This document shows, piece after piece, positions 1 through 58,341 of a DNA stretch of 58,341 nucleotides. How positions within the stretch are numbered: position 1 is the stretch's first letter; the number at the start of each line of letters is the position of its first letter. The notes beneath the pieces are model-generated. The model was not told the origin of the DNA and did not search any database. It saw nothing but the letters and a program-made list of their open reading frames with translations. Both the position numbers and the translations under genes were made by a program. The DNA is taken from positions 1-58,341 of the forward strand of contig JAWAHS010000009.1 of the NCBI GenBank assembly GCA_038889075.1, given 5' to 3'. The DNA is from Ignisphaera sp. (GTDB lineage: Archaea; Thermoproteota; Thermoprotei_A; Sulfolobales; Ignisphaeraceae).

Positions 1-171
1 CAAACAGTTACAACAACATCAGTAGTAACATCAACAGCAGTAACAACTAGAGTAGAAACAGTTACAACAACAAAGACTGAAACAGTAACAGACTGGACAA
101 TAACAACAGCACTAGCAATAGTACTACTAATAGTAGGAATAGCAATAGGATGGTTTATAAAAAGAAAATAG
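1..171 (+). CDS. 3' end of a secreted/surface protein: Thr-rich linker, C-terminal transmembrane anchor and basic tail (partial)
   Basis: Frame 1 reads QTVTTTSVVTSTAVTTRVETVTTTKTETVTDWTITTALAIVLLIVGIAIGWFIKRK*; not in the ORF track because the start lies outside the window. Confidence 0.85.
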   Translation, partial: QTVTTTSVVTSTAVTTRVETVTTTKTETVTDWTITTALAIVLLIVGIAIGWFIKRK

Positions 172-198
172 AATAGAAACATTTAACAAAAACATTTT

Positions 199-1023
199 TC
201 AACAAAACCTAAAAACAAATTTTTTCAAAACCTTACCGGTTATAATTATTGGACTATTCTTAGGAATGTTAAATATTTTTGTAAGGACTTCACATTTTGC
301 TCTAAATAGGTGCAAGGATTCTACCATTCCCATCTCTATGTTGGATTCTAGATTCGCTATTCCCTTAATTATTGCAAAACAGTCTTTTAGGTGGGCTACT
401 GGTGATATGTTACTTGGTGTAGTAATAATTTCTACGTTTAGATCTGCAACTCTATCTGCTATATCATGGTATGCTATATCTATTTCGTAGGGTTCCTTTC
501 TAACTGCTATTGCTATATTATAGCCATTCCTTACAAGGGTTTCTGCTAGAATAAAATCTATTTCGGCTTCGCCAGCATTATCTAAGACTATAACTATTTT
601 CTTATCTTTTGGTATCTCGGTGTATTCGTCTATTGCTGGCCTATCCCATATGGCTTTATCTAGTTCTATAGGTTCATAGCCTATGACGGAGGTATCTATA
701 ATATTTGCGGCTGCGGATATTTTTATTGCCTCGTGTAGATCCCAATTTCTTTCAGCTAGATATCTTCTTACTTTTTCAGCAACCTTCTTACCTATCTCGG
801 TTAGCTGTTTCTTCATATAGATGTATGGATCAGGGAAATCCGCTAGCATTTTTACATAGTTGTATGATTCTGCGAAGATCTCTGTTCTACTACCCTTTCT
901 GTCAAGTAGATCTGCAATATATCTAAGAAGCTTTGGCAACTCGCTACCTCTATTAAATGCTATTAGATCTTTTGACCTTGAATATACTAAGCAAAGTCGA
1001 CAGAGATTCTCATCTATTAACAA
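199..1023 (-). CDS. DUF89/ARMT1-like metal-dependent (damage-control) phosphatase
   Basis: N-terminal CxxC (CRLC), AANIID, LDNAGE and KGIANLE motifs typical of DUF89; overlaps serC stop. Confidence 0.8.
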   Translation of the reverse strand: MLIDENLCRLCLVYSRSKDLIAFNRGSELPKLLRYIADLLDRKGSRTEIFAESYNYVKMLADFPDPYIYMKKQLTEIGKKVAEKVRRYLAERNWDLHEAIKISAAANIIDTSVIGYEPIELDKAIWDRPAIDEYTEIPKDKKIVIVLDNAGEAEIDFILAETLVRNGYNIAIAVRKEPYEIDIAYHDIADRVADLNVEIITTPSNISPVAHLKDCFAIIKGIANLESNIEMGMVESLHLFRAKCEVLTKIFNIPKNSPIIITGKVLKKFVFRFC

Positions 1024-2038
1024 CTCTATTCACAACCTCTACCACTTTATTCAAATCATCTACAGTAATATCCCCCATAACGCCTATCCTTATCGACCTA
1101 TCCCTAATTTCACCCATACCACCAGCTATTACATAACCGTAGCGCTTTAATTCAGAAATTATCTCCTTTGACCTATCTGTATAGAATGCAGTAACCGTGT
1201 AGCTTCTAACAATGTATTTTCTTGGAATAGGTTCGAGCTCTATACCCTTGTAAAGAATTTCAGCCCGCTCTCTATGAATCTCGTGATATCTCTCTATACC
1301 GATGCTCAGTATGTAGTTGAGTGAAACAGTAAGACCATATATAACATTTATTGGTGGTGTGTATGGAGTCTCATTCCTAGAAAGCATTTTAAGATACTTC
1401 CTTAGAGCCATTGATGGAGGCACGTGGTTGTTGGACCTGGGTTCTCTAGAGATAAATAGTATAGCAGCACCGGGTGGCGCTAGGAATGCTTTTTGCGATG
1501 CTGTTGCAACAACATCTACCCTGCACCTTATCGGTTCAGCAGGTAGTGCTGATACGCTATCGATGAGCAGTACGGCTCCTATAGAATCAGCTACATTCTG
1601 TATTTTATCAATGTATCGATTTGTTACTCCAGTACTAGTCTCGTTGTGAACCATAGCTATAGCTGTTATATTGGGTATTCTTTTGCAGAGGTCCTCTACT
1701 ATGTCAGGCGGTGGGACGTCTCCGATATCCCATTTAATTCTATGTACCTTGGCACCCCTACTCTCTAGAGATTCAGCCAACCTTTCACTAAACTCTCCAT
1801 ATACTAGGACAGCAACATTTTCACCAGGGTTAACATAGTTATACACCATCATATCAACTGCGAAGGTTCCAGTACCAGGAGCTATAATTGGTGTACCGTA
1901 TGTTATCTTTGTCAGCTTATCGAGTACCTCTCTGAATATCTCTCTAAATTCGTCCGTTCTATGGAAGTGCGGTTGTCTAGCGATGGCCTTTATAACAGCT
2001 TCAGGGAGCTGTACAGGTCCTGGGGTCAAGTACTTCAT
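1010..2038 (-). CDS. serC: Class V PLP aminotransferase (archaeal phosphoserine / serine-pyruvate aminotransferase type)
   Basis: TPGP, VHNETSTG, DSVS, SQKAF (PLP Lys), TPYTP; coupled to serA. Start moved to ATG 2038 after a GTGA SD. Confidence 0.75.
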   Translation of the reverse strand: MKYLTPGPVQLPEAVIKAIARQPHFHRTDEFREIFREVLDKLTKITYGTPIIAPGTGTFAVDMMVYNYVNPGENVAVLVYGEFSERLAESLESRGAKVHRIKWDIGDVPPPDIVEDLCKRIPNITAIAMVHNETSTGVTNRYIDKIQNVADSIGAVLLIDSVSALPAEPIRCRVDVVATASQKAFLAPPGAAILFISREPRSNNHVPPSMALRKYLKMLSRNETPYTPPINVIYGLTVSLNYILSIGIERYHEIHRERAEILYKGIELEPIPRKYIVRSYTVTAFYTDRSKEIISELKRYGYVIAGGMGEIRDRSIRIGVMGDITVDDLNKVVEVVNRVVNR

Positions 2039-2955
2039 AACCACTTCACTGCATCGAGTATATTGTGTAGAAGTTCATCTGCTATTCTATCCATGGATTC
2101 CACAGTTTCTGCACCTATATGGGGAGTGACTATAACCTTGGGGTGGGCTATGAGTCGTCGGTATATCTCATCCCTCGGTGGTTCCTGCTCCATTACATCA
2201 AGGGCAACACCGCCCAGCCTGTCTAGATGTCTTATAAGGGCTCGTGCATTAACTACCTCTCCACGACTGGTATTGATTATTACAGCACCATCCTTCATAA
2301 GAGATAGCTCGTAGTCGTCTATCATGTGGTATGTAAGTGGTGTTAGAGGTACATGTAGTGTTACTATATCGCTTTCTTTTAAAAGCTCCTCAAAGTTCAC
2401 CTGCACACCCCCTAGCTCCCTAACATCCTTAGATACATCCCTTACATCGTGTACAAGAATGTTCATACCAAATATCTTTGCATATCTTGCAACTCTACTA
2501 CCAATTCTTCCAAAACCTACAATACCTAGATTTTTTCCATAGAGTTCTCTTCCAATGAAGATTCCTTTAGGCCACTCGCCTAGCTTAACTAGATTAATGT
2601 AGTTATAGATATTTCTAAAAACCACTATCATAAGACCTATTGTCAACTCAACAACACTTATACAGGATGCGTTTGGAGCGTTTACAACTGAAATACCCTT
2701 CTTAATCGCGTATTCAACATCAACATTGTCTAAACCAATTCCATATCTAGCTAGTACTCTTAGTCTTTCACCAGCGTCTATCACATCTTTATCGATTCTA
2801 AGCCTGCCTCTAAACACGAGGATACTATACTTGTTGATTATCTCTAGGAGATCACTCCTTTCCAGACCGGGTCTGTAGTCGACACCAAAGCCTCTTCTAC
2901 TAAGTTCGTTTAGAAGTTTTTCTGAAACTCTATCAATTATAAGTACATTTTGCAT
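2035..2955 (-). CDS. serA: D-3-phosphoglycerate dehydrogenase, short form without ACT domain
   Basis: GIGLDNVD, GFGRIG Rossmann motif, INTSRG, LDV, TPHIGA; adjacent aminotransferase. Confidence 0.8.
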   Translation of the reverse strand: MQNVLIIDRVSEKLLNELSRRGFGVDYRPGLERSDLLEIINKYSILVFRGRLRIDKDVIDAGERLRVLARYGIGLDNVDVEYAIKKGISVVNAPNASCISVVELTIGLMIVVFRNIYNYINLVKLGEWPKGIFIGRELYGKNLGIVGFGRIGSRVARYAKIFGMNILVHDVRDVSKDVRELGGVQVNFEELLKESDIVTLHVPLTPLTYHMIDDYELSLMKDGAVIINTSRGEVVNARALIRHLDRLGGVALDVMEQEPPRDEIYRRLIAHPKVIVTPHIGAETVESMDRIADELLHNILDAVKWL

Positions 2956-2963
2956 TCCGACAA
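2937..2963 (-). other. Candidate uORF M-S-E-C-K-M-Y-L overlapping the serA start
   Basis: GGTGG SD, 7 nt, then TTG TCG GAA TGC AAA ATG TAC TTA TAA; the serA ATG is in its -1 frame, 15 nt from the SD. Confidence 0.45.
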
Positions 2964-3003
2964 AGATCTACCACCAACATGTAGTAATTGGTACAGTGTT
3001 TGG

Positions 3004-3011
3004 TATATAAA
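3004..3011 (-). promoter_or_regulatory. TATA box of the serA operon
   Basis: TTTATATA about 30 nt upstream of the SD. Confidence 0.55.
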
Positions 3012-3225
3012 TCTAGCTGGTAAATACGATCTAAATAAGTTTAATGAGTATATATAGATTGGGTAGATTCCATATAGGTGCAGATTCCACATACCCTACA
3101 TTATAAATGCCACGCATTCACCATGATGACCATCCTAGAATTCGCACCATTAAACGATTAGATACTTATTTAAAGGCTGTACAACATATAGGAAAACAAC
3201 CATGTGGTGAAAGTGGTGTAGTGTT

Positions 3226-4536
3226 GTGGAGTTAGATGGGGGACAGTACTACAGGGATATATATCCATTTACAGATGTTCCACGATTTATAGTCGGTTCT
3301 AGGGAATTGAGTGAAAACGTAGGCAAGGTATATCTTACAGATACTACGCTTAGAGACGGTCAACAGGGCTGGAGAGTATTCACAGTTGAGGAGTGTGAGA
3401 AAATATATGAGCTTCTTGCTGATATAGGTGGCAAAGGTGCTATCGATAGTACCGAGGTATTTCTCTATACTGAAAAGGATAGAGAATCTGCCAAGAAGCT
3501 CCTAAGCTATGGGTATAAATACCCCAAAGTTATAGCATGGATACGAGCCACACTCTCAGATCTCCAGCTAGTTATCGATTCTAAAATAGATGAAGCCGTT
3601 ATACTCATGTCCATTTCGGACTATCATATAAGATACAAGTTCAATGCATCACGCGAAGAAGTCATTAGCAAGTATCTTGAAGTTGCTGAAAGGGCTCTGG
3701 GCCACGGGATAACGATTAGATGCTCTCTGGAAGATATAACTAGGGCAGATATAAATGGTTTGGTAATACCGTTTGTAAAGAAGCTTCTCACACTTGGTGA
3801 AAGGTACAGAGTGCCAATAAAGATAAAATTGCCAGACACACTCGGCCTCGGTCTACCATTTCCAGAGGTTCCGCTACCGAGAGGTATACCAGCAATAGTG
3901 CAGAGTATAAGGAGGGCTACAAATATACCACAGGAATACATAGAATTCCATGGACATAACGACTTTGGGCTAGTTGTAGCAAATCATCTAGCTGCATGGA
4001 TATATGGAGCTGCAGCAGCAAACTGTACGTTACTAGGTATTGGTGAAAGAGCTGGCAACTGTCCCCTCGAGGTCATGGCAATACACTATGCAGGATTAAG
4101 AGGGCAGAATAACATCAATTTAAAGGCTCTGCCAAGGATTGCAGAACTATTTGAACACATGGGCCATAGATTGATAGAGCACTATCCGATTGTCGGTAGG
4201 AATGCATTCAGAACAAAAGCAGGTATTCATGCAGATGGTCTTCTCAAGAATCCCGAGGTCTACCTTCCATTTGATCCAATTAAGGTAGTAGGTATACCCT
4301 ATTCGGTAGCTATAACACCGTACTCTGGCAGATCAGCAGTGCTGTTATGGCTTCGAAACTACCTTGGGCTAAACCATCTAAGTAAGGATGATCCACGGAT
4401 AAATTACATCTATAACGAAATTGTCGAGCTCTATAATAGGAGTGGTAGAACAGAGCCTCTAACGGATGGTGAAATGTTCTTAATTGTGGGCAAGTACTTT
4501 CCTGAGGTGAACAAGGCTAGGAAGGAGAGTAGCTAG
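3226..4536 (+). CDS. Re-citrate synthase-like DRE-TIM metallolyase (LeuA/homocitrate synthase superfamily)
   Basis: TDTTLRDGQQ (not RDGEQ), YRDIYPFTDVP N-terminus, WIRA, SDYHI, EDITRAD, HGHNDFG, GIGERAGN, resembling clostridial Re-citrate synthase as I recall it. Confidence 0.75.
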   Translation: MELDGGQYYRDIYPFTDVPRFIVGSRELSENVGKVYLTDTTLRDGQQGWRVFTVEECEKIYELLADIGGKGAIDSTEVFLYTEKDRESAKKLLSYGYKYPKVIAWIRATLSDLQLVIDSKIDEAVILMSISDYHIRYKFNASREEVISKYLEVAERALGHGITIRCSLEDITRADINGLVIPFVKKLLTLGERYRVPIKIKLPDTLGLGLPFPEVPLPRGIPAIVQSIRRATNIPQEYIEFHGHNDFGLVVANHLAAWIYGAAAANCTLLGIGERAGNCPLEVMAIHYAGLRGQNNINLKALPRIAELFEHMGHRLIEHYPIVGRNAFRTKAGIHADGLLKNPEVYLPFDPIKVVGIPYSVAITPYSGRSAVLLWLRNYLGLNHLSKDDPRINYIYNEIVELYNRSGRTEPLTDGEMFLIVGKYFPEVNKARKESS

Positions 4537-4590
4537 CCAACAATCTATTTTGTCGATTTATGTGGAGTAACCCCATTTTAGGGATAGGAA

Positions 4591-5844
4591 ATGGGTCTTA
4601 TAGACCGGATTGTATCGCAGGTATTGCAAAGGGATGTTACGCCGGGGGAGGTAGCTGTAGTTAGAATCGACTTGGTGTATGCTCAAGACGGCACGGCACC
4701 TCTTGTTATAGATGTTGTTGAAAATGAATTGAAGATGGAAAGCCTTGCTGCAGCGGATAGAGGCTACTTTTTCATAGATCACCTAGCACCAGCACCACAC
4801 ATACCGGCAGCCTCCGTACATAAAAAAATGAGAAACTTTGCTAGAAGATATGGTTTAAAGCTCTTCGATGCTGGGTATGGCATAAGCCATCAAATTGTTG
4901 TTGAAGAGGGTATAGCTAGACCAGGTATGGTTGCTGTAGGAGCCGATAGCCATACTCCAACAATCGGAGCCGTAGGAGTCTACGCAACCGGTGTTGGTAG
5001 CACCGATGCAGCTATTGCAATGGTGTACGGCGAACTCTGGCTAAGAATTCCAGAAACAGTAAAAATAGTTTTGACAGGAACCATCCCTAGGGGAATCTAT
5101 AGCAAGGACATAATACTGAATATAATAGGCGAATTTAAGACAGATGGTATGATTGGTAAAGCTGTAGAATTTCATGGAAATGTACTTACGGATTTATCAA
5201 TAGATTCGCGCATGACCATAACAAATATGTGTACTGAAATGGGTGCAGAATCAGCTATAATCCCAATTGATGGAGTTGCATTAAAATGGCTTAACGAACG
5301 GGGATATACGGTAGCGAGAAGGATTGATACAGAAAATCTTGGGGAGTACATCGATACAGTGTCAATTGATGTATCAAAGTTAGAGCCTACGGTTGCAGTA
5401 CCACCTGATGTAGATAATGTTGTAAGCGTAGATGAAGTTGAAGGTGTAGAAGTGGATCAGGTTTTCATAGGTTCTTGTACAAATGGTAGGTTAGAGGATA
5501 TAGAAGTGGTAGCTAGAATTTTAAAAAATAGGAGGGTTAGCGAGAGAACTAGATGCATCGTTGCTCCAGCCTCTAGAAGGGTATATATGGATGCTCTCAG
5601 AATGGGGTATATAGATATACTTATTCGATCAGGTTGTATAGTAGCTCCCCCAACCTGTGGACCCTGTGTTGGCGCTCACATGGGTATACTGGCAGAGGGT
5701 GAGGTAGCCATTGCTACAACCAATAGGAATTTCACCGGCAGAATGGGGCATAGAGAGAGCAAGGTGTATCTAGCATCGCCAGCTACAGCAGCTGCTTCTG
5801 CGATAGAGGGTAGAATAGCAGATCCAAGAAAATACCTCTCTTAG
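4591..5844 (+). CDS. LeuC/HacA-type (homo)aconitase / isopropylmalate isomerase large subunit
   Basis: QDGT, IDH, GADSHT, GSCTNGR, CGPCVG, TTNRNF; three 4Fe-4S cysteines. Confidence 0.9.
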   Translation: MGLIDRIVSQVLQRDVTPGEVAVVRIDLVYAQDGTAPLVIDVVENELKMESLAAADRGYFFIDHLAPAPHIPAASVHKKMRNFARRYGLKLFDAGYGISHQIVVEEGIARPGMVAVGADSHTPTIGAVGVYATGVGSTDAAIAMVYGELWLRIPETVKIVLTGTIPRGIYSKDIILNIIGEFKTDGMIGKAVEFHGNVLTDLSIDSRMTITNMCTEMGAESAIIPIDGVALKWLNERGYTVARRIDTENLGEYIDTVSIDVSKLEPTVAVPPDVDNVVSVDEVEGVEVDQVFIGSCTNGRLEDIEVVARILKNRRVSERTRCIVAPASRRVYMDALRMGYIDILIRSGCIVAPPTCGPCVGAHMGILAEGEVAIATTNRNFTGRMGHRESKVYLASPATAAASAIEGRIADPRKYLS

Positions 5845-5854
5845 GTGATGGAAT

Positions 5855-6376
5855 ATGATTAAACAGGGTAGATGCTGGAAACTGGGAGATAATATAAGTA
5901 CAGACCATATAATATCGGGTAAGTACAAGTTCGAGGCTATAAATGATATCAATAGAATGCTCGTGCATCTACTTGAGGAGGTTATACCAGAGTTCTATAA
6001 ATTAGTTAGACCAGGGGATATAATAGTTGCAGGGAGAAACTTTGGAAAGGGGTCTAGCAGGGAGCAGGCACCAAGACTTCTAAAGATGGCTGGAGTAGGA
6101 GCAGTTATTGCAAAGAGTTTTGCTCACATTTTCTATAGAAATTCAATAAATATTGGACTACCAGTTATAATAGCTAAAACAATCCCAGATGTAACACAGA
6201 ATGGCGATATCATAGAGATTAATTTGGTAGAGGGGTACGTGAAAAATATTACAAGGAATGTAGTGGAACCGATACACCCATATCCAAAATTCATCGAACA
6301 GCTCCTAAATGCAGGAGGTATAATTGAATACATAAAAAGATATGGGAGACCTCCATGGCGAGAAAGTACAGGGTAG
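5855..6376 (+). CDS. LeuD/HacB-type small subunit
   Basis: [35 protein letters not shown]. Confidence 0.9.
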
Positions 6377-7383
6377 GCGTAGTAAAAGGTGATGGAATAG
6401 GTCCAGAAATAGTTGAGGCTACAATAGATATTCTCAATTCATTAGATCTGAATATCTCCTTCATAGAGCTAGAAGCAGGCTACGGCTACTACCAAAAAAC
6501 CGGCAGATCTATAGAAGAGAACTTCTTCGATAAGGTTAAGGAGCTCGACGCAATACTAAAAGGACCCCTCTATACACCACCCAATGTTAGGGAATTCAAA
6601 AGTGTAAATATTTTAATTAGAAGAGAGCTTGATCTATATGCTAATGTAAGACCCTTTAGAAGTTTTGAAGGAATTTCTCCCAGGAATTTCGATATTGTAC
6701 TTATTAGGGAAAATACTGAGGACGTCTATGTGGGGATTGAGGGAAGGTATAGGGATAAGGCTGTATCTCTAAGGATAATAACTGGTGAGGGTTCTAGAAG
6801 AATAGCAAAATTTGCCTTTAGATACGCTATTCAAAGGGGCTTCAATAGAGTTACAGTCATACACAAGGCAAACATTCTAAAGGAGACTGATGGACTATTT
6901 CGAGAAACCTTTTATATGGTTGCTAAAGAATATCCAAATGTTTTAGCAGATGAAATGATAGTCGATACTGCTGCATATACTATTGTTAGGAACCCTGAAA
7001 GATTACAGATACTCCTTGCACCCAATCTCTATGGCGATATATTAGCGGATCTCCTAGCAGGTATGGTTGGAAGCCTAGGTCTATGTGGTTCAGCTCAGAT
7101 AGGGGAAAATATTGCTGTATTTGAACCAGTACATGGTGTAGCTCTAGATATAGCTGGAAAGGGTATTGCAAATCCTATCGGTGAAATACTATCAGCTAAA
7201 ATGATGCTTGAATACATAGGACAGCGGTATAATGACGGTAAACTCATTAAAGTTTCTGAAAAGATTGAAGAAGCGGTACATATAGTAACTAGTAGGAGGA
7301 TATGGACGCCTGATTTGGGGGGAAGTAATAGAACGAATGATGTTGTAGAAGCAATAAAACGCACTCTTACAGAGTTGCTGTAA
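6355..7383 (+). CDS. Isocitrate/homoisocitrate dehydrogenase family enzyme, IDH-like
   Basis: [32 protein letters not shown] (S-x-N as in IDH), [24 protein letters not shown]. Confidence 0.85.
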
Positions 7384-7416
7384 TAGCTCTATGGCGCTGG
7401 GGGATTCATGGAAATA

Positions 7417-7424
7417 TTTTTAAA
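7417..7424 (+). promoter_or_regulatory. TATA box of thrC-ppcA
   Basis: TTTTTAAA preceded by GAAA, about 27 nt before the GGTGA SD at 7451. Confidence 0.55.
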
Positions 7425-7459
7425 CCGCAGACCTTAAGTAGTAGAGTTGTGGTGAACCT

Positions 7460-8683
7460 CTTGGAAACATAGGTAATTTAAATGAAGCAGTAACTAGAAG
7501 AATATTCAGAGAAGGGGTTCTCCTAAGATGCATACAGTGCGGATACACATACGATCCGGATCCATTCACAATAATATGTCCCAGATGTAGAGGATTACTA
7601 GAGGTGGTAATGCCTAGCATAACAGATTTTGATATGAAAACTGCTAGAATGAGAAGATTTGGTGTATGGAGGTATAGAGAGCTTCTGCCACTAAACGATA
7701 AAGTAACTCCGGTAACACTTAATGAAGGAGGGACGCCATTGATACCGCTGACGAGGGCTATCACTGGATCCTTTAGAGTTTATGTAAAGTTTGAAGGTGG
7801 CAATCCTACAGGGAGTTTTAAGGACAGAGGGATGACAGTAGGAGTAACGATAGCTAAGAGTATTGGTGTTGAAGGGGTTATTGTTGCAAGTACAGGTAAT
7901 ACAGCAGCATCTGCAGCAGCTTATGCAGCTAGAGCGGGTTTAAAGTGCATTGTTGTATTACCTAGGGGAGCTGTAGCCAAGGGTAAGGTAGCTCAGGCAC
8001 TACTACATGGAGCAGAAATTAGAGAAGTTGATGGTGTATTCGATGATGCATTGGAAGACGTATTTACAGAGGTGGTCATGAATGGTGGACGGAAACTGTA
8101 TCCACTAAATTCATATAATCCATGGCGCTTAGAAGGTCAGAAAACAATAGCATTTGAAATCGTTGATGAGCTCGGCTCCGCACCAGACACCGTAATCGTA
8201 CCAGTTGGCAACGCAGGTAATATATCCGCTATTTGGAAGGGATTCAAGGAGCTCTACAGCTATGGCTTAATAAACCGACTTCCTAGAATGATTGGCGTCC
8301 AAGCGACCGGTTCGGCTCCACTTGCAATAACATGGGAATCTAAAGTAGATAAACTCCATGTTATAGAGAATCCACAGACTATAGCTTCAGCTATAAGAAT
8401 TGGTAAACCTGTAAACTGGTTAAAGGCACTAAAGGCTGTTAAGGAGTCCAATGGTGCCTTCATAAAGGTGACAGACGATGAGATTCTGGCTGCAATGAGG
8501 ATGCTAGCTGTATTGGAAGGTATAGGTGTTGAACCGGCTAGTGCTGCATCGTTTGCAGGTTTTATAAAACTAGCTAATAGAGGTCTCATAGATAAAGATG
8601 AAGTTGTTGTTCTGATAGCAACAGGACATGCTCTGAAGGATCCAGATATAATACTCAGTAAAATTATTATAGGGGTGCCGTAG
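7460..8683 (+). CDS. thrC: Threonine synthase with N-terminal zinc ribbon; true start unresolved
   Basis: NPTGSFKDRG, ASTGNT, EGQKT, PVGNAGN. The frame is open from 7445 and encodes LRCIQCGYTY..CPRCRGLLEV upstream of the first NTG (7604). Confidence 0.9.
   Translation, partial: LGNIGNLNEAVTRRIFREGVLLRCIQCGYTYDPDPFTIICPRCRGLLEVVMPSITDFDMKTARMRRFGVWRYRELLPLNDKVTPVTLNEGGTPLIPLTRAITGSFRVYVKFEGGNPTGSFKDRGMTVGVTIAKSIGVEGVIVASTGNTAASAAAYAARAGLKCIVVLPRGAVAKGKVAQALLHGAEIREVDGVFDDALEDVFTEVVMNGGRKLYPLNSYNPWRLEGQKTIAFEIVDELGSAPDTVIVPVGNAGNISAIWKGFKELYSYGLINRLPRMIGVQATGSAPLAITWESKVDKLHVIENPQTIASAIRIGKPVNWLKALKAVKESNGAFIKVTDDEILAAMRMLAVLEGIGVEPASAASFAGFIKLANRGLIDKDEVVVLIATGHALKDPDIILSKIIIGVP
7461..7472 (+). 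other. Candidate uORF M-E-T in front of thrC
   Basis: GGTGA SD (7451-7455), 5 nt, then TTG GAA ACA TAG; the thrC frame is -1 relative to it. Confidence 0.55.
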
Positions 8684-8703
8684 GCTAATATAGAAGAAAA
8701 GAG

Positions 8704-10131
8704 ATGGTGTACAATAGACTCGGAATGGTTAGAGCGATAATGATACCTAAGCTTATGTGTACACAACATCCAGATTCAACAGTAAAGGTAACAGTTCAAG
8801 AGGAGGTTAATGAAGCAATACAGAGCTATACTATGTATGGTTGTGAGGAGATAATGTCGGATTACGAAGGGAAGCTGACACCATATGCACAGCCTAAAGA
8901 TATAATTATGAAAGCAATAGAGTTGGGTATACCAATTGGTGATAGGCTGTACATCACACCAAGGGTACCCAATCCCAAACTCGAGGACTTCGATAGAGTT
9001 GCACTAACCTTAGAAGCGTCTCTCATAGCAAACTACTACTCGTATATACACCTAGGGACTCAAGCAGTAAAGTGGATCATTTTACCAATGGTCGAGACAA
9101 CAGATGTTGTTAGATTGATCCAGAGACTCATTATAAGAAAGTCGAAGATTCTATGTGAGGAAATGAATGTTCCGTGTCCATTAATGCAACTGATACCCTT
9201 AATCGAAGATTCCTCAAGGCTTATACATGTACATGAATATATCACAGGTCTATATAGTATCCTAAAAGAATTCAATGCTGATTTAGACAATCTAAGGGTA
9301 TTCCTAGGTAAGAGTGATAGTGCTACTAAAAGTGGGCACATAGCTTCTGCACTATCTCTAATATATGCACTTCATAGAATTAGTGAAATAGATAAAGAAC
9401 TTGATGTAAACATAAAGCCGATAATAGGAATGGGTTCTCCGCCATTTAGAGGAGGAATTAACAATCCGAGACTTGTAGATATGGAGGTGGAGCAGTATAA
9501 AGGTTTCTCAACAGTAACAATACAATCAGCAGTGAGATACGATGTTACATACACGGATTACCAAAAGGTGCAGTCAGTTCTATTAAATAACATAGATGGA
9601 GTACCAAGAAGAGTTGATCCAGAAATAATCCAACTTATTGAAAATGCTACGCTGAGATATAGAACTCTGGTAGCTAAATACATCGATATAGTGAATAAAT
9701 ACGCTATGACCATTCCAACAACTAGGGATAGAGTATCGTGGAGGGAGTATGGAAGGAGCATCATCTTAGAGGATAAGATGCTCAGCACACCTAGGGCCAT
9801 CATATATACAGCAACATGGTATGTACTCGGGGTACCGCCACTCTTACTAGATGCGGACTTCATTATAGAGGCATACAAGAAGGACGTCATTGATGATATA
9901 GTTAAGTATATACCATATATAAGGAGGGAGTGGGAATATGAGGTACAGTTCTATGTACCTCATGTAGCAGAGAAGAGGCTTGGTAAAGAAATTGTGTCAA
10001 AAATTAATGAGGCAATAGATGTAATGGGGATAAAGCATGAACCGATTGAACTATACAGTAAACTTATAGAATTAAATCCAATAGAACCATACATACTCTC
10101 GCTAGGAAAGATAAGGGGATTCCTAGGCTGA
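8704..10131 (+). CDS. ppcA: Archaeal-type phosphoenolpyruvate carboxylase
   Basis: IPKLMCTQHPD, DYEGK, TPRVPNP, RVFLGKSD, GSPPFRG, TIQSA, PRAI. Confidence 0.92.
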   Translation: MVYNRLGMVRAIMIPKLMCTQHPDSTVKVTVQEEVNEAIQSYTMYGCEEIMSDYEGKLTPYAQPKDIIMKAIELGIPIGDRLYITPRVPNPKLEDFDRVALTLEASLIANYYSYIHLGTQAVKWIILPMVETTDVVRLIQRLIIRKSKILCEEMNVPCPLMQLIPLIEDSSRLIHVHEYITGLYSILKEFNADLDNLRVFLGKSDSATKSGHIASALSLIYALHRISEIDKELDVNIKPIIGMGSPPFRGGINNPRLVDMEVEQYKGFSTVTIQSAVRYDVTYTDYQKVQSVLLNNIDGVPRRVDPEIIQLIENATLRYRTLVAKYIDIVNKYAMTIPTTRDRVSWREYGRSIILEDKMLSTPRAIIYTATWYVLGVPPLLLDADFIIEAYKKDVIDDIVKYIPYIRREWEYEVQFYVPHVAEKRLGKEIVSKINEAIDVMGIKHEPIELYSKLIELNPIEPYILSLGKIRGFLG

Positions 10132-10359
10132 AAAGTGCTAGTAATCCCCTAATTAAGTAAACGAATACAGCTATACTCGTATCGTAGGTGAAAACTATTT
10201 TAATCTTAGAATAGTTTTTATCGATAGGCATTTGTAGCCTTAATCAATGGCTTACATGATGAATAATCCGGTTACTGAGAAATGATGTACCCCTAAAGCT
10301 GAACAGAATGTATGATCATAGCTTAAAAAGACTGTAGATACATAGTTTTACGATCTAAA

Positions 10360-12027
10360 ATGAAGTGGTACTACATAATCCTAATTTTAGTAGCCATAGC
10401 CTTGGCAATTCTAGGAGCTCTATATACTACACCTAAAAAAGAGGTAGTAGAAACAGTTGCGACGCCAACAGTACCTGTGAAGACGGAAACCACGCCACTT
10501 AAACCAAGTGGAGGTGTTGTTGTATATGCATATAGGGATGCTATAACCGGCATAGATCCTAGTATAGAGTTTGATACGGGTATTGTGGTACTAGGTATAG
10601 TATACGAACCGCTACTATATTACGATCCAACAAGAGATGAATTCAAACCTGCCCTTGCCACCAGCTGGAATAGAGTCAATGAAACGACCTGGATATTTAA
10701 CCTAAGGAAAGATGCCGTATTCCACGATGGAACACGGGTAACAGGCGATGCTGTTAGGTTTAGTATAATGAGGAGTAAGCTGGTCTACGAGGAAAAAGGT
10801 ATAGGACCTGGATGGATATGGGATTGTCTAGAGGATATACATGTAATAAATGAGACGGCTGTGCTATTTAAATTGAAGTATCCAGCGCCACTTCCACTAA
10901 TAGCCTCTTCAGCCTATGGAGCCTTCATCTATAGTCCTAACGTACTAAGCTATGCAAATGCCACGGATATTTTGGATGAGAGAATTAGGCTTTGGTTTGA
11001 ATTTGGTAACGATGTTGGTAGCGGACCCTATAGAATAGCATCATATAAACCGGAATCAGAGGTTGTGCTAAAGAAGTTTAATGAATGGTGGGGATGGAAT
11101 ATAGTAAACAATTCAAAGGCTCCTGAGACAGTAATTATAAAAATAGTTGAGGAACCTGCGGCTCAAGAACTAGGACTATTAGATGGAAGCATTCACATAG
11201 CGACAAACGTGGCCAAAGTAAATATACGGAAAATACTTGCTCAAGGCTATGGAATCGTAAATCAGACTACATTTCACAACTACATACTTATGTTTAATGT
11301 AAAGAAATGGCCTACAAATATAACAGAATTTCGAAAGGCAATTCTGCATGCAATTCCGTGGGATAAGGTGGTGGATTTCGCATTTCACGGATTTGGAAGG
11401 GATGCAAGTGGAATAATACCATTTGGATACCCAGGCTATGTTGAAAATCTTAGGTACGAATACAACTTGACGAAGGCAAGGAAGATTCTAGAGAGACTGA
11501 ATATATCAAATATAAAATTAGAGTTTGTCATAGTATCGGGATACGAAGAGGAGGAGAGATTCGCCTCACTTTTAAAATCCTCACTAAACCAGCTAGATAT
11601 AGATGTGGATATAGTTGCCCTTCCATGGGAACAGGTAAAGGAACGGGGAACAGCTGTGTGGAGAAATGCTGATGAAGCACCACATCTAATAATAAATGAT
11701 TGGTGGCCTACGTATCCAACCCCATACGACTATCTCTACATTCTGCATAGCAGTAATATTGAATGGAATTGGAGCGGATATGAGAATTTAGAATACGATG
11801 ATCTAATTGATAGAGCTTTCCAATTGGAGGGAATAGATTATGCCCAATCTATGGAGATGTATAGGAGGGCGCAGGAGATTATATTCGAAGATGCTATAGC
11901 AATTAGCATATGCGACTCTATACAACCATATATCTACGACACGGACAAAATTAGATTTAGAGATGAGGCATTCAATCCACTGTACATGTTTGTGGTATTC
12001 TTCCAATATGTAGAGGTGGTATCCTGA
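10360..12027 (+). CDS. Peptide/nickel ABC transporter substrate-binding protein (family 5)
   Basis: N-terminal membrane anchor, VYEPLL, FNLRKDAVFHDG, GSGPY. Confidence 0.88.
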   Translation: MKWYYIILILVAIALAILGALYTTPKKEVVETVATPTVPVKTETTPLKPSGGVVVYAYRDAITGIDPSIEFDTGIVVLGIVYEPLLYYDPTRDEFKPALATSWNRVNETTWIFNLRKDAVFHDGTRVTGDAVRFSIMRSKLVYEEKGIGPGWIWDCLEDIHVINETAVLFKLKYPAPLPLIASSAYGAFIYSPNVLSYANATDILDERIRLWFEFGNDVGSGPYRIASYKPESEVVLKKFNEWWGWNIVNNSKAPETVIIKIVEEPAAQELGLLDGSIHIATNVAKVNIRKILAQGYGIVNQTTFHNYILMFNVKKWPTNITEFRKAILHAIPWDKVVDFAFHGFGRDASGIIPFGYPGYVENLRYEYNLTKARKILERLNISNIKLEFVIVSGYEEEERFASLLKSSLNQLDIDVDIVALPWEQVKERGTAVWRNADEAPHLIINDWWPTYPTPYDYLYILHSSNIEWNWSGYENLEYDDLIDRAFQLEGIDYAQSMEMYRRAQEIIFEDAIAISICDSIQPYIYDTDKIRFRDEAFNPLYMFVVFFQYVEVVS

Positions 12028-12042
12028 GGTATAGAGAGGAAA

Positions 12043-13059
12043 ATGTTTTCACTAAATTATATCATTAAAAGAGCAGCAACAGCTATTGCCATAGTATTGG
12101 GAATACTGGTGCTTACATACATCCTCATATACCTCTCTCCTGGAAACCCTGCATATACATGGGCCGGAAGACCTAGGGGGCCAAAAGCAGAGGAAGCTAT
12201 AAAGATAGCAGAAGAGGAACTCGGTTTAAATAAGCCCCTCTATCTCCAGCTCTATACACATATAAATAGGTTTTTTAGAGGTGATTGGGGAACATCATTA
12301 CGATTTAAACAACCTGTAATGCAGGTAGTCATCAGAAACCTCATAGCTTCACTAGAGCTTCTAACAATAGCTTTCACCATAGCAATACCACTTGGTATAT
12401 TTCTTGGAGTAACGTCAGCCCTATATAGGGGTTACCTAGTGGATAAGGTGCTGTATATAGCATCATCACTCTTTATTTCATTTCCAAGATTCTGGATAGC
12501 GATCATGCTATCTGTATTTCTACAGACACTAGGAATAAATCTATTCGGACGTATAGCACCTAGCTACACGTTAATGATAGAAGGTGTTACGGGTTCCCAT
12601 ATAATAGATAGCGTAATTAGTGGTAGGATAGACATACTTATAGATGTTCTAATAAGAATTTTACCCCCTGCAATAGTGGTTGCACTATACCCAATGGCAC
12701 TTACAATAAGAGTTCTCAGATATTCAATCTCAGAGAAGCTACATGAGGAGTATGTAAAGCAAGCGATATCTTTTGGTCTTTCAAGAAACAAAGTTGTATA
12801 TAGGTATGCCCTAAAAGGGGTTATACCCACCATTTCACAACTGCATGGAATAACATTCGCATACAGTATCATAGATGCAGCAACTGTTGAAAATATATTT
12901 GGCAGAGATGGTATAGGTAGTGCTATTGTTAAAGCAATTCCCTATAGTGATTATCCACTTATAATAGGGTTGCTAGCGGTAGTGGGGATACTATTTATAC
13001 TCATTAATACAATAGCAGATGTAATTCAAGCAGCTTCTGATCCAAGGGTGAGAATATGA
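12043..13059 (+). CDS. Peptide ABC transporter permease (DppB/OppB type)
   Basis: PGNPA, GLNKPL, GDWGTS, EAA-like loop, hydrophobic. Confidence 0.88.
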   Translation: MFSLNYIIKRAATAIAIVLGILVLTYILIYLSPGNPAYTWAGRPRGPKAEEAIKIAEEELGLNKPLYLQLYTHINRFFRGDWGTSLRFKQPVMQVVIRNLIASLELLTIAFTIAIPLGIFLGVTSALYRGYLVDKVLYIASSLFISFPRFWIAIMLSVFLQTLGINLFGRIAPSYTLMIEGVTGSHIIDSVISGRIDILIDVLIRILPPAIVVALYPMALTIRVLRYSISEKLHEEYVKQAISFGLSRNKVVYRYALKGVIPTISQLHGITFAYSIIDAATVENIFGRDGIGSAIVKAIPYSDYPLIIGLLAVVGILFILINTIADVIQAASDPRVRI

Positions 13060-13979
13060 GTGGCTCTAAAGTAAAGATTGTACTGAGGGGTTTTCTTAGC
13101 TTGCTTAAAACAAGTAGAAAATTTTCTATAGGCTTTACAATTGTGGCAATAATGGTTATCTTAAGTATCATAGGATTGGTCAAGACACCCTACCATCTAG
13201 AGGGATGGGGTATTGTTACCGAAGAAGCAATAAAGAGACAAGGACTAGCTCCGTGTCTTCCGTTTAACTGTCCCAGCATTAATCATATATTTGGAACTGA
13301 TGATATGGGTAGAGATTTGTTAAGTAGAATACTCGTGGGTGCGCATCTCGCATTGATTCAGACAGTTACTGTCGTCATTATCAGTATTACTCTAGGTATT
13401 TTGATGGGAGTCGCAGCAGGCTATTCAAATACATTTATAGAGAAGATATCTACGTATATAGTAGAACTCTTTATCATAATTCCGTCGATGGTTTTGGCAG
13501 CCGCTTTTATAACCATTATTGGAAGAGGTATGCAATCGGTGTTAATGGCACTAATACTTACCTGGAGTCCGTGGTATGGTAGACTGACATATATCTTAGT
13601 GAGACAGATTAGGGAATTGGACTTTATAAAGATTTGCGAAGCCATGGGCTTTTCGAAAACATACATAGTATTTAAACATATCCTACCAAATGTAGCTCCT
13701 ATAATATTTGTTGAAGGTATAACAGATTCGAGTTCAGTATTGATAGAGATAGCATCTATAAATTTTCTAATAGGAGTAGCATCGCTTACTTCTATAGATT
13801 TACCTGATTGGGGAATGATCGTTGGCTATGGTATTAGATATGTTAGAACTTTTTGGTGGATAAGCTTCTTTCCAGGACTATTTATAGCGCTAACAGCATT
13901 TGGTCTAATGCTACTAGGGGATGGTTTAAGTGAAACGTCAAGTCCATGGTTGAAGAGGAGGTGGAGACTATGGTTTTAG
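13056..13979 (+). CDS. Peptide ABC transporter permease (DppC/OppC type)
   Basis: HIFGTDDMGRDLLSR, KHILPN, PDWG, WWISFFPG. Confidence 0.88.
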   Translation: MSGSKVKIVLRGFLSLLKTSRKFSIGFTIVAIMVILSIIGLVKTPYHLEGWGIVTEEAIKRQGLAPCLPFNCPSINHIFGTDDMGRDLLSRILVGAHLALIQTVTVVIISITLGILMGVAAGYSNTFIEKISTYIVELFIIIPSMVLAAAFITIIGRGMQSVLMALILTWSPWYGRLTYILVRQIRELDFIKICEAMGFSKTYIVFKHILPNVAPIIFVEGITDSSSVLIEIASINFLIGVASLTSIDLPDWGMIVGYGIRYVRTFWWISFFPGLFIALTAFGLMLLGDGLSETSSPWLKRRWRLWF

Positions 13980-14908
13980 ATAGTATGGCAGTTAGGGCAA
14001 GAAATCTATGGGTAGGTTATGAGGAAGCGAATAGGATTCTATGGGCCTTAAATGGGATAAACATTGATGTGCCAAAGGGTGTAGCATTTTGTATTGTTGG
14101 AGAAAGTGGTTCAGGTAAATCAACCTTTGGGAATGCTATAGCTGGTTTACTACCACCATATGCGATAACAAAGGGGTGTCTCGAGGTGTACAACATTAAT
14201 GTTATTAATGGTGATAGAGTAAATTACAGTAATATAAGAGGTAATATTGTTGTCAGGATACCGCAGAATCCTATAGCTGCTCTTAATCCGTATCTAAAAA
14301 TAGAATCCATATTTTTTGATGTATTAAAACAGCGATTTAAAATTGCATCAAAGGATAAAGCTCTTGAAATTGCTTTAAAATCGATTAGAGCCGTTGGTCT
14401 ACCAGATGATGTTCTAAATAGATATCCTCATCAACTATCAGGTGGAATGAGTCAAAGGGTAGCTATAGCACTTACTATTGCCATCAATCCTGAGATCGTT
14501 ATAGCGGATGAACCTACAAGTAATCTAGATGCTTATCTAAAGGGTGCTACACTAAATCTTCTAAAGAATATTGTTAGTGTAGGAAAGACTCTAATTGTAA
14601 TAACACACGATATAGTTTTCGCTTCAGCACTATGTAGTTTTATAGCAGTAATGTTTATGGGTAATATAGTAGAGGTAGGAAGAACGGAAGAGGTACTATC
14701 AAATCCCCTTCACCTATATACTAAAGAGCTTATCGATGCTGCAAACCTAAACTTTAGGGATTTCAAATATATCAATAACAAACCTGAGGTTACGCTGGAG
14801 AAATGCGCCTATGCCTATAGATGTCCACACTATTCTGAGAAATGTAATAGGAAGCCAGACCTACGTTACATTAATAAAACACATGGTGTTGCATGCTGGA
14901 ATCTTTAA
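13970..14908 (+). CDS. Peptide ABC transporter ATPase (DppD type)
   Basis: GESGSGKS, YPHQLSGGMSQR, IADEPT, C-terminal Cys cluster; start at ATG 13970 after GGAGGTGG. Confidence 0.88.
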   Translation: MVLDSMAVRARNLWVGYEEANRILWALNGINIDVPKGVAFCIVGESGSGKSTFGNAIAGLLPPYAITKGCLEVYNINVINGDRVNYSNIRGNIVVRIPQNPIAALNPYLKIESIFFDVLKQRFKIASKDKALEIALKSIRAVGLPDDVLNRYPHQLSGGMSQRVAIALTIAINPEIVIADEPTSNLDAYLKGATLNLLKNIVSVGKTLIVITHDIVFASALCSFIAVMFMGNIVEVGRTEEVLSNPLHLYTKELIDAANLNFRDFKYINNKPEVTLEKCAYAYRCPHYSEKCNRKPDLRYINKTHGVACWNL

Positions 14909-15834
14909 AAGAATTCATAAATGTAAAAGATTTGTGGATAAGCTATAGAGTTCCAAGAATATGGTGGTTTGGTTACTCAGACATAGATGTTGTTAAGGGA
15001 GTCTCTTTTTCTGTTAGCTATGGTGAATGTTACGGATTAGTTGGTGAAAGTGGTAGCGGTAAAACAACGATACTGAAGGCATTTATGAGATTGGTAAAGC
15101 CGTATAGAGGTTCGATATATATAGATAATGTAGATATTTACAAGGATGATAGATGGGGGAAAGAGATTGCAAAGAGAATAGGTTATGTATCGCAAGATCC
15201 CCTAACATCTGTAGATCCAAGGATGAAGATAAAGGATATAGTTGCAGAGCCATTAATAGCCTTAGGTGTAGACCGAGAGAAAGCAGTAGAAAGGGTAGCG
15301 ACACTACTAGAGCTTGTAGGGCTTAATATAGAGATTATGGATAAATATCCATTTGAATTGAGTGGTGGAATGCTTCAGAGGGTTATAATTACAAGATCGA
15401 TTATCTCCAATCCAAAGCTTGTTTTACTCGATGAACCAACCTCTGCTCTAGATGTCATTACGCAGGCGCAGATTTTAAAGCTTCTTAAAGATCTTAAAGA
15501 TATGATGAATTTTACATACATACTGGTTACTCACGATCTCAATGTTGCTAGGTATATATCAAATAGAATTGGAGTATTGTTGAAGGGATACCTGATTGAA
15601 GAGGGGGGCGTTAAGAGGATTATCAGCGAGCCGCTCCATCCATATACGAAGATTATAGTAGATGCGTTTAAACTGAAAGATGTAGGAGAACTTAGATACT
15701 CTTCTACCGGATGTCCATTATATACTGTATGTAAGTATAGGGAAGATATATGTGGCAGGGAGATGCCACCACCCATACATATTAATGGTGATGTAGTACG
15801 CTGTTGGTATTTTAAAAATTTTAAAAATAGATAG
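14893..15834 (+). CDS. Peptide ABC transporter ATPase (DppF type)
   Basis: GESGSGKT, LSGGMLQR, LLDEPTSALD, HPYT, C-terminal Cys cluster. Confidence 0.88.
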   Translation: MLESLKEFINVKDLWISYRVPRIWWFGYSDIDVVKGVSFSVSYGECYGLVGESGSGKTTILKAFMRLVKPYRGSIYIDNVDIYKDDRWGKEIAKRIGYVSQDPLTSVDPRMKIKDIVAEPLIALGVDREKAVERVATLLELVGLNIEIMDKYPFELSGGMLQRVIITRSIISNPKLVLLDEPTSALDVITQAQILKLLKDLKDMMNFTYILVTHDLNVARYISNRIGVLLKGYLIEEGGVKRIISEPLHPYTKIIVDAFKLKDVGELRYSSTGCPLYTVCKYREDICGREMPPPIHINGDVVRCWYFKNFKNR

Positions 15835-16046
15835 AGTTTTTCACCATATAGTGTTATGCACAGCTAGGACTTCTGGGTTTCATAGCTTCAAAGCAAAACT
15901 CTATGTACTTAATTATGGTTTAGGTATGTATCTAAAAATAGGCATTGTTAGTCAGTTATAAGTAGGTAGTTAACAGTCTATATTATCTAGATTGGGTGAA
16001 ATCTCTGATACGTAGGGGTAGTAGAGGCCGTATTGGGTGAATGAAT

Positions 16047-16856
16047 ATGAGTGCCGGGAAGAAGCATGTGCATGCATTTGGTGCATCTAGACGGTGGCTT
16101 AGTAGTGAAAGGGTAGCAGTTAGTGTTCTCGAAGAGCTCGGCTATAACGTTCTTGAGATGAGGAAAAAAGTTGTTGTAAATGAGACTGTGGTTGGAGAGG
16201 TCGATGCCGTTGTTGACGATGGTACTGGACAGCTATTTGCGGTTGAAATAAAGGCTGGGAAGATAGATATCTCAGGAATAAGGCAGGCCTATGTCAATTC
16301 AGTTATTCTTGGAATGAAGCCTCTTGTTATATGTAAGGGCTTTGCTGATGATGCGGCTAAAGAGCTCGCTGAAAAGCTCGGTGTAAAGATCATTCAACTA
16401 TCTGATATATTTCTAGTTGAGAGCGAGGAGCTTGAAATCATACTTCGTGAGGTTGTTGAGGACGCTATAGCTAATTACTTTGAGATTTTCTATGGAATGC
16501 CCCATAATATCAACCCTAGCTATATGGAGATTTTAAAGACTGTAGCAGAAACTGCAACAATTGATGAAGCTGCTGAAAGACTTGGTACGGATACACGCAC
16601 TCTTATGAAGAGAATAGATGAGATGAGAAATGCTGGTATCATACCGAGATGGGCTAAGAGATACGTAGCTTTGAAGCGTATTGCTCAACTATTTATCCAA
16701 AGGCAAAACATTTTCAAGTTAATGAATGATATAGCAAATTATCATGAATTATTAAAATCTGTTGAACAGCAGTTAAATCAATTGATGCAATTGTTATCAA
16801 CTATGCAAAAACAGATGGACAAGATACAGCAGCTACCAAGACAAGTATCTACTTGA
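16047..16856 (+). CDS. PD-(D/E)XK (RecB/Mrr-like) nuclease-fold protein with an HTH-like segment and C-terminal coiled coil
   Basis: E..GEVDAV..AVEIKAG..IRQA motif; IDEAAERLG HTH-like; Gln/Leu-rich tail. Confidence 0.7.
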   Translation: MSAGKKHVHAFGASRRWLSSERVAVSVLEELGYNVLEMRKKVVVNETVVGEVDAVVDDGTGQLFAVEIKAGKIDISGIRQAYVNSVILGMKPLVICKGFADDAAKELAEKLGVKIIQLSDIFLVESEELEIILREVVEDAIANYFEIFYGMPHNINPSYMEILKTVAETATIDEAAERLGTDTRTLMKRIDEMRNAGIIPRWAKRYVALKRIAQLFIQRQNIFKLMNDIANYHELLKSVEQQLNQLMQLLSTMQKQMDKIQQLPRQVST

Positions 16857-16859
16857 GCT

Positions 16860-17005
16860 AGAGCAATCTGTTCAATAGGGGTTCAGCTCTGATATAGGTT
16901 TATATTGGTTGATGTCATTGCCTCATCTCTTGTTCCCCTGCATTCCAGTCGGGTTCTCATTGGGCTTGGGGGTGTTTAGGGTGATCCCGGGCACCCCACA
17001 TCTTG
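16860..17005 (-). ncRNA. Putative TnpB omegaRNA/reRNA scaffold plus flanking guide (boundaries approximate)
   Basis: GC-rich tract overlapping the tnpB 3' end (GATGTGGGGTGCCCGGGATCACCCTAAAC...GCAGGGGAAC); the position is typical for TnpB guide RNAs. Confidence 0.45.
16881..16914. repeat. Inverted repeat at the tnpB 3' end of the element
   Basis: Reverse complement CATCAACCAATATAAACCTATATCAGAGCTGAAC matches 18330-18364 at 21 of the first 23 nt. Confidence 0.75.
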
Positions 17006-18122
17006 AGTACCTGTAGAATAGGTTTATGCATGCAACCACATCTCTATCTCCTGTGGATCCACATCTACTGCATCCCAGTACTCTACCACTGCTATCCTCT
17101 AACCTGCTTCCACATCTCGGACATGTTGATGAAGTCTTTTCTGGGTTAACATATCTAACTGCTAGTCCTCTCTCCAGTACTTCATATACTATGGTGAACT
17201 GCATCTTTCTGTAGAACCATAGCGATAGCTTTTTGTTGAAATTGCTACCTCTATTCACGTTACTCCTGAGATTGCTTAGGTTTTCAAGAACTATGGTTGA
17301 GCTGTGCTCAACAGCTAGCTCAGCAATATTATCTCCAACTTTGTGAGCATAGTCCCAGGCTATGCTCCTTATTCTCTCACCATGTCTTCTAATCGCTCTC
17401 CTAACACCTCTGATGAACCTCCACGATCTAGAGTACCTTCTCTGAATCCTCTCAATCCATATCCTATGCGTCAACATCCTCCTGAGAGGTGTCTTGAACC
17501 GCTTCAGCTTCAGCAACTTTCCACTAGATGTGAACACAGCTAGTGTAACATTGTCGAAGTTAACATCGATAGCCATTACGGTTCTAGTTCTCCTTGATTT
17601 AACTGTTCTCCTGAAGTATACCGCTACATAGACCTCGTCTTCAACTACCTTCACAGCTATCTCATAGTTACTCCACTCTTTGTATTTCTCTATCCTATCA
17701 ATAGATGTTAGTAGTTTTAATATAACCTCTTCATTATTGTGTATCTTTAGGGTAAGCGTTCTATTCTCTAGATCAAGCTTGTAGTTGTATCTATCTACTC
17801 TAGCTGTTAGTTTTCTGAGAACTGGTTTCTTTCCACTATTCCTCTTACCAGCTTTAACAACTGTTTTAGCGTAGATATATATCTGCTTAACGTGGTGTGC
17901 TCTAAAACCAGATTCCCTAAGCTCTGAGTAGAGCATTCTGTGTAGAGCTTTAATTGAAGGTATTTCGCTTAAACTCCACAACCTGTTTACAGCTAGCTGA
18001 ACAGCATCACGATAGAGCTTCAGAAACTCGAGTAGAGTAAGATAGTCATCACCACCCTTGGGGAGAGCCCTCATCCTAAGAGCCTCAACAAGCTCTCCAC
18101 CCCTCACCGAGTAGCTCACCAC
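16923..18122 (-). CDS. tnpB: RNA-guided endonuclease TnpB
   Basis: RuvC-I AIDVN, RuvC-II VLENL, zinc finger CPRC..CSRC, RuvC-III DRDVVACINL; D-E-D triad present. Confidence 0.93.
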   Translation of the reverse strand: MVSYSVRGGELVEALRMRALPKGGDDYLTLLEFLKLYRDAVQLAVNRLWSLSEIPSIKALHRMLYSELRESGFRAHHVKQIYIYAKTVVKAGKRNSGKKPVLRKLTARVDRYNYKLDLENRTLTLKIHNNEEVILKLLTSIDRIEKYKEWSNYEIAVKVVEDEVYVAVYFRRTVKSRRTRTVMAIDVNFDNVTLAVFTSSGKLLKLKRFKTPLRRMLTHRIWIERIQRRYSRSWRFIRGVRRAIRRHGERIRSIAWDYAHKVGDNIAELAVEHSSTIVLENLSNLRSNVNRGSNFNKKLSLWFYRKMQFTIVYEVLERGLAVRYVNPEKTSSTCPRCGSRLEDSSGRVLGCSRCGSTGDRDVVACINLFYRYSRCGVPGITLNTPKPNENPTGMQGNKR

Positions 18123-18185
18123 ATCTAGAACTATAGAGTAGAGCTTATAATCTTTTCTCTCCAGTATCTATATAGGTGGATATAT

Positions 18186-18329
18186 ATGGCTAGAATCGAG
18201 CTGGTTAGATGTAGCATTATAAAGTATAGGAGGGGGGACTACATCCTCTACCCACTAGGAAGGGACAAGGAGAAGATAAAACACCTACACGGAAAAGAAG
18301 TCTATACACTAATCATAGCAGAAGAGTAG
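18186..18329 (+). CDS. 47-aa small protein inside the TnpB element (possible AbrB/DUF2080-like)
   Basis: AGGTGG SD then ATG; MARIELVRCSIIKYRRGDYILYPLGRDKEKIKHLHGKEVYTLIIAEE; below the ORF-track size cutoff. Confidence 0.65.
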   Translation: MARIELVRCSIIKYRRGDYILYPLGRDKEKIKHLHGKEVYTLIIAEE

Positions 18330-18364
18330 CATCAAACAATACAAACCTATATGAAAACCGAAAC
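18330..18364. repeat. Inverted repeat at the other end of the TnpB element
   Basis: CATCAAACAATACAAACCTATATGAAAACCGAAAC, inverted copy of 16881-16914. Confidence 0.75.
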
Positions 18365-18383
18365 AGTTGCGATAGGCTGTCAT

Positions 18384-19442
18384 CTAGACCAAACCCTTTT
18401 TAACAATAACTTCAGCTATAAGTACACCAGTCCCTGCAGCACCCCTTAATGTATTATGTCCGAGGACTACGTATTTGACCCCATTTAATGCATAATCCCT
18501 TCTCACCCTTCCGACAACAACACTCATGCCCCCTCCTTCCATTCTATCAAATCTTGGCTGAGGTCTATCAATCTCTCTTCTAACCACAATGGGTCTTTCC
18601 GGAGCTGTGGGAAGGCCTAGACCCCTTATCTTATTGGTCTTAAACTCTTCCATAGATTTCACTAAATTCTCAATATCTACATCTCTTTCAGTTTCAACAA
18701 AAACGGCCTCCGTATGCCCCTCTAACACCATTACTCTATGACAACTTGCCGATACAGTGAAACCAGCATTTAGTTCTATTCCACTAGATTTCAGATCTCC
18801 TAATATCTTTCTAGATTCATTCTCTACTTTTTCCTCTTCACCTTCTATAAATGGTATCAAGTTATCCAGTATGAACATGGATGGCACTCCAGTTAGACCT
18901 GCCCCAGAAATGGCTTGCATCGTCGATACAATGACTCTTTTAATACCAAATTCATCCAGTATAGGTTTTAGTGAAAGAGTTAATATAGCAGTCGTACAAT
19001 TGGGGACTTTGATGATAGCTCCATTCCAGTTCCTGATTCTACGTTGATATTCTATAACTTCTATATGGTCAGCATTAACCTCAGGATTGATTAACGGTAT
19101 ATCTGGTTCAAGCCGCATCGGGCTGGAATTGGATACGATAACCACCCCTTTTTTCGCCAATTCGATTTCTATTTCTCTAGCTATTTCAGCTGGAAGTGCT
19201 GTAAATGCAATATCAATGTTCTCTTTTACTATATCGCTTGATATGGGGGATAGTTCAATGTCAGAGACACTCTTTGGTATAGGTTTTTCAACAACCCATT
19301 TAACGGCTTCGCAATATTTCTTACCTATATTTCTCTCTGATGCTGCTACAATAGCTAGTTCGAACCACGGATGTTCTCCTAATAGAGATACAAATCTCTG
19401 ACCTACAATTCCTGTAGCACCTAGTACGGCTACACGTTTCAC
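18384..19442 (-). CDS. asd: Aspartate-semialdehyde dehydrogenase (archaeal type)
   Basis: GATGIVGQ, PNCTT catalytic Cys, QAISGAG, GHNTLRGAAG. Confidence 0.95.
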   Translation of the reverse strand: MKRVAVLGATGIVGQRFVSLLGEHPWFELAIVAASERNIGKKYCEAVKWVVEKPIPKSVSDIELSPISSDIVKENIDIAFTALPAEIAREIEIELAKKGVVIVSNSSPMRLEPDIPLINPEVNADHIEVIEYQRRIRNWNGAIIKVPNCTTAILTLSLKPILDEFGIKRVIVSTMQAISGAGLTGVPSMFILDNLIPFIEGEEEKVENESRKILGDLKSSGIELNAGFTVSASCHRVMVLEGHTEAVFVETERDVDIENLVKSMEEFKTNKIRGLGLPTAPERPIVVRREIDRPQPRFDRMEGGGMSVVVGRVRRDYALNGVKYVVLGHNTLRGAAGTGVLIAEVIVKKGLV

Positions 19443-20578
19443 CTCTCATCACCTTCAAACAATTCCCTATGAAGTAGGGAGAGGAGCTTAAATTCGTATG
19501 TAGGACTAACGTATATTAGTAGCGATGGTCTATATATATATGACTGCACACCTAGCACATCCATGCCATTCTCATCAATTACTTCGAGAACTCTTCTTAT
19601 AAACCGTGTTGTTGAAGTTCCTTCGCCAACGATAGCTATATATGGCATGTTCTGCGTCGACCTATTCATAACCACTTTAGGTCCCCAGAGCTCTCTTGGA
19701 ATTTCTTTAACTATTTCAGTTCCAAACCTAGACCATGAACCTATAACTAATTTAGAGCTATAGAATTTCTCCAAAGGTTCGAACGCTTTAGGATTAATTC
19801 TCTTTGCACCGTGAAGGGCAGCTTCAAGGGACTCTCTATAGCTCATAACTTTAACAAGTTTAGCGGTTTTAATAGTATCCGGATCGGTAGTCATTATACC
19901 ATCGACATCTGTTACCAGGTATACTCTATCAATATTCAGCAGTGAGGCTATCGCTGTTGCTGTATAGTCAGAGCCTCCCCTGCCAAGGGTTGTTATTCTA
20001 CCATCCATAGTAGCTCCTATAAAACCCTCTACTACAGGGATTGCAGGATTGTCAATAATAGACGAGTATAGTTTCTCGAGATTAGCAGATGTTGAAATGT
20101 AGTCGATTGAAGCATCACTAAAGTTTTCATTAGTTACAATTAGATCATTTGCATGAAGTTCAAGTGCATTGACACCGATAGATTCAAGGGCACCGACCAT
20201 TAATATCTTACTTATTCTCTCGCCAAATGATAATAACAAATCGTATATAGATAGATCAACACCACCTCCACCTATAGCGTTAGCAACCGTTTTCAATCGT
20301 TTAAGTTCTTCTTCTACCCTCCTAATAATTTTTACGCTGTTCAATTCTCTAGCTATTTCTAGATACTTTTCGTTTACATAATTTAGTGCATTTTGAGAAC
20401 CTTTAGCGACCTCTATGAGTTTATCAGTTATACCCTTTGCAGCAGAGACAACTATTATTGTTTTATACCCATTTTCAATGAATATCTCTTTAATCTTTTG
20501 GGCTGAATATAAATATGATTTAGAGTCCTTTAATAATGAGCCTCCTATTTTAGTTACACACAATTGCTTACCATTCAT
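19439..20578 (-). CDS. lysC: Aspartate kinase
   Basis: KIGGS, VVSA, GER, TTLGRGGSDYTA, TDVDG; start ATG 20578 after GGTGA. Confidence 0.92.
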   Translation of the reverse strand: MNGKQLCVTKIGGSLLKDSKSYLYSAQKIKEIFIENGYKTIIVVSAAKGITDKLIEVAKGSQNALNYVNEKYLEIARELNSVKIIRRVEEELKRLKTVANAIGGGGVDLSIYDLLLSFGERISKILMVGALESIGVNALELHANDLIVTNENFSDASIDYISTSANLEKLYSSIIDNPAIPVVEGFIGATMDGRITTLGRGGSDYTATAIASLLNIDRVYLVTDVDGIMTTDPDTIKTAKLVKVMSYRESLEAALHGAKRINPKAFEPLEKFYSSKLVIGSWSRFGTEIVKEIPRELWGPKVVMNRSTQNMPYIAIVGEGTSTTRFIRRVLEVIDENGMDVLGVQSYIYRPSLLIYVSPTYEFKLLSLLHRELFEGDER

Positions 20579-20592
20579 ATAGTTCACCTATT

Positions 20593-21621
20593 TCAAAGAT
20601 ATTCCATAGCAATTGAAAGGATATCATCTAAAACAGAGTGTGCGGTCTCCATACTACCACCACCTTTACCTATAAATACAACCTCCGTTGCATCACTCCG
20701 TATTCTAACACCATTCATTATACCATTTATCTGCGCAAATAGGTCGCTCTTCGGAATCCTGACAACTCTTATTGACGCTTTTCTTCCACGGATATCAAAG
20801 GAGGCTATTGACTTTAAAACGCATCCCTGTCTAACAGCATCAATAACATCCTTTAGTGTAATACCAGATATACTCTCTTTGTAAATCTCTTCTATTGTTA
20901 TCGGCTTTTCCAATACATTTGATATGATCACCAACTTTGCAGCAGCATCTATACCATCTATATCTAGTGCCGGATTAGCTTCCGCAACTCCAAGTGCCTG
21001 GGCTCTTTTAAGAGCATCATTGAAGTCTATGAGTCTTTCATGCATTTCAGTTAATATGAAATTAGAGGTAGCATTTACTATACCTTCAACTTTCTCGATA
21101 TCATGGCTTCTCATATTCATTAGTGTTTCTATAAATGGTGTTCCGCCTAGAACTGTAGCTCTAAACTTTATTTTTACACCCTTTGATAAGGCTCTGGATA
21201 CAATTTCTCTATATCTTAGTACAAGTGGTGCTTTATTTGCGGTAACGACATGGGCACCTCTATCGATAGCGTAGACTATGTTTGAAACACCAGGTTCTCC
21301 TGAAATATACTCAGATGGTGTTAGCTCTATATGAATCTCTGGTTGGGTATTATCATAGAGGACATCTAAATCAACCCCTTGATATGCATAGGGTTTAAAC
21401 AGATTTACCCCAGACCTCGGCAATTCGCAAAGTTTTAGTAGCTCATATTCATCAAACCCTTCGGCTTTTAATGCCATTCCTTTAGAATCTGCAACACCGA
21501 CTACATCTATTAGAATACCATACTTACTGCTAATTATCTTTCTTTTTAAAGCTATTACTCTTGCTAGAGCTCTTCCAACAGATCCAAAACCTATTAATGC
21601 TATTTTTACTTTTCTATCCAT
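20593..21621 (-). CDS. hom: Homoserine dehydrogenase
   Basis: GFGSVG, VVTANK, GIVNATSNFIL, AEANPALDIDGIDAAAKL, ETAHSVLDD. Confidence 0.93.
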   Translation of the reverse strand: MDRKVKIALIGFGSVGRALARVIALKRKIISSKYGILIDVVGVADSKGMALKAEGFDEYELLKLCELPRSGVNLFKPYAYQGVDLDVLYDNTQPEIHIELTPSEYISGEPGVSNIVYAIDRGAHVVTANKAPLVLRYREIVSRALSKGVKIKFRATVLGGTPFIETLMNMRSHDIEKVEGIVNATSNFILTEMHERLIDFNDALKRAQALGVAEANPALDIDGIDAAAKLVIISNVLEKPITIEEIYKESISGITLKDVIDAVRQGCVLKSIASFDIRGRKASIRVVRIPKSDLFAQINGIMNGVRIRSDATEVVFIGKGGGSMETAHSVLDDILSIAMEYL

Positions 21622-22582
21622 ATGTTTTCACCTCGATAACTTCAACACCCGATTCGGATAAATGTGAAACAATATACTCGCAATCCACACCCTTGTTGAT
21701 GAGAAATTCCATTAGTTTTTTACCAACATATCGAGCCTCTTCCGATGTTCTATGTATTGAGAATACAGAAGGACCTGCACCACTTATATTAAAACCTAGT
21801 GCGCCATACTCAAATGCAAGCTTCTTAAGCTCATAGTAATAGGGTATCATTTTAGCCCTATAAGGTTCGACAACAAAGTCCGTCGATACAGCCTCGCCAA
21901 ATAGCTCTACATCACTACTAAATAGAGCATAGATCAGTTTTGCAAGTGAAGAAGACTGTCTGGTGTGCATATCTAGATCTATTTGTTTTGGTAATAAAGA
22001 TCTTGCGTATCCAGTCTTTTTTCCACTTGTAAGCTCGTGAAGCTTTGGAACAACTATAGCTATATTAAACTTCATATGAGGTCTAAAGCTGTATACCCTA
22101 TTTTTATTAATATCAACAATAATAAAGCCGCCAAAGAGGCTTGCAGCAACATTATCATAGTGGGGAGAACCAGTAGCATATGCCTCACCCAATCCTGATA
22201 GATATAAAAGCTCGCCATCAGATAGATTTAACCCAAAGAGCTTAGATAACGCAAAGGCAGTAGCAGCAGAAGTCGCACCTGAGCTTCCTAAACCAGAAGC
22301 GGGGGGAATACCTTTAATAACCCTAATGTATAAATCAACATCCCTTATACGGTATTTCTCCATAAATCCCTTTGCAACAGCATAAGCAACATTTTGAGCA
22401 CCTGATGGAACATTGAACCCTTCGGAAGCAACGTGTATACTACCATTTCCAGTAGTAGAGGAAATCTCTACCACATCATAGAGTCCAGAAATAGCTATAG
22501 CTAGAATATCGAACCCTGGACCTAGGTTAGCTATGGAACCTGGGGCTTTAACGATGACATGTTTAGCTGCATCATCCCTCAC
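21614..22582 (-). CDS. thrB: Homoserine kinase (GHMP)
   Basis: APGSIANLGPGFD, GIPPASGLGSSGA, HYDN, ISGAGPS. Confidence 0.93.
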   Translation of the reverse strand: MRDDAAKHVIVKAPGSIANLGPGFDILAIAISGLYDVVEISSTTGNGSIHVASEGFNVPSGAQNVAYAVAKGFMEKYRIRDVDLYIRVIKGIPPASGLGSSGATSAATAFALSKLFGLNLSDGELLYLSGLGEAYATGSPHYDNVAASLFGGFIIVDINKNRVYSFRPHMKFNIAIVVPKLHELTSGKKTGYARSLLPKQIDLDMHTRQSSSLAKLIYALFSSDVELFGEAVSTDFVVEPYRAKMIPYYYELKKLAFEYGALGFNISGAGPSVFSIHRTSEEARYVGKKLMEFLINKGVDCEYIVSHLSESGVEVIEVKTYG

Positions 22583-22587
22583 CTCAG

Positions 22588-22605
22588 CTATAGTGTTTGG
22601 CGCAT
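22588..22605 (-). other. Candidate uORF M-R-Q-T-L in front of thrB
   Basis: GAGGTGG SD, 5 nt, then ATG CGC CAA ACA CTA TAG; the thrB frame is -1 and open across it. Confidence 0.55.
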
Positions 22606-22657
22606 TACATCCACCTCTAAAGGTTTAGATGTTGTAAACAATAAACAGAGTACAGTG

Positions 22658-22665
22658 TTTAAAAA
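22658..22665 (-). promoter_or_regulatory. BRE/TATA of thrB-hom-lysC-asd
   Basis: GGAAAAA-TTTTTAAA upstream of the leader. Confidence 0.55.
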
Positions 22666-22685
22666 TTTTTCCCCTCTGGTCTAAT

Positions 22686-23108
22686 TTAGACCCAGGTTCT
22701 CAGTACAATCATGGTATATGTACTCACCACTCCTGGGATCGACCTTATCTCATCTATAAATTTATTGATCATATCAACGCCACTTGCCCTAGCTACTACA
22801 ATTATGTCGTACTCCCCCGTAACTTCATACACAAAATCGACACCCGCAATCTTCATGATATTTCTAGATATTTCAGGTACAGGTACAGGCGGCTGGGATT
22901 TAACGAGGATTACAGCCTTTACCTCGTTTCCAAGGTCATACTCTATGGTCATCTTCTTTATAATACCCATCTTTACTAACTTAGATATACGTTTTCTAAC
23001 GGCAGACTCGCTTATTCCGAGTTCTTTTGCCAATCGTGAATAGGGTGTTCTAGCATTCTCTTTAAGAAGCTTCAACAACTTTATGTCAATATCGTCAAGT
23101 GTGGGCAT
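22686..23108 (-). CDS. lysM: Lrp/AsnC family regulator LysM
   Basis: LDDIDIKLL..NARTPYSRLAKELGISESAVRKRI HTH, VYEVTGEYD RAM domain; lysYZM gene order as in Sulfolobus. Confidence 0.85.
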   Translation of the reverse strand: MPTLDDIDIKLLKLLKENARTPYSRLAKELGISESAVRKRISKLVKMGIIKKMTIEYDLGNEVKAVILVKSQPPVPVPEISRNIMKIAGVDFVYEVTGEYDIIVVARASGVDMINKFIDEIRSIPGVVSTYTMIVLRTWV

Positions 23109-23112
23109 TCTC

Positions 23113-23916
23113 TCATCCTCTAATAATACTAGTACCTCTACCTTTTAGTGCATTTGTTACGGGAGCATCGATATTGCCTTGAGCTATGATAATCTTTCCT
23201 ACACCCCCTTCTAAAGCTTTTTCAGCCATGATAACCTTTCTATTCATTCCAGGGCCAATTTTCTCTACAATTTTATCAATTTCACTGGTTCTGATTTCTT
23301 TAACAATATTGTTGTCTATTATAACGCCATCAACATCTGTCAATACAACTAATTCCTCAGCTTTTAAAGCCGATGCAATTGTATATGCAGCTTGATCGCC
23401 ATCCACATTTAGTAGTACTCCTTCATTATCTATAGCTATAGGTGCTACAACAACTATATAGTTTCTATCAAGTAGTATATTGATTAATTCAGTCTCAACG
23501 CTAATTACTCTACCTGTGTACCCACCATCTATTACTCTCCTTCTACCCCGCTCATCTACTATTACAATACGTTTCTTTCTCTCGGCTAATAAAGTAGGGC
23601 CGTCAGCTCCGGTTATACCTACAGCTCTACATCCAAGAGCTCTAAATTTGGATACTATCAACTTATTTATCTTACCGGCCATAACCATTACATAGACCTC
23701 GAGTTCCCTCTCATCAGTATATCTACTTCTAATACCCTCAGGAGACATGACGAATCTCGGTTCTATTCCAAGCCTTTTACTAACTTCACTAACAATATCT
23801 CCACCACCATGTATTAGCACTATCCTTTTTTCTCTTGAGAGCTCAGCAAGGTCTTTTACAACACTGTCAATGCTATTGCTTAATACCCGTCCACCAACCT
23901 TAACGACTATAACCAT
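23113..23916 (-). CDS. lysZ: [LysW]-aminoadipate/glutamate kinase (LysZ/ArgB)
   Basis: VVKVGG, HGGG, SRYTD, GGYTG, NVDGD, GMNRK. Confidence 0.92.
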   Translation of the reverse strand: MVIVVKVGGRVLSNSIDSVVKDLAELSREKRIVLIHGGGDIVSEVSKRLGIEPRFVMSPEGIRSRYTDERELEVYVMVMAGKINKLIVSKFRALGCRAVGITGADGPTLLAERKKRIVIVDERGRRRVIDGGYTGRVISVETELINILLDRNYIVVVAPIAIDNEGVLLNVDGDQAAYTIASALKAEELVVLTDVDGVIIDNNIVKEIRTSEIDKIVEKIGPGMNRKVIMAEKALEGGVGKIIIAQGNIDAPVTNALKGRGTSIIRG

Positions 23917-23928
23917 GGCTTCTGGCCT

Positions 23929-24987
23929 CTATATGGGTTTTGGAGGTACCAATGTAAGTCCGGCTGTCTCTTCGAATCCTTTTGCAATGTTAAAAGCCTG
24001 TATAGCTTGTCCAGCAGCTCCCTTCATTAGATTATCTATTGCTGCGAAAGATGTAATTCTATTCAATCTTCTTTCGATAGCAAAGCCTATATCGGCAAAG
24101 TTGCTTCCAGTTACATACTTAGGGTCAGGATAACCAGGTGGTACCCTATATACTATTCGTATAAATGGTTCACCCTTGTATGTGTTTACGTAGTATTTTA
24201 GCAACTCTGCATCATCTAAGCTATTTATGAGCCAGGCATGTGATGAGGCTAGGGCACCCCTTATACTTCCTACAGCATGTGGAATCAGCGATACCTTGAT
24301 TTCATGACCAGCTACAGTACTGAGTTCTTGTTCAACCTCAGCAGCATGTCTATGTCCTTCAGCATCATATGGTCTTATACACCCTTCTCTCTCAGGATGG
24401 TGATCGGAGATGGAAGGCTTTGAACCAGCTTCACTACTACCTACCTTTACATCCACTATTATTCTGTCTGTGTAGATTATTCTATTCTTAACTAGGGGTA
24501 TCAGTGATAGTATAGCGGCTGTAGCATTGCATCCTGGTACAGCTATAAGCTTGGCGCCTGTTAATTCGCTTCTATGGAGTTCAGGTAAACCATAGACAGC
24601 CTTTTTAATCAAGTCTTGATATGGATGTTCATAGCCATACCAAGTCTTGTACGCTTCGGGGCTCTTCAACCTGAAGTCAGCACTCAGATCTACTATAGTC
24701 AATCCGGCTTCATATAGCTTCGGAACGTAGTTTAATGATACACCATGTGGAAGTGATAGAAAAACAGCGTCGCATTTCTTTAAGATGGCATCTAGATTGA
24801 AGTCGGAGAATTTAAGATTTCTATATACACCCCGTAGATTGAAATGAACATAGTGTAAAGGTTTGCCCACGTATTCCCTAGATGTTGCTATAGCCACTTC
24901 TACATAGGGATGTATAGCTAATAGCCTGAGTAGCTCACCTCCAGTATACCCAGATGCACCCGCTATACATACGCTTATTTTACCCAT
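23929..24987 (-). CDS. lysY: [LysW]-aminoadipyl/glutamyl-phosphate reductase (LysY/ArgC)
   Basis: GASGYTGGE, DLSADFRL, PGCNAT, GSSEAG, HRHAAE, IDNLMKGAAGQA. Confidence 0.93.
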   Translation of the reverse strand: MGKISVCIAGASGYTGGELLRLLAIHPYVEVAIATSREYVGKPLHYVHFNLRGVYRNLKFSDFNLDAILKKCDAVFLSLPHGVSLNYVPKLYEAGLTIVDLSADFRLKSPEAYKTWYGYEHPYQDLIKKAVYGLPELHRSELTGAKLIAVPGCNATAAILSLIPLVKNRIIYTDRIIVDVKVGSSEAGSKPSISDHHPEREGCIRPYDAEGHRHAAEVEQELSTVAGHEIKVSLIPHAVGSIRGALASSHAWLINSLDDAELLKYYVNTYKGEPFIRIVYRVPPGYPDPKYVTGSNFADIGFAIERRLNRITSFAAIDNLMKGAAGQAIQAFNIAKGFEETAGLTLVPPKPI

Positions 24988-25211
24988 TCAATATTCACCT
25001 ACTTACCTAGGTAACAGTAGGTGCAAACTTAACTAATACTCCGCATATCCTTTGGTGCGGTTTCAAATAATCAGTGTATGTAGATGGTACTGAATTCGGC
25101 TAGAACTATACATCAGAGAGTACATAGCATTTACGGTATTATATATATCCCCAGTATAGTACCAGACTTTTTATCAAAACTCGAATCCCTATAAATAATG
25201 GTGAGCTATAA

Positions 25212-25382
25212 ATGGTAGTAGTCAAATGCCCTGTCTGTGGTGGTGAAGTACTGTTACCAGATGATGTTATAGCAGGGGAGATAGTGGAACATGAATGTGG
25301 GGTAACACTTGAGGTTGTGGTTGATAACGATACAGTAAAGGTAAAGCCTTTTGAAGGAATTAGTGAAGATTGGGGAGAATAG
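25212..25382 (+). CDS. lysW: Amino-group carrier protein LysW
   Basis: 56 aa MVVVKCPVCGG...EHECG...EDWGE*; zinc ribbon and invariant C-terminal EDWGE; missed by the ORF track. Confidence 0.97.
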   Translation: MVVVKCPVCGGEVLLPDDVIAGEIVEHECGVTLEVVVDNDTVKVKPFEGISEDWGE

Positions 25383-25396
25383 AGGAGGTGAGGTTT

Positions 25397-26260
25397 ATTG
25401 CCAAAGTTGGTATAGCATATGAGGTTCTCAGGTGGGAAGAAAAAGCACTAGCCGATGTAGCAAAAGAGCTTAACCTCGATATAGATCTCCTTCATATACA
25501 CTCTCTCCAGCTTTTAGTTGGATACAATGGACTATCCACATCATCTAGCATGGATGTTGATATAGTTTTACAGAGAGCTATAAGTCACACAACAGCATTG
25601 AATGTTACTCTAGCTCTTGAGTCGATGGGTCTAAGAGTTATTAATACGTCGAATGCTACAGCAATGGCTATGAATAAACTCTGGACAGCATCAATATTGG
25701 CAAGGGCTGGTATAAAAATTCCTAGGACGGCTATAGCATTTAGTGAGGAATCGTGCTATAAATCAGCACAACTCCTAGGGTATCCTATTGTTGTAAAGCC
25801 TATCGATGGTAGTTGGGGGAGATTGATAGCTATGGCTAGAGATGATGAAGAACTCAGGGCAATACTTGAACACAGGATATATATACCAAATCCTACAATG
25901 AAGGTTCACATGGTGCAGGAGTATGTAAAGAAGCCAGGAAGGGATATACGAATCTTTGTAGTTGGTGATGAAACCCCTGCAGCAATCTATAGGATCAGTA
26001 ATCACTGGATAACAAATACAGCAAGAGGAGGAAAAGCAGTAGCAGCAAAAATAGATGCTGAGCTTAGTGAACTGGCATTAAAAACCGCTAGGTTAATTGG
26101 AATAGAGGTAGCGGGTATAGATGTATTTGAGGACCCTGAAAGGGGATATGTAGTAAATGAAATAAATGCCGTACCGGAATTTAAGAATACGGTAGCTGCA
26201 ACGGGTATTCAGCTCCATAGAAATATAATGGAGTATATAAAGAATCAGGTGAGAAGGTAA
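25397..26260 (+). CDS. lysX: ATP-grasp LysW ligase (LysX/ArgX, RimK family); start uncertain (ATT 25397, GTG 25388, TTG 25370 or via uORF)
   Basis: KPIDGSWGR, QEYV, RDIR, IYR..HWITNTARGG, EINAVPEFKN. Confidence 0.92.
   Translation: MAKVGIAYEVLRWEEKALADVAKELNLDIDLLHIHSLQLLVGYNGLSTSSSMDVDIVLQRAISHTTALNVTLALESMGLRVINTSNATAMAMNKLWTASILARAGIKIPRTAIAFSEESCYKSAQLLGYPIVVKPIDGSWGRLIAMARDDEELRAILEHRIYIPNPTMKVHMVQEYVKKPGRDIRIFVVGDETPAAIYRISNHWITNTARGGKAVAAKIDAELSELALKTARLIGIEVAGIDVFEDPERGYVVNEINAVPEFKNTVAATGIQLHRNIMEYIKNQVRR
25398..25415 (+). other. Candidate uORF M-P-K-L-V overlapping the lysX start
   Basis: GGAGGTGAGG SD then TTG CCA AAG TTG GTA TAG; the lysX frame is -1. Confidence 0.4.
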
Positions 26261-26261
26261 A

Positions 26262-27419
26262 TTGCTAAAATACCTTATGTTTTATGAAGATAGAGGTATT
26301 GAGATAAGCTATGCGGAGGGGCAATACGTATGGGATTCAAATGGCAAAAAATACCTAGATATGCACACAGGTCACGGTGTAGCATTTTTAGGTCATAGAC
26401 ATCCACATATAGTAAAATCGATTGTGGAACAGTTAAACAGAGTTTCAATACTATCAACAGCATTCAGACATAGAGTAAGAGATGAAATGCTTGACGTACT
26501 CTCTAAAATTGTGCCAAATAAATTCGAATATGTGTACCTATTGAATAGTGGAAGCGAGGCTGTCGACTTTTCACTTAAGGTTGCTAGAAAAGTTACGGGT
26601 AAAAAGAAGATTATCTATTTCACAAATTCATTCCATGGAAGAACATTTGGAGCTTTATCCGTAACCGCTAACTCCAAATATAGAAAAGGGTTTGAACCGC
26701 TACTTCCAGAAACATATCAATTAAGATACAACGATCTATCTGAGGTAGATAAAAATATAGATGATAACACAGCTGCGGTGATAGTTGAGCTTATACAGGG
26801 TGAAGGTGGAGTAAACATAGCTACGAAAGAGTTCGTATCAATACTTAGAGAAAAAAGTGTTGAAAAGGGAGCTATTCTAGTAGTAGATGAGATACAGACC
26901 GGATTTGGAAGAACTGGTACAATATGGCTGTTCGAACAGTATGGTATTGTACCAGATATTCTACTAGCTGGAAAATCTATGGGTGGAGGCTTTCCAGTCA
27001 GTGCAGCATTTATGTCAAGCGATATTGCCTCTAAATTAGAAGCTGGTTGCCATGGTTCAACATACGGTGGAAATCCAATTGCATGTGCTGCTATTAAAGC
27101 ATCAACAGAGGTTTTGATAGGTGAAAACGTACCTCAGCAGGCGTGGATAAAAGGATCTAAATTGATTAGTAGGTTGAGAGAGGATCTGGAGAAGTATAGA
27201 ATTGTAAAGGAGGTTAGAGGTGCAGGGCTCATGATAGGTATTGATCTTAGGGTAGAGCCTACAAAAATTATAAAATGTCTTCAGGATGAAGGCCTTTTAG
27301 CATTAAAGGCAGGTCTAACTGTACTACGGCTTCTACCTCCCTATAATATTAGTGATGAAGATATCGAATTTACAGTGAATAGAATTGGAGGATGCATCTC
27401 TAAACAATTTAGCAATTGA
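26262..27419 (+). CDS. lysJ: [LysW]-semialdehyde transaminase (LysJ/ArgD), class III
   Basis: NSGSEA, FHGRT, IQGEGG, DEIQTGFGRTG, GKSMGGG, HGSTYGGNP. Confidence 0.92.
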   Translation: MLKYLMFYEDRGIEISYAEGQYVWDSNGKKYLDMHTGHGVAFLGHRHPHIVKSIVEQLNRVSILSTAFRHRVRDEMLDVLSKIVPNKFEYVYLLNSGSEAVDFSLKVARKVTGKKKIIYFTNSFHGRTFGALSVTANSKYRKGFEPLLPETYQLRYNDLSEVDKNIDDNTAAVIVELIQGEGGVNIATKEFVSILREKSVEKGAILVVDEIQTGFGRTGTIWLFEQYGIVPDILLAGKSMGGGFPVSAAFMSSDIASKLEAGCHGSTYGGNPIACAAIKASTEVLIGENVPQQAWIKGSKLISRLREDLEKYRIVKEVRGAGLMIGIDLRVEPTKIIKCLQDEGLLALKAGLTVLRLLPPYNISDEDIEFTVNRIGGCISKQFSN

Positions 27420-28485
27420 TATGCTTATCGATCTACTTAAAGCATATAGCCCCACAGGAGAAGAGAATAGAGCAGTAACCGTACTAAAGGAATATGCTAC
27501 AGATCTCGGATATGAAGATATATACATAGATGGAGTCGGGAATCTCATAGCCAGTTATGGAGATGGAGATATATCCATAGCCTTTATAGGTCATATAGAT
27601 ACCATCCCAGGCGAACTACCAGTAGTATTCGATGGCGAGAGGATTATTGGAAGAGGAGCAGTAGATGCAAAGGGTCCTTTAACTGCATTATTTATAGGTG
27701 TATCTCAGGCACGGGCACATATAGGTAAAAATATAAAGGTGTATTCTATAGCTGTCGTTGGTGAAGAAGGGGATAGTAAAGGTGCTAGAAACTTAATCAG
27801 TAAAGGATTTCGGGTTGGAGGTTCCATTATTGCAGAACCTAGCAATAACACAGGCATTGTAGTCGGATACAGAGGTAGCATTAAGCTAAGAATACAGTGT
27901 CGTGGTAGTGGTGGACATACATCATCACCAACTCTAGAGAGTTCGGCATGCATTTCACTATTAAAAATTTGGAACGCTATAAATGAAGAGATGCATGGAT
28001 TTAAATACGATGAAAACTCCTCAGCACTTCTCTATATTCACTGTGGAGAGCATGCCAGATACAATGTCTACCCCAAATATGGTGAGATGCTTATAGATAT
28101 TAGAATCTCGGTAAATGGATCTACAGAATCCATACTAAAATTTATCAATACTATAGTAAATGGGTCCAAATCTTGTACACATAGTATTATAGATAGTACT
28201 CCACCTATTAAGGTCTCTCCAAACAACCCCATTGTAAGGGCTTTAACAAGGGCAATATTAAAACGAAACGAAAAACCCAAAATACTCTACAAACTTGGCA
28301 CAAGTGATATGAATATACTATACCCCTATATAACACATAATATGGCAGCCTATGGACCTGGGAGATCAGAGTTGGCACATAGTGATAGAGAGGAGATAAC
28401 TGTCAGCGAACTTATTCATGGAATTGATATATATAGAGAAACGGTTACAGAATTTGTCAATATCGTGGAAAAGAAATTATACTAG
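27385..28485 (+). CDS. lysK: [LysW]-lysine/ornithine hydrolase (LysK/ArgE), M20 family
   Basis: GHIDT, GRGAVDAKGP, GEE, AEPS, GTSDMN, YGPG..AH. Confidence 0.92.
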   Translation: MEDASLNNLAIDMLIDLLKAYSPTGEENRAVTVLKEYATDLGYEDIYIDGVGNLIASYGDGDISIAFIGHIDTIPGELPVVFDGERIIGRGAVDAKGPLTALFIGVSQARAHIGKNIKVYSIAVVGEEGDSKGARNLISKGFRVGGSIIAEPSNNTGIVVGYRGSIKLRIQCRGSGGHTSSPTLESSACISLLKIWNAINEEMHGFKYDENSSALLYIHCGEHARYNVYPKYGEMLIDIRISVNGSTESILKFINTIVNGSKSCTHSIIDSTPPIKVSPNNPIVRALTRAILKRNEKPKILYKLGTSDMNILYPYITHNMAAYGPGRSELAHSDREEITVSELIHGIDIYRETVTEFVNIVEKKLY

Positions 28486-29195
28486 ACCGCACCAAGATAC
28501 AGTCTTATTAGATCTTCGTGCTTTAAAAGTTCCTTGGGCTCACCACCAAATTTTATTTCACCACTTACAAGCAAATATACTCTATCAGCAATCTCTAGAG
28601 CCCTATGAGCATACTGCTCCACTAGTAGTATTGTTAAACCAAGTTTATCCTTCAATTCAATCACTTTTTCAAGAACTCTTTTAACCATTATTGGAGCAAG
28701 GTCTGTGGTAATTTCATCGAGTAGTATAGCGCTAGGGCTTTTCATCATCGCTATCGCTATTGCCAGCATTCTTCTTTCACCACCACTTAATGTACCTGCA
28801 CGTCTGCCTAGGAATTCCCTAAGTCTTGGAAATAGTTCTAAAACCTCATTTTTTCTCCTAGTATAATCAACTCTATTTAATTCATGAGCGGCCAATCTCA
28901 AATTCTCTTCAACAGTTAAATCGGCAAATATATTGTTTGTCTGAGTGACATAGCCTATGCCTCTCCTTGCTATTTCGTGAGGCTTTAAACCAGTAATGTC
29001 ATTACCATCTAGCAGTACCCTACCGCTAAATATATCAGCTATGCCAAATATGCTATTCAATAACGTTGTCTTACCTGCTCCATTAGGACCTATGATAGCC
29101 GTTATCCTACCTTTCTCAGCTATGATGTTTATATTGAATAGAACTTTTATTTTTCCGTAACCTGAGCAGAGATTCTCTGTTTGGATGTGCGACAG
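28482..29195 (-). CDS. livF: Branched-chain amino acid ABC ATPase (LivF type), probable CTG start
   Basis: Frame is open upstream of 29060 and contains Walker A GPNGAGKT; GGTGA SD, 7 nt, then CTG at 29195; LSGGER. Confidence 0.85.
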   Translation of the reverse strand: MSHIQTENLCSGYGKIKVLFNINIIAEKGRITAIIGPNGAGKTTLLNSIFGIADIFSGRVLLDGNDITGLKPHEIARRGIGYVTQTNNIFADLTVEENLRLAAHELNRVDYTRRKNEVLELFPRLREFLGRRAGTLSGGERRMLAIAIAMMKSPSAILLDEITTDLAPIMVKRVLEKVIELKDKLGLTILLVEQYAHRALEIADRVYLLVSGEIKFGGEPKELLKHEDLIRLYLGAV

Positions 29196-29202
29196 ATTAA
29201 AC

Positions 29203-29961
29203 TCACCCTAAATATACTTCAGCGACCTTTGGATTCTTTACAACATCATTAGAGCTACCCTCAGCGATAATTCTACCCCGATCCATGACATATACATAGT
29301 CAGCGTATTTTAGTGCTATGTCAATTCTATGTTCTATTACAAGGAATGATACCCCTAGCTCCTCCTTTATCATTCTCAAATTTTCGAATATTTTATTTGC
29401 ATATGAGGGATCGGTGCCACCTATAGGTTCGTCTAACGCTAATAGCTTTGCACCAGCAGCTAAGGCTCTAGCAACCTCTAACATCTTAAGCTGTCCTGCA
29501 CCAAGTTTATAGGTTTCCCAATCCCAATACCTATCCAGACCAACAACCTTAAGTATTTTAAAAGCCTTTTCAATATTCTCATGCTCCTCCCTGAACCAGA
29601 ACCTCTTGAATAGAGATCTAATTGGCGACTCATTGCTGCTCTTCATAGCAACAAGTACGTTTTCGAGAACTGTAAGCATTTTAAATGGCTGTGGTATCTG
29701 AAACGACCTAACAAAACCGTAGCTATAAATTTTATATGGTGGAAGTCCTGTAATATCAATACCATCAAATTCTATTCTTCCATTATCGGGTTTTAGCACA
29801 CCTGTACATACATTAACAAATGTTGTTTTACCTGCACCATTAGGACCTATGAGCAAAGTCAGACTGTTCTTCGTAACTGTAAGAGAAACACTGTCTAAAG
29901 CGATGAGCCCACCGAATCTCTTTGTAACATCTTTCGTAGCAAGTACTGGTATAGGCATCAA
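29203..29961 (-). CDS. livG: Branched-chain amino acid ABC ATPase (LivG type)
   Basis: KRFGGL, GPNGAGKT, RSFQ, LDEP, IEH, VYLG. Confidence 0.88.
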   Translation of the reverse strand: MMPIPVLATKDVTKRFGGLIALDSVSLTVTKNSLTLLIGPNGAGKTTFVNVCTGVLKPDNGRIEFDGIDITGLPPYKIYSYGFVRSFQIPQPFKMLTVLENVLVAMKSSNESPIRSLFKRFWFREEHENIEKAFKILKVVGLDRYWDWETYKLGAGQLKMLEVARALAAGAKLLALDEPIGGTDPSYANKIFENLRMIKEELGVSFLVIEHRIDIALKYADYVYVMDRGRIIAEGSSNDVVKNPKVAEVYLG

Positions 29962-30117
29962 GGTGCATTCGCCTGCAATCCACTATACATACGCATATGT
30001 TTAATTACGGAAATTTAAAAAGTTTTATGCAGTAAAAAGTGAAAATAAAATATTAAAAATTATATATTGTATTATATGTATTGATTATCTACTCTGGATG
30101 TCAATAATGGTTTAGGC

Positions 30118-31434
30118 TTAGTATATTAATAATTTACCTCCTATATAGCCTCCTATATCCTTCCATAGATACTTTCCATCCTCCTTAACTATGGTTGCTA
30201 TCACATAGTCTGTTGATGCTCTGTCACCATTTTCATCTAGAACAATATAGCCGGAAACACCAATAAAGTTCTTCAGAATTGTCGGTAAGACTTCTCTAAT
30301 TGCATTACCATCATATGAACCAATATTGTTTATCGCCATTGCTATTGCCCATACAGCATCATATGTAAAGTACGCATAGGGTATTGGTTCAACACCTCCT
30401 ATTCTATCCATTAAGCGCTTTCTAAATGATTCTTTTAGTGGCGACTCTCCTGTTGCTGTCATTGTATTCCAGAATTCTATCTTTATTGTAAATTCTGCTA
30501 GTTGTGGATCTTCGGCGAGCTTACCCGTTCCATAGGTTCCATCAGATCCTTGCCATCTAACTTGCGATAGCTCTGGATAGTTTATAGCTTCCGTAAATAT
30601 GCTTGCGATCTCTTCAAAGCTTATGGCTAGCACACCAACTTTATTGCTTCCGTAGTTGGATATGTAATTTCTAACTATGCTTGCTAATCTTGAAACTTCT
30701 ACAGAGAATTCCTTTGCTTCAGGAGCATATCTAACGCCATCGTCAAAGCCGCAGCCTTCTCCGCTAACTTTACAGATATTCATGAATTCGATCTTAGTGT
30801 AGTTTAGTAGACCGTCACCCCATGTATCACCCCTCCATATTGGAACAACATACCTTATTCCCCTCTCCCACATGATGTGAGCTATTGCAACACCCTGATA
30901 CTTATCAGGCGCTGTAAATCTGAATACAAAGTCGTCTTTAAGGGCAAGTTCCATGGATGTAGAGCTCTGGGATACGATGATTACCTTACGTTCATTAGCA
31001 TAGTCTTTAATTGCCTTTACCTCACTACTCGCCATAGGTCCTATAATAGCTTTTACACCACGTCCGGTGAGAGCCATGAATTTATCTACAGCCTGTTTAA
31101 CATCAACAGCAGTATCTTCCACAAAGGGTTTCAACCTCCATGGTTTACCCATAGTAGCAAGCCATGAGTTGACATCCTCGACAGCCATCATAAATGCCTC
31201 CTGACACATTTTGCCATATGTTGCTAGAACACCTGTTAGAGGCAGTAGAGCACCAATAGGTACATCACCTGAAAGACCAGCAGCCGCAGGGGTTAGTGTT
31301 TGTGTAACTGTGTGCGTCTGGATTACTGTAACAGTGGTAGGGGTTGCTGTAACGGGGGCTGGTATCATATAGCCTATTAGTACTCCTACTATAAGGGCTA
31401 CGATTATAAGACCTACTGCTATAGAGTTTTTCAT
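30118..31434 (-). CDS. Branched-chain amino acid ABC substrate-binding protein
   Basis: N-terminal anchor and Thr-rich linker, IGALLPLTG, IIGP, FRF, YDAV, DENGDR. Confidence 0.87.
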   Translation of the reverse strand: MKNSIAVGLIIVALIVGVLIGYMIPAPVTATPTTVTVIQTHTVTQTLTPAAAGLSGDVPIGALLPLTGVLATYGKMCQEAFMMAVEDVNSWLATMGKPWRLKPFVEDTAVDVKQAVDKFMALTGRGVKAIIGPMASSEVKAIKDYANERKVIIVSQSSTSMELALKDDFVFRFTAPDKYQGVAIAHIMWERGIRYVVPIWRGDTWGDGLLNYTKIEFMNICKVSGEGCGFDDGVRYAPEAKEFSVEVSRLASIVRNYISNYGSNKVGVLAISFEEIASIFTEAINYPELSQVRWQGSDGTYGTGKLAEDPQLAEFTIKIEFWNTMTATGESPLKESFRKRLMDRIGGVEPIPYAYFTYDAVWAIAMAINNIGSYDGNAIREVLPTILKNFIGVSGYIVLDENGDRASTDYVIATIVKEDGKYLWKDIGGYIGGKLLIY

Positions 31435-31641
31435 AGACTACACCATACCCACTTTATACATCGTATACTATATAAAACTTATTGTTTGGTATAAATATTT
31501 ATTTGATGCTTTGTATAGTATTAACATATATTCTGGAGTAATGCTCTTAACAAAATATTTAAACCGGCTTCTAAGACTATACATTAATGATATCCAGGCA
31601 TGATATAATGGTATGCTATAGCGATTGGAGGGTGTTAAAAT

Positions 31642-32550
31642 ATGCTAGCAATACTATTTAGCTCCATAACTTATGCTGCAATATTGGGCATAGGATGTGC
31701 ATCTATAACGCTACTCTATGCCTCTACAAGAACATTTAATTTTGCTCATGCATCGATGGTCAGCTGGGGATTTTACATGGTATTCATACTATATAAGTTC
31801 TTTGGATATATGCCGTATACCTATATACCAATTGCAGCTCTAACTACGGCTGCATTTGGCGTAGTTGTGTATATCCTTGTAATAAGGAGATTGATAAATA
31901 TAGGAGCATCTGAAATAACCCTTATGATGGTTACTCTAGGTGTAGATCTGATATTGTTTGCAAGTCTCAATATGGTTGTGGATGTTCTCAAAAGGGGTTT
32001 CGGTATAGATGCCACTAAAATAAACATTGTACTAGCAGATCCTATTGTAACGAGGATCTGGGGAACACCTATAAAGTACATCCATATAGTGTCGGTAGTT
32101 GCAGCTTTAACTATAGTTATAGCATTGCATCTATTTCTCACTAGAACTAATCTTGGTATAGCTATGAGGGCCTCCATAGAGAATCCTACCCTAGCTTCAA
32201 TTCTCGGGATAGATATTAATATAGTGTACACGCTTGCATGGTTTATAGGGGGGTTGCTCGCAGGATTATCAGGAGGGCTGCTCGTATTGTTTATGGAGGG
32301 CACCACCACCATAGGTTTTGATATCGTTGTATTCTACTTCGCGGGATCTATAGTTGGTGGTCTCTACAGTATATATGGTGGGTTACTTGGAGGTGCTTTA
32401 GTCGGTATTAGTGAGAGGTTCTTGACGTTTCTACTATCCTATTGGATACCTGATATTATTGCATACAGATTTGCAATTCCTATGGTGATGTTAGTTACAA
32501 CTCTTCTTATATATCCAAGAGGATTAGCTGGTTTGGTGAGAAGGGCATGA
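31642..32550 (+). CDS. livH: Branched-chain amino acid ABC permease (LivH type)
   Basis: FNFAHA, TNLGIAMRA..NP, GGL.S..G. Confidence 0.87.
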   Translation: MLAILFSSITYAAILGIGCASITLLYASTRTFNFAHASMVSWGFYMVFILYKFFGYMPYTYIPIAALTTAAFGVVVYILVIRRLINIGASEITLMMVTLGVDLILFASLNMVVDVLKRGFGIDATKINIVLADPIVTRIWGTPIKYIHIVSVVAALTIVIALHLFLTRTNLGIAMRASIENPTLASILGIDINIVYTLAWFIGGLLAGLSGGLLVLFMEGTTTIGFDIVVFYFAGSIVGGLYSIYGGLLGGALVGISERFLTFLLSYWIPDIIAYRFAIPMVMLVTTLLIYPRGLAGLVRRA

Positions 32551-33584
32551 GCTTAGAATACCTTGCTATAAATTTTGGAATAGGTGCGATTCTGGCATTA
32601 AGTCTGAATATTGAAGTTGGATTTACTGGTATACCGCAATTTGGTAGAGTAATGGCTGTTCTAGTCGGTGCTCTTGCAGCAGGTGGATTAATGAGTAGAA
32701 TTGCGGCAGCACTATTCGGATTTCCTTGGGGGATGGAATATGCTGAGAATAGCGCTAGATATGCTACAGCTATAAGCAGTGCTCTATCAAATAATCCACC
32801 GATAGCCATAGTGCTATTGATGGTTACGCTAATTTTGGCTACCATACTAGGTGCTATTATAGGGTACGCAGCCGCTCTCCCAGCTCTAAGGCTTCGAGAA
32901 GCGTATCTAGGCATAACGCTACTTTCATTCGGTGAAATACTAAGAAGCGTCCTCTATAACTATACACCCTTAATCGGTGGTACAAAGGGTCTTAGTATAC
33001 CAGATGTATTTAGATTTGTACAAGGCTTTAGATCGCAAACTGCCATAATCTTCATACTATTTATAACCGCGATCATGCTGATTATTGCTGAGAGAATCAA
33101 TAGGTCTCCTCTTGGAAGGGCCATGAAAGCTGTGAGAGATTCCGAAATTGCTGCCGAGGTATATGGGAAGGATATAGGTACTATAAGAGCATATGCGCTG
33201 ATGATAGGCTCAGCAATGGCTTCCGTAGCTGGGGCCCTATATACACTCTTTACACAGACGATCTATGCATATCAATTTTCACGTTACGAGTTTACATTCC
33301 TGCCATGGGCATATATAATGCTCGGTGGTGTAGGTAATAACCTCGGGGTTGTACTGGGAACGCTACTCTTCTCATCTGCTAGAATGCTGATAGTAATGTA
33401 TAAGTATGAAATATCCATGGTAATACCCATAGATCCCGTTTGGTTAGAGTATCTATTAACAGGATTAGTAGTAGTTATGGTTACAATGTTTAGACCAAGG
33501 GGTCTCTTACCTGAGAAGCCAGCATTTACACTGCCTAGAAGAGTTATTGAGGATATAAATAGGAGGGTCAGAGGTAGTGCGTAG
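32547..33584 (+). CDS. livM: Branched-chain amino acid ABC permease (LivM type)
   Basis: ALSLN..GFTG, LRLREAYL, SPLGRAMKAVRD, MLGG.GN, RPRGL. Confidence 0.87.
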   Translation: MSLEYLAINFGIGAILALSLNIEVGFTGIPQFGRVMAVLVGALAAGGLMSRIAAALFGFPWGMEYAENSARYATAISSALSNNPPIAIVLLMVTLILATILGAIIGYAAALPALRLREAYLGITLLSFGEILRSVLYNYTPLIGGTKGLSIPDVFRFVQGFRSQTAIIFILFITAIMLIIAERINRSPLGRAMKAVRDSEIAAEVYGKDIGTIRAYALMIGSAMASVAGALYTLFTQTIYAYQFSRYEFTFLPWAYIMLGGVGNNLGVVLGTLLFSSARMLIVMYKYEISMVIPIDPVWLEYLLTGLVVVMVTMFRPRGLLPEKPAFTLPRRVIEDINRRVRGSA

Positions 33585-34269
33585 ATCTATTTCCAATCTT
33601 TAGAGATTTCTTTGCAGCATCTATATATTTCATCAAAATATTAAATGCCTTCTGAATATCGTTTTTGGATACAATGATTATTGTATCTGTATAGCACGAC
33701 TCTATATGAATTATATTTACCGAATTTTGTGCAAGGATGTTCGAAACATATGCTATTACACCAGGTGTATACATTATATCCTCAGGGCTTACAACAACTA
33801 TGGCTGCCTGGTCTTTTTGAACATATACAATGTCACTATTGTCTATATTTTTAATAAACTCATCAGCGGTATCGTTATCTAGTACTATGGTAGCTGTTGT
33901 AATGCTTTGCATAATAGCTATGAATCTTGATCTTATCGCGAGTTTAGTGAGTAGTGGCATAGCTGTATGGAATACCTTACTTCTTATCGTTATAATTGCT
34001 ATCCCTGTTCTAACTTCAACTGATGAATTTGCTAGAATAGCTAGCACCTCCCTACTAAAGGTATATCGCTCTTCAGCAAGCCTGTAAGCATATCTTATTA
34101 ATGACATTTTTATAGATTCTACAGCTACATCACGACCAACGATCTGTGATATGATTGGCTTCAGCTTTCTTGCAAGTTTGGTAAAATTGACTATCTCTCT
34201 AGATATACACTGCTGGAGGATTGGATCACCTGAAACAACCTCATATACCGTTTGTGATATTGAGGACAT
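33568..34269 (-). CDS. ACT-domain protein with an N-terminal HTH-like region (possible amino-acid-sensing regulator)
   Basis: C-terminal TPGVIAYVSNILAQNSVNIIHIESCYTD ACT signature; IVNFTKLARKL; start ATG 34269 after GGTG. Confidence 0.75.
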   Translation of the reverse strand: MSSISQTVYEVVSGDPILQQCISREIVNFTKLARKLKPIISQIVGRDVAVESIKMSLIRYAYRLAEERYTFSREVLAILANSSVEVRTGIAIITIRSKVFHTAMPLLTKLAIRSRFIAIMQSITTATIVLDNDTADEFIKNIDNSDIVYVQKDQAAIVVVSPEDIMYTPGVIAYVSNILAQNSVNIIHIESCYTDTIIIVSKNDIQKAFNILMKYIDAAKKSLKIGNRSTHYL

Positions 34270-34376
34270 AGTTACACCTGTAACAATGATCATAGTAGCC
34301 GGTAATATATGTATCGGTAGCTGGAAAAGGGTGTTACGGAAGTATACTACTTCTATAAGTCTTGTAGGTGTACATA

Positions 34377-35567
34377 ATGAGGGTTGTGCTAGCATATTCG
34401 GGAGGCCTAGATACATCAACTATACTAGTACTTCTTAAAAGGAAGTATAATGCAGAGGTAATAACAGTAACTGTAGATGTTGGTCAAGAAGATGAACTTA
34501 AGGATGTCGAGGAAAGAGCTTATCATCTCGGAGCATCGAAGCACTATACAATAGATGCCAAAGACATTTTTGTTAAGGAATACATCTACAGTTCTATAAA
34601 GGCGAACGCTCTGTATGAGGGTAAGTATCCTCTTGGAACGGCGTTAGCAAGACCTTTAATAGCCAAGAAAGTAGCTGAAATCGCTATTAGTGAGGGAGTA
34701 GATGCTGTTGCCCATGGCTGTACAGGTAAGGGTAACGATCAGATAAGATTTGACGTTACATTAAAAGCGTATCTAAAGCCTGATGTTAAAATTCTTGCCC
34801 CTGTTAGGGAGTTGAAGCTAACAAGAAACGAAAGTATAAAAATACTATCAGAATACGGTTTTAAGGTACCTGAAAGCCATAAACGGTACAGTATCGATGA
34901 AAATCTTTGGAGTAGGAGTATAGAGGGCGGTGAATTGGATGATCCATTTAAGGAGCCACCTGAAGAGGTATTTTCATGGACGGTATCGCCAGAGAAGGCT
35001 CCTGACAACCCACTGTATCTAGATATAGAATTCGAAAAGGGTATACCAGTAAAGGTTAATGGGGAGAGACTCGATGGAGTTAAGCTTATAAAGTTCCTCA
35101 ATACAGTTATAGGATCTCATGGATTTGGAAGAATTGATTTGATAGAAAGTAGAGTTGTTGGACTAAAGAGTAGAGAAGTCTATGAAGCACCTGCGGCACT
35201 AGCATTGATAGAAGCCCATCAGGATTTGGAGAGAATGGTTTTAACACCTAAGGAGCTCCGATTCAAGAGATTTATTGATGAAATGTGGTGTGATCTTGTA
35301 TACCAAGGTCTGTGGATAGATCCGATGATGGAGCATCTCAATGCAGTTATAGATTCTATGAATAGATTTGTAAGTGGTAGTGTAAGAATTAAGGTATACA
35401 AAGGTAGTTTGCGTGTTGTTGGTAGAACCAGTCCATATTCGCTCTATTCACAAGAACTTATAGATTACAATAAGGGTTGGTATCCCTCAGATGCTGAGGC
35501 CAAAGGTTTCATAACAATTCACAGCTTCTATGCATTGTCTGCCCATAGGATAAGGGATAGAGATTGA
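34377..35567 (+). CDS. argG: Argininosuccinate synthase
   Basis: LAYSGGLDTS, HGCTGKGNDQ, YSIDENLW, KSREVYE. Confidence 0.96.
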   Translation: MRVVLAYSGGLDTSTILVLLKRKYNAEVITVTVDVGQEDELKDVEERAYHLGASKHYTIDAKDIFVKEYIYSSIKANALYEGKYPLGTALARPLIAKKVAEIAISEGVDAVAHGCTGKGNDQIRFDVTLKAYLKPDVKILAPVRELKLTRNESIKILSEYGFKVPESHKRYSIDENLWSRSIEGGELDDPFKEPPEEVFSWTVSPEKAPDNPLYLDIEFEKGIPVKVNGERLDGVKLIKFLNTVIGSHGFGRIDLIESRVVGLKSREVYEAPAALALIEAHQDLERMVLTPKELRFKRFIDEMWCDLVYQGLWIDPMMEHLNAVIDSMNRFVSGSVRIKVYKGSLRVVGRTSPYSLYSQELIDYNKGWYPSDAEAKGFITIHSFYALSAHRIRDRD

Positions 35568-36982
35568 CAATCAGGTACAGGGCATTCCTAGGAGATTCGA
35601 AGAGTTTTATTGAAGATTACATCTCGAGCCTTGATTTTGATAAAAGACTGACTAAGTATGTAGCCATGGTTATGCTTGCACATGTAAAGGTACTGGAAAA
35701 TAGTGGTCATATCCCTAAGGAATACGTGCAGAATATTGTGAAAGAATTAATAGATATTGTTAAAACTGATGGTGAAAAGATCTATAAGTGGATTGAGGAA
35801 AAGAAGGTAAAGTTTGAGGATATCTTTGAGGCTATTGAATCATATCTATACGATGTGGTGGACGGTGGTGCGGGATATATAGCTCTGGGGAGAAGTAGAA
35901 ATGATCACGTTGCAGCAGTTTTGAGACTATATGCAAGGGATGTTCTATACAATATTTTGTATAATTTAATAGAATTGAGAAAAGCCTTGCTTGAAAAAGC
36001 CTCTGAGTACAGGAGTACTATCTTTCCATTTTTTACACATCAGCAGCTAGCACAATGTGGTAGTGCTGCACTGTACTTTCTATCATATGAATACACCTTA
36101 TCGACTGTGTGGAGACACCTACTACAGCTACTTGATATACTTTCTGAGAATCCCCTAGGTTCAGGTGCAGCTGCAGGTACGGTAGTTCCTCTAGACATAG
36201 GACTGCTTTCAAAGTATCTATGTTTTAAACAAGGTGTTCTCCCTCCATATTATGCTACAGGCTCTAGGCTGTTTTTACTATCCCTGGTCTCCGGTATTGT
36301 TCTGTTCATGGGCGAATTGAGTAGGATGGCCGAGGATCTAATATCAATGAATTGTATCATTCCATATGCAATCGAGTTTCCAGTAGAACATATATCAACA
36401 AGCAGCATAATGCCGCATAAAAGAAATCTTGTAACACTAGAAATAGCTAGATCTAAGATTTCTAAGATTGTAGGACTCTACACCTCAATGCTATCAATAT
36501 ACAAATCTATACCATACGGCTATAATCTAGATCTACAGGAATTGAATAGAATATTTATGGATATTGTATCGGATACCATTAGCACTCTCAATGTATTTAT
36601 AGATATTATTAAGGGAATCAAAATAAATGAAGATAAAATTATAAAATATGTTGAAGATAAACCATGCTGGAGTAGTGATGTTGTAGAATACATAGCCATA
36701 ACAAAGGGTAAGCCCGTTAGGGAGATATACTTCCAGATTGCTAGACAGCTGAAGAGCTATAGACAGAATGGCGATACTCTATCCAAAATACTCCTAAATA
36801 TAGGTATACAGCCCAACAACGTATGGAATATTATAAAGAGTAGACCAATTGAAATGTATATAAAGAAAATGATAGAAGGAGCGTGGAGGATACTTGAAGA
36901 GGATAGAAAACTGGTTAAAGATGGTTTAGAGAGTATAGAGAGTTGTAGGGCAGAGCTTATAAGCGAGCCTCGCCAAGTATAG
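35564..36982 (+). CDS. argH: Argininosuccinate lyase
   Basis: GRSRND, FTHQQ.AQ, PLGSGA, TSSIMPHKRN, GYNLDLQE. Confidence 0.9.
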   Translation: MTIRYRAFLGDSKSFIEDYISSLDFDKRLTKYVAMVMLAHVKVLENSGHIPKEYVQNIVKELIDIVKTDGEKIYKWIEEKKVKFEDIFEAIESYLYDVVDGGAGYIALGRSRNDHVAAVLRLYARDVLYNILYNLIELRKALLEKASEYRSTIFPFFTHQQLAQCGSAALYFLSYEYTLSTVWRHLLQLLDILSENPLGSGAAAGTVVPLDIGLLSKYLCFKQGVLPPYYATGSRLFLLSLVSGIVLFMGELSRMAEDLISMNCIIPYAIEFPVEHISTSSIMPHKRNLVTLEIARSKISKIVGLYTSMLSIYKSIPYGYNLDLQELNRIFMDIVSDTISTLNVFIDIIKGIKINEDKIIKYVEDKPCWSSDVVEYIAITKGKPVREIYFQIARQLKSYRQNGDTLSKILLNIGIQPNNVWNIIKSRPIEMYIKKMIEGAWRILEEDRKLVKDGLESIESCRAELISEPRQV

Positions 36983-36992
36983 GTGAGGGTCA

Positions 36993-38162
36993 TTGACATA
37001 CATAGTATTGCCGAAGCTATCCTGTAAGACTGGATTGCGAGCAAGGCTACTACTTAAAGATGGTACAGCTATAGAAGGTTGCGGATTCGGGGTATCTGAT
37101 ATTAGGATAGGGGAGGTGGTATTCTCAACAGGAATGACCGGCTATACAGAGGCATTAACAGATCCAAGCTTTGCGGGTCAGATACTTATATGGACACACC
37201 CAATGGTTGGATGCTATGGTGTTCCAAAGAAAGAACATGAGTACTGTGGAATACCGCTAAATTATGAATCTGATAGAATTCAAGTGGAGGGTTTTATAGT
37301 ATCTGAGTTACCGCCACCCAACCACTATCTCTCGATCGGAGATTTGGATACTTGGTTAAAGAGGCAAGGAGTTCCAGGAATGTTTAGAGTAGATACCAGG
37401 TATCTAGTTAAGAAGATAAGGGAATACGGGGTTATGATGGGTGTGCTGGCAGTATTTAATGAGAATGAGGAAATTCCATGGCATGAGCTTGAAAGGAAGC
37501 TTGAAAGGAGTGAAAGCTACGATAATCTCAACTTTTCATATTTAGTTTCACCAAAGAGTGTAATCATACACGAACCTATGGGTAGCGTGGTAGCAACGGT
37601 ATCTGTATTAGATTGCGGTATTAAGTATGGTATAGTGAGGTGGTTGTTGAGGCAGGGGTTTAGAGTTATTAGGCATCCATGTTGGGCTGATTCAAAGACG
37701 CTAATAGATAGTGGTGATGGAATTCTACTGAGTAACGGGCCTGGTAATCCGGCAGTACTTGTGGAGCAGATAAAGACTGTGAGAGAAGTTGTAGAGTCAG
37801 GCAAGCCGGTCTTGGGAATCTGCCTAGGTATGCAGCTAATCTCTTTAGCATTAGGTTCTAATGTATATAAGCTAAGGTATGGCCATAGAGGACCGAATAA
37901 GGGGGTTGTGGATGTGCTTACAAAGAGGAGCTATATAACTACACAGAATCACGGATATGCCGTAAATGAAGAAAGTTTAGAGGATACGGGTTTAATTGCA
38001 TGGTTTAAGAACATTGATGATGGAAGTCTAGAGGGTGTAATACACAGGGAGCTCCCAGTAATGGCAGTACAGTTTCATCCGGAAGGCGGTCCAGGACCTC
38101 ACGATACCACATGGATATTCGATAGATTTAAAATGGTGGTGAAAAACGGTGGAAACCGTTAG
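36993..38162 (+). CDS. carA: Carbamoyl-phosphate synthase small subunit
   Basis: GEVVFSTGMTGY, SNGPGNP, GICLG, QNHGY, QFHPE. Confidence 0.96.
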   Translation: MTYIVLPKLSCKTGLRARLLLKDGTAIEGCGFGVSDIRIGEVVFSTGMTGYTEALTDPSFAGQILIWTHPMVGCYGVPKKEHEYCGIPLNYESDRIQVEGFIVSELPPPNHYLSIGDLDTWLKRQGVPGMFRVDTRYLVKKIREYGVMMGVLAVFNENEEIPWHELERKLERSESYDNLNFSYLVSPKSVIIHEPMGSVVATVSVLDCGIKYGIVRWLLRQGFRVIRHPCWADSKTLIDSGDGILLSNGPGNPAVLVEQIKTVREVVESGKPVLGICLGMQLISLALGSNVYKLRYGHRGPNKGVVDVLTKRSYITTQNHGYAVNEESLEDTGLIAWFKNIDDGSLEGVIHRELPVMAVQFHPEGGPGPHDTTWIFDRFKMVVKNGGNR

Positions 38163-41100
38163 AAAAGTTCTAATTATAGGTTCTGGTGCTATAAAAATTG
38201 CTGAAGCTGCGGAATTTGACTATAGCGGTAGCCAAGCTCTAAAAGCACTTAAGGAAGAAGGTATAGAAACGGTACTCATCAATCCTAATATTGCAACCAT
38301 ACAGACTGGACATAGATTTGCCGATAAGGTCTACCTACTACCAGTAAAACCCGAATTTATAGCCAGGGTAATAGATATCGAGAGACCCGATGGTATAATG
38401 ATTGGTTTTGGCGGACAGACAGCACTAAGCGTGGGTGTTAAATTATACGATAGCGGTATACTATCAAAATATGATGTAAAGGTTCTAGGAACGTCTATAG
38501 AGGGGGTTAGAAGGGCTCTATCGAGAGAGCTATTTAGGAAGACCATGATGGAGTACGAGATACCCATACCACCAAGTATAGCTACTAGGGGTATTGATGA
38601 AGCTATCGATGCGGCTAATAGACTGGGATTTCCAGTTATGGTTAGAGTGAGCTTTAATTTAGGTGGTGCTGGGAGTTTCGTCGCATGGAATGAGAAGCAT
38701 CTATTAAGGAGACTTAGGGCAGCATTTGCACAATCTGAAATCGGTGAAGTGCTCATCGAGAAGTATCTACATCATTGGAAGGAGATAGAATTCGAGGTTG
38801 TAAGGGATGCATATGATAATGTAGCAGCTATAGCATGTCTGGAGAATTTAGATCCTATGGGTGTACACACAGGCGAATCAATAGTTATTGCACCCTGTCA
38901 GACACTGACAGACTATGAGTATCAATTAAGTAGAAACTTATCGATAGCTGTTGAAAGAGCTATAATGCTCATTGGAGAGGGCAATGTCCAAGTAGCTCTA
39001 AATCCATTAAATAGCGATGAGATATACGCAATCGAGACCAACCCTAGGATGTCTAGAAGTAGTGCATTAGCTAGCAAGGCTACGGGATATCCACTTGCAT
39101 ACATAGCAGCTAAGCTAGCTCTAGGATACAAGCTATATGAGGTTGTTAACAAAGTTACTGGAAAAACATCTGCATGCTTTGAACCAAGCCTAGACTATGT
39201 TGTTGTAAAGATACCTAGATGGGATCTAGATAAATTTGAGTACGTTGAAAGGAGAATTGGTACTGAGATGAAGAGTGTTGGAGAGGTCATGGCCATTGGT
39301 AGAAGCTTTCTAGAAGCACTCCAAAAGGCTATAAGAATGCTGGATATAGGTGAGATAGGCCTCGTTGGAGGCTCCATATACGAGGACGATTCGATATCGC
39401 TTACCTATGTAATGGAGAAGATTAGGAGAAGAGAACCCTATTGGCCTGTATGGGTTGCGAAGGCATTCAAATATGGTGTAGATGTCGATAGAATATATGA
39501 GTTAACGGGTATCGATAAACACTTCCTTAAGCAGATAAAGGAGGCTGTCAATTTCTATGAAAAACTGAGAAAGAGCTCCACGGAAAGTGCTGAGCTACCA
39601 ATGGTGATTGCTGAAGGCAAGAGGCTAGGATTCAGCGATGAACAGCTTAGCAGAGTGCTTGGAAAAAGCCAGGATGAGATAAGAAGCATTAGAGAACAGT
39701 ATGGTATAAAACCTGTAACAAAGCAGATAGATACTCTTGCTGCCGAATGGCCTGCGAAAACAAATTATCTCTATCTAACATACAATGGATGGGAGCACGA
39801 TGTATCCTATACGAGCTCAAAACCAAAGATAATAATCCTTGGTGCTGGAGGGTTTAGAATAGGTGTTAGCGTTGAATTTGACTGGAGCATAGTGATGTTT
39901 GCAGATGAGGCTAGGAAACTAGGCTACGAAGTTATAGTAGTCAATTATAATCCGGAGACAGTATCAACGGATTGGGATGTGAATGAGAAGCTCTACTTTG
40001 ATGAGATTACGGTTGAGAGAGTTCTTGATATATACGAACATGAGAAACCTATGGGTATAGTGGCTTTCTTAGGAGGTCAAATCTCAAACAATATTGCATG
40101 GGAGCTTGAAAAACAAGGTATCGCTCTACTCGGTACCTCTGGTGCAAGTGTTCATAAGGCTGAAAATAGGGCACTCTTTAGCGAACTACTCGATCATTTG
40201 AATATAAAACAGCCACCTTGGATAGCAGCAAAAAGCATAAGTGAAGTTGTAAGGTTTGCAGAAGATGTGGGATATCCAGTTCTCATAAGACCGAGCTACG
40301 TTCTAAGTGGTTCGGCTATGAAAATAGCTTGGAATAGACGCGAGCTCATAGACTTCATTGCAAGGGCGGCCAAGGTATCGCCAAAGTATCCTGCGGTTGT
40401 TTCAAAATTTATCGATGGTGCTATAGAATTTGAAATTGACGCTGTTGGCGATGGGACTACTGCAATAGGTGCCGTTATAGAGCATATTGAGCCAGCCGGG
40501 GTGCATAGCGGAGATGCTACAATGACCTTACCACCAAAATACCTACCGTGGAATGCTGTTTTAAAGGCATCTAAAATTGCTATGGAGCTGAATAATGCTT
40601 TAAATATAAAAGGCCCTTACAATCTACAGCTTCTATACAAGGATGGTGAAGTATATGTTATTGAACTTAATCTCAGGGCAAGCAGATCTATGCCATTTAC
40701 AAGTAAGGTTACTGGATATAGCCTTATGAAAGCATCTGCCGAGGCTTCTCTAAAGGGTAGTTTAATGAATATAGTTGAAAAGGGTAGATTCAACCTACTT
40801 CTACCGAAATGGTTCGGTGTAAAATCACCACAATTTTCATGGGCTAGGCTAAGAGGAGCATATCCATTCCTAGGTCCTGAGATGAGAAGCGTTGGTGAGG
40901 TTGCATGTCTAGGAAAAGTGTATGAAGAAGCGCTTATCCTGAGCTGGCTGAGCGTTGCTGGCAATAGGCTACCAGAAAAGAGGGAGAAAGTATTGGTATA
41001 TACTCCAGAACCAAAGGATGAATACATAGATGCACTATCAGATGTGGTTAATATTCTGTATGGTGCTGGGTACGGTGTTGTAACAGTTGAAGATATGTGG

Positions 41101-41376
41101 GTTAAAGGGGCTGAGGAAATGGTGATGAAAAGTATTGAGGATGAGATTATAAAGGGTGGTATTGGGCTTGTAATGACAGCAGGCTACAATCCGGAGAAGG
41201 ACTATAGAATTAGAAGGCTAGCAGTAGATCTAGGGATACCAATAGTGCTTAATCATAGACTAGGACTCGAGCTTGCAAAGGCTATGGTACTTATTGAAGA
41301 GAAGGATTATAAATTGGGTATAAGGGAGCTTAGTGAGTTCTGGGATAGTCCAGAGAAAATTATTAGAATTGTTTAG
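38149..41376 (+). CDS. carB: Carbamoyl-phosphate synthase large subunit
   Basis: AEFDYSGSQA, GVHTGES, NPRMSRSSALASKATG, NPETVSTD, GVHSGD; two ATP-grasp domains. Confidence 0.97.
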   Translation: METVRKVLIIGSGAIKIAEAAEFDYSGSQALKALKEEGIETVLINPNIATIQTGHRFADKVYLLPVKPEFIARVIDIERPDGIMIGFGGQTALSVGVKLYDSGILSKYDVKVLGTSIEGVRRALSRELFRKTMMEYEIPIPPSIATRGIDEAIDAANRLGFPVMVRVSFNLGGAGSFVAWNEKHLLRRLRAAFAQSEIGEVLIEKYLHHWKEIEFEVVRDAYDNVAAIACLENLDPMGVHTGESIVIAPCQTLTDYEYQLSRNLSIAVERAIMLIGEGNVQVALNPLNSDEIYAIETNPRMSRSSALASKATGYPLAYIAAKLALGYKLYEVVNKVTGKTSACFEPSLDYVVVKIPRWDLDKFEYVERRIGTEMKSVGEVMAIGRSFLEALQKAIRMLDIGEIGLVGGSIYEDDSISLTYVMEKIRRREPYWPVWVAKAFKYGVDVDRIYELTGIDKHFLKQIKEAVNFYEKLRKSSTESAELPMVIAEGKRLGFSDEQLSRVLGKSQDEIRSIREQYGIKPVTKQIDTLAAEWPAKTNYLYLTYNGWEHDVSYTSSKPKIIILGAGGFRIGVSVEFDWSIVMFADEARKLGYEVIVVNYNPETVSTDWDVNEKLYFDEITVERVLDIYEHEKPMGIVAFLGGQISNNIAWELEKQGIALLGTSGASVHKAENRALFSELLDHLNIKQPPWIAAKSISEVVRFAEDVGYPVLIRPSYVLSGSAMKIAWNRRELIDFIARAAKVSPKYPAVVSKFIDGAIEFEIDAVGDGTTAIGAVIEHIEPAGVHSGDATMTLPPKYLPWNAVLKASKIAMELNNALNIKGPYNLQLLYKDGEVYVIELNLRASRSMPFTSKVTGYSLMKASAEASLKGSLMNIVEKGRFNLLLPKWFGVKSPQFSWARLRGAYPFLGPEMRSVGEVACLGKVYEEALILSWLSVAGNRLPEKREKVLVYTPEPKDEYIDALSDVVNILYGAGYGVVTVEDMWVKGAEEMVMKSIEDEIIKGGIGLVMTAGYNPEKDYRIRRLAVDLGIPIVLNHRLGLELAKAMVLIEEKDYKLGIRELSEFWDSPEKIIRIV

Positions 41377-41512
41377 ATACCTTTTTGCAGCAGGTCAAAA
41401 GGAAACAGCTCCGGTAAAATTAATCAATCTAATAGTATCCGATTCTTTAGGGCTATAACCGGATCTTTTATTTTAAACTGCCTAGTTTTCACAGTAAGTT
41501 GGGGGTGACCCC

Positions 41513-43462
41513 ATGGATAATACAGGCATCTACGTTATTGATGTATCTAGGAGTAGCTATGCCATTGTAGAACCTCTTCCAATTGATAGGGTTATAGTTG
41601 ATGACAGTTTTTGGAGACCAAGACTGGAGAAATTAGTAAAGATTACACTACCTCTACAGTTTTTGAAGATTCAGGAAACGGGTAGGTTAGAAAATTTTAG
41701 AATGGCTTCGGGAAGGGTAAAAGGGGAATTTAAAGGTCTATGGTTTAATGATTCAGATGTATATAAGTGGATTGAAGCATCAGCGTATGCACTAGCATAT
41801 CGCTGGAGTGAGGAACTATATAAAATGGTGAATACGGCTATAGATGAAATTATTTCAGCACAACAGCCAGATGGCTATATAAATACATACATTACAGTAA
41901 ATGGTCTTAAACGATGGGTTGATCTGGCTTGGAGCCATGAGCTCTACTGTGCAGGGCATCTAATCCAAGCTGCAATTGCTGTAAGAAGAAGCCTTAAGAA
42001 AAATGATCTGTATGTGGCATCTCTAAAGTTTGCGGACTTGATAAGCGATACATTTGGCTGGGAGGAGGGAAAACTAAAGACCTCAGATGGTCATCCAGAA
42101 ATAGAGATGGCGTTGGTAGAACTCTATAGAGAATGTAACAGAGGGAAGTATCTAGATCTTGCAGAGTTTTTCATAGATATACGGGGTAGGGGATATGTAA
42201 CCAAGACTCTAACATTAAGGCAGTTCTTTTTACCTTCACCTGAATACCTAGTTGATCACAAGCCTATAAGAGAATTGGATGATATTGCTGGGGGACATGC
42301 AGTAAGGGCATTGTACTATATGGCAGGAGTCGCAGATGTTTATATAGAGAAGGGAGATAGCAAGTTGTGGTCTGCTTTAGAAAGTTTATGGAGGAAGGTC
42401 ACTAGTAGGAAAATGTACATTACATATGGATTTGGTTCGAGATATGAAGGAGAAGCATTTGGCGAAGATTATGAATTACCAAATGAAAGAGCTTATAGTG
42501 AGACGTGCGCATCGGTGGCAGGGGCCATGTGGGCGTGGAGAATGTTTTTAGCATCGGGTGATCCGAAATATGTAGAGGTACTGGAGTCTATTCTATACAA
42601 TTCAGCATTAGCGGGCATATCCTTAGATGGAACCAGGTACTTCTATGTAAATCCGCTTGCAGATTACTATGGAAAACACCAAAGGATGCCATGGTTTGAA
42701 TGTGCATGTTGTCCACCGAACATTGCGAGGCTCTTAGCATATCTTCCGAGCATGATATACTCTTTTTCTAAGATCGACAAAGGTATAATGGTGAATTTAT
42801 TTATTGGGAGTAGAGCTGTATTTGAGGTGAATGGAAATAGAATTGTAATCACCATGGATACTATGTACCCATGGTACGGTAAGGTATTCATTAGAATGGA
42901 GCCGGAGAGGGTTGATGAAATACCTGTCATGATTAGAATACCCTCATGGGTAGAGGAACATGAAATTCTAGTTAATGGAAAGGAGTTCAGAGGAGAGCCT
43001 GGTAGGTATATAAAACTTGTTAAATCATGGGATAGAGGCGATAAGATAGTTATTGAATTCAAAATGAGACCCAGGTTCATACAATCACATCCATATGTGG
43101 AAGCTAACTATGGTAGGGTAGCTATAAAGAGAGGACCCATAGTCTACTGTATAGAGGGTATAGATAATAGGGAATTCGATGTAAGAGATTTAATCATAGA
43201 TCCCTCTACTGCTAACCTCAATGAGGTTTTTAGAGAAGATGTGCTTAATGGTGTTGTATTGGTAGAGGGTGAGGGATACGTTAATGAAGATATGTATCAT
43301 GGTGATAAACTATACTATGAACTGGATGTAGAGAGTGTTCCAAAGGCTAAAAAGGTTAAGTTTATAGCGATACCATACTATGCCTGGAACAATAGAGGGG
43401 CAACCCAGATGGCTGTATGGATAAGATCTCGCATCAATGTGCTAGGCAGGATAGGGGATTGA
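41513..43462 (+). CDS. Glycoside hydrolase family 127 (beta-L-arabinofuranosidase-like)
   Basis: DSDVYKWIEA, HELYCAGH, GHPEIE, GHAVR, EAF, YSETCA, CACCPPN, IPYYAWNNRG. Confidence 0.92.
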   Translation: MDNTGIYVIDVSRSSYAIVEPLPIDRVIVDDSFWRPRLEKLVKITLPLQFLKIQETGRLENFRMASGRVKGEFKGLWFNDSDVYKWIEASAYALAYRWSEELYKMVNTAIDEIISAQQPDGYINTYITVNGLKRWVDLAWSHELYCAGHLIQAAIAVRRSLKKNDLYVASLKFADLISDTFGWEEGKLKTSDGHPEIEMALVELYRECNRGKYLDLAEFFIDIRGRGYVTKTLTLRQFFLPSPEYLVDHKPIRELDDIAGGHAVRALYYMAGVADVYIEKGDSKLWSALESLWRKVTSRKMYITYGFGSRYEGEAFGEDYELPNERAYSETCASVAGAMWAWRMFLASGDPKYVEVLESILYNSALAGISLDGTRYFYVNPLADYYGKHQRMPWFECACCPPNIARLLAYLPSMIYSFSKIDKGIMVNLFIGSRAVFEVNGNRIVITMDTMYPWYGKVFIRMEPERVDEIPVMIRIPSWVEEHEILVNGKEFRGEPGRYIKLVKSWDRGDKIVIEFKMRPRFIQSHPYVEANYGRVAIKRGPIVYCIEGIDNREFDVRDLIIDPSTANLNEVFREDVLNGVVLVEGEGYVNEDMYHGDKLYYELDVESVPKAKKVKFIAIPYYAWNNRGATQMAVWIRSRINVLGRIGD

Positions 43463-43463
43463 A

Positions 43464-43937
43464 TTGAGAGAGTATCCAGGACATGCTATAGCAGCTGTAG
43501 GAGCCGTAGTTGTAGTGGATGGCAACATCATTTTAGTTAAGAGAGGTTATCCACCTGCAAAGGATAGATGGTCGATACCAGGAGGCGTTATTGAAGCGGG
43601 TGAGAAGGTGTTTGATGCTGCTAGACGGGAACTCTATGAAGAAACAGGTATTACTGCTAACCCACTGGGTATAATTCTCATAGTAAATGATGTTGTTAGA
43701 GACGTCCAAAGCAATGTAAGGTACCACTATCTAATACTAGATGTTTTATTTGATTCAAGAAATATCAAAGGTATACCCAGAGCAGGTGGCGATGCTGTCG
43801 ATGTAGCATGGATTCCATTAGAGGAAGCGCTCAAGAGAAACGATGTATCAAGAACCACCAAACAGTTAATTAATGAATTGATTAAGGGTAGATACCACCT
43901 TCTTCAAGTCGAGGAGATGGAATTCATATCTACATAA
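43464..43937 (+). CDS. Nudix hydrolase (ADP-ribose pyrophosphatase-like)
   Basis: Nudix box GGVIEAGEKVFDAARRELYEETG. Confidence 0.92.
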   Translation: MREYPGHAIAAVGAVVVVDGNIILVKRGYPPAKDRWSIPGGVIEAGEKVFDAARRELYEETGITANPLGIILIVNDVVRDVQSNVRYHYLILDVLFDSRNIKGIPRAGGDAVDVAWIPLEEALKRNDVSRTTKQLINELIKGRYHLLQVEEMEFIST

Positions 43938-43951
43938 TTTGAGAGTATAGG

Positions 43952-45487
43952 GTGGGAGTATTGGGAATAAAGGTTTTTATGGGTAAGATATATACCCAAT
44001 TTAAGCCTATAAAGATTGTCGAATGTCTAATTGTATCATCTGGACGAGTTGTATATGCAGGTTCTGACAAACTATGTGAATACGTATGCAAGAATACGGT
44101 ATGTGAATATATTGATATAAATGGTGTTGCACTTCCTGGTTTCGTAGATGCACATATACATATGGATGCTCTCGGAATAAATTTGAATTCTATTGATCTG
44201 AGAAATACGAGAAGTATAGATGAGGTTAAAAGACTTCTTAGAACGTATAGAAACACCATCGGCCACTGGATTATTGGACGTGGATGGGATCAGGAAAAAT
44301 TTATAGAGAAGCGAGTCATAACTAGATGGGATATTGATAATGCTATAAATGAATTGCCAGTTCTACTTATAAGAATATGTGGCCATCTAGGTGTCATCAA
44401 TAGTAGAGCTATTGAGCTTTTAAAACTCAGTAAAATATTTGAATGTAGTTCAAAGATAGATATTGCGAATGGTATTATTAAGGAGGAAGTGCTAGAGTAT
44501 ATATGGAGGGAAATAGACATCGATGTAGATAGCTATAGAAAGATTCTAGATGATGCACAGAATCACATTGTTAGACATGGAGTTACTTCAATAGGTTACC
44601 TCTCTGTACCTATTAGCGTAGTACCGGTGCTCATCTCAATGGATTTGGAAAATAGACTATATATTAGAATCCATCTGTATTTCGACGCCATCCATAGCGA
44701 TATTTTCAAGATATTGGGCTTGAGAAGGGGTTATGGAGATGATTATCTAAGATTTATGGGAATAAAGATCTTCATTGACGGTTCTCTGGGAGCTAGAACT
44801 GCTCTCTTATCTCTACCATATAGTGACGATCTAAACAATTTTGGTATCGAGAGAATCTCCAGCGATACCTTGGTTCACATCCTCAGCAGGGCTAAAGATA
44901 ACGGTATAGATGTTGCTCTACATGCTATAGGGGATAGAGCTCTAGATGTCGCTATTTATTCAATTCGAAGCGCTTTATCACATAATTATACAAGGATTGA
45001 GCATGCATCTATAGTTAGAGACGATCAATTATCGAAGTTAAAGGGGTTTCGTATAGCTATTCAACCACACTTTATAATATCGGACTTCTGGATGGTAGAT
45101 AGAGTAGGTATTGAAAGGGCACGATACGTATATAGGATTAAGAGTTTATTGGATAGCGATATTGTATTGGGGTTCTCAACAGACGCTCCAGTTGAAGATG
45201 TAAATCCTTGGAAAACAATATATGCAGCTGTAACCAGGGGTATTTTCGAAGATATTGAGTTAGCGAAATATACATATAGTGAAGCAATAGATGTTGTAGA
45301 GGCGCTACACCTCTATACTAAAGGCTCCGGTCAACTATTATTACGGAATGATATTGGGTGTCTAGAGCCTGGCTGTCTAGCTGATATTAATATAGTTGAT
45401 AGAGATCCTATTGGTCTGGATCTCCATGAATTAAAAAACATTAGGAGTTTGAAGGTATTCGTCGGAGGCAAGGCTGTTTTCTTATAG
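43952..45487 (+). CDS. Metal-dependent amidohydrolase (amidohydrolase_3/YtcJ-like)
   Basis: PGFVDAHIH, GRGW, KIFIDGSLGARTA, HAIGDRA, RIEHAS, STDAP. Confidence 0.9.
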   Translation: MGVLGIKVFMGKIYTQFKPIKIVECLIVSSGRVVYAGSDKLCEYVCKNTVCEYIDINGVALPGFVDAHIHMDALGINLNSIDLRNTRSIDEVKRLLRTYRNTIGHWIIGRGWDQEKFIEKRVITRWDIDNAINELPVLLIRICGHLGVINSRAIELLKLSKIFECSSKIDIANGIIKEEVLEYIWREIDIDVDSYRKILDDAQNHIVRHGVTSIGYLSVPISVVPVLISMDLENRLYIRIHLYFDAIHSDIFKILGLRRGYGDDYLRFMGIKIFIDGSLGARTALLSLPYSDDLNNFGIERISSDTLVHILSRAKDNGIDVALHAIGDRALDVAIYSIRSALSHNYTRIEHASIVRDDQLSKLKGFRIAIQPHFIISDFWMVDRVGIERARYVYRIKSLLDSDIVLGFSTDAPVEDVNPWKTIYAAVTRGIFEDIELAKYTYSEAIDVVEALHLYTKGSGQLLLRNDIGCLEPGCLADINIVDRDPIGLDLHELKNIRSLKVFVGGKAVFL

Positions 45488-45552
45488 CAAATCTTTTATC
45501 GTATAGTAAACTACAATATTAATTAATAGGATACAGGATTAGTGTGTTGAAA

Positions 45553-46533
45553 ATGAGTAGAGAAATATATGACCTAATCATTATAGGTGGTGGAATAGCA
45601 GGTTTATCAGCAGCTCTATATACAGCAAGACAAGGATTGAAAACGGTAGTTATAGCAATGGATATAGGGGGACAATTGAGGTATGCTAGTACGATTGAAA
45701 ATTATCCTGGAATCGAATCGATAACAGGACTCGATCTAGCACTAAGGATACAGAAACAAGCAGTAGCATTTGGTAGCGAAATAATTATAGATGAGGTAAC
45801 ACTGCTTAATAAGAAGGATGGACTATTCACAGTAGGGACGCGAAGAGGAAATGTATTGGAGTCACTAAGTGTAATTGCTGCATGTGGTAAAGCTCCGAAA
45901 AAACTTAGGGTAGAGGGTGAGGAGAACTTCATTGGTAGAGGTCTTAGCTACTGTGTGGTTTGTGATGGACCTCTATACAAGGGTAAGAAGGTAGTTCTGA
46001 ATAGCTTTGGTGAAAATGGTATTGAAGCTCTACACCTGTTAGCACCGATAGTTAAAGAACTAATCTATGTAGTGCCAACAGAAACTGATGTAAGTATAGA
46101 TGAGGCGATGAAATATGGTAATGTATCTATATACTCAGGTTATCGAATTGCCGAATTGCATGGTGATGGAAGACTTAGAGAAATTGTAGTTGTAAATAAA
46201 CATGGAGATAGAGAAGCTATTGATAGCGATGCACTATTTGTTGAATTAGGATTCGAGACGCAGATAGATTTTTTGAAACCATATGTAGACCTAAATGAGA
46301 AGGGTGAAGTGGTTATAGATAGGTATGGTGCTACAAGAACTGAGGGTCTTTTTGCAGCCGGAGATCTAGTCAATATACCATATAAACAAGCAGCAGTCTC
46401 GGCTGCGAGTGGTGTAATAGCAGCACTATCTGCTATAAACTATATTAATAGGAGAAAAGGTTTAGCAAAGAGTGTAGTAAGCGATTGGAGTAAGATTAGA
46501 GTGCATCAACAGAGAAAGGCATTCAGGATCTAG
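45553..46533 (+). CDS. Thioredoxin reductase-like flavoprotein
   Basis: GGGIAG FAD motif, GGQ, GLSYCVVCDG redox CxxC, GLFAAGD. Confidence 0.88.
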   Translation: MSREIYDLIIIGGGIAGLSAALYTARQGLKTVVIAMDIGGQLRYASTIENYPGIESITGLDLALRIQKQAVAFGSEIIIDEVTLLNKKDGLFTVGTRRGNVLESLSVIAACGKAPKKLRVEGEENFIGRGLSYCVVCDGPLYKGKKVVLNSFGENGIEALHLLAPIVKELIYVVPTETDVSIDEAMKYGNVSIYSGYRIAELHGDGRLREIVVVNKHGDREAIDSDALFVELGFETQIDFLKPYVDLNEKGEVVIDRYGATRTEGLFAAGDLVNIPYKQAAVSAASGVIAALSAINYINRRKGLAKSVVSDWSKIRVHQQRKAFRI

Positions 46534-46666
46534 TTCAATTTCACTAGAAACTTCTGCGAATCTGATATTGAGATGAATTTGTGTAGATTGTGTGTAGATT
46601 GAATTGTTGTAGAATTCTCTACAGCTTATAGAATACCACGGTAGGGTATCTCTAGCGATCCCAGTA

Positions 46667-47317
46667 TTATTCATTAAAGTAGTTGAATATAGAGTCTATC
46701 AATCTTTTTAACTGCTTATAATGGATCTGTCCCTTGGCTGTGGGAACATCTATATAACCATAAACTAATCTGGAACCCAGTAATGCGTATGCTATTCTCT
46801 CGAGCGGGTCTACAGACATTGGAAAGGCTGCTATGTTATTCCCTAGATCAAGGATCTTGACTAGAAATTCCCTGTATCCAGGGAAGGGTTCAACTACTAT
46901 CTTTATAATGAAAGCTCTATCCCTATATCTAAGCACCCTCTCTACCACATAATCTAGATCAGGTTTTGAACCAATAAAGTGCATGGATACGATAGCATTG
47001 TTGTATTCGACACCGAACTTCTCTATGAAGGATATTTCAACATCGTATAGAATTCCTAAGTTTTTTAAGATATTTAGTAATCTTATTTTTGTCTCTGGAT
47101 CGTGTGGCTTTGCACCTCCTTCACTAAACTCTCTAAGTGTTACGATAATCTTTCTATTCATCAATACACTATAATCTATTTCGAGAGGGTTGTCCATATA
47201 ATCAACTCTAAGTTCAACAAAATCTGCATCATCTATAGACACCACATTCAATACATCATATACATTTAGAATAGGTTTTGATGCAACTATAAACGGTCTG
47301 GATTGCCTACCCATCAT
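46667..47317 (-). CDS. aroD: Type I 3-dehydroquinate dehydratase
   Basis: ADFVELRVD, IVTLR..SEGG, VSMH, IKI, GQ; last gene of the aro operon. Confidence 0.85.
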   Translation of the reverse strand: MMGRQSRPFIVASKPILNVYDVLNVVSIDDADFVELRVDYMDNPLEIDYSVLMNRKIIVTLREFSEGGAKPHDPETKIRLLNILKNLGILYDVEISFIEKFGVEYNNAIVSMHFIGSKPDLDYVVERVLRYRDRAFIIKIVVEPFPGYREFLVKILDLGNNIAAFPMSVDPLERIAYALLGSRLVYGYIDVPTAKGQIHYKQLKRLIDSIFNYFNE

Positions 47318-47331
47318 AATCGCCGAAATCG

Positions 47332-48570
47332 TTACTGGTTTAAATAAATTCTTCCCCCAATAATCTTTAAGTCTTTCCAAAAGTTAGGGTTGCTCTTGGA
47401 TACGCACTCAGCTTGATCTATAATCCCACCGCTCTTAAGAGCTATCGACGCTGCCATCATAGCTATTCTATGGTCGTCTGGGCAGACAATTTCGCCCTCC
47501 CTAGTATTACCCCCAGTAATCTCAATAAACTCACCTCTATCATAGGCTTCAATACCAAAGCCTCTTAGTGTTGAAACTATGGTATTCCTTCGATCGCTTT
47601 CTTTGATCGATAACCTTTCGATACCTCTAATAACTGTAGTCCCTCTAGCTACCCCAGCCAAAGGTGCTATGGATGGGGCGAGATCTGGGGAATCATCAAC
47701 ATCCACTTCTATTGCTCTATAGCTATCACCAGCCTCAACATACCAAATGCCATCTCTATATATGCTTACGGCATTCATAGATCTATATATATCGATTATG
47801 CTATGGTCACCAAAAAAGCTATAGGGCTTTGGTAATCCATGTATAGATAGATAGCCACCTGTAAGTAGAGCAGCTACAGCGTAGAATGAAGCTAAAAGAT
47901 AGTCGCCAGGTATGGAGCCCTTATATGGGGCAATCTCCTTGGATGCTTCGACATCAATTCTATTACCATGTATATGAACGGTTCCGCCTAGACTGTTTAT
48001 AATCTCAGCAGTCAAATTTATATAGCTTCTAGAGGAGATCTTCCCTCTAATGTTTATACTACCACCTCCAGCCATTATCAATGCTATCATAAGACCAGTT
48101 ATGTACTGGCTACTCTCACCGCCATATATATCGATACAGGTATCTCTAACCCTTCCCTCCATGGTAATGGGAAGGGTGGTACCAGAAAAGCGAATGCCTT
48201 TCTCACTAAGGGCATCAACTATGGCATTCAATGGTCTTCTTCTAAGACCTTTACCACCATCGATGGTGATTCTACCACCTACTACAGCCGCTATTGGTAT
48301 GAAGATTCTTAAAACAGTTGCAGATCCTCTAAAATATACATAGTCTCTATACAGTTTGAGAAATGACGGTTTATAGAACCTTCTTCCGTCAGTAATAACA
48401 TTGAATACGCCTATGGCATCTAGAGCATCTAGAACATCCTCCGATAAGGTTAGATTATCTATTGTTATATTGGTTAGTAGAGATAGGAACAACAATCTTA
48501 TTGCCCAGCTTTTAGATTGAGGCGCAGATATAGAACCTTTGATGGTGGATCTCTCTAGGACAACCCTCAC
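47332..48570 (-). CDS. aroA: EPSP synthase
   Basis: QSKS, LRRRP, SSQY, PGD, DSPD, KESDR, DDHRIAM, KSNP. Confidence 0.92.
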   Translation of the reverse strand: MRVVLERSTIKGSISAPQSKSWAIRLLFLSLLTNITIDNLTLSEDVLDALDAIGVFNVITDGRRFYKPSFLKLYRDYVYFRGSATVLRIFIPIAAVVGGRITIDGGKGLRRRPLNAIVDALSEKGIRFSGTTLPITMEGRVRDTCIDIYGGESSQYITGLMIALIMAGGGSINIRGKISSRSYINLTAEIINSLGGTVHIHGNRIDVEASKEIAPYKGSIPGDYLLASFYAVAALLTGGYLSIHGLPKPYSFFGDHSIIDIYRSMNAVSIYRDGIWYVEAGDSYRAIEVDVDDSPDLAPSIAPLAGVARGTTVIRGIERLSIKESDRRNTIVSTLRGFGIEAYDRGEFIEITGGNTREGEIVCPDDHRIAMMAASIALKSGGIIDQAECVSKSNPNFWKDLKIIGGRIYLNQ

Positions 48571-48809
48571 TTCTCATCACCAATAGTTAGATTTTGTTTC
48601 ATGGAGACTATAGGGATTCGCCGATCTAGGAATAAGAAGAGCTGCCGATCCAGAGGCTGATGGTAGATAGAGTGAGGTGAATAGATCGCTTGGGAGTAGA
48701 TATGTGATCTGATGGTGTACCAGATCTTTGAGAAACGATGCATAGAGCTACAGAACTTGATCGAAGAGCGGGAGCTTAAGAGTGAGGAAACCAGAGGTAT
48801 GAAACACAT
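48567..48809 (-). CDS. 80-aa orphan ORF coupled to aroK and aroA (may be non-functional)
   Basis: ATG overlaps the aroK TAA with a GGTG SD upstream; its stop overlaps the aroA GTG; no recognisable motif. Confidence 0.3.
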   Translation of the reverse strand: MCFIPLVSSLLSSRSSIKFCSSMHRFSKIWYTIRSHIYSQAIYSPHSIYHQPLDRQLFLFLDRRIPIVSMKQNLTIGDEK

Positions 48810-49612
48810 TATATATCCACACCGGATGAAATTCTAGCAGGTCTGACTATCTTTACAGAACCATAGTTAGCGAAATATTCTGCTAAAGGACCACCGTCAC
48901 CTTCTCTACATACTGCAAATATCGTTGGCCCATTGCCTGATACACCAGCAGCTAAAGCACCTAATTCGATAGCCCTTCTAACTATATCTTCATCATACCC
49001 CATTATTCTGGCAATAAACAAGCCATTCAATGTCATTGCTCTAAATATATCGCCCGAGTAAGCTAATTCAAATATATATTTAAATAAACTGTGATGTCTT
49101 CTCATTTTTTCAACATCTATATTCTTTCTAGTACCCTTGAATAGCAGAACCACATCAAGATCGTCTCTAAAATCGGTAACCCTTAGTATGGACATGTTAA
49201 GATTGTCTGTAAATACTATGCCTCCATAGAAAGCAGCTGATGCATCATCTAGTGCACCAGTAATAGATACCCCAGCTATTTTTGAGAGTTCAGCGGCTAA
49301 TCTAGGAATAGAGGGTTCATATATACCGAATCTATCGATTATAGATCTGATTGTCGCTACGGCAACGGCGCTACTGCTTTTAAGACCACTTGATTGCGGA
49401 ATCTCTGAGTATATATCTACCCTAGATGGAGGTAGAGTATATTTCTCTACAAAATAGTCTATTATTGTCTCTATAAGAGGTGAAGGATAGGTACATACAT
49501 TCTCATTTTCACATACGCTAACCTCGACATAGGTTTTAAGATCAATAGCCATTACAGAGCCGAGCCACGCTGGTATAGCATTGACTATCGAAATCCCTCC
49601 GTATGCGTACAT
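48809..49612 (-). CDS. aroK: Archaeal (GHMP-type) shikimate kinase
   Basis: [39 protein letters not shown]. Confidence 0.92.
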
Positions 49613-50757
49613 AGCTCTCTATACCACCTCCACCTGTTAGAGATGGCATTTGCTATATCATCAGATATCTTAACCATAGGTAGCAGACCAGATCTCATTA
49701 CATGATCTGCTATTACAAGGGCTGTCATTGCTTCAACAACAGCGACTCCCCTTATACCTATACACGGATCGTGTCTTCCTTTGATAATTATTGTTTTCTC
49801 TTCTTGGGTTCTCAAATCAACTGTTTTTTGGGGTTTACCTATAGAGCTTGTTGGTCTAAATGCACATCTAAATACTATAGGCTCGCCAGTGGTGATGCCA
49901 CCTAGTATGCCACCGCTATAGTTATAGAGCCATCCAATTCTGGAACCCCTAACTATAATCTCATCTAGAACGCTACTGCCTTTAGCTTTCGCATACTCAA
50001 ATCCGAGACCTATTTCAAAGCCTACAACACCTGGAATAGACATTACGGCTTTAGCTAGGTCAGCCTTAACTTTATCAAATACTGGTTCACCTAGACCAGC
50101 AGGAGGATTCTTTACAACTACTTGGACGGTCGCACCATAGCTATCACCATCCCTAATAGCGCCCTCGATCATTTTAATAAATACCTCCTCATACCTCTTC
50201 ATACATGGTTTAACTGGACTACATCTAGAGCTGAGCGCATCTTCAAATGTTACATCATCAACTATTTCAGCATCTCCTATGGATTTTACGCACCCAGCAA
50301 TCCACACATCCAAGGCCATCAATAACTTCTTTGCTATAGCACCAGCAGCGACTCTTGCAACCGTCTCCCTACCACTGGCTCTTCCACCACCTCTATAATC
50401 CCAATTTTCAAATCCGTATCTGATAATGTATGGAAGATCTGCATGTCCAGGTCTTGGTGTAAATCTTATTTCTTCATAATAGGAGAAGTCTACATCAGTG
50501 TTCCTCACAATAATTGCTATAGGTGCTCCTGTGGTTCTACCATTAAATACACCAGATAGAATTTCTACCTTATCCTCCTCCCTTCTAGGGGAAACAAATC
50601 GATAGCCGGGTCTACGAAAAGAGAGCTCATATTCTATATCGCTACCATCTAGAGGTAAGCCAGCTGGTACACCATCTATAACTACACCGACTGCGGATCC
50701 ATGGCTTTCCCCAAAGGTTGTAATTCTAAGGAATTTACCAAATGAATTTCCTGCCAT
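49585..50757 (-). CDS. aroC: Chorismate synthase
   Basis: [38 protein letters not shown]. Confidence 0.96.
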
Positions 50758-51532
50758 AGAGATACCCTATGACCCTATCTTCGGGAAAGTAAATTCCATT
50801 CCATATTTTTTGAGATTCAATAGCTTGTCGTACAAGCACTTCAATTCCGTTGACGATTTTTACACCTCTATTCTTAGCTTTTCTAACTAATATAGTTTCA
50901 ACAGGTGTGTAGACAAGTTCTACAACGAGCTTAGCTGTAAGACAGCTATCATGTACATAGGATGGATTTGGAGTCGCATTTACAACAATATCAACACTAT
51001 CCGTGCATGTGTTCCCTACATAAGCCTCATAACCTAATCTACCAAGCCTCCTAACGAGTTCTACAGCTCTTTCAACACTTCTATTCACAATAAAGAGCTT
51101 ACATCCGAGATCTCCGAGAGCTACTGCAGAAGCTTTTGCAGCCCCGCCAGCTCCATAGATATAGCAGATCATACCAGCGATGCTTCCCATTTTCTCATTA
51201 ACAAGACTCTTAATAGCTATGTAGTCCGTATTGTATCCGCGTCCTCTATGTATGGTGTTTACAGCTCCGATCCTTTCACTATTATGATCAATATCATTTA
51301 GAAACTCGATCACCTTTTCTTTATATGGTATAGTGATGTTAATACCTTCACAGAGGTCAATTATAGTATAGATATCCCTTCCAAATTTTTCTTCAGGTAT
51401 ATCGAATGCTAGATATATAGCATTATATCCGGTTTCCTGAAATATATAGTTATGTATAGCGGGCGATAGTGTATACGATATATTATGCCCAACTAAACCA
51501 AATAGTTTTGTATTTGCATTTATCCAAGACAT
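50735..51532 (-). CDS. aroE: Shikimate dehydrogenase
   Basis: [32 protein letters not shown]. Confidence 0.93.
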
Positions 51533-52584
51533 CTTTCCACAGCCGATCTCAATTCATCAATTGAAATCCTATAGAGGGTCCATGAACCTAACGATAATGG
51601 TATTGGAAGAAATATGTAGTCACCATGTCTCTTCTTGTCCTTTAGCATTGCACTAAATAGAATTTGTTTATCAACTTCAATATCCAGTTCGTCTACTGAT
51701 GTGGGTAACCCATACTTCTTTAGAATATTTGTAAGCTCAATTAAAACCTCTCTATCCGTAATGCTAAGGTCTGTTCCAATAGTGGCTTCACATACCATAC
51801 CAATGGCTATGGCCATTCCATGAGGTATTGTGAAATTGGTTACAGCCTCTATTGCATGCCCGATTGTGTGGCCATAGTTTAGCACCATCCTTGTATTTTG
51901 TAACTCATATGGATCCCGCTTAACTATAGATACCTTATTGAGTGTTGATCTATATATTATGTATTCGATAGCTTCGTAATCTCTAGCGAGAATTCTAGCA
52001 CTATTTTCAGATAGATATCTAAATAGTTCACAGTCTAGGACAGTACCATATTTTATAACTTCAGCAAGACCATTTACAAACTCTCTTTCTGGTAGTGTAT
52101 CCAGATAGAGTAGATCGGATATGACAATATATGGTTGATAGAATGAGCCCACAACATTTTTAATGCCATGAAAGTTGATAGCATTCTTGCCACCGAGGGC
52201 AGCGTCAACCATACCAAGCAGTGTTGTAGGTATGTTTATCAATCTAATACCTCTCATATATATAGATGCAGCAAACCCTGCAACATCTGTAAGTGCTCCT
52301 CCTCCGAGAGCAATTATGTAATCTTTTCTTTGAAATTCTTTTTCAGAAAGGAATTGCACTATTTGCATAACTATACTTAAGTCTTTAGCCTGTTCACCTC
52401 CAGGTAAAACAATTTCGAATAGTTTAGTTTTTACTGCATCCACTACGTACCTTGGATCGACTGCATCCTGTCTGATTAGCAGAACCTTTCCACTAATTTC
52501 ATTCTCTAGAACCTTTCTGGTTATGGCTCTACCTATAAATACCTTTGTATTCGAACAACATATAGATTCTTCTACTACTTTCAT
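51520..52584 (-). CDS. aroB: 3-dehydroquinate synthase
   Basis: GE..K, GGGALTDVAGF, PTTLL..VDAALGGK, EVIK, LNYGHTIGHAIE, HG.A. Confidence 0.95.
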   Translation of the reverse strand: MKVVEESICCSNTKVFIGRAITRKVLENEISGKVLLIRQDAVDPRYVVDAVKTKLFEIVLPGGEQAKDLSIVMQIVQFLSEKEFQRKDYIIALGGGALTDVAGFAASIYMRGIRLINIPTTLLGMVDAALGGKNAINFHGIKNVVGSFYQPYIVISDLLYLDTLPEREFVNGLAEVIKYGTVLDCELFRYLSENSARILARDYEAIEYIIYRSTLNKVSIVKRDPYELQNTRMVLNYGHTIGHAIEAVTNFTIPHGMAIAIGMVCEATIGTDLSITDREVLIELTNILKKYGLPTSVDELDIEVDKQILFSAMLKDKKRHGDYIFLPIPLSLGSWTLYRISIDELRSAVERCLG

Positions 52585-53570
52585 ATATATCTCCCTATGG
52601 CCTCAGCAACAGCTTTAGCTCTCCTCATGATATTCTCAAACTCTTCAATATTCAATTGCTGTTCAGCATCGCTTAGAGCTTTTTCAGGATTTGTATGAAC
52701 CTCAATTATAAGCATGTCCGCTCCGGCTGCTATACCTGCTAATGCAAGCGGTTCAACTATATCTTTCCTACCTGCAGGATGGCTTGGATCCAAAGCTATA
52801 GGCAGATGCGTTAGTGTTTTTGCCACTGCAAATCCAGCTATATCTAAGGTAAATCTAGTGCTTTTTTCAAACGTTCTTATACCTCTCTCACAAAGCACAA
52901 CACTACCATTACCTTCTAGAAGCACGTATTCTGCTGTAAGAATCCATTCTTCAACAGTCATGCCAAATCCACGTTTAAGAAGCACTGGCTTTTTAAGCTT
53001 ACCAACCTCTTTAAGAAGGCTATAGTTTTGAGCATTTCTAGCACCAATCTGAATCATATCAGCATATTTAGCTACAAGGCTAACGTCTCTTACATCCATA
53101 ACCTCTGTAACAACGGGTAGACCTACGACCTCCGATGCTCTTTTAAGTATCTTCAAACCCTCTTCACCAAGACCTTGAAAAGAGTAGGGGCTGGTTCTAG
53201 GCTTGAATGCTCCACCCCTTAGTATCTGAGCACCTACTCTCTTAACAGCCTTTGCAATCTCAATCATCTGTGTCTCACTTTCAACGGCACAGGGACCAGC
53301 TGCTATGATTATACCTCTACCACCTACTTCAACATCACCAACATTAACAGTAGTTTTATCCTTCCATTCGTTTGATGCCAATTGATACGGCCTTTTTGTC
53401 TTTACTTTAATCTTTATGGATTTATCATCTATTCTTTCAACAAGACTATCGGGCCATGCAATCACGAGTCTTACTCCGTATATATCTACAATCCTATATG
53501 ATGCTGAAACATTCTCTATTTTTTCTATCAGTGATGAATACTGTAAATTTTCTTTTAAAATGAATATCAT
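52581..53570 (-). CDS. aroF: DAHP synthase, type I-beta
   Basis: AGPCAVE, RGGAFKPRTSPYSFQG, QIGARN, LKRG, CERGIRTF, DPSH. Confidence 0.93.
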   Translation of the reverse strand: MIFILKENLQYSSLIEKIENVSASYRIVDIYGVRLVIAWPDSLVERIDDKSIKIKVKTKRPYQLASNEWKDKTTVNVGDVEVGGRGIIIAAGPCAVESETQMIEIAKAVKRVGAQILRGGAFKPRTSPYSFQGLGEEGLKILKRASEVVGLPVVTEVMDVRDVSLVAKYADMIQIGARNAQNYSLLKEVGKLKKPVLLKRGFGMTVEEWILTAEYVLLEGNGSVVLCERGIRTFEKSTRFTLDIAGFAVAKTLTHLPIALDPSHPAGRKDIVEPLALAGIAAGADMLIIEVHTNPEKALSDAEQQLNIEEFENIMRRAKAVAEAIGRYI

Positions 53571-54610
53571 ATTTGTCTACCTATACTTTCAATTACATCT
53601 TTTAAAACATCAACAGCTTCCTTCCTTACGAATACTGAAAAAGGATTGGTCTTCTGAATTTCGAAAATAACATTCTCTATATGCTTAAGTCTTTCGACAA
53701 TAGTCCTAACTTCCCTATATGTAGGCGTTGAAAGTTTATCTGGATAAATATGTAGTTCCTGGGAAAGTTTTTTCAAAGCCTTTGAAAAAGCAGTGAGATA
53801 GAGGTGTGTAAGAACCTGCACAATGGCCATAGCCTTCTCATGCTCCTCAAGGTCTACTACAACTGGTTCTAATCCAGCAGAAAACCATAGATCAACAACA
53901 TCTTGAAGAACAGTAGCACCCGTCTTGGACGGTATTATAGCAATCTTCTCACCAATAGGTGGTGTAAGAGGTCCGAACAATGGATGCACCGATACGTACA
54001 TGAAGTTGTTCTGCAGGGATTCGCCTTCAAGATAATGGAATACCCATGATTTAGACGACAGGATGTCCATGGCTACTTTATTTCTAAGATGTACAAATAA
54101 TTTGTTTACATAACCGTTCTTATAAGCCTCGAATGACAAAGCCAAGACTATGTATTCACCAAATTCTATAGCTGATTCCAAATCCATATATCTACATCCA
54201 AGAGTTTTGGCCAGCTCTTCAGCTTTATCTAAATTTCTACCAGTTATTACCACTTCGTGACCTACCTTAACAAGTTGCCTTGCAAGTACACTAGCCATAT
54301 TACCATATCCAATGAATGTTACCCGTTTCTGCAACTTCTTCCTACCCCTTAAATTGATCTGCAGACTCTTTGAATATTTTATTAACAAATCCGCTAGGAT
54401 TGAAACAATGTCAACTGGTATGCCATATTCTACAGCGAGCCTTCTCCAATTCATTTTAACCATCAACTCTCGTTCATCATCAGAAATACCTCTACCTTCA
54501 GCATTCTTCACTTCAGCAATTCTCTGAACCATCTCAAGTCTCTCACCTATTAATCGAACTATTTCTCTGTCAATTTCATCTATACGTTTCCTAAGCTCAT
54601 CTATTGTCAT
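53567..54610 (-). CDS. tyrA: Chorismate mutase-prephenate dehydrogenase fusion
   Basis: N-terminal [19 protein letters not shown] (AroQ), [33 protein letters not shown]. Confidence 0.88.
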
Positions 54611-55550
54611 ACTTGATTACCTCCAGACAGGCTTTTACAATGGATCTACTATCTATATTGAAGTATTCTAGGAGCTCCCTTACGCTCTTTGCCGACCTAC
54701 CAAAGGTTCTAGCACCTATAAATCTCATTGGAACTGGATACCTTTCAGCAACAACTTCTGCAACAGCGCTTCCTATACCTCCATAAACCACGTGTTCCTC
54801 AACGGTTACAATACGACCTGTAGCCCTTGCAGCTCTTTCAATACTTTCAACATCGATGGGTTTAACTGTTAGAAGGTTGATAACAGAGGTGCTAATACCC
54901 ATTTTCTCCAGCATCTCAGCCGCAGTTAAAGCCTCATACAATATTGGACCAGCACCAACTATTGTAACATCATAACCGTCTCTCAGTGTATATGCTTTTC
55001 CAAGAGCAAATTCGTAATCATGTCCGACAGTCACAGGTGGTGCATAATCCCTCCCAATTCTATAGTACACAGGTCCCCTTACATCAGCTACTATACTCCT
55101 CAGACTCCTCTTTATATCAGCTATATCTGCAGGAACCACAATATTCATATTTGGTATGGCACGCATAACCGCTATATCTTCAAGTGCTTGATGGCTCGAC
55201 CCATCTGCATGGTCGCTATAGCCAGCATGTGTAGCTATGATCTTTACATTTAGATTCATTCTAGCCACGGTATTTCTTATCTGTTCCCACGCCCTTAGAA
55301 CAAACATCGCGAATGCGGCTACTATAGGCTGTGCGCCAGCTGATGCTAACCCAGCGGCGAAGCCTATCATATGCTGCTCAGCTATTCCAACATTATAGTA
55401 TCTATCTGGAAACTTCTGACCAAATCTATATACTCTTGTTGGTCTTCCAACGTCAGCAGTTATTACCACGAGGTCTCTAACTTCCTCACCAAGGCTAGCC
55501 AGTATCTCTCCAACTACATCACGCATTCCAATGGATTGCTCTACTTTCAT
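54597..55550 (-). CDS. Transketolase C-terminal subunit
   Basis: GIAEQ, RAWEQIR, DGSSHQ..ED, EEH..GGIGS. Confidence 0.93.
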
Positions 55551-56349
55551 CCAGAGGCTCCTCTACAATCTGGTTAATGTTTTCATTGACTGTTTTTACT
55601 CCATGGTTAGCCACAGTTTTAGCAAAGATTACCGTAGGTCTATCCGATTCCAAAGCTTCATTGATAGTGCTCACAATACTTACTATATCATGACCATCAC
55701 ACCACAGGACTCTCCATCCAATAGCACTCCATACAAACGGTAAATAGTATTTTGATTTAACTACCTCAGTTTCACCATCGAGTTGAGAACCGTTCCAGTC
55801 AATTATAACTATAAGATTACTCAGCCTAAGCGTAGCTGCATGCGTTATTGCTTCCCATACCTGACCCTCATCCTGCTCGCCATCACCCATTACAACAAAT
55901 ACTCTTCCATTTCCATTTTTCAATTTAATCCAAGTAGCTATACCTATAGCAAAACTTATGCCTTGTCCGAGGCTACCCGTGGACATGTCTACACCCGGTA
56001 CACCTATATCGGGATGGTTCTGCAGGATAGAATTGATGCTGTTTATTTTGATAAGCTCCTCCTTTGATATAAGACCGATTTCAGCCAAAGTAGCATATAG
56101 AGCTGGGGCAGCGTGACCTTTGCTCAATATAAGCCAGTCTTTATTTAGGGAATCAACATCCCTCTTAATATATTTTGTTAGAAGAGTGGCTATTATATCT
56201 ATAGCGCTTAGAGAGGAAGCGATATGGATATGCTTGTCGTAACTGTACATTAGAACTAGATTCTTTCTGGCATTTGTAGTTACATTCTGAATCTGATTTA
56301 ATTCTTCACCAATGTTTTTCAGTATTGGAGTTGCATCTACCTTCACCAT
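55519..56349 (-). CDS. Transketolase N-terminal subunit
   Basis: [25 protein letters not shown] motif, DGHD. Confidence 0.93.
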
Positions 56350-56360
56350 TGAAATTCCAT
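56343..56360 (-). other. Candidate uORF M-E-F-Q-W at the head of the aromatic operon
   Basis: GGTGG SD, 5 nt, then ATG GAA TTT CAA TGG TGA; the transketolase ATG (56349) is nested in the -1 frame. Confidence 0.6.
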
Positions 56361-56398
56361 TTCGGCCACCACAGGACAGTATATTATACTGGTGTGCC

Positions 56399-56410
56399 TT
56401 TTATAAGTTT
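56399..56410 (-). promoter_or_regulatory. BRE/TATA of the tkt-aro operon
   Basis: AAACTTATAAAA about 28 nt upstream of the SD. Confidence 0.55.
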
Positions 56411-56438
56411 TACTTACTTATATATTTTATACAGATAT

Positions 56439-56453
56439 GTACGATAATGGTAC
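56439..56453. promoter_or_regulatory. Candidate Lrp/LysM-type binding site
   Basis: 15-bp imperfect palindrome GTACGATAATGGTAC upstream of the aro TATA box. Confidence 0.4.
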
Positions 56454-56731
56454 TGGTTACCGTCAAGCATTACTATGAATTCGAATACTATGGGTCAGAT
56501 GTTCTGCTCTGAAGAATCTGAGCTGAAGAATTTATAATTGAATGAGCAAGCTATGTATCAGTAAAAGAAGTCCTTCTAAAGAACGCTATACACTTTGCCT
56601 TGCGTTACGGACGGGTGATCTGTTATTTAGAGTTTTCAATAGTTTAGATTTGAGTACTCTAAATGTGCTATTAAAGTTGATTAATCATTTGACAATTATA
56701 AGTCTGTAAGGTGTTGATGGTGGAAAAGGTG

Positions 56732-57451
56732 CTATAGATTTCTACAGCACAGATCAGATAGAGTACAGTGGTAGCATCTAGGTTTTCTAGCTGTACAGAT
56801 TCTTCTCCCATGAACTATTAGCAGGAGATGGAGTGCAGCGAGACTGTCAATATCGTTATTCAAATAGTTAACTATCTTCATTCTCACATCTTCGTATCTG
56901 TCACTAGATGATGTGATTCCTAATCTTTTTACAACTCTATTTATATGTGTATCGATTGGGAACGTAGGTTTCTTTAAAACCATTAGTAGAAATACATCAG
57001 CTGTTTTAAGACCTACCCCAGGTAGTTCTAGTAGCCTCTTTCTCGCTTCTTTTACATCCATCCGCTCCAGATCTTTGAGATAGTGAGGGTTTTTCTGTAG
57101 AATCACTGCCAATTCCTTTAGAATCCTACTCTTTCTATTAGCTAAGCCTGCTACTCTTATAGCACTCTTCAGCACACTCTCATCGACTATGGCGATATTC
57201 TCATGTGTTATCTCTTTTAATACCGTCTTTAAATTATTGAAAGCCCTTATCGCATTCCTATCGCTTGTATTCTGACTTAATATAATTGCAGTTAGAATTT
57301 CAAAGTAGTTAGGTACGCCGTGCTCTTTATCTAGAGCATTTTTTAGAATAAATTCATCTAAATCCACATTATGTGTTTTAAATAGAATTTCAATGATTTT
57401 CCGAATTCTGCTCTCATTCCATATACATACATTGGAATTCGATTCAGACAT
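56732..57451 (-). CDS. nth: Endonuclease III (HhH-GPD glycosylase, 4Fe-4S)
   Basis: ILSQNT, LLELPGVGLKTAD HhH, FPIDTH, C-x6-C-x2-C-x5-C. Confidence 0.92.
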   Translation of the reverse strand: MSESNSNVCIWNESRIRKIIEILFKTHNVDLDEFILKNALDKEHGVPNYFEILTAIILSQNTSDRNAIRAFNNLKTVLKEITHENIAIVDESVLKSAIRVAGLANRKSRILKELAVILQKNPHYLKDLERMDVKEARKRLLELPGVGLKTADVFLLMVLKKPTFPIDTHINRVVKRLGITSSSDRYEDVRMKIVNYLNNDIDSLAALHLLLIVHGRRICTARKPRCYHCTLSDLCCRNL

Positions 57452-57600
57452 ATAGAACATCCTGAATACTGTATATCGGTAGAGGCTGTGGAGCATGCGT
57501 TAATATAAGAGTTTCGCTTATAACGGTATTGAACTTAGAGCCCAAGGTATACTGCTAGAATTTTTATTGAGTACACCTATGTTATACTGGATGTTATCTG

Positions 57601-58341
57601 CTACCTGATTTTCTTTTTCATTTTCAGAACATCTCTAACCTTAGGATTTACTGGGTGTTTTGGATCCTCTCCTCTCAATACCCTTACAACTTCCTCTGCT
57701 ACTGTAATTGCCATAGCTCTTCTACACTCATTTGTGAGCCAAGCTATATGTGGTGTTAGAATAGTATTTTCAAGCTCTAGGATTGGATCATCAAATGGTA
57801 TAGGTTCTTGTTGAAAAACATCTAGGGCAGCGCCAGCTATTCTACCTTCTTTTAATGCTCTATACAGTGCTCCCTGGTCTATAACACCTCCTCTAGCAAT
57901 ATTAATTATATATGCAGTGGATTTCATTAGTGAAATTTCCCTCTCTCCTATCATACCCTTTGTCTGCTCAGTAAGCGGTACAGCTATAACTATGAAATCC
58001 GATTCTATAAGCAGATCGTCCAGCTTCCTGTATTCTATACCCTGTTCCTCAGCCTCCATCTTCCTAACAATATCATAGTATACTATCCTCATTTTAAAGC
58101 CTTTGGCTCTTTCAGCAATCCTTTGACCTATTCTCCCAAGTCCGATGATACCAATGGTTTTACCCCGTAAACCTACCCCCGCAAAGGTAGTTGCTAATTT
58201 AGTAATGCTATCCATAGTCCACTGCCTCGATTTCACAAATTTATCAGCTCTACATACATTTCTACTAATACATAGAAGTAGAGCAAATGCGTGATCAGCA
58301 ACGGCATCTAGCAACTCTTCAACAGGCGTTATAGTAACCCA
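57601..58341 (-). CDS. D-2-hydroxyacid dehydrogenase / glyoxylate reductase (5' end outside the window)
   Basis: AVADHA, GLGRIG, INIARG, ALDVF..EP, TPHIA; frame open to the window edge. Confidence 0.88.
   Translation of the reverse strand, partial: WVTITPVEELLDAVADHAFALLLCISRNVCRADKFVKSRQWTMDSITKLATTFAGVGLRGKTIGIIGLGRIGQRIAERAKGFKMRIVYYDIVRKMEAEEQGIEYRKLDDLLIESDFIVIAVPLTEQTKGMIGEREISLMKSTAYIINIARGGVIDQGALYRALKEGRIAGAALDVFQQEPIPFDDPILELENTILTPHIAWLTNECRRAMAITVAEEVVRVLRGEDPKHPVNPKVRDVLKMKKKIR

Follow-up and report, generated by a model that had tools for sequence, protein, structure and literature searches.

The window, by which we mean the whole 58,341-nucleotide stretch of Ignisphaera sp. 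contig JAWAHS010000009.1 that was analysed, carries serA, thrC, thrB, lysX and an aro operon headed by a transketolase (tkt), and in its sequence a tiny out-of-frame upstream ORF (uORF) stands at the head of each. All five uORFs claimed by the original prediction are present, and the enzyme frame is −1 relative to the uORF at 5/5 sites, as had also been claimed; the same frame relation was found in every leader examined, including those of relatives. The 16S rRNA of the genome ends in ...GGATCACCTCCT. In the heads of its 1846 ORFs we counted 1212 GGTG hits, and in-frame NTG codons are most frequent 6–8 nt past the last G (75, 72 and 47 hits). The uORF NTGs follow GGTG by 8 (serA), 6 (thrC), 6 (thrB), 7 (lysX) and 6 nt (aro), and all five sit at the genome's own Shine–Dalgarno (SD) optimum of 6–8 nt. 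Using a +1-frame NTG at spacing 5–8 and no in-frame NTG at 4–10 as the criterion, 29 sites were retrieved among the 1212 hits, 6 of them in the contig of the window, home to 53 of the 1846 ORFs (3%). The genome-wide scan showed no peak of +1-frame NTGs after GGTG, so the leader design is no genome-wide trait. In its matches at Iso_dh, FGGY, TtuA and a class II aaRS, GGTG falls within the coding sequence, and these are false. The heads of HCS-lys, lysW, lysY, argG, ilvB and the his operon have ordinary starts and no such device, so an extension to all amino-acid operons is not supported.

The thrC leader (7451..7472, + strand) is formed by the SD GGTGA (7451–7455), a 6-nt spacer and the uORF TTG GAA ACA TAG (7461–7472), within which G_GAA_ACA is the proposed slip site with the Thr codon in the A site. 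Threonine synthase, assigned by Pfam and NCBIfam, occupies the −1 frame (7463..8683, + strand), and its N-terminal zinc ribbon is encoded at 7529–7590. This frame, open from 7445, has no ATG, GTG or TTG between the stop at 7442 and GTG 7604, the first in-frame NTG, which is already downstream of the zinc ribbon. Upstream lies an A/T-rich box, ATATTTTTAAA (7414..7424, + strand), likely the TATA element of the unit as judged from its sequence; a 'ttttttaacc'-like box is conserved in orthologous leaders, and under the promoter geometry we assume it would place the RNA start a few nucleotides before the SD. NTG_GAA_ACA_TAR is conserved in 16/16 relatives, and the NTG lies 56–74 nt from the first zinc-ribbon Cys, always 2 mod 3 (16/16). 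Half of these orthologues (8/16) lack any canonical in-frame start from the nearest upstream stop to the conserved core. Among relatives the uORF start swaps among TTG, GTG and ATG and the stop between TAG and TAA, and the Thr codon, counted over class-wide loci, swaps among ACA, ACC and ACG (32/6/1) with Thr kept. ACA is the commonest Thr codon of the genome (47%), not a rare one. Three leaders of family f3 begin with ATA or ACG instead of NTG, thrC of family f13 has its own in-frame ATG shortly after the uORF, and in f2 ThrC the leader region is an ordinary coding N-extension.

The thrB operon (18384..22603, − strand) has a leader of similar anatomy at 22588..22617, with the SD GAGGTG (22617–22612), a 6-nt spacer and the uORF ATG CGC CAA ACA CTA TAG (22605–22588), in which C_CAA_ACA is the proposed slip site. 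Homoserine kinase, the first gene of the unit, runs in the −1 frame from 22603 and is followed by homoserine dehydrogenase (20593–21621), aspartokinase (19439–20587) and aspartate-semialdehyde dehydrogenase (18384–19442), all assigned by Pfam and NCBIfam. ATG_CNC_CAA_ACA was found in 10/10 relatives (9 by pattern, L045 by eye), and 6/10 orthologues have no canonical in-frame start. The aro-operon leader (56343..56370, − strand) comprises the SD GGTG (56370–56367), a 6-nt spacer and the uORF ATG GAA TTT CAA TGG TGA (56360–56343). It heads a shikimate operon (46667..56358, − strand; NCBIfam among the evidence) with a split transketolase (55519–56349 and 54597–55550), shikimate kinase (48809–49612) and EPSP synthase (47332–48570). 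The conserved core is ATG_GAA_TTY, i.e. G_GAA followed by Phe (14/14 relatives), and CAA_TGG overlaps the enzyme ATG at 56349; a second family has NTG..C_CAA_TGG in 3/3 leaders. The aro uORF varies from 5 to 15 codons among relatives, and 13/14 orthologues have their own in-frame ATG or GTG, with 1/14 lacking a canonical in-frame start.

At serA, the leader (2937..2975, − strand) consists of the SD GGTG (2975–2972), an 8-nt spacer and the uORF TTG TCG GAA TGC AAA ATG TAC TTA TAA (2963–2937), and the phosphoglycerate dehydrogenase family ORF (2035..2964, − strand; Pfam, NCBIfam) lies in its −1 frame with an in-frame ATG at 2955. The original prediction had listed G GAA TGC among its X-XAA sites before a cognate codon, a motif found in just 3/14 orthologues; the core invariant in 14/14 genus orthologues is T_TTG_TCG, and the conserved cognate codon is TCG (Ser), codon 2 of the uORF and the rarest Ser codon of the genome (9%). 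No canonical in-frame start precedes the KVLxxD strand in 10/14 orthologues. In G096 (family f9), serA has TTG TCG as its in-frame start.

The lysX head (25384..25415, + strand) behaves differently from the proposed Lys sensor. Its SD GGAGGTGAGG (25384–25393) is followed by an in-frame ATT (25397–25399), and the overlapping out-of-frame ORF reads TTG CCA AAG TTG GTA TAG (25398–25415). 'ATTGCC' is invariant in 15/15 orthologues, with the in-frame ATT 6 nt after GGTG, and codon 3 of the uORF is Lys in only 8/15 (Glu in 5, Ile in 1 and Ala in 1). In G019, G022, G025 and G030, an in-frame TTG or GTG start occupies the aligned position, and other genera have an in-frame TTG GCC where this genus has ATTGCC. 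The AUU is thus in frame, at SD-optimal spacing, conserved, and aligned with a canonical start in relatives, as would be looked for in a near-cognate start. Most likely lysX starts at this AUU and falls outside the sensing-leader set; its head is best interpreted as using AUU for initiation or as slipping at the start codon, rather than as sensing Lys. For serA, thrC, the thrB operon and the aro operon, by contrast, uORFs and cognate codons are kept in relatives, so comparison supports the earlier interpretation in part, for these four leaders but not for Lys sensing at lysX or for G_GAA_TGC as the conserved element at serA.

A sixth case, absent from the original prediction, was found at the heads of TrpB2, which share the design as NTG_NNC_CAA_TGG. 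This core is conserved in 11/11 and 6/6 members of two paralogue groups, with the uORF start swapping between ATG and TTG, and all trpB2 loci have their own in-frame ATG 4–7 nt before the uORF stop. An aminotransferase leader core is likewise kept in 5/5, and 3/5 of these genes have no canonical in-frame start. Class-wide, the thrC leader was found at 39/54 loci in 6/10 families and the trpB2 leader at 40/43 loci in 8/10 families. We then used a blind detector that looks for SD-led short ORFs with X_XAA and ignores the next codon. The next codon was Thr 39 times and Ala once at thrC loci, and Trp 40 times and nothing else at trpB2 loci, i.e. cognate in 79/80 finds; the other out-of-frame register, used as a control, gave 1/54 at thrC and 0/43 at trpB2. 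The scaffold NTG_NNC_CAA is shared, followed by ACA ahead of thrC and thrB and by TGG ahead of trpB2. The base preceding XAA equals X (C before CAA, G before GAA) in 79/79 leaders, and in 51/51 where the start codon does not force it, and in the leaders of serA and the aminotransferase, whose slip would be at the start codon, the start is TTG in 19/19 and is preceded by T. The leader cores are conserved at the nucleotide level against freely diverging flanks, in 10–16 species per leader with 57–100% protein identity; since relatives are non-independent samples, these conservation counts overstate the number of events. The anatomy of the leaders, their conservation, cognate-codon specificity and frame relation, and the absence of own starts in many orthologues are direct observations.

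The leaders are not a sequencing artefact. The two that were compared with DNA contigs from three other studies, serA and thrC, are both bridged without an indel, and an RNA contig spanning 2000–2971 covers the serA uORF, again without an indel, RNA-contig coverage including this uORF and not the thrC leader. Could they have arisen by chance? Out-of-frame NTG is common owing to NNT-GNN, and GGTG is frequent; the +1-frame NTG background inside genes is high, several genome-wide matches proved false, and two of the five SDs are the 4-nt core alone. Against this stand the invariance over 10–16 species and across families, the near-empty control frame, and the concentration of 6/29 genome-wide sites in 3% of the ORFs. 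Judged by these sequences, chance has a negligible probability and is already refuted by conservation for four of the five sites; it may account solely for details such as the serA GAA TGC.

Another possibility is an origin in old one-base indels at gene heads, tolerated by constitutive low slippage or odd initiation, with no amino-acid sensing and the cognate codons a coincidence or hitch-hiking. The in-frame TTG TCG start of G096 serA suggests that a one-base shift gave rise to the leader of the genus, the LysX heads of other genera differ from ATTGCC here in the same manner, and the coding N-extension of f2 ThrC points the same way; frameshifting as a translational 'correction' of indels is mentioned by Atkins et al. 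2016. This origin would not explain why the blind detector finds the cognate codon in 79/80 cases, why one scaffold holds different sensor codons at different pathways, why synonymous swaps preserve the amino acid, why the design recurs in the non-homologous thrC, thrB, serA, tkt and trpB2, or why it persists over 6–8 families. We therefore regard it as quite improbable.

To explain the leaders, we favour, with moderate confidence and from the sequence patterns, that they are amino-acid-sensing recoding leaders, in which an empty A site at the cognate codon would allow the P-site tRNA to slip −1, to the frame of the enzyme. The SD near the mRNA 5′ end would recruit a ribosome, and the NTG would open a dead-end frame of 2–9 codons. 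After one to three codons, a slippery codon preceded by a copy of its first base (G_GAA, C_CAA, or T_TTG, the start codon itself) would occupy the P site, and the codon of the end product the A site, namely ACN at thrC and the thrB operon, TCG at serA, TTY (often with TGG) at aro and TGG at TrpB2. With the cognate aminoacyl-tRNA plentiful, the codon would be read, the stop soon reached and no enzyme made by that ribosome; with it scarce, the A site would stay empty and the P-site tRNA would move back one base into the enzyme frame. The SD–anti-SD duplex, 8–12 nt upstream, probably aids the slip. The slip itself, its dependence on how fully the tRNA is charged and the part played by the SD are what we infer. 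Re-pairing from G_GAA to GGA or from C_CAA to CCA keeps the first and third positions with the middle one mismatched, and in a T_TTG slip the initiator would keep just one pair. In all, 28/59 orthologues (thrC, thrB, serA, aro, aminotransferase) have no canonical in-frame start from the upstream stop to the conserved core, which makes a −1 slip the most coherent variant of the earlier idea. In trpB2, 13/14 aro leaders and f13 thrC, the slip is not required because the enzyme has its own in-frame ATG or GTG, and the general mechanism could be a different uORF-dependent one.

The strongest such candidate is a regulatory uORF that works without frameshifting, by termination and reinitiation at a nearby in-frame ATG/GTG or near-cognate AUA/AUU, or by gating access to the start. 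That termination–reinitiation operates at overlapping genes in archaea is established (Huber et al. 2019, as cited in PMC7531240). In 16/16 thrC and 9/10 thrB leaders and in lysX, serA and the aminotransferase of this genome, the uORF stop shares bases with an in-frame ATA (ATAG/ATAA), and the genome also seems to accept CTG, ATT and ATA starts elsewhere at SD-optimal spacing; the ATG ahead of every trpB2 uORF stop and that of f13 thrC fit as well. A canonical start at or next to the uORF stop is present in trpB2 and most aro leaders but absent in 8/16 thrC, 6/10 thrB and 10/14 serA leaders. The serA uORF stop lies within the codons of the conserved first beta-strand, so reinitiation there cannot yield a full enzyme, and 10/14 have no earlier start. 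Moreover, TTA rather than ATA stands at the thrB stop of G015, and in the f3 thrC leaders CTA or TTA takes this place. What is invariant is codons 2–3, not the stop region; the aro uORF varies in length, and reinitiation gives no role to the X_XAA covariation or to the invariant TTG of serA and the aminotransferase. Stalling at a hungry codon would also lower, not raise, reinitiation, the wrong sign for a biosynthetic gene. We consider this alternative unlikely.

Bacterial leader peptides act by stalling at cognate codons, and a leader peptide could also act on the mRNA here, with a stall altering transcription termination or mRNA processing, e.g. cleavage to a leaderless mRNA. An RNA contig of run X16 whose match starts at 7473, right after the thrC uORF stop, could be read this way, although it is joined to sequence from around 8773 and, being single and chimeric-looking, is weak evidence; the enzyme AUG also lies inside the stall site in trpB2 and aro. 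However, we found no terminator-like site in 7380–7700 of the thrC region, RNAalifold predicted 0 consensus pairs from 15 thrC leader sequences, and nucleotides 3′ of the leader core are not conserved among relatives. The uORF overlaps the enzyme ORF, leaving no room for an attenuator, and the 28/59 enzymes without any start codon would stay unexplained. Action on the mRNA is therefore very improbable in our view. The lack of structure and of a terminator-like site fits the slip we favour, as one-tRNA slippage works without a downstream stimulator according to the passages of PMC8211752 consulted.

We next compared the leaders with known systems. Like those of bacterial attenuation (trpL, thrL, hisL, pheL), they are very short 5′ ORFs with the pathway's own codons, in which ribosome speed would report tRNA charging; the leaders of thrC/thrB, serA, aro and trpB2 preserve their cognate Thr, Ser, Phe and Trp codons among relatives. 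They differ in having a single sensor codon, not a run, and no terminator/antiterminator hairpin, in overlapping the enzyme ORF out of frame in an archaeal host, and in a proposed output that is a frame change instead of transcription termination. The prfB (RF2) +1 frameshift, in which an upstream SD-like element takes part, and antizyme share a slow A-site codon, product-dependent decoding and an early stop against the main ORF. Here, however, the shift would be −1, the sensor a sense codon read by aminoacyl-tRNA rather than a stop codon or polyamines, and the event would come 1–3 codons after initiation, with the initiating SD doubling as putative stimulator. In canonical −1 frameshifting, two overlapping −1 frames likewise make up one functional gene, in an archaeon too: fucA1 of Saccharolobus solfataricus, the sole archaeal −1 case reported in the sections of PMC8211752 used here. 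The leaders have the overlapping −1 ORF but not the X_XXY_YYZ heptamer; their sites are G_GAA_ACN, C_CAA_ACN, G_GAA_TTY, C_CAA_TGG and T_TTG_TCG, at which the A-site tRNA could not re-pair after a slip. No downstream hairpin or pseudoknot was predicted (0 pairs), and the site lies at the very start of translation, with a zero-frame product that is a dead end of 2–9 residues. Termination–reinitiation coupling in archaea resembles the leaders in its short upstream ORF, a stop overlapping or adjoining the next start region and a nearby SD, but differs in the points already given, i.e. the 28/59 orthologues without a canonical start and the conservation of codons 2–3 instead of the stop.

A further likeness is to hungry-codon leftward frameshifting, described by Gallant and Lindsley, and to the one-tRNA slippage regime of dnaX, in which the A site is vacant under aminoacyl-tRNA limitation and the P-site tRNA slips −1 independently of structure (PMC8211752, PMC5009743). 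What is known of such slippage comes from constructs made in the laboratory and from experiments under starvation, and Atkins et al. 2016 state that they know of no natural case with starvation-specific trans-frame products. Here, by contrast, it would be a conserved, selected device. That a whole archaeal class uses hungry-codon −1 frameshifting, 1–3 codons after initiation, as its amino-acid sensor, with one SD-NTG-X_XAA scaffold that takes a Thr, Ser, Phe or Trp codon to suit the pathway, and with the enzyme of many species having lost its own start codon and being made by the slip only, is a proposition we hold at slightly above an even chance. We found no description in print of a sensing leader of this kind. 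If true, hungry-codon frameshifting would have here its first regulatory use in nature, and archaea their first amino-acid sensor of the leader-peptide type. A hot-spring archaeon and its relatives thus look to have an apparently undescribed way of sensing their amino-acid supply.

The 16S rRNA of the source genome (G000; archaeal, 1.95 Mb, G+C 39%, with the window as one entire contig of 58 kb) has the 3' end ...GGATCACCTCCT, which gives AGGAGGTGATCC as the Shine–Dalgarno (SD) consensus. Genome-wide counts on a self-built set of 1846 ORFs showed that in-frame ATG, GTG or TTG codons peak at 6–8 nt past the last G of GGTG. The original prediction had described, at the heads of serA, thrC, the thrB operon, lysX and the aromatic (aro) operon, a tiny SD-led ORF (uORF) that carries a cognate codon and is out of frame with the enzyme. 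Each of these five mini-ORFs was confirmed in the sequence, with the NTG at 8, 6, 6, 7 and 6 nt past GGTG, and the enzyme frame is -1 in each. The arrangement is rare in the genome, being found at 29 of the 1212 GGTG matches in gene heads; the window holds 6 of these 29 sites, versus 53 of the 1846 ORFs, and out-of-frame NTG shows no general genome-wide peak at the SD optimum.

Several of the other genome-wide matches proved false because their GGTG is inside coding sequence, downstream of the normal start. A class II aminoacyl-tRNA synthetase candidate on contig C6 was likewise a false positive, with its true ATG found upstream, and an MFS transporter (C2:301751) and a 106-codon ORF on C10 with 'TTG GAA TGY' are ordinary, since both have an in-frame ATG at spacing 10. 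For a leader at an Mg-ATPase gene, close orthologues were absent from the five genus genomes searched. At C13:36481 (L017, L253), GAGGTG-N6-ATG CGC CAA TGG TAG heads an operon for ferredoxin, aldehyde:ferredoxin oxidoreductase and an SNF-family symporter; this leader is of the Trp type and stands at a non-biosynthetic unit, and the operon had no orthologue at E<=1e-30 in five genus genomes searched.

The gene content of the window was assigned by Pfam and NCBIfam, with positions from ORF calls. It includes serA (2035-2955, minus strand), a homocitrate synthase/homoaconitase/HICDH operon (3226-7383), thrC (7445-8683), the thrB-hom-aspartokinase-asd operon (22624-18384, minus strand), lysY/lysZ and lysW-X-J-K, argG, and the aromatic operon with a split transketolase at its head (56349-46667, minus strand). 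A TnpB/Cas12f-like ORF (Pfam Cas12f1-like_TNB) occupies 16923-18122 on the minus strand, with peptide transporter genes on one side and the asd end of the thr operon on the other. Within the window, Rfam gave no match and ARAGORN no tRNA gene. When the homocitrate synthase, lysW, lysY, argG, ilvB-N-C and his heads of the genome were inspected, ordinary starts and no leader device were found. Just before the normal GTG start of homocitrate synthase at 3226 lie the mini-ORFs ATG TGG TGA (3203-3211) and GTG TAG (3216-3221), which are inside overlapping GGTG motifs and are probably due to chance.

To assess conservation, the heads of orthologues in as many as 16 species of the genus were aligned at the NTG; protein identities to G000 were 57%-100%. 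The expectation that uORFs and cognate codons would be shared by relatives was borne out for thrC, thrB, aro and serA, over 10-16 species. The thrC leader, GGTG-N6-(T/G)TG GAA ACA TA(G/A), occurs in 16/16 orthologues while the codons that follow vary freely, and its start swaps between TTG and GTG, so that a start codon is kept though the enzyme frame goes from Leu to Arg. The thrB leader reads ATG C(G/T)C CAA ACA NNN TAG in 10/10, the aro leader ATG GAA TT(T/C) in 14/14, with a remaining uORF length that varies from 5 to 15 codons, and the serA leader T TTG TCG in 14/14. A sixth case is TrpB2 (NCBIfam NF009057, 695 bits against a cut-off of 366), with (A/T)TG NNC CAA TGG NNN stop in 11/11 orthologues; a second TrpB2 paralogue group has ATG AGC CAA TGG TAA in 6/6. 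TrpB2 with its Trp-type leader is present in a genome (99.6% complete) in which no match to anthranilate synthase (PF00425) was found, and it may have a role in indole salvage. A class I/II aminotransferase gene (C2:355535; L009, L202) is led by T_TTG_GCA, with an Ala codon, in 5/5 orthologues; it has no NCBIfam equivalog and, in G000, no in-frame start over 88 codons.

The enzymes themselves often lack a conventional start. In thrC, a point missed by the original prediction, there is no in-frame ATG, GTG or TTG from the stop at 7442 to GTG 7604, though the zinc ribbon typical of the enzyme is encoded at 7529-7590, before this first start. Searching from the nearest upstream in-frame stop to the first conserved protein block, we found no canonical in-frame start in 28/59 orthologues overall (thrC 8/16, thrB 6/10, serA 10/14, aro 1/14, aminotransferase 3/5); trpB2, most aro leaders and the thrC of family f13 retain an ATG or GTG of their own. 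The in-frame stop 3-6 nt upstream is often the TGA of GGTGA itself, and the serA uORF stops within codons of the conserved KVLxxD strand. The distance from the thrC NTG to the first zinc-ribbon Cys is 56, 59, 62, 68 or 74 nt and always 2 mod 3 (16/16), which is what translation of the stretch in the -1 frame would give. Translation could alternatively begin in frame at a non-canonical start, the -1 triplet. This was rejected for thrC, where that triplet is CTT or CGT, for thrB (AAT or GAT), and for serA and the aminotransferase (both TTT).

For lysX, a non-canonical in-frame start at the -1 triplet, a putative ATT, is the reading that we keep. The head reads 'ATTGCC' in 15/15 orthologues, and LysX proteins of other genera have an in-frame TTG or GTG start at the aligned position. 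At the third codon of the TTG frame, 8 orthologues have Lys, 5 have Glu, and one each has Ile and Ala; with Lys in only 8/15, lysX was withdrawn as a cognate-codon site and reassigned. A proline link for lysX decides nothing, as OCD-family and P5CR genes are both in the genome. Other unusual starts were seen. A livF-like ABC ATPase (28482-29207, minus strand) has its P-loop upstream of the first ATG, GTG or TTG, and an in-frame CTG (29195-29193) lies 8 nt past the GGTG of GGGTGAG (29208-29202). Start-less heads with CTG, ATT or ATA at SD-optimal spacing occur on other contigs at genes for a thymidylate kinase, a P-loop kinase, a GTPase, whose 'ATTGCT' resembles the 'ATTGCC' of lysX, and a HAD hydrolase; genome-wide, in-frame CTG shows a small excess at spacing 7-8. 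An archaeosine tRNA-guanine transglycosylase-like gene (C12, plus strand, offset 33898) has no in-frame start, and the only nearby TTG leaves the enzyme, with the expected N-terminus MFEIKE..., in +1 ('TTG T TTC GAG'). A 566-codon ABC transporter permease ORF (C18, plus strand, offset 24834) lacks any NTG over its first 120 codons and has ATG CGA TAC TAA upstream in the same frame, which could reflect an in-frame stop, readthrough or a broken gene.

Specificity for the cognate codon was measured with a blind detector, which takes an SD-like tetramer, a start codon 3-10 nt on in the +1 register of the enzyme, the motif X_XAA (X repeated) within five codons and a stop inside 20 codons, and reports the next amino acid. 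It returned Thr 39 times and Ala once at thrC loci, and Trp 40 times and no other amino acid at trpB2 loci; in the other out-of-frame register, it scored 1/54 and 0/43, respectively. The Thr codon varies synonymously (ACA 32, ACC 6, ACG 1). The base is C before CAA and G before GAA in 79/79, 51 of which are not forced by the start codon, and in trpB2 a swap from CAA to GAA goes along with C to G before it. In serA and the aminotransferase, whose cognate codon comes straight after the start codon, the leader begins with TTG in 19/19, each time with a T before it. An explanation by rare codons met a mixed picture, as TCG is rare and ACA common in G000.

Among public data, 20 runs from 11 studies contain the stretch. 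Sequencing or assembly indels were ruled out as the source of the one-base offset, which recurs in 10-16 independently assembled species; contigs from three DNA runs of other studies span the serA and thrC leaders with no base inserted or deleted. Transcriptional slippage or editing is unlikely, given that no run exceeds 3 nt and that a metatranscriptome contig, which spans serA together with its uORF to 2971, shows no indel. The RNA contigs cover the serA leader and not that of thrC, so the argument from RNA holds for serA. One RNA contig (run X16) joins sequence from ~8773 (region ~8744-8773), inside the PEP carboxylase gene, to 7473, the first base past the thrC uORF stop codon. Possible explanations for this junction are a chimera made in assembly, a circularised RNA and an end made by processing.

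The leaders extend beyond the genus. In a second family (f3, centred on G020), 15 thrC loci were read and 14 tallied, L262 being masked by N; 13/14 have NTG GAA ACA or NTG NNC CAA AC(A/C), and three leaders of this family carry ATA or ACG where NTG stands elsewhere. Among 70 genomes drawn evenly from the class, four more families proved to have the thrC leader, and another four lacked it. The tallies reached 39/54 loci and 6/10 families for thrC (L262 excluded), and 40/43 loci and 8/10 families for trpB2; the tkt/aro leader of f13 has NTG..NNC CAA TGG in 3/3, and complete genomes with the thrC leader exist in f13. The serA device is essentially genus-specific. One f9 genome (G096, L362) has TTG TCG AGG ATG TAT AGG in frame as the real serA start and one f8 genome (G111, L337) has GGTGGTGTTAA-TTG TCG out of frame, which hints that the genus leader may derive from a normal TTG-Ser start via a one-base shift. 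ThrC of family f2 (L281, L283, L284) carries '...GDALGF...' as a normal N-terminal extension, encoded in frame. The DNA of this extension, GGCGATGCCCTTGGA, is similar to the SD-plus-uORF region of f3, GGTGATGCCCTTGGA, suggesting that leader and coding extension may interconvert in evolution.

We regard the conserved cognate-codon leaders as almost certainly real functional elements, and they likely sense aminoacyl-tRNA supply. The original interpretation, in which a ribosome starved at the cognate codon would slip -1 into the enzyme frame, is supported for four of the five sites and extends to TrpB2, lysX having dropped out. A TATA element typically precedes the RNA start by about 26 nt, and SD-stimulated -1 shifts follow a spacing rule. 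A -1 slip of a single tRNA while the A site is vacant fits the data. The recruiting SD would sit 8-12 nt upstream of the P-site codon at the slip, which could retain its first and third pairs after a one-base step back, and the A-site codon would be one whose decoding depends on the pathway product. Unshifted ribosomes would leave because a stop follows soon. The sign of feedback would be right: plentiful amino acid would lead to termination, scarcity to enzyme. No conserved RNA structure was predicted in the fold of 15 thrC leaders (0 pairs; L024, identical to L023, was left out), and no terminator-like site was found in 7380-7700. The weak points of the slip are the mismatch that it leaves at the middle position, the initiator's poor re-pairing on T_TTG, the commonness of ACA, and the ATG or GTG retained in trpB2, most aro leaders and f13 thrC. 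Reinitiation at the overlapping AUA or a nearby start, the main rival, accounts for some loci but fails for serA and for the conserved X_XAA core. A -1 frameshift is the best reading of the output, which we infer with modest confidence.

Hungry-codon frameshifting has been known for decades as a laboratory error, and to our knowledge little has been reported on how translation in archaea adjusts amino-acid synthesis to supply. The leaders resemble bacterial leader peptides in input, but have no attenuator hairpin. In their proposed output they resemble the autoregulatory frameshifts of prfB and antizyme, with the difference that the shift would go in the -1 and not the +1 direction and that a sense codon, in place of a stop, would act as sensor. 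Unlike canonical -1 frameshifting, they have neither an X_XXY_YYZ heptamer nor a stimulatory structure. Passages of a 2021 archaeal recoding review report a single -1 case in Archaea, fucA1 (PMC8211752), and those of a 2016 frameshifting review state that, for trans-frame products caused by starvation, 'no examples are known', and that no natural use specific to starvation is known (PMC5009743). Our search of open full text found no description of such leaders, nor anything closer, and no leader-peptide sensor described for archaea; the GeneTack cluster tables (PMC3711429) may include such genes.

If true, leader peptides and autoregulatory frameshifts, two textbook ideas, would be merged in a device of ~20 nt, a compact, portable switch responsive to amino acids. 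This would account for gene callers truncating or mis-starting thrC, thrB and serA in these genomes. The system would be directly testable, as one family that shares the leaders is represented by many complete genomes (1.8-3.0 Mb). Even without the slip, the conserved cognate-codon leaders would constitute a new archaeal regulatory element.

Follow-up and report, generated by a model that had tools for sequence, protein, structure and literature searches.

The window analyzed here, a 58,341-nucleotide contig stretch from Ignisphaera sp., carries six genes between positions 3,226 and 10,131. The host is an anaerobic, Ignisphaera-like hot-spring archaeon.

3226..4536, + strand: SYN9, acyl-CoA:2-oxoacid condensing enzyme of the Re-citrate synthase family, 436 aa, GTG start
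4591..5844, + strand: LeuC/HacA-type [4Fe-4S] hydro-lyase large subunit, proposed aconitase, possibly homoaconitase, 417 aa
5855..6376, + strand: LeuD/HacB-type small subunit with the loop G22-K-Y-K-F-E27, 173 aa
6355..7383, + strand: beta-decarboxylating dehydrogenase with S83-V-N85, proposed isocitrate, possibly homoisocitrate, dehydrogenase, 342 aa
7604..8683, + strand: threonine synthase gene thrC (TIGR00260, 294.8; cut-off, 167.1)
8704..10131, + strand: archaeal-type PEP carboxylase gene ppcA, predicted oxaloacetate source, 475 aa (PF14010 and TIGR02751)

The cluster positions given in the initial annotation were exact, and all of the genes lie on the + strand. That annotation had also placed ppcA (PF14010, 1.9e-113, 380 bits; TIGR02751, 268.5 bits against a cut-off of 146.05) downstream of the cluster; this was borne out, with thrC, omitted there, sitting between the dehydrogenase gene and ppcA. 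ppcA adjoins the cluster in all three same-genus loci fetched; thrC is placed likewise in L104, L105, and L107, which are loci of the same genus, and in L109 of Thermogladius. One metatranscriptomic library yielded contigs, >99% identical, that span positions 3333-9728 and cross gene junctions, which is compatible with expression of the cluster without proving it.

SYN9 has an HMGL-like domain (1.2e-42) and an HCS_D2 domain, and the domain search found no LeuA_dimer domain in it. It fell far under the cut-offs of all LeuA, CimA, NifV, and LysS models (best, 200.5 bits against 517), and homocitrate synthase (HCS) models gave 176 and 178.5 bits against cut-offs of 413.55 and 462.9. Just 147 clusters among 1.84 billion representatives matched SYN9 at E<=1e-30. 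In a tree of 131 sequences, which includes no verified Re-citrate synthase and is anchored indirectly by names, a published identity figure, and operon architecture, SYN9 lay inside a family of 108, divided from LeuA, LysS, NifV, and CimA by a branch of 1.63 (SH-aLRT, 100). Identity to SYN9 is 39-44% for bacterial family members, with 43% over 427 aa for Acetivibrio thermocellus protein P0320, and 46% for Ignicoccus islandicus P0291. Several members are named 'citrate (Re)-synthase' by JGI; for the A. thermocellus candidate, a published report gives 61% identity with the verified C. kluyveri enzyme and a location beside an aconitase (PMC6115520). Profile scores, tree, and identities thus agree with the earlier assignment of the synthase to the Re-citrate synthase family and not to LeuA, HCS, or CimA.

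The motifs cited for that assignment are all present (YYRDIYPFTDVP, aa 8-19; RDGQQ, aa 43-47; EDITRAD, aa 169-175), and the LeuA and CimA paralogs of this genome show RDGEQ/RDGTQ and AEDATRSD instead. YRDIF is common to the A. thermocellus homolog, and Q47, W105, and R107 are invariant in the family members aligned (72 of 72 bacterial and 28 of 28 archaeal). Judged by alignment, the SYN9 motifs are clade markers and no chance feature. SYN9 Arg165 aligns with Arg133 of Thermus HCS, the Arg that binds the distal carboxylate. Position 167 is His in all 72 bacterial members and Ser, Ala, or Thr in the archaeal clade, as in homocitrate synthases; SYN9 has Ser, matching Thermus HCS Ser135.

These residues bear on two alternatives. 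In the first, the module serves solely as the opening half of the alpha-aminoadipate lysine pathway (HCS, homoaconitase, and homoisocitrate dehydrogenase [HICDH]) and makes no citrate; SYN9 would be an HCS recruited from the Re-citrate synthase family, and 2-oxoglutarate would come from peptide-derived glutamate. Ser167 and the best solved relative of SYN9, an HCS (6KTQ), fit such a role, and the low HCS model scores and the invariant Trp that the SYN9 family has at the position of HCS His72 speak against it, as does the adjacency of ppcA, which points to oxaloacetate as the substrate. We consider this alternative unlikely on the whole of the evidence, including that given below. In the second, SYN9 uses another oxaloacetate-like acceptor, for example one of the phosphinopyruvate type, as used by the 2-phosphinomethylmalate synthases of this family. 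JGI calls some family members '2-phosphinomethylmalic acid synthase', and the archaeal and bacterial clades differ at position 167; however, phosphonate genes were not found nearby and the module is widely conserved alongside amino-acid biosynthesis genes, leaving such an acceptor very improbable.

The hydro-lyase large subunit belongs to the aconitase family (9.8e-98). It passed two subfamily cut-offs (NF001614, 541.1 against 385; TIGR02086, 532.5 against 410) and stayed under the LEU2, HacA, and aconitase equivalog cut-offs. In the large-subunit tree it fell among LeuC-type proteins of archaea, in a mix that includes LeuA-linked proteins, and apart from bacterial aconitases, so that by phylogeny the enzyme is classed as LeuC/HacA-type, not aconitase-type. 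The small subunit passed TIGR02087 (178.7 against 108.95). Its GKYKFE loop, flagged earlier as unusual, is present at aa 22-27. The form G(K/R)YK(F/Y) is kept in synthase-linked archaeal small subunits (19 of the 20 archaeal loci shown); the corresponding loop is AKHLKY in the host's own paralog and (K/R)(L/I)LP(Y/F)RSN in fused bacterial aconitases.

The dehydrogenase is an Iso_dh protein (3.4e-89) for which no NCBIfam model, IDH equivalogs included, reached its cut-off. Its best solved relatives are Thermus HICDH (3ASJ, 262 bits), an NAD-IDH (244), and Sulfolobus IPMDH (241), and the first of these is a further point for lysine synthesis. The IDH-type S-x-N motif claimed for it was found as S83-V84-N85; Thermus HICDH has G-A-I-R there, and the host's own LeuB has neither. 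S-x-N is common to all synthase-adjacent bacterial IDHs and occurs in 18 of 19 archaeal cluster dehydrogenases (this one and 17 of 18 others), including those fused to lysW clusters, which argues against a module confined to lysine.

A PF00285 search of the genome (completeness, 99.6%) gave no match and hence no Si-citrate synthase (Si-CS), and ATP-citrate lyase-type enzymes are thereby excluded as well. The aconitase-family search returned only two large subunits, both LeuC-type, and no AcnA. The genome-wide check proposed in the initial annotation thus came out with Si-CS and AcnA absent and with leuA, leuB, leuCD, and cimA present separately. CimA scored 535.6 against 450 and a LeuA-type synthase 507 against 484.75, the LeuB has Sulfolobus IPMDH as its best solved match (362.6 bits), and there is a LeuCD pair besides that of the cluster. 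These separate genes speak against the reading of the cluster as ordinary leucine (leuABCD) or citramalate/isoleucine genes. That reading follows public annotation, in which, as predicted, close relatives of the synthase are named '2-isopropylmalate synthase' or 'homocitrate synthase/isopropylmalate synthase family', and it fits the LeuC and LeuD subfamily models passed by the hydro-lyase. SYN9, however, lacks LeuA_dimer, scores far below the LeuA and CimA cut-offs, and has Arg/Ser in place of the Glu/Phe of isopropylmalate synthase (IPMS) and Trp in place of its Leu. We regard a leucine or citramalate function as scarcely credible.

The genome also encodes, elsewhere, a type II NADP-IDH (579.6 against 335), so the cluster dehydrogenase need not be the sole IDH. 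This enzyme, conserved in the genus, would be left without an isocitrate source if the module made only lysine precursors. GDH was not found in the genome search and GOGAT matches were weak, leaving the step from 2-oxoglutarate to glutamate without an assigned enzyme; this counts against the production of 2-oxoglutarate for glutamate.

Distribution was surveyed in 251 genomes of the class. Of these, 61 have the synthase and 115 have Si-CS, with 13 genomes carrying both and 88 carrying neither, and the two enzymes mostly replace each other across the class; because related genomes are not independent, such co-occurrence counts overstate the case. Type II IDH was present in 33 of the 251, and 32 of these have Si-CS or the synthase; Si-CS is missing from 17 of the 33, and 16 of those carry the synthase. 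The IDH and synthase genes are immediate neighbors in genome G187. All four Ignicoccus genomes have the synthase and none has Si-CS. In bacteria, an aconitase-family and/or Iso_dh gene lies directly downstream of the synthase in 30 of 72 loci. All four fused bacterial ORFs tested passed the aconitate hydratase equivalog NF005558 (913-988 bits against 612), bacterial locus L041 passed the type II IDH model, and in Syntrophorhabdales locus L035 a two-subunit LeuC/LeuD precedes an IDH that passed NF005425 (518 against 490).

Several further observations concern lysine. The window holds, 15 kb downstream of the module, a lysM-lysZY/lysWXJK set:

22686..28485, mixed strands: lysM, lysZ, and lysY (-) and lysW, lysX, lysJ, and lysK (+)

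Scores against cut-offs were 207 and 180 for LysM, 369 and 194 for LysZ, 417.6 and 233.6 for ArgC/LysY, 75.2 and 75 for LysW, 330.9 and 275.6 for LysX, and 288.3 and 288 for LysK. This set is a likely sink for glutamate and possibly one for 2-aminoadipate. The genome search found no lysA, only DapA-like matches under the cut-off, and no DAP pathway. The host's LeuA and CimA lack the distal-carboxylate Arg, leaving SYN9 as the sole HCS candidate. In three of 20 archaeal loci (L108, L113, and L117), the module is fused to lysY-lysZ-lysX-lysJ-lysK (the lysW cluster), and LysX occurs in 54 of the 61 synthase-positive genomes. Pyrofollis has Si-CS next to AcnA, and two LysX-type ligases, yet retains the module and has no other LeuA-family set; the Asn of S-x-N is lost there, and the module probably serves lysine in that organism. 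Most of these points favor lysine synthesis as the module's only role. Set against it, the complete genome of Thermogladius has the module, with the synthase as sole LeuA-family enzyme, and LysX was not found there; and the synthase occurs in none of 41 Sulfolobaceae genomes, which have LysX and a classical HCS.

The reading that we prefer, and judge probable, is that the cluster forms an oxidative branch from PEP to 2-oxoglutarate. The analyses above establish the identity and family of the genes, the genome content, the synteny, and the distribution; the substrates and stereochemistry of all of the cluster's enzymes we infer as follows. PpcA would carboxylate PEP to oxaloacetate, which SYN9, of the oxygen-sensitive Re-citrate synthase family, would condense with acetyl-CoA to citrate. 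The two-subunit LeuC/LeuD-type iron-sulfur hydro-lyase would convert citrate to isocitrate, and the S-x-N dehydrogenase, with or beside the separate type II NADP-IDH, would yield 2-oxoglutarate. Glutamate could then be formed from it, as could ornithine and arginine by way of the single LysW/LysX system. The half-TCA interpretation offered in the initial annotation, every testable point of which was borne out, is supported by the synthase family, S-x-N, ppcA, and a genome without Si-CS and AcnA/AcnB; to these we add bacterial synteny, the 251-genome survey, Ignicoccus, Thermogladius, the SYN9 residues, and the RNA library. We counted against it the LeuC-type tree position, the sub-threshold IDH and aconitase equivalog scores, HICDH as closest solved relative, position 167, the lysW-cluster fusions, LysX co-occurrence, and Pyrofollis. 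In addition, the synthase, hydro-lyase, and dehydrogenase may go through a second turn that takes 2-oxoglutarate to 2-oxoadipate and feeds lysine synthesis. This earlier suggestion has gained weight from the lysW fusions, the missing DAP pathway, including lysA, the lack of another enzyme with the distal-carboxylate Arg, and the coexistence seen in Pyrofollis; we hold it as plausible but tentative, at somewhat less than even chances. A cluster labelled as leucine genes would thus make the glutamate precursor in a host without the usual citrate synthase and aconitase.

The closest known systems are Clostridium acetobutylicum CA_C0970-CA_C0971-CA_C0972 and the C. kluyveri-type Re-citrate synthase (EC 2.3.3.3, KEGG K05942), with a synthase of the same family as SYN9. 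The purified C. acetobutylicum products are reported to be Re-citrate synthase, aconitase, and NADH-IDH, encoded in the same order of synthase, hydro-lyase, and dehydrogenase (PMC4669385), an arrangement also seen in the bacterial loci above. The bacterial enzymes share 39-44% identity with SYN9 over their full length and the N-terminal YRDI(F/Y) extension, and their hosts are, as described in PMC4669385 and PMC6115520, likewise anaerobes that lack Si-citrate synthase or have it alongside. The Ignisphaera cluster differs in having a two-subunit archaeal LeuC/LeuD-type enzyme where Clostridium has a fused 640-aa aconitase, Ser167 instead of the invariant bacterial His, thrC and ppcA attached, and a second, type II IDH elsewhere in the genome.

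Ignicoccus is, like the host, anaerobic, of the same order, and equipped with a synthase homolog but no Si-citrate synthase. Re-specific citrate synthesis in Ignicoccus hospitalis was reported from labelling by Jahn et al. 2007, as cited in PMC12016533 and PMC2614490, and reductive carboxylation is described as not detected in Ignicoccus (PMC2614490). Among the papers searched, none assigns the Ignicoccus synthase gene. Unlike the host's, that gene stands alone (L118); the protein has His at 167 and branches at the base of the bacterial clade, in a genome with three other LeuA-family synthases.

The LysW aminoadipate enzymes HCS, homoaconitase, and HICDH of Thermus, Sulfolobus, and Thermococcus belong to the same three superfamilies as the module. 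SYN9 keeps the distal-carboxylate-binding Arg and the Ser of that HCS, and the module of relatives is fused to lysYZ(W)XJK; however, SYN9 is no ortholog of the solved Sulfolobus HCS (129 bits), has Trp for the HCS His, and is encoded with a dehydrogenase carrying S-x-N in the region of Thermus HICDH Arg85. Thermus and Pyrococcus enzymes are known for dual use of isocitrate and homoisocitrate. In methanogens, AksA, AksDE, and AksF, comprising one synthase, a two-subunit hydro-lyase, and a dehydrogenase, carry out repeated one-carbon elongations of dicarboxylic 2-oxoacids for coenzyme B. The Aks synthase is of a different clade and starts from 2-oxoglutarate where we propose oxaloacetate, and there is no coenzyme B context here. 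AksF2 and HacB2 of NCBIfam were among the best matches in the profile search, though sub-threshold, and the iterative elongation of the Aks system provides a model for the proposed two turns of the Ignisphaera module.

Six co-directional genes, separated by short gaps or overlapping, occupy positions 3226 to 10131 of the window:

3226-4536, HMGL-like synthase, hereafter SYN9 (436 aa; PF00682, 1.2e-42; PF22617, 5.4e-09)
4591-5844, LeuC-like large subunit
5855-6376, LeuD-like small subunit
6355-7383, Iso_dh-family dehydrogenase (22-base overlap with the small-subunit gene)
7604-8683, threonine synthase (thrC)
8704-10131, archaeal-type PEP carboxylase (ppcA; TIGR02751, 268.5 versus a cut-off of 146.05; PF14010, 380 bits)

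The first four genes are referred to as the module, and the module together with thrC and ppcA as the cluster. Pfam and NCBIfam matches to the cluster genes were strong, and the PEP carboxylase satisfied the PpcA equivalog model. Translation placed the genes and motifs quoted in the initial annotation where it had reported them, so the finding is real; every gene that it named in the cluster was there, and it had missed the threonine synthase gene. An Rfam search of the window returned no match. Elsewhere, the window forms an amino-acid biosynthesis island that carries the following:

serA-like gene and class-V aminotransferase gene, divergent from the cluster
peptide ABC transporter and TnpB element
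asd, aspartate kinase, hom, thrB
lysM-lysZ-lysY, divergent from lysW-lysX-lysJ-lysK
liv-type transporter
argG, argH, carA, carB

The TnpB element is an IS200/IS605-type RNA-guided nuclease gene (16923-18122, minus strand) flanked by the peptide transporter and the asd operon, and a second gene of this type lies beside the second leuCD pair of the genome on contig C1 (L011:3014-4459, minus strand). At 41513-45487 (plus strand), a 649-aa protein with sub-threshold likeness to aceric acid hydrolase (459.9 versus 950) precedes two ORFs (157 and 511 aa) that lack an NCBIfam match.

Contigs from a metatranscriptomic library that were >99% identical to the window cover positions 3333-9728 and bridge the synthase/LeuC, LeuC/LeuD, LeuD/dehydrogenase, and thrC/ppcA junctions, as well as the space before thrC. 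They hint at expression of the cluster; DNA carry-over is possible, and the contigs are no proof of a single transcript. Read set X15 gave no cover at 3000-3240 or 9748-10200; read set X23 yielded one short piece, and X24 nothing.

We consider it likely that the cluster encodes an oxidative branch from PEP to 2-oxoglutarate, made up of a Re-citrate-synthase-family enzyme, a LeuCD-type aconitase, and an IDH-like dehydrogenase. The initial annotation had read it as an oxidative half of the TCA cycle, a reading that our results support. The module would take the place of citrate synthase, aconitase, and IDH in the conversion of oxaloacetate to 2-oxoglutarate. SYN9 is predicted to have the traits of a Re-citrate synthase, namely Re-face condensation of acetyl-CoA with oxaloacetate, dependence on Mn2+ or Co2+, and sensitivity to oxygen.

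SYN9 consists of a DRE-TIM (HMGL-like) catalytic domain and a post-HMGL subdomain, and no C-terminal LeuA_dimer domain was found in it. None of the LeuA, CimA, NifV, and LysS models came near its cut-off: the best LeuA model scored 200.5 bits (cut-off, 517) and CimA 83.6 (cut-off, 450). Homocitrate synthase (HCS) models were also below cut-off (TIGR02146, 176 versus 413.55; TIGR02660, 178.5 versus 462.9), and there was no Re-citrate synthase model among the NCBIfam matches searched. The best solved structure was the Sulfolobus homocitrate synthase, at 129 bits. As had been predicted, close relatives are mislabeled in databases. The nearest named relatives, from Ignisphaera (77-79% identity), all carry the name 2-isopropylmalate synthase or similar. 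The public name of P0270 (Oceanidesulfovibrio) and P0291 (Ignicoccus islandicus) is "histone-lysine N-methyltransferase," an evident annotation error that hides the synthase family. A search of 1.84 billion representatives with SYN9 returned only 147 clusters at E<=1e-30. Named members were seen for two of them: in one, a Desulfovibrio-group protein with the histone-lysine misnomer, and in the other, proteins that JGI names "citrate (Re)-synthase" or "2-phosphinomethylmalic acid synthase." JGI calls several members of the family "citrate (Re)-synthase."

A scan of species-representative genomes yielded at least 577 relatives of SYN9, of which 80 (8 archaeal and 72 bacterial) were kept, a set in which C. 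kluyveri is absent. The 72 bacterial proteins, from Clostridia, Desulfovibrio, Syntrophorhabdus, Christensenellales, and others, are 39-44% identical to SYN9 over their full length. In a 131-row tree (quick IQ-TREE search, LG+G4), from which we disregarded row L107 because its branch of 5.2 is an artifact of ORF extraction across an in-frame stop, a family of 108 rows stood apart from LeuA, LysS, NifV, and CimA and from the paralogs encoded in the same genome; the separating branch measured 1.63 and had an SH-aLRT of 100. The synthase thus groups apart from LeuA, CimA, and HCS, as the initial annotation had it. SYN9 was placed in an archaeal clade of 24 rows, and proteins from Ignicoccus, Fervidicoccaceae, and Nitrososphaerales were found at the base of the bacterial clade. 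The tree was built without verified Re-citrate synthases, and the link to them is indirect, by way of two papers (PMC6115520 and PMC4669385). The first describes the Acetivibrio thermocellus candidate as sharing 61% identity with the C. kluyveri enzyme, which has been verified biochemically, and as adjoining an aconitase (PMC6115520); SYN9 and the A. thermocellus protein share 43% identity (183/427) and have the N-terminal YRDI motif in common. A divergent branch of the family occurs in genus g52 (L120 in genome G145), with motifs GWGRAS and HGHGDY, no YRDI extension, and the gene standing alone; the g52 genomes with this branch all have Si-citrate synthase (Si-CS).

SYN9 was aligned to the Thermus homocitrate synthase and to 100 family members, and a set of residues (W105, R107, Q46-Q47, R165, and H167 in SYN9 numbering) was defined here rather than taken from the literature. 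SYN9 keeps W105, R107, Q46, Q47, and R165 of the bacterial invariants and has Ser, not His, at 167. In the Thermus enzyme, His72 is presumably a ligand of the C5 carboxylate, which Arg133 and Ser135 also bind. The position of His72 is Leu in isopropylmalate synthase (IPMS), Trp105 in SYN9, and an invariant Trp in the family (72/72 bacterial and 28/28 archaeal members). Arg133 aligns with Arg165, a position occupied by Arg throughout the bacterial members and by Arg or Lys in 26 of the 28 archaeal ones; the acceptor of the family is therefore expected to be a dicarboxylic 2-oxoacid. The genome's own LeuA and CimA have Glu or nothing there. Ser135 aligns with Ser167. At this position, all 72 bacterial members and the three archaeal sequences branching with them have His, and the other 25 archaeal members have Ser, Ala, or Thr, as in homocitrate synthases. 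A LeuA or CimA identity for SYN9 was rejected because the corresponding models fall far below cut-off, Arg and Ser replace the Glu and Phe of IPMS in the alignment, and the genome has a separate leuA and cimA.

The source genome (1.95 Mb, 99.6% complete) was searched for other routes to citrate. It has no match to PF00285, which excludes Si-CS and enzymes of the ATP-citrate-lyase type, and no AcnA was found; the only two aconitase-family large subunits are both LeuC-type. Separate leu genes are present: contig C3 carries cimA, a LeuA-type synthase, leuB, and ilvBCD, and a second leuCD pair lies on contig C1. There are three Iso_dh genes, which encode the cluster dehydrogenase, a LeuB whose best solved match is the Sulfolobus IPMDH, and a type II NADP-IDH (contig C1, 296044-297351; 579.6 bits versus a cut-off of 335). 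Because a genuine IDH exists in the genome without a conventional source of isocitrate, citrate is expected to be made, and the only plausible enzymes for making it are those of the cluster. Downstream of 2-oxoglutarate, no glutamate dehydrogenase (PF00208) was found in the whole genome, and a search for glutamate synthase (GOGAT) gave weak partial matches only (38 and 35 bits).

Gene order links the family to aconitase and IDH in both domains. An aconitase-family gene, an Iso_dh gene, or both lie directly downstream of the synthase in 30 of the 72 bacterial loci kept. Four of four tested fused ORFs (638-643 aa) beside bacterial synthases pass the aconitate hydratase equivalog, one synthase neighbor passes the type II IDH model, and in Syntrophorhabdales the synthase is followed by a two-subunit LeuC/LeuD pair and then by an IDH scoring above its equivalog cut-off. 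Among archaea, the order synthase, LeuC, LeuD, dehydrogenase is found in 11 of 20 loci from 18 genomes, and the order synthase, hydro-lyase, dehydrogenase in three of eight further loci. Three loci of the same genus repeat the arrangement in full: thrC and ppcA are there, as are the divergent serA and aminotransferase genes. Genome G187, from a Fervidicoccales-like relative, has a gene for a type II NADP-IDH directly 5' of, and co-directional with, its synthase gene (G187:C33:78765-81302).

The hydro-lyase passed LeuC/LeuD subfamily models (NF001614, 541.1 versus 385; TIGR02086, 532.5 versus 410.15; TIGR02087, 178.7 versus 108.95) and fell below cut-off for the LEU2, HacA_Meth, and HacB equivalogs and, for the large subunit, the aconitate hydratase model NF005558 (346.5 versus 612). 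A grouping with bacterial aconitases was considered and rejected, as the large subunit instead fell with LeuC-type proteins of archaea in the tree, and the 12 fused bacterial aconitases and AcnA branched elsewhere. Because of this grouping, our proposal that the LeuCD-type enzyme acts as the aconitase is drawn entirely from context. The small-subunit loop G(K/R)YK(F/Y) is kept in archaeal cluster-linked subunits, unlike the genome's own paralog and the fused aconitases.

The dehydrogenase was below cut-off for IDH models (NF006673, 322.2 versus 509; NF006529, 303 versus 510) and for the homoisocitrate dehydrogenase (HICDH) AksF2 model (354.2 versus 540). It does contain the IDH-type S-x-N attributed to it in the initial annotation, as S83-V-N85; the motif also occurs in NAD-IDH 6LKY and is missing from Thermus HICDH and the genome's own LeuB. 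The Ser-x-Asn of E. coli IDH is, we assume, what binds the gamma-carboxylate of isocitrate. S-x-N was present in all bacterial IDHs adjoining the synthase and in 18 of 19 archaeal cluster dehydrogenases.

Several observations connect the module with lysine. It is joined directly to lysY-lysZ-(lysW)-lysX-lysJ-lysK in three of the 20 archaeal loci (L108, L113, and L117), and LysX is present in 54 of the 61 synthase-positive genomes. In the source genome, lysA was not found and no DapA scored above cut-off; there are a LysM regulator, an ornithine carbamoyltransferase, and a single LysX-type ligase (the remaining two RimK-like genes are MptN-like). The lysW fusions, the co-occurrence with LysX, and these features of the genome (the MptN-like genes aside) point to a role in lysine synthesis, and the ligase, the MptN-like genes, and the ornithine carbamoyltransferase together imply that arginine must pass through LysW. 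Judging from its residues, SYN9 alone in this genome could supply the homocitrate synthase that lysine, if made, would need. The main rival to an oxidative branch is thus a module that serves lysine synthesis only. We regard this as unlikely, since the complete genome of Thermogladius keeps the module and thrC with no other LeuA-family enzyme and LysX was not found in it, and since S-x-N is retained even in the lysW-fused clusters. Lysine is probably what the module serves in Pyrofollis japonicus (G153; L116 and L134), in which Si-CS adjoins a 912-aa AcnA, the module is kept as the only LeuA-family set, two LysX-type ligases are present, and the module dehydrogenase reads S-I-T, not S-x-N.

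The oxidative branch may also be one of two turns. Somewhat tentatively, we suggest that the three-enzyme module is an iterative line for 2-oxoacid elongation, in which the same enzymes would take 2-oxoglutarate to 2-oxoadipate in a second turn, in place of homocitrate synthase, homoaconitase, and HICDH. In that case, PEP would be the source of both glutamate/arginine and lysine, via a single module feeding a single LysW/LysX carrier system. This suggestion is made because the synthase is the only LeuA-family enzyme, and the module the sole such set, in genomes G080 and G007 and in Pyrofollis, because of the lysW-cluster fusions, and because the source genome lacks the DAP pathway and any other HCS-capable enzyme. 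Under two turns, the longer substrate would be admitted by a pocket that was opened in archaea when Ser, Ala, or Thr replaced His167.

We surveyed 251 sampled genomes of the class for the synthase, calling it at E<=1e-70 (46-87% identity). The resulting counts are descriptive only because related genomes are not independent: the synthase was found in 61 genomes, Si-CS in 115 (absent in 136), both in 13, and neither in 88. Whole families were complementary; Sulfolobaceae-like family f5 had the synthase in 0/41 genomes and Si-CS in 41/41, and f1, f7, f8, f14, f15, and f16 had the opposite pattern. Type II IDH was found in 33 of the 251 genomes, 32 of which have Si-CS or the synthase, the exception being an 86%-complete assembly; among the 17 type II IDH genomes without Si-CS, 16 have the synthase. 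The complete genome G054, of the same genus as the source, has two synthase copies (L105 and L106; 76% and 70% identity), one clustered and one alone, and is the only member of the genus sampled in which no type II IDH was found.

To our knowledge, many anaerobic hyperthermophilic Thermoproteota have no recognizable citrate synthase or aconitase. Models of these organisms leave glutamate synthesis open or assume uptake. Assignment of the cluster to an oxidative branch would correct the "isopropylmalate synthase" annotation in at least 61 genomes of the class and points to a two-subunit LeuCD-type enzyme as aconitase. Two turns, if true, would mean that one promiscuous module serves lysine synthesis as well as a branch of the TCA cycle. 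Such a module would exemplify, in a living organism, the patchwork mode in which the enzymes of leucine synthesis, lysine synthesis, and the TCA cycle are proposed to have arisen. The question is directly testable because the enzymes are thermostable and the genes few.

Searches of the accessible literature found no gene assignment for an archaeal Re-citrate synthase and no description of the archaeal gene cluster, the two-subunit hydro-lyase, or the LysW link. There, Re-specific citrate synthesis is attributed, on the basis of labeling, to a single archaeon, Ignicoccus (PMC12016533), and the Ignicoccus genome paper reports that reductive carboxylation to 2-oxoglutarate was undetected and mentions citrate once and a synthase gene not at all (PMC2614490). 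All four Ignicoccus genomes in our survey, identified by exact protein look-up, have the synthase and none has Si-CS, and the oxidative-branch assignment provides a gene-level candidate for the synthesis that this labeling is cited as showing. The enzyme family and the pathway are known in bacteria and have been inferred physiologically in Ignicoccus. The bacterial loci with synthase, aconitase, and IDH genes have the same architecture as CA_C0970-0972, the purified products of which are described as a Re-citrate synthase, an aconitase, and an NADH-IDH (PMC4669385).

Follow-up and report, generated by a model that had tools for sequence, protein, structure and literature searches.

The transketolase-aro operon of this Ignisphaera sp. 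is headed by a pair of mini-ORFs that is a real and conserved regulatory leader. Judging from the sequence, the pair probably serves as an amino-acid-sensing −1 frameshift gate for transketolase, the product of the first gene. The earlier note had described a single mini-ORF at this place in the window (the whole stretch of 58,341 nucleotides that was analyzed). That ORF, M-E-F-Q-W*, was read directly in the sequence and stands, yet it is only half of the whole leader element, as a second ORF, M-Q-L-Q-Y*, had been missed together with its Tyr unit, which is the most conserved part. The two ORFs jointly carry all three aromatic codons, each preceded by Glu or Gln.

Layout of the leader

The first leader ORF has the form described previously, a Shine-Dalgarno sequence (SD1) followed by a 5-nt spacer and five codons that include Phe and Trp (Table 1). 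The transketolase ATG is nested within it at a distance of 16 nt from SD1. This ATG has no SD of its own, its duplex with the anti-SD reaching −2.1 kcal/mol compared with −6.3 kcal/mol for the uORF start. The second Shine-Dalgarno sequence (SD2) is built from the Trp and stop codons of leader ORF 1, which also creates a GTGA start/stop overlap, and leader ORF 2 starts six bases past it. The CCAATA core of the second ORF is unchanged across the 10-row leader alignment. In this assembly the 3′ end of the 16S rRNA with the anti-SD occurs twice, 227 nt apart (G000:C19:5103 and 5330, minus strand), probably by assembly duplication.

Archaeal promoter geometry places the predicted transcription start near 56377, 5′ of SD1. 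Among the loci with a TATA-like match, 64 of 76 have it 36–46 nt 5′ of the leader start. The only RNA contig covers 55900–56226, falls short of the leader and cannot show either the leader or the start. The lack of a terminator hairpin, already remarked on before, was borne out: no terminator-like site was found in 55500–56750, and the fold of the leader RNA (56378–56260) was no better than that of shuffled sequences (z 0.51).

Downstream of the transketolase N-terminal subunit, the NCBIfam scan identified the transketolase C subunit, chorismate mutase/prephenate dehydrogenase, and DAHP synthase. The next six ORFs were named aroB, aroE, aroC, aroK, aroA, and aroD-like by reading their translations. 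An assembly error as the source of the frame offset was ruled out, as three other DNA assemblies from three studies contain no indel in the leader and the arrangement is conserved in relatives, including single-contig genomes.

Table 1. Positions of the leader elements, the operon and the sister leaders in the window
Feature	Position	Strand	Remarks
BRE-like purine run and TATA box, TTATAAAA	56399..56414; TATA at 56406-56399	−	From sequence
Shine-Dalgarno 1, GGTGG	56366..56370	−	Duplex of −6.3 kcal/mol with the genome's own anti-SD
Leader ORF 1, M-E-F-Q-W*, ATG GAA TTT CAA TGG TGA	56343..56360	−	+1 frame relative to transketolase
Predicted Phe-sensing slip site, G GAA TTT	56352..56358	−	P-site Glu tRNA would re-pair with GGA
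Degenerate Trp site, T CAA TGG	56346..56352	−	Holds the nested in-frame ATG at 56349; C CAA TGG in TrpE-bearing relatives
Shine-Dalgarno 2, GGTGA	56343..56347	−	−7.4 kcal/mol; kept as GGTGA/GGTGG in relatives
Leader ORF 2, M-Q-L-Q-Y*, ATG CAA CTC CAA TAC TGA	56319..56336	−	Same +1 frame as ORF 1
Predicted Tyr-sensing slip site, C CAA TAC	56322..56328	−	14 nt from SD2
Transketolase N-terminal subunit, first gene of the operon	55519..56349	−	Frame open from 56400; NCBIfam scan
Remaining operon genes	46667..55550	−	ORFs, mostly overlapping head to tail
Sister leader ahead of thrB, M-R-Q-T-L*	22588..22605	−	C CAA + Thr
Sister leader ahead of thrC, TTG GAA ACA TAG	7461..7472	+	G GAA + Thr; from the sequence of this window only
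Candidate sister leader, TTG TCG GAA TGC...	2937..2963	−	Ser, then G GAA + Cys; from the sequence of this window only

Conservation, reading frame and base context

From 209 collected transketolase loci, 172 distinct ones were analyzed, with 37 dropped as duplicates or as lying too near a contig end; six HTH-fusion loci were treated apart from the others. An SD-led Q/E-aromatic unit in the +1 frame occurred at 86 of the 99 archaeal transketolase loci with aro genes nearby, in agreement with the conservation of aromatic codons that the earlier note had proposed as a check. At the same 99 loci the unit was found once in frame 0, never in frame +2, and six times in an internal control window, while none of the 44 bacterial or Micrarchaeota transketolase loci carried it. 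The leader is therefore not a product of chance. With a second definition of the unit, 88 of the 99 aro loci were positive, covering 27 of 30 genera and all eight families sampled. The 11 loci lacking it by this definition belong mainly to one family (seven of its 10), and four of these exceptions show A-TTG with a Tyr or Trp codon immediately after.

The nearest named relatives are Ignisphaera. An M-E-F-type ORF was present at all 14 distinct loci of the same genus (M-E-L in one). Across relatives the +1 frame is constant while the distance from the leader to the enzyme core varies, and the leader itself appears as two ORFs, as a fused form (M-Q-H-Q-W-V-E-V-M-E-L-Q-Y-Q), or as a compressed form (M-E-F-Q-Y-Q-W). 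In 72 of 88 loci the leader ends no more than two codons past its last aromatic codon, and most Sulfolobaceae leaders continue beyond Trp without a stop. The five HTH-transketolase fusions examined at the head of aro operons (L231–L235) carry M-x-N-Q-F-Q-Y in the +1 frame ahead of the HTH. The 23 archaeal loci without aro neighbors comprised three truncated loci with aromatic units, eight Gln-Asn paralogs, and 12 with no such leader.

Eight of the 88 aro loci, as well as L051 and L059 (10 of 99 in all), have no ATG, GTG, or TTG in frame ahead of the first helix, so that some relatives cannot do without a change of frame. The same absence was found at seven thrB loci and in seven of the eight Gln-Asn transketolase paralogs, and locus L051 has an in-frame stop 5 nt 5′ of its C CAA TAT. 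An in-frame start is present at the other 80 of the 88 loci, often because CAA TGG spells ATG, and in this genome ATG and GTG both overlap the first leader stop. These in-frame starts are SD-poor, with a median duplex of −2.4 kcal/mol compared with −7.3 kcal/mol for the leader starts, and only seven of the 80 reach −5 kcal/mol.

The base 5′ of CAA-aromatic is C in 143 of 144 sites at the aro loci, supplied by eight different codons, compared with 45 of 265 cases of CAA in neighboring coding sequence; the lone non-C site is the T CAA TGG of this genome. C CAA with Tyr accounted for 84 sites and G GAA or G GAG with Phe for 51. A conserved C before CAA and G before GAA would be expected of a P-site tRNA that has to re-pair one base further 5′. 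The first base of such re-pairing is always matched (C CAA in 143 of 144, and G GAA), and the middle base is a wobble or a mismatch. For CAA re-pairing with CCA the middle base is mismatched, which counts against a slip and is a real weakness. At the thrB leaders of another family, which use C CCT, the −1 re-pairing is perfect.

In the enzyme frame the bases of the Tyr site encode Pro-Ile. The N-terminal Pro-Ile is spelled CCA ATA in 86 of 93 cases compared with six of 42 elsewhere, and with the third positions thus fixed, selection acts on the nucleotides; selection on the N-terminal residues of transketolase was rejected on the same ground. Per-position entropy is circular for the CCAATA core, since the sites were selected by that core.

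The sites G GAA TTT and C CAA TAC do not form an X XXY YYZ heptamer, and no significant 3′ structure was found in 56378–56260. Across the five main groups, 154 of 200 C-CAA/C-CCT sites lie 9–14 nt from an SD, a spacing that partly arises because the SD concerned is the initiation SD. SDs at 9–14 nt stimulate −1 shifts, and an IS element uses one SD for both initiation and shifting, according to the part of a review that deals with them (PMC5009743). The G-GAA/GAG Phe sites lie mostly 7 nt from the SD, with only eight of 52 in the 9–14 range, which counts against an SD-stimulated slip.

Putative sensed codons and sister leaders

An intact C CAA TGG or G GAA TGG was found in 59 of 69 genomes with TrpE and in none of the 15 without it, although the genomes are kin and the Fisher P is therefore overstated. 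Genome G013 lay outside the TrpE search, and nine unit-less loci were excluded from this comparison. Within the genus, the intact Trp site occurred in five of seven genomes with TrpE as opposed to none of six without. A gene missing from a draft assembly is no proof of its loss, but the 15 TrpE-less genomes span four families; the 10 of 69 TrpE genomes lacking a Trp site count against strict tracking. TrpE was not found in this genome, which is 99.6% complete. Because TrpE is lacking and T CAA TGG is the only C-less site of the 144, sensing of Trp is probably vestigial here, with the Trp codon probably kept as part of SD2. For the same reasons Phe and Tyr are the likely working inputs. In TrpE-bearing relatives the third site, C CAA TGG, would add a Trp input; in this genome the site has decayed. 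The earlier note had considered a −1 slip at either G GAA TTT or CAA TGG; the former is the best-fitting route, while the latter lacks the preceding C in a genome without TrpE.

The codon that follows the C CAA or G GAA element changes with the operon. The trpB2 leaders, of the form M-[R/H/F/S]-Q-W, place Trp after SD-start-NNC-CAA(/CCT) in 27 of 30 loci, with one extra Ser match (L245–L274). The annotated trpB2 ATG is the one inside CAA TGG, and this genome has TrpB2 without TrpE (L241, G000:C4:52902, minus strand). For the 30 thrB leaders, the codon after CAA/CCT was Thr in 14, Met in two, and no match was found in 14. The 29 leuA leaders divide into C CAA + Leu (8) and A-TTG + Leu (21). Ferredoxin genes that head an aldehyde:ferredoxin oxidoreductase operon have an M-x-Q-W leader in 13 of 13 cases (L305–L317; L243:282-296, G000:C13:36481, plus strand), suggesting a link between the enzyme and Trp supply, e.g., indole-aldehyde metabolism feeding TrpB2. 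This Trp leader and the Asn variant described below are not obviously end-product control.

Similar leaders occur in this genome ahead of thrB, thrC, serA-like, trpB2, leuA, hisC, and cysS-like genes (cysS by translation). In four same-genus loci the thrB leader (here 22605–22540, minus strand) is followed by another SD-led ORF in the +1 frame, in which Met comes after A AAY or A AAA; this ORF may be a Met sensor of the thr/hom/lysC/asd operon. The zinc-ribbon N-terminus of thrC has no in-frame start. The candidate leader of the serA-like gene overlaps the ATG of that gene, and a class-V-type aminotransferase comes next. In two further leaders the cognate codon stands right after the TTG start, namely TTG TGC CAA TAA ahead of the cysteinyl-tRNA synthetase-like gene (G000:C1:44968, minus strand) and TTG CAT CAA TAG ahead of hisC (G000:C3:35046, minus strand).

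Outside the aro operon, a transketolase paralog made of two genes carries M-x-[L/F]-Q-N, with Asn in eight loci (L141, L143, L151, L174, L176, L179, L237, and L055), and represents either Asn sensing or a constitutive slip at C CAA AAY. At cimA (L242, G000:C3:22914, minus strand) an in-frame stop lies just 5′ of the first conserved residues, with TAG at the equivalent place in other same-genus genomes. The cimA leader, M-V-A-G-G-L-E-I-Q-G*, lies in the other frame and would need a +1 shift, which counts against a uniform −1 scheme. A short ORF, M-E-Q-I-D*, precedes ilvB in the same frame with stops in between (G000:C3, about 26170, minus strand).

A genome scan for SD-led start-NNC-CAA ORFs at gene heads yielded 8 of 75 in the −1 sense and none in the +1 sense, with controls at 4 of 66 and 14 of 222. 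The scan is a source of leads and not a test, and earlier genome-wide scans were too permissive for a background rate.

Proposed mechanism, alternatives and significance

In the frameshift gate proposed here, translation would begin at the leader, one base out of frame with transketolase. As long as charged tRNA is in good supply, the ribosomes would read through and meet a stop within one or two codons, and little transketolase would be made. When Phe or Tyr is short, they would pause with an empty A site at G GAA TTT or C CAA TAC, and the paused P-site tRNA could re-pair at −1 (GAA to GGA, CAA to CCA) and enter the transketolase frame, with a still-paired SD possibly helping the slip. Once the first gene is translated, the genes further down, which overlap, would be turned on in their turn through translational coupling and perhaps also through a lifting of transcriptional polarity.

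The same stall could instead lead to re-initiation, in which the short peptidyl-tRNA is dropped and the ribosome restarts on a start-like codon one base back. At each of the three aromatic sites the −1 codon (ATT, ATA, or ATG) resembles a start codon, the leuA A-TTG-Leu units (21 of 29) put ATT in the enzyme frame, and the ATT at 56355 lies 10 nt from SD1. Re-initiation of this kind is nonetheless unlikely: C CAA followed by Thr, Leu, or Asn leaves AAC, ACT, or AAA, none of which resembles a start codon, re-initiation would have no use for the almost invariant C 5′ of CAA, and the ATA at 56325 lies 17 nt from SD2.

Termination-reinitiation had been put forward by the earlier note as one way in which the nested start might be used. 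Here M-E-F-Q-W would be completed, the ribosome would stop at TGA and restart at the overlapping ATG or GTG, and the leader would mainly deliver ribosomes. The motif ATGGTGA combines a −7 ATG overlap with a −4 GTGA overlap, close relatives swap ATG and GTG at this place, and coupling at gene overlaps is shown in archaea in the part of PMC6728339 concerned. A stop near an in-frame start exists at only 37 of 88 loci, although this genome has one, and GTGA is a by-product of SD2. Most of the Sulfolobaceae leaders run on past Trp, ten of the 99 loci have no in-frame start, and an ample amino-acid supply would raise enzyme output, the reverse of what end-product control calls for. Because of the 37 of 88, the start-less loci and this reversed sign, termination-reinitiation can hardly be the general mechanism and is very unlikely as the account of the leader, although it may supply basal expression in this genus.

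A stalled ribosome might also act on transcription by blocking premature termination or an RNA-binding factor, with transketolase starting independently at the nested ATG. Such logic is that of the bacterial attenuators, and transcriptional polarity on untranslated RNA is known in archaea. This reading is very improbable in view of the missing hairpin or terminator, and it leaves the fixed +1 frame, the C or G before the P-site codon and the start-less genes unexplained. Finally, it is hardly credible that the conserved bases are a DNA operator or a constitutive low-level recoding site without sensing, for although the palindrome TGGAATTCCA is present in the M-E-F-Q leaders of many relatives and a slip at C CAA AAY, the Asn variant, might be constitutive, the palindrome is not found in the trpB2, thrB, and many aro leaders, an operator would have no need to keep frame, and the switching of codons with the operon together with the co-loss with TrpE points to decoding.

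The frameshift gate has parts in common with several known systems. The bacterial attenuators pheL, trpL, and thrL use runs of codons and terminator/antiterminator hairpins. Like them, the leader places a mini-ORF that contains codons for the end products 5′ of a biosynthetic operon, so that the resemblance to pheL and trpL drawn in the earlier note holds for the logic and not for the machinery. Its F, W, and Y codons stand alone, almost always behind Q or E, instead of in tandem runs, it lacks alternative hairpins and a U-run, and it overlaps the first gene in a fixed frame; without a hairpin it is not an attenuator of the pheL/trpL type.

The +1 autoregulation of prfB (release factor 2), as outlined in part of PMC5009743, likewise has a short ORF1, with an SD-like sequence ahead of the site and a product in the other frame, and it senses through slow decoding in the A site, as the leader would. 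The shift of prfB is +1 at a stop codon with the SD 3 nt upstream, whereas the leader geometry requires −1 at an end-product sense codon, its SD is the initiation SD at mostly 7 nt (G GAA) or 9–14 nt (C CAA), and several units are chained. The leader is most likely a sensor-type frameshifting element like prfB with a purpose like that of pheL/trpL, and belongs to neither class.

A parallel for the slip itself is the hungry-codon leftward shift (Gallant and Lindsley 1992, as cited in passages of PMC8211752 and PMC5009743), in which a single P-site tRNA slips next to an empty A site under aminoacyl-tRNA limitation and no 3′ stimulator is needed. That shift is described there from starvation experiments in E. 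coli, while the one predicted for the leader looks selected and regulatory. In Saccharolobus, a member of the same order, fucA1 shows a −1 shift, but it is a split glycosidase gene and not the leader of an amino-acid operon, as far as the relevant part of PMC8211752 describes it. Tar (TK0271) and TrpY similarly control archaeal aro and trp operons and differ in being proteins that act on DNA (PMC6737238, in the part on these regulators). A search of the full-text literature, with most subscription journals outside its coverage, found no published report of this leader.

Crenarchaeota with aro and trp operons mostly lack Tar and TrpY and may use a third mechanism, in the account given in part of PMC6737238. 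The leader is a concrete candidate that could fill this gap in crenarchaeal aro/trp control. It is on balance plausible that Thermoprotei without Tar or TrpY run much of their amino-acid regulon via modular ribosome-slip cassettes (SD-start-NNC-CAA-X, start-GAA-X, and A-TTG-X) in which codon X is the sensed amino acid. The aro leader would then be a switch with several inputs, made of chained Phe, Tyr, and Trp units, in which point mutations retune the response after a pathway branch has been lost, as with the Trp unit here. A further implication is that, for several biosynthetic genes that stand first in their operons in Sulfolobales, the start codon has been mis-called or is missing. If the frameshift gate is true, nature would be using hungry-codon frameshifting for regulation, whereas the section of a 2016 review on the subject knew of no use of it in making starvation-specific trans-frame proteins (PMC5009743). 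The gate would also widen archaeal −1 frameshifting well past fucA1, called the only reported archaeal case in a passage of a 2021 paper (PMC8211752).
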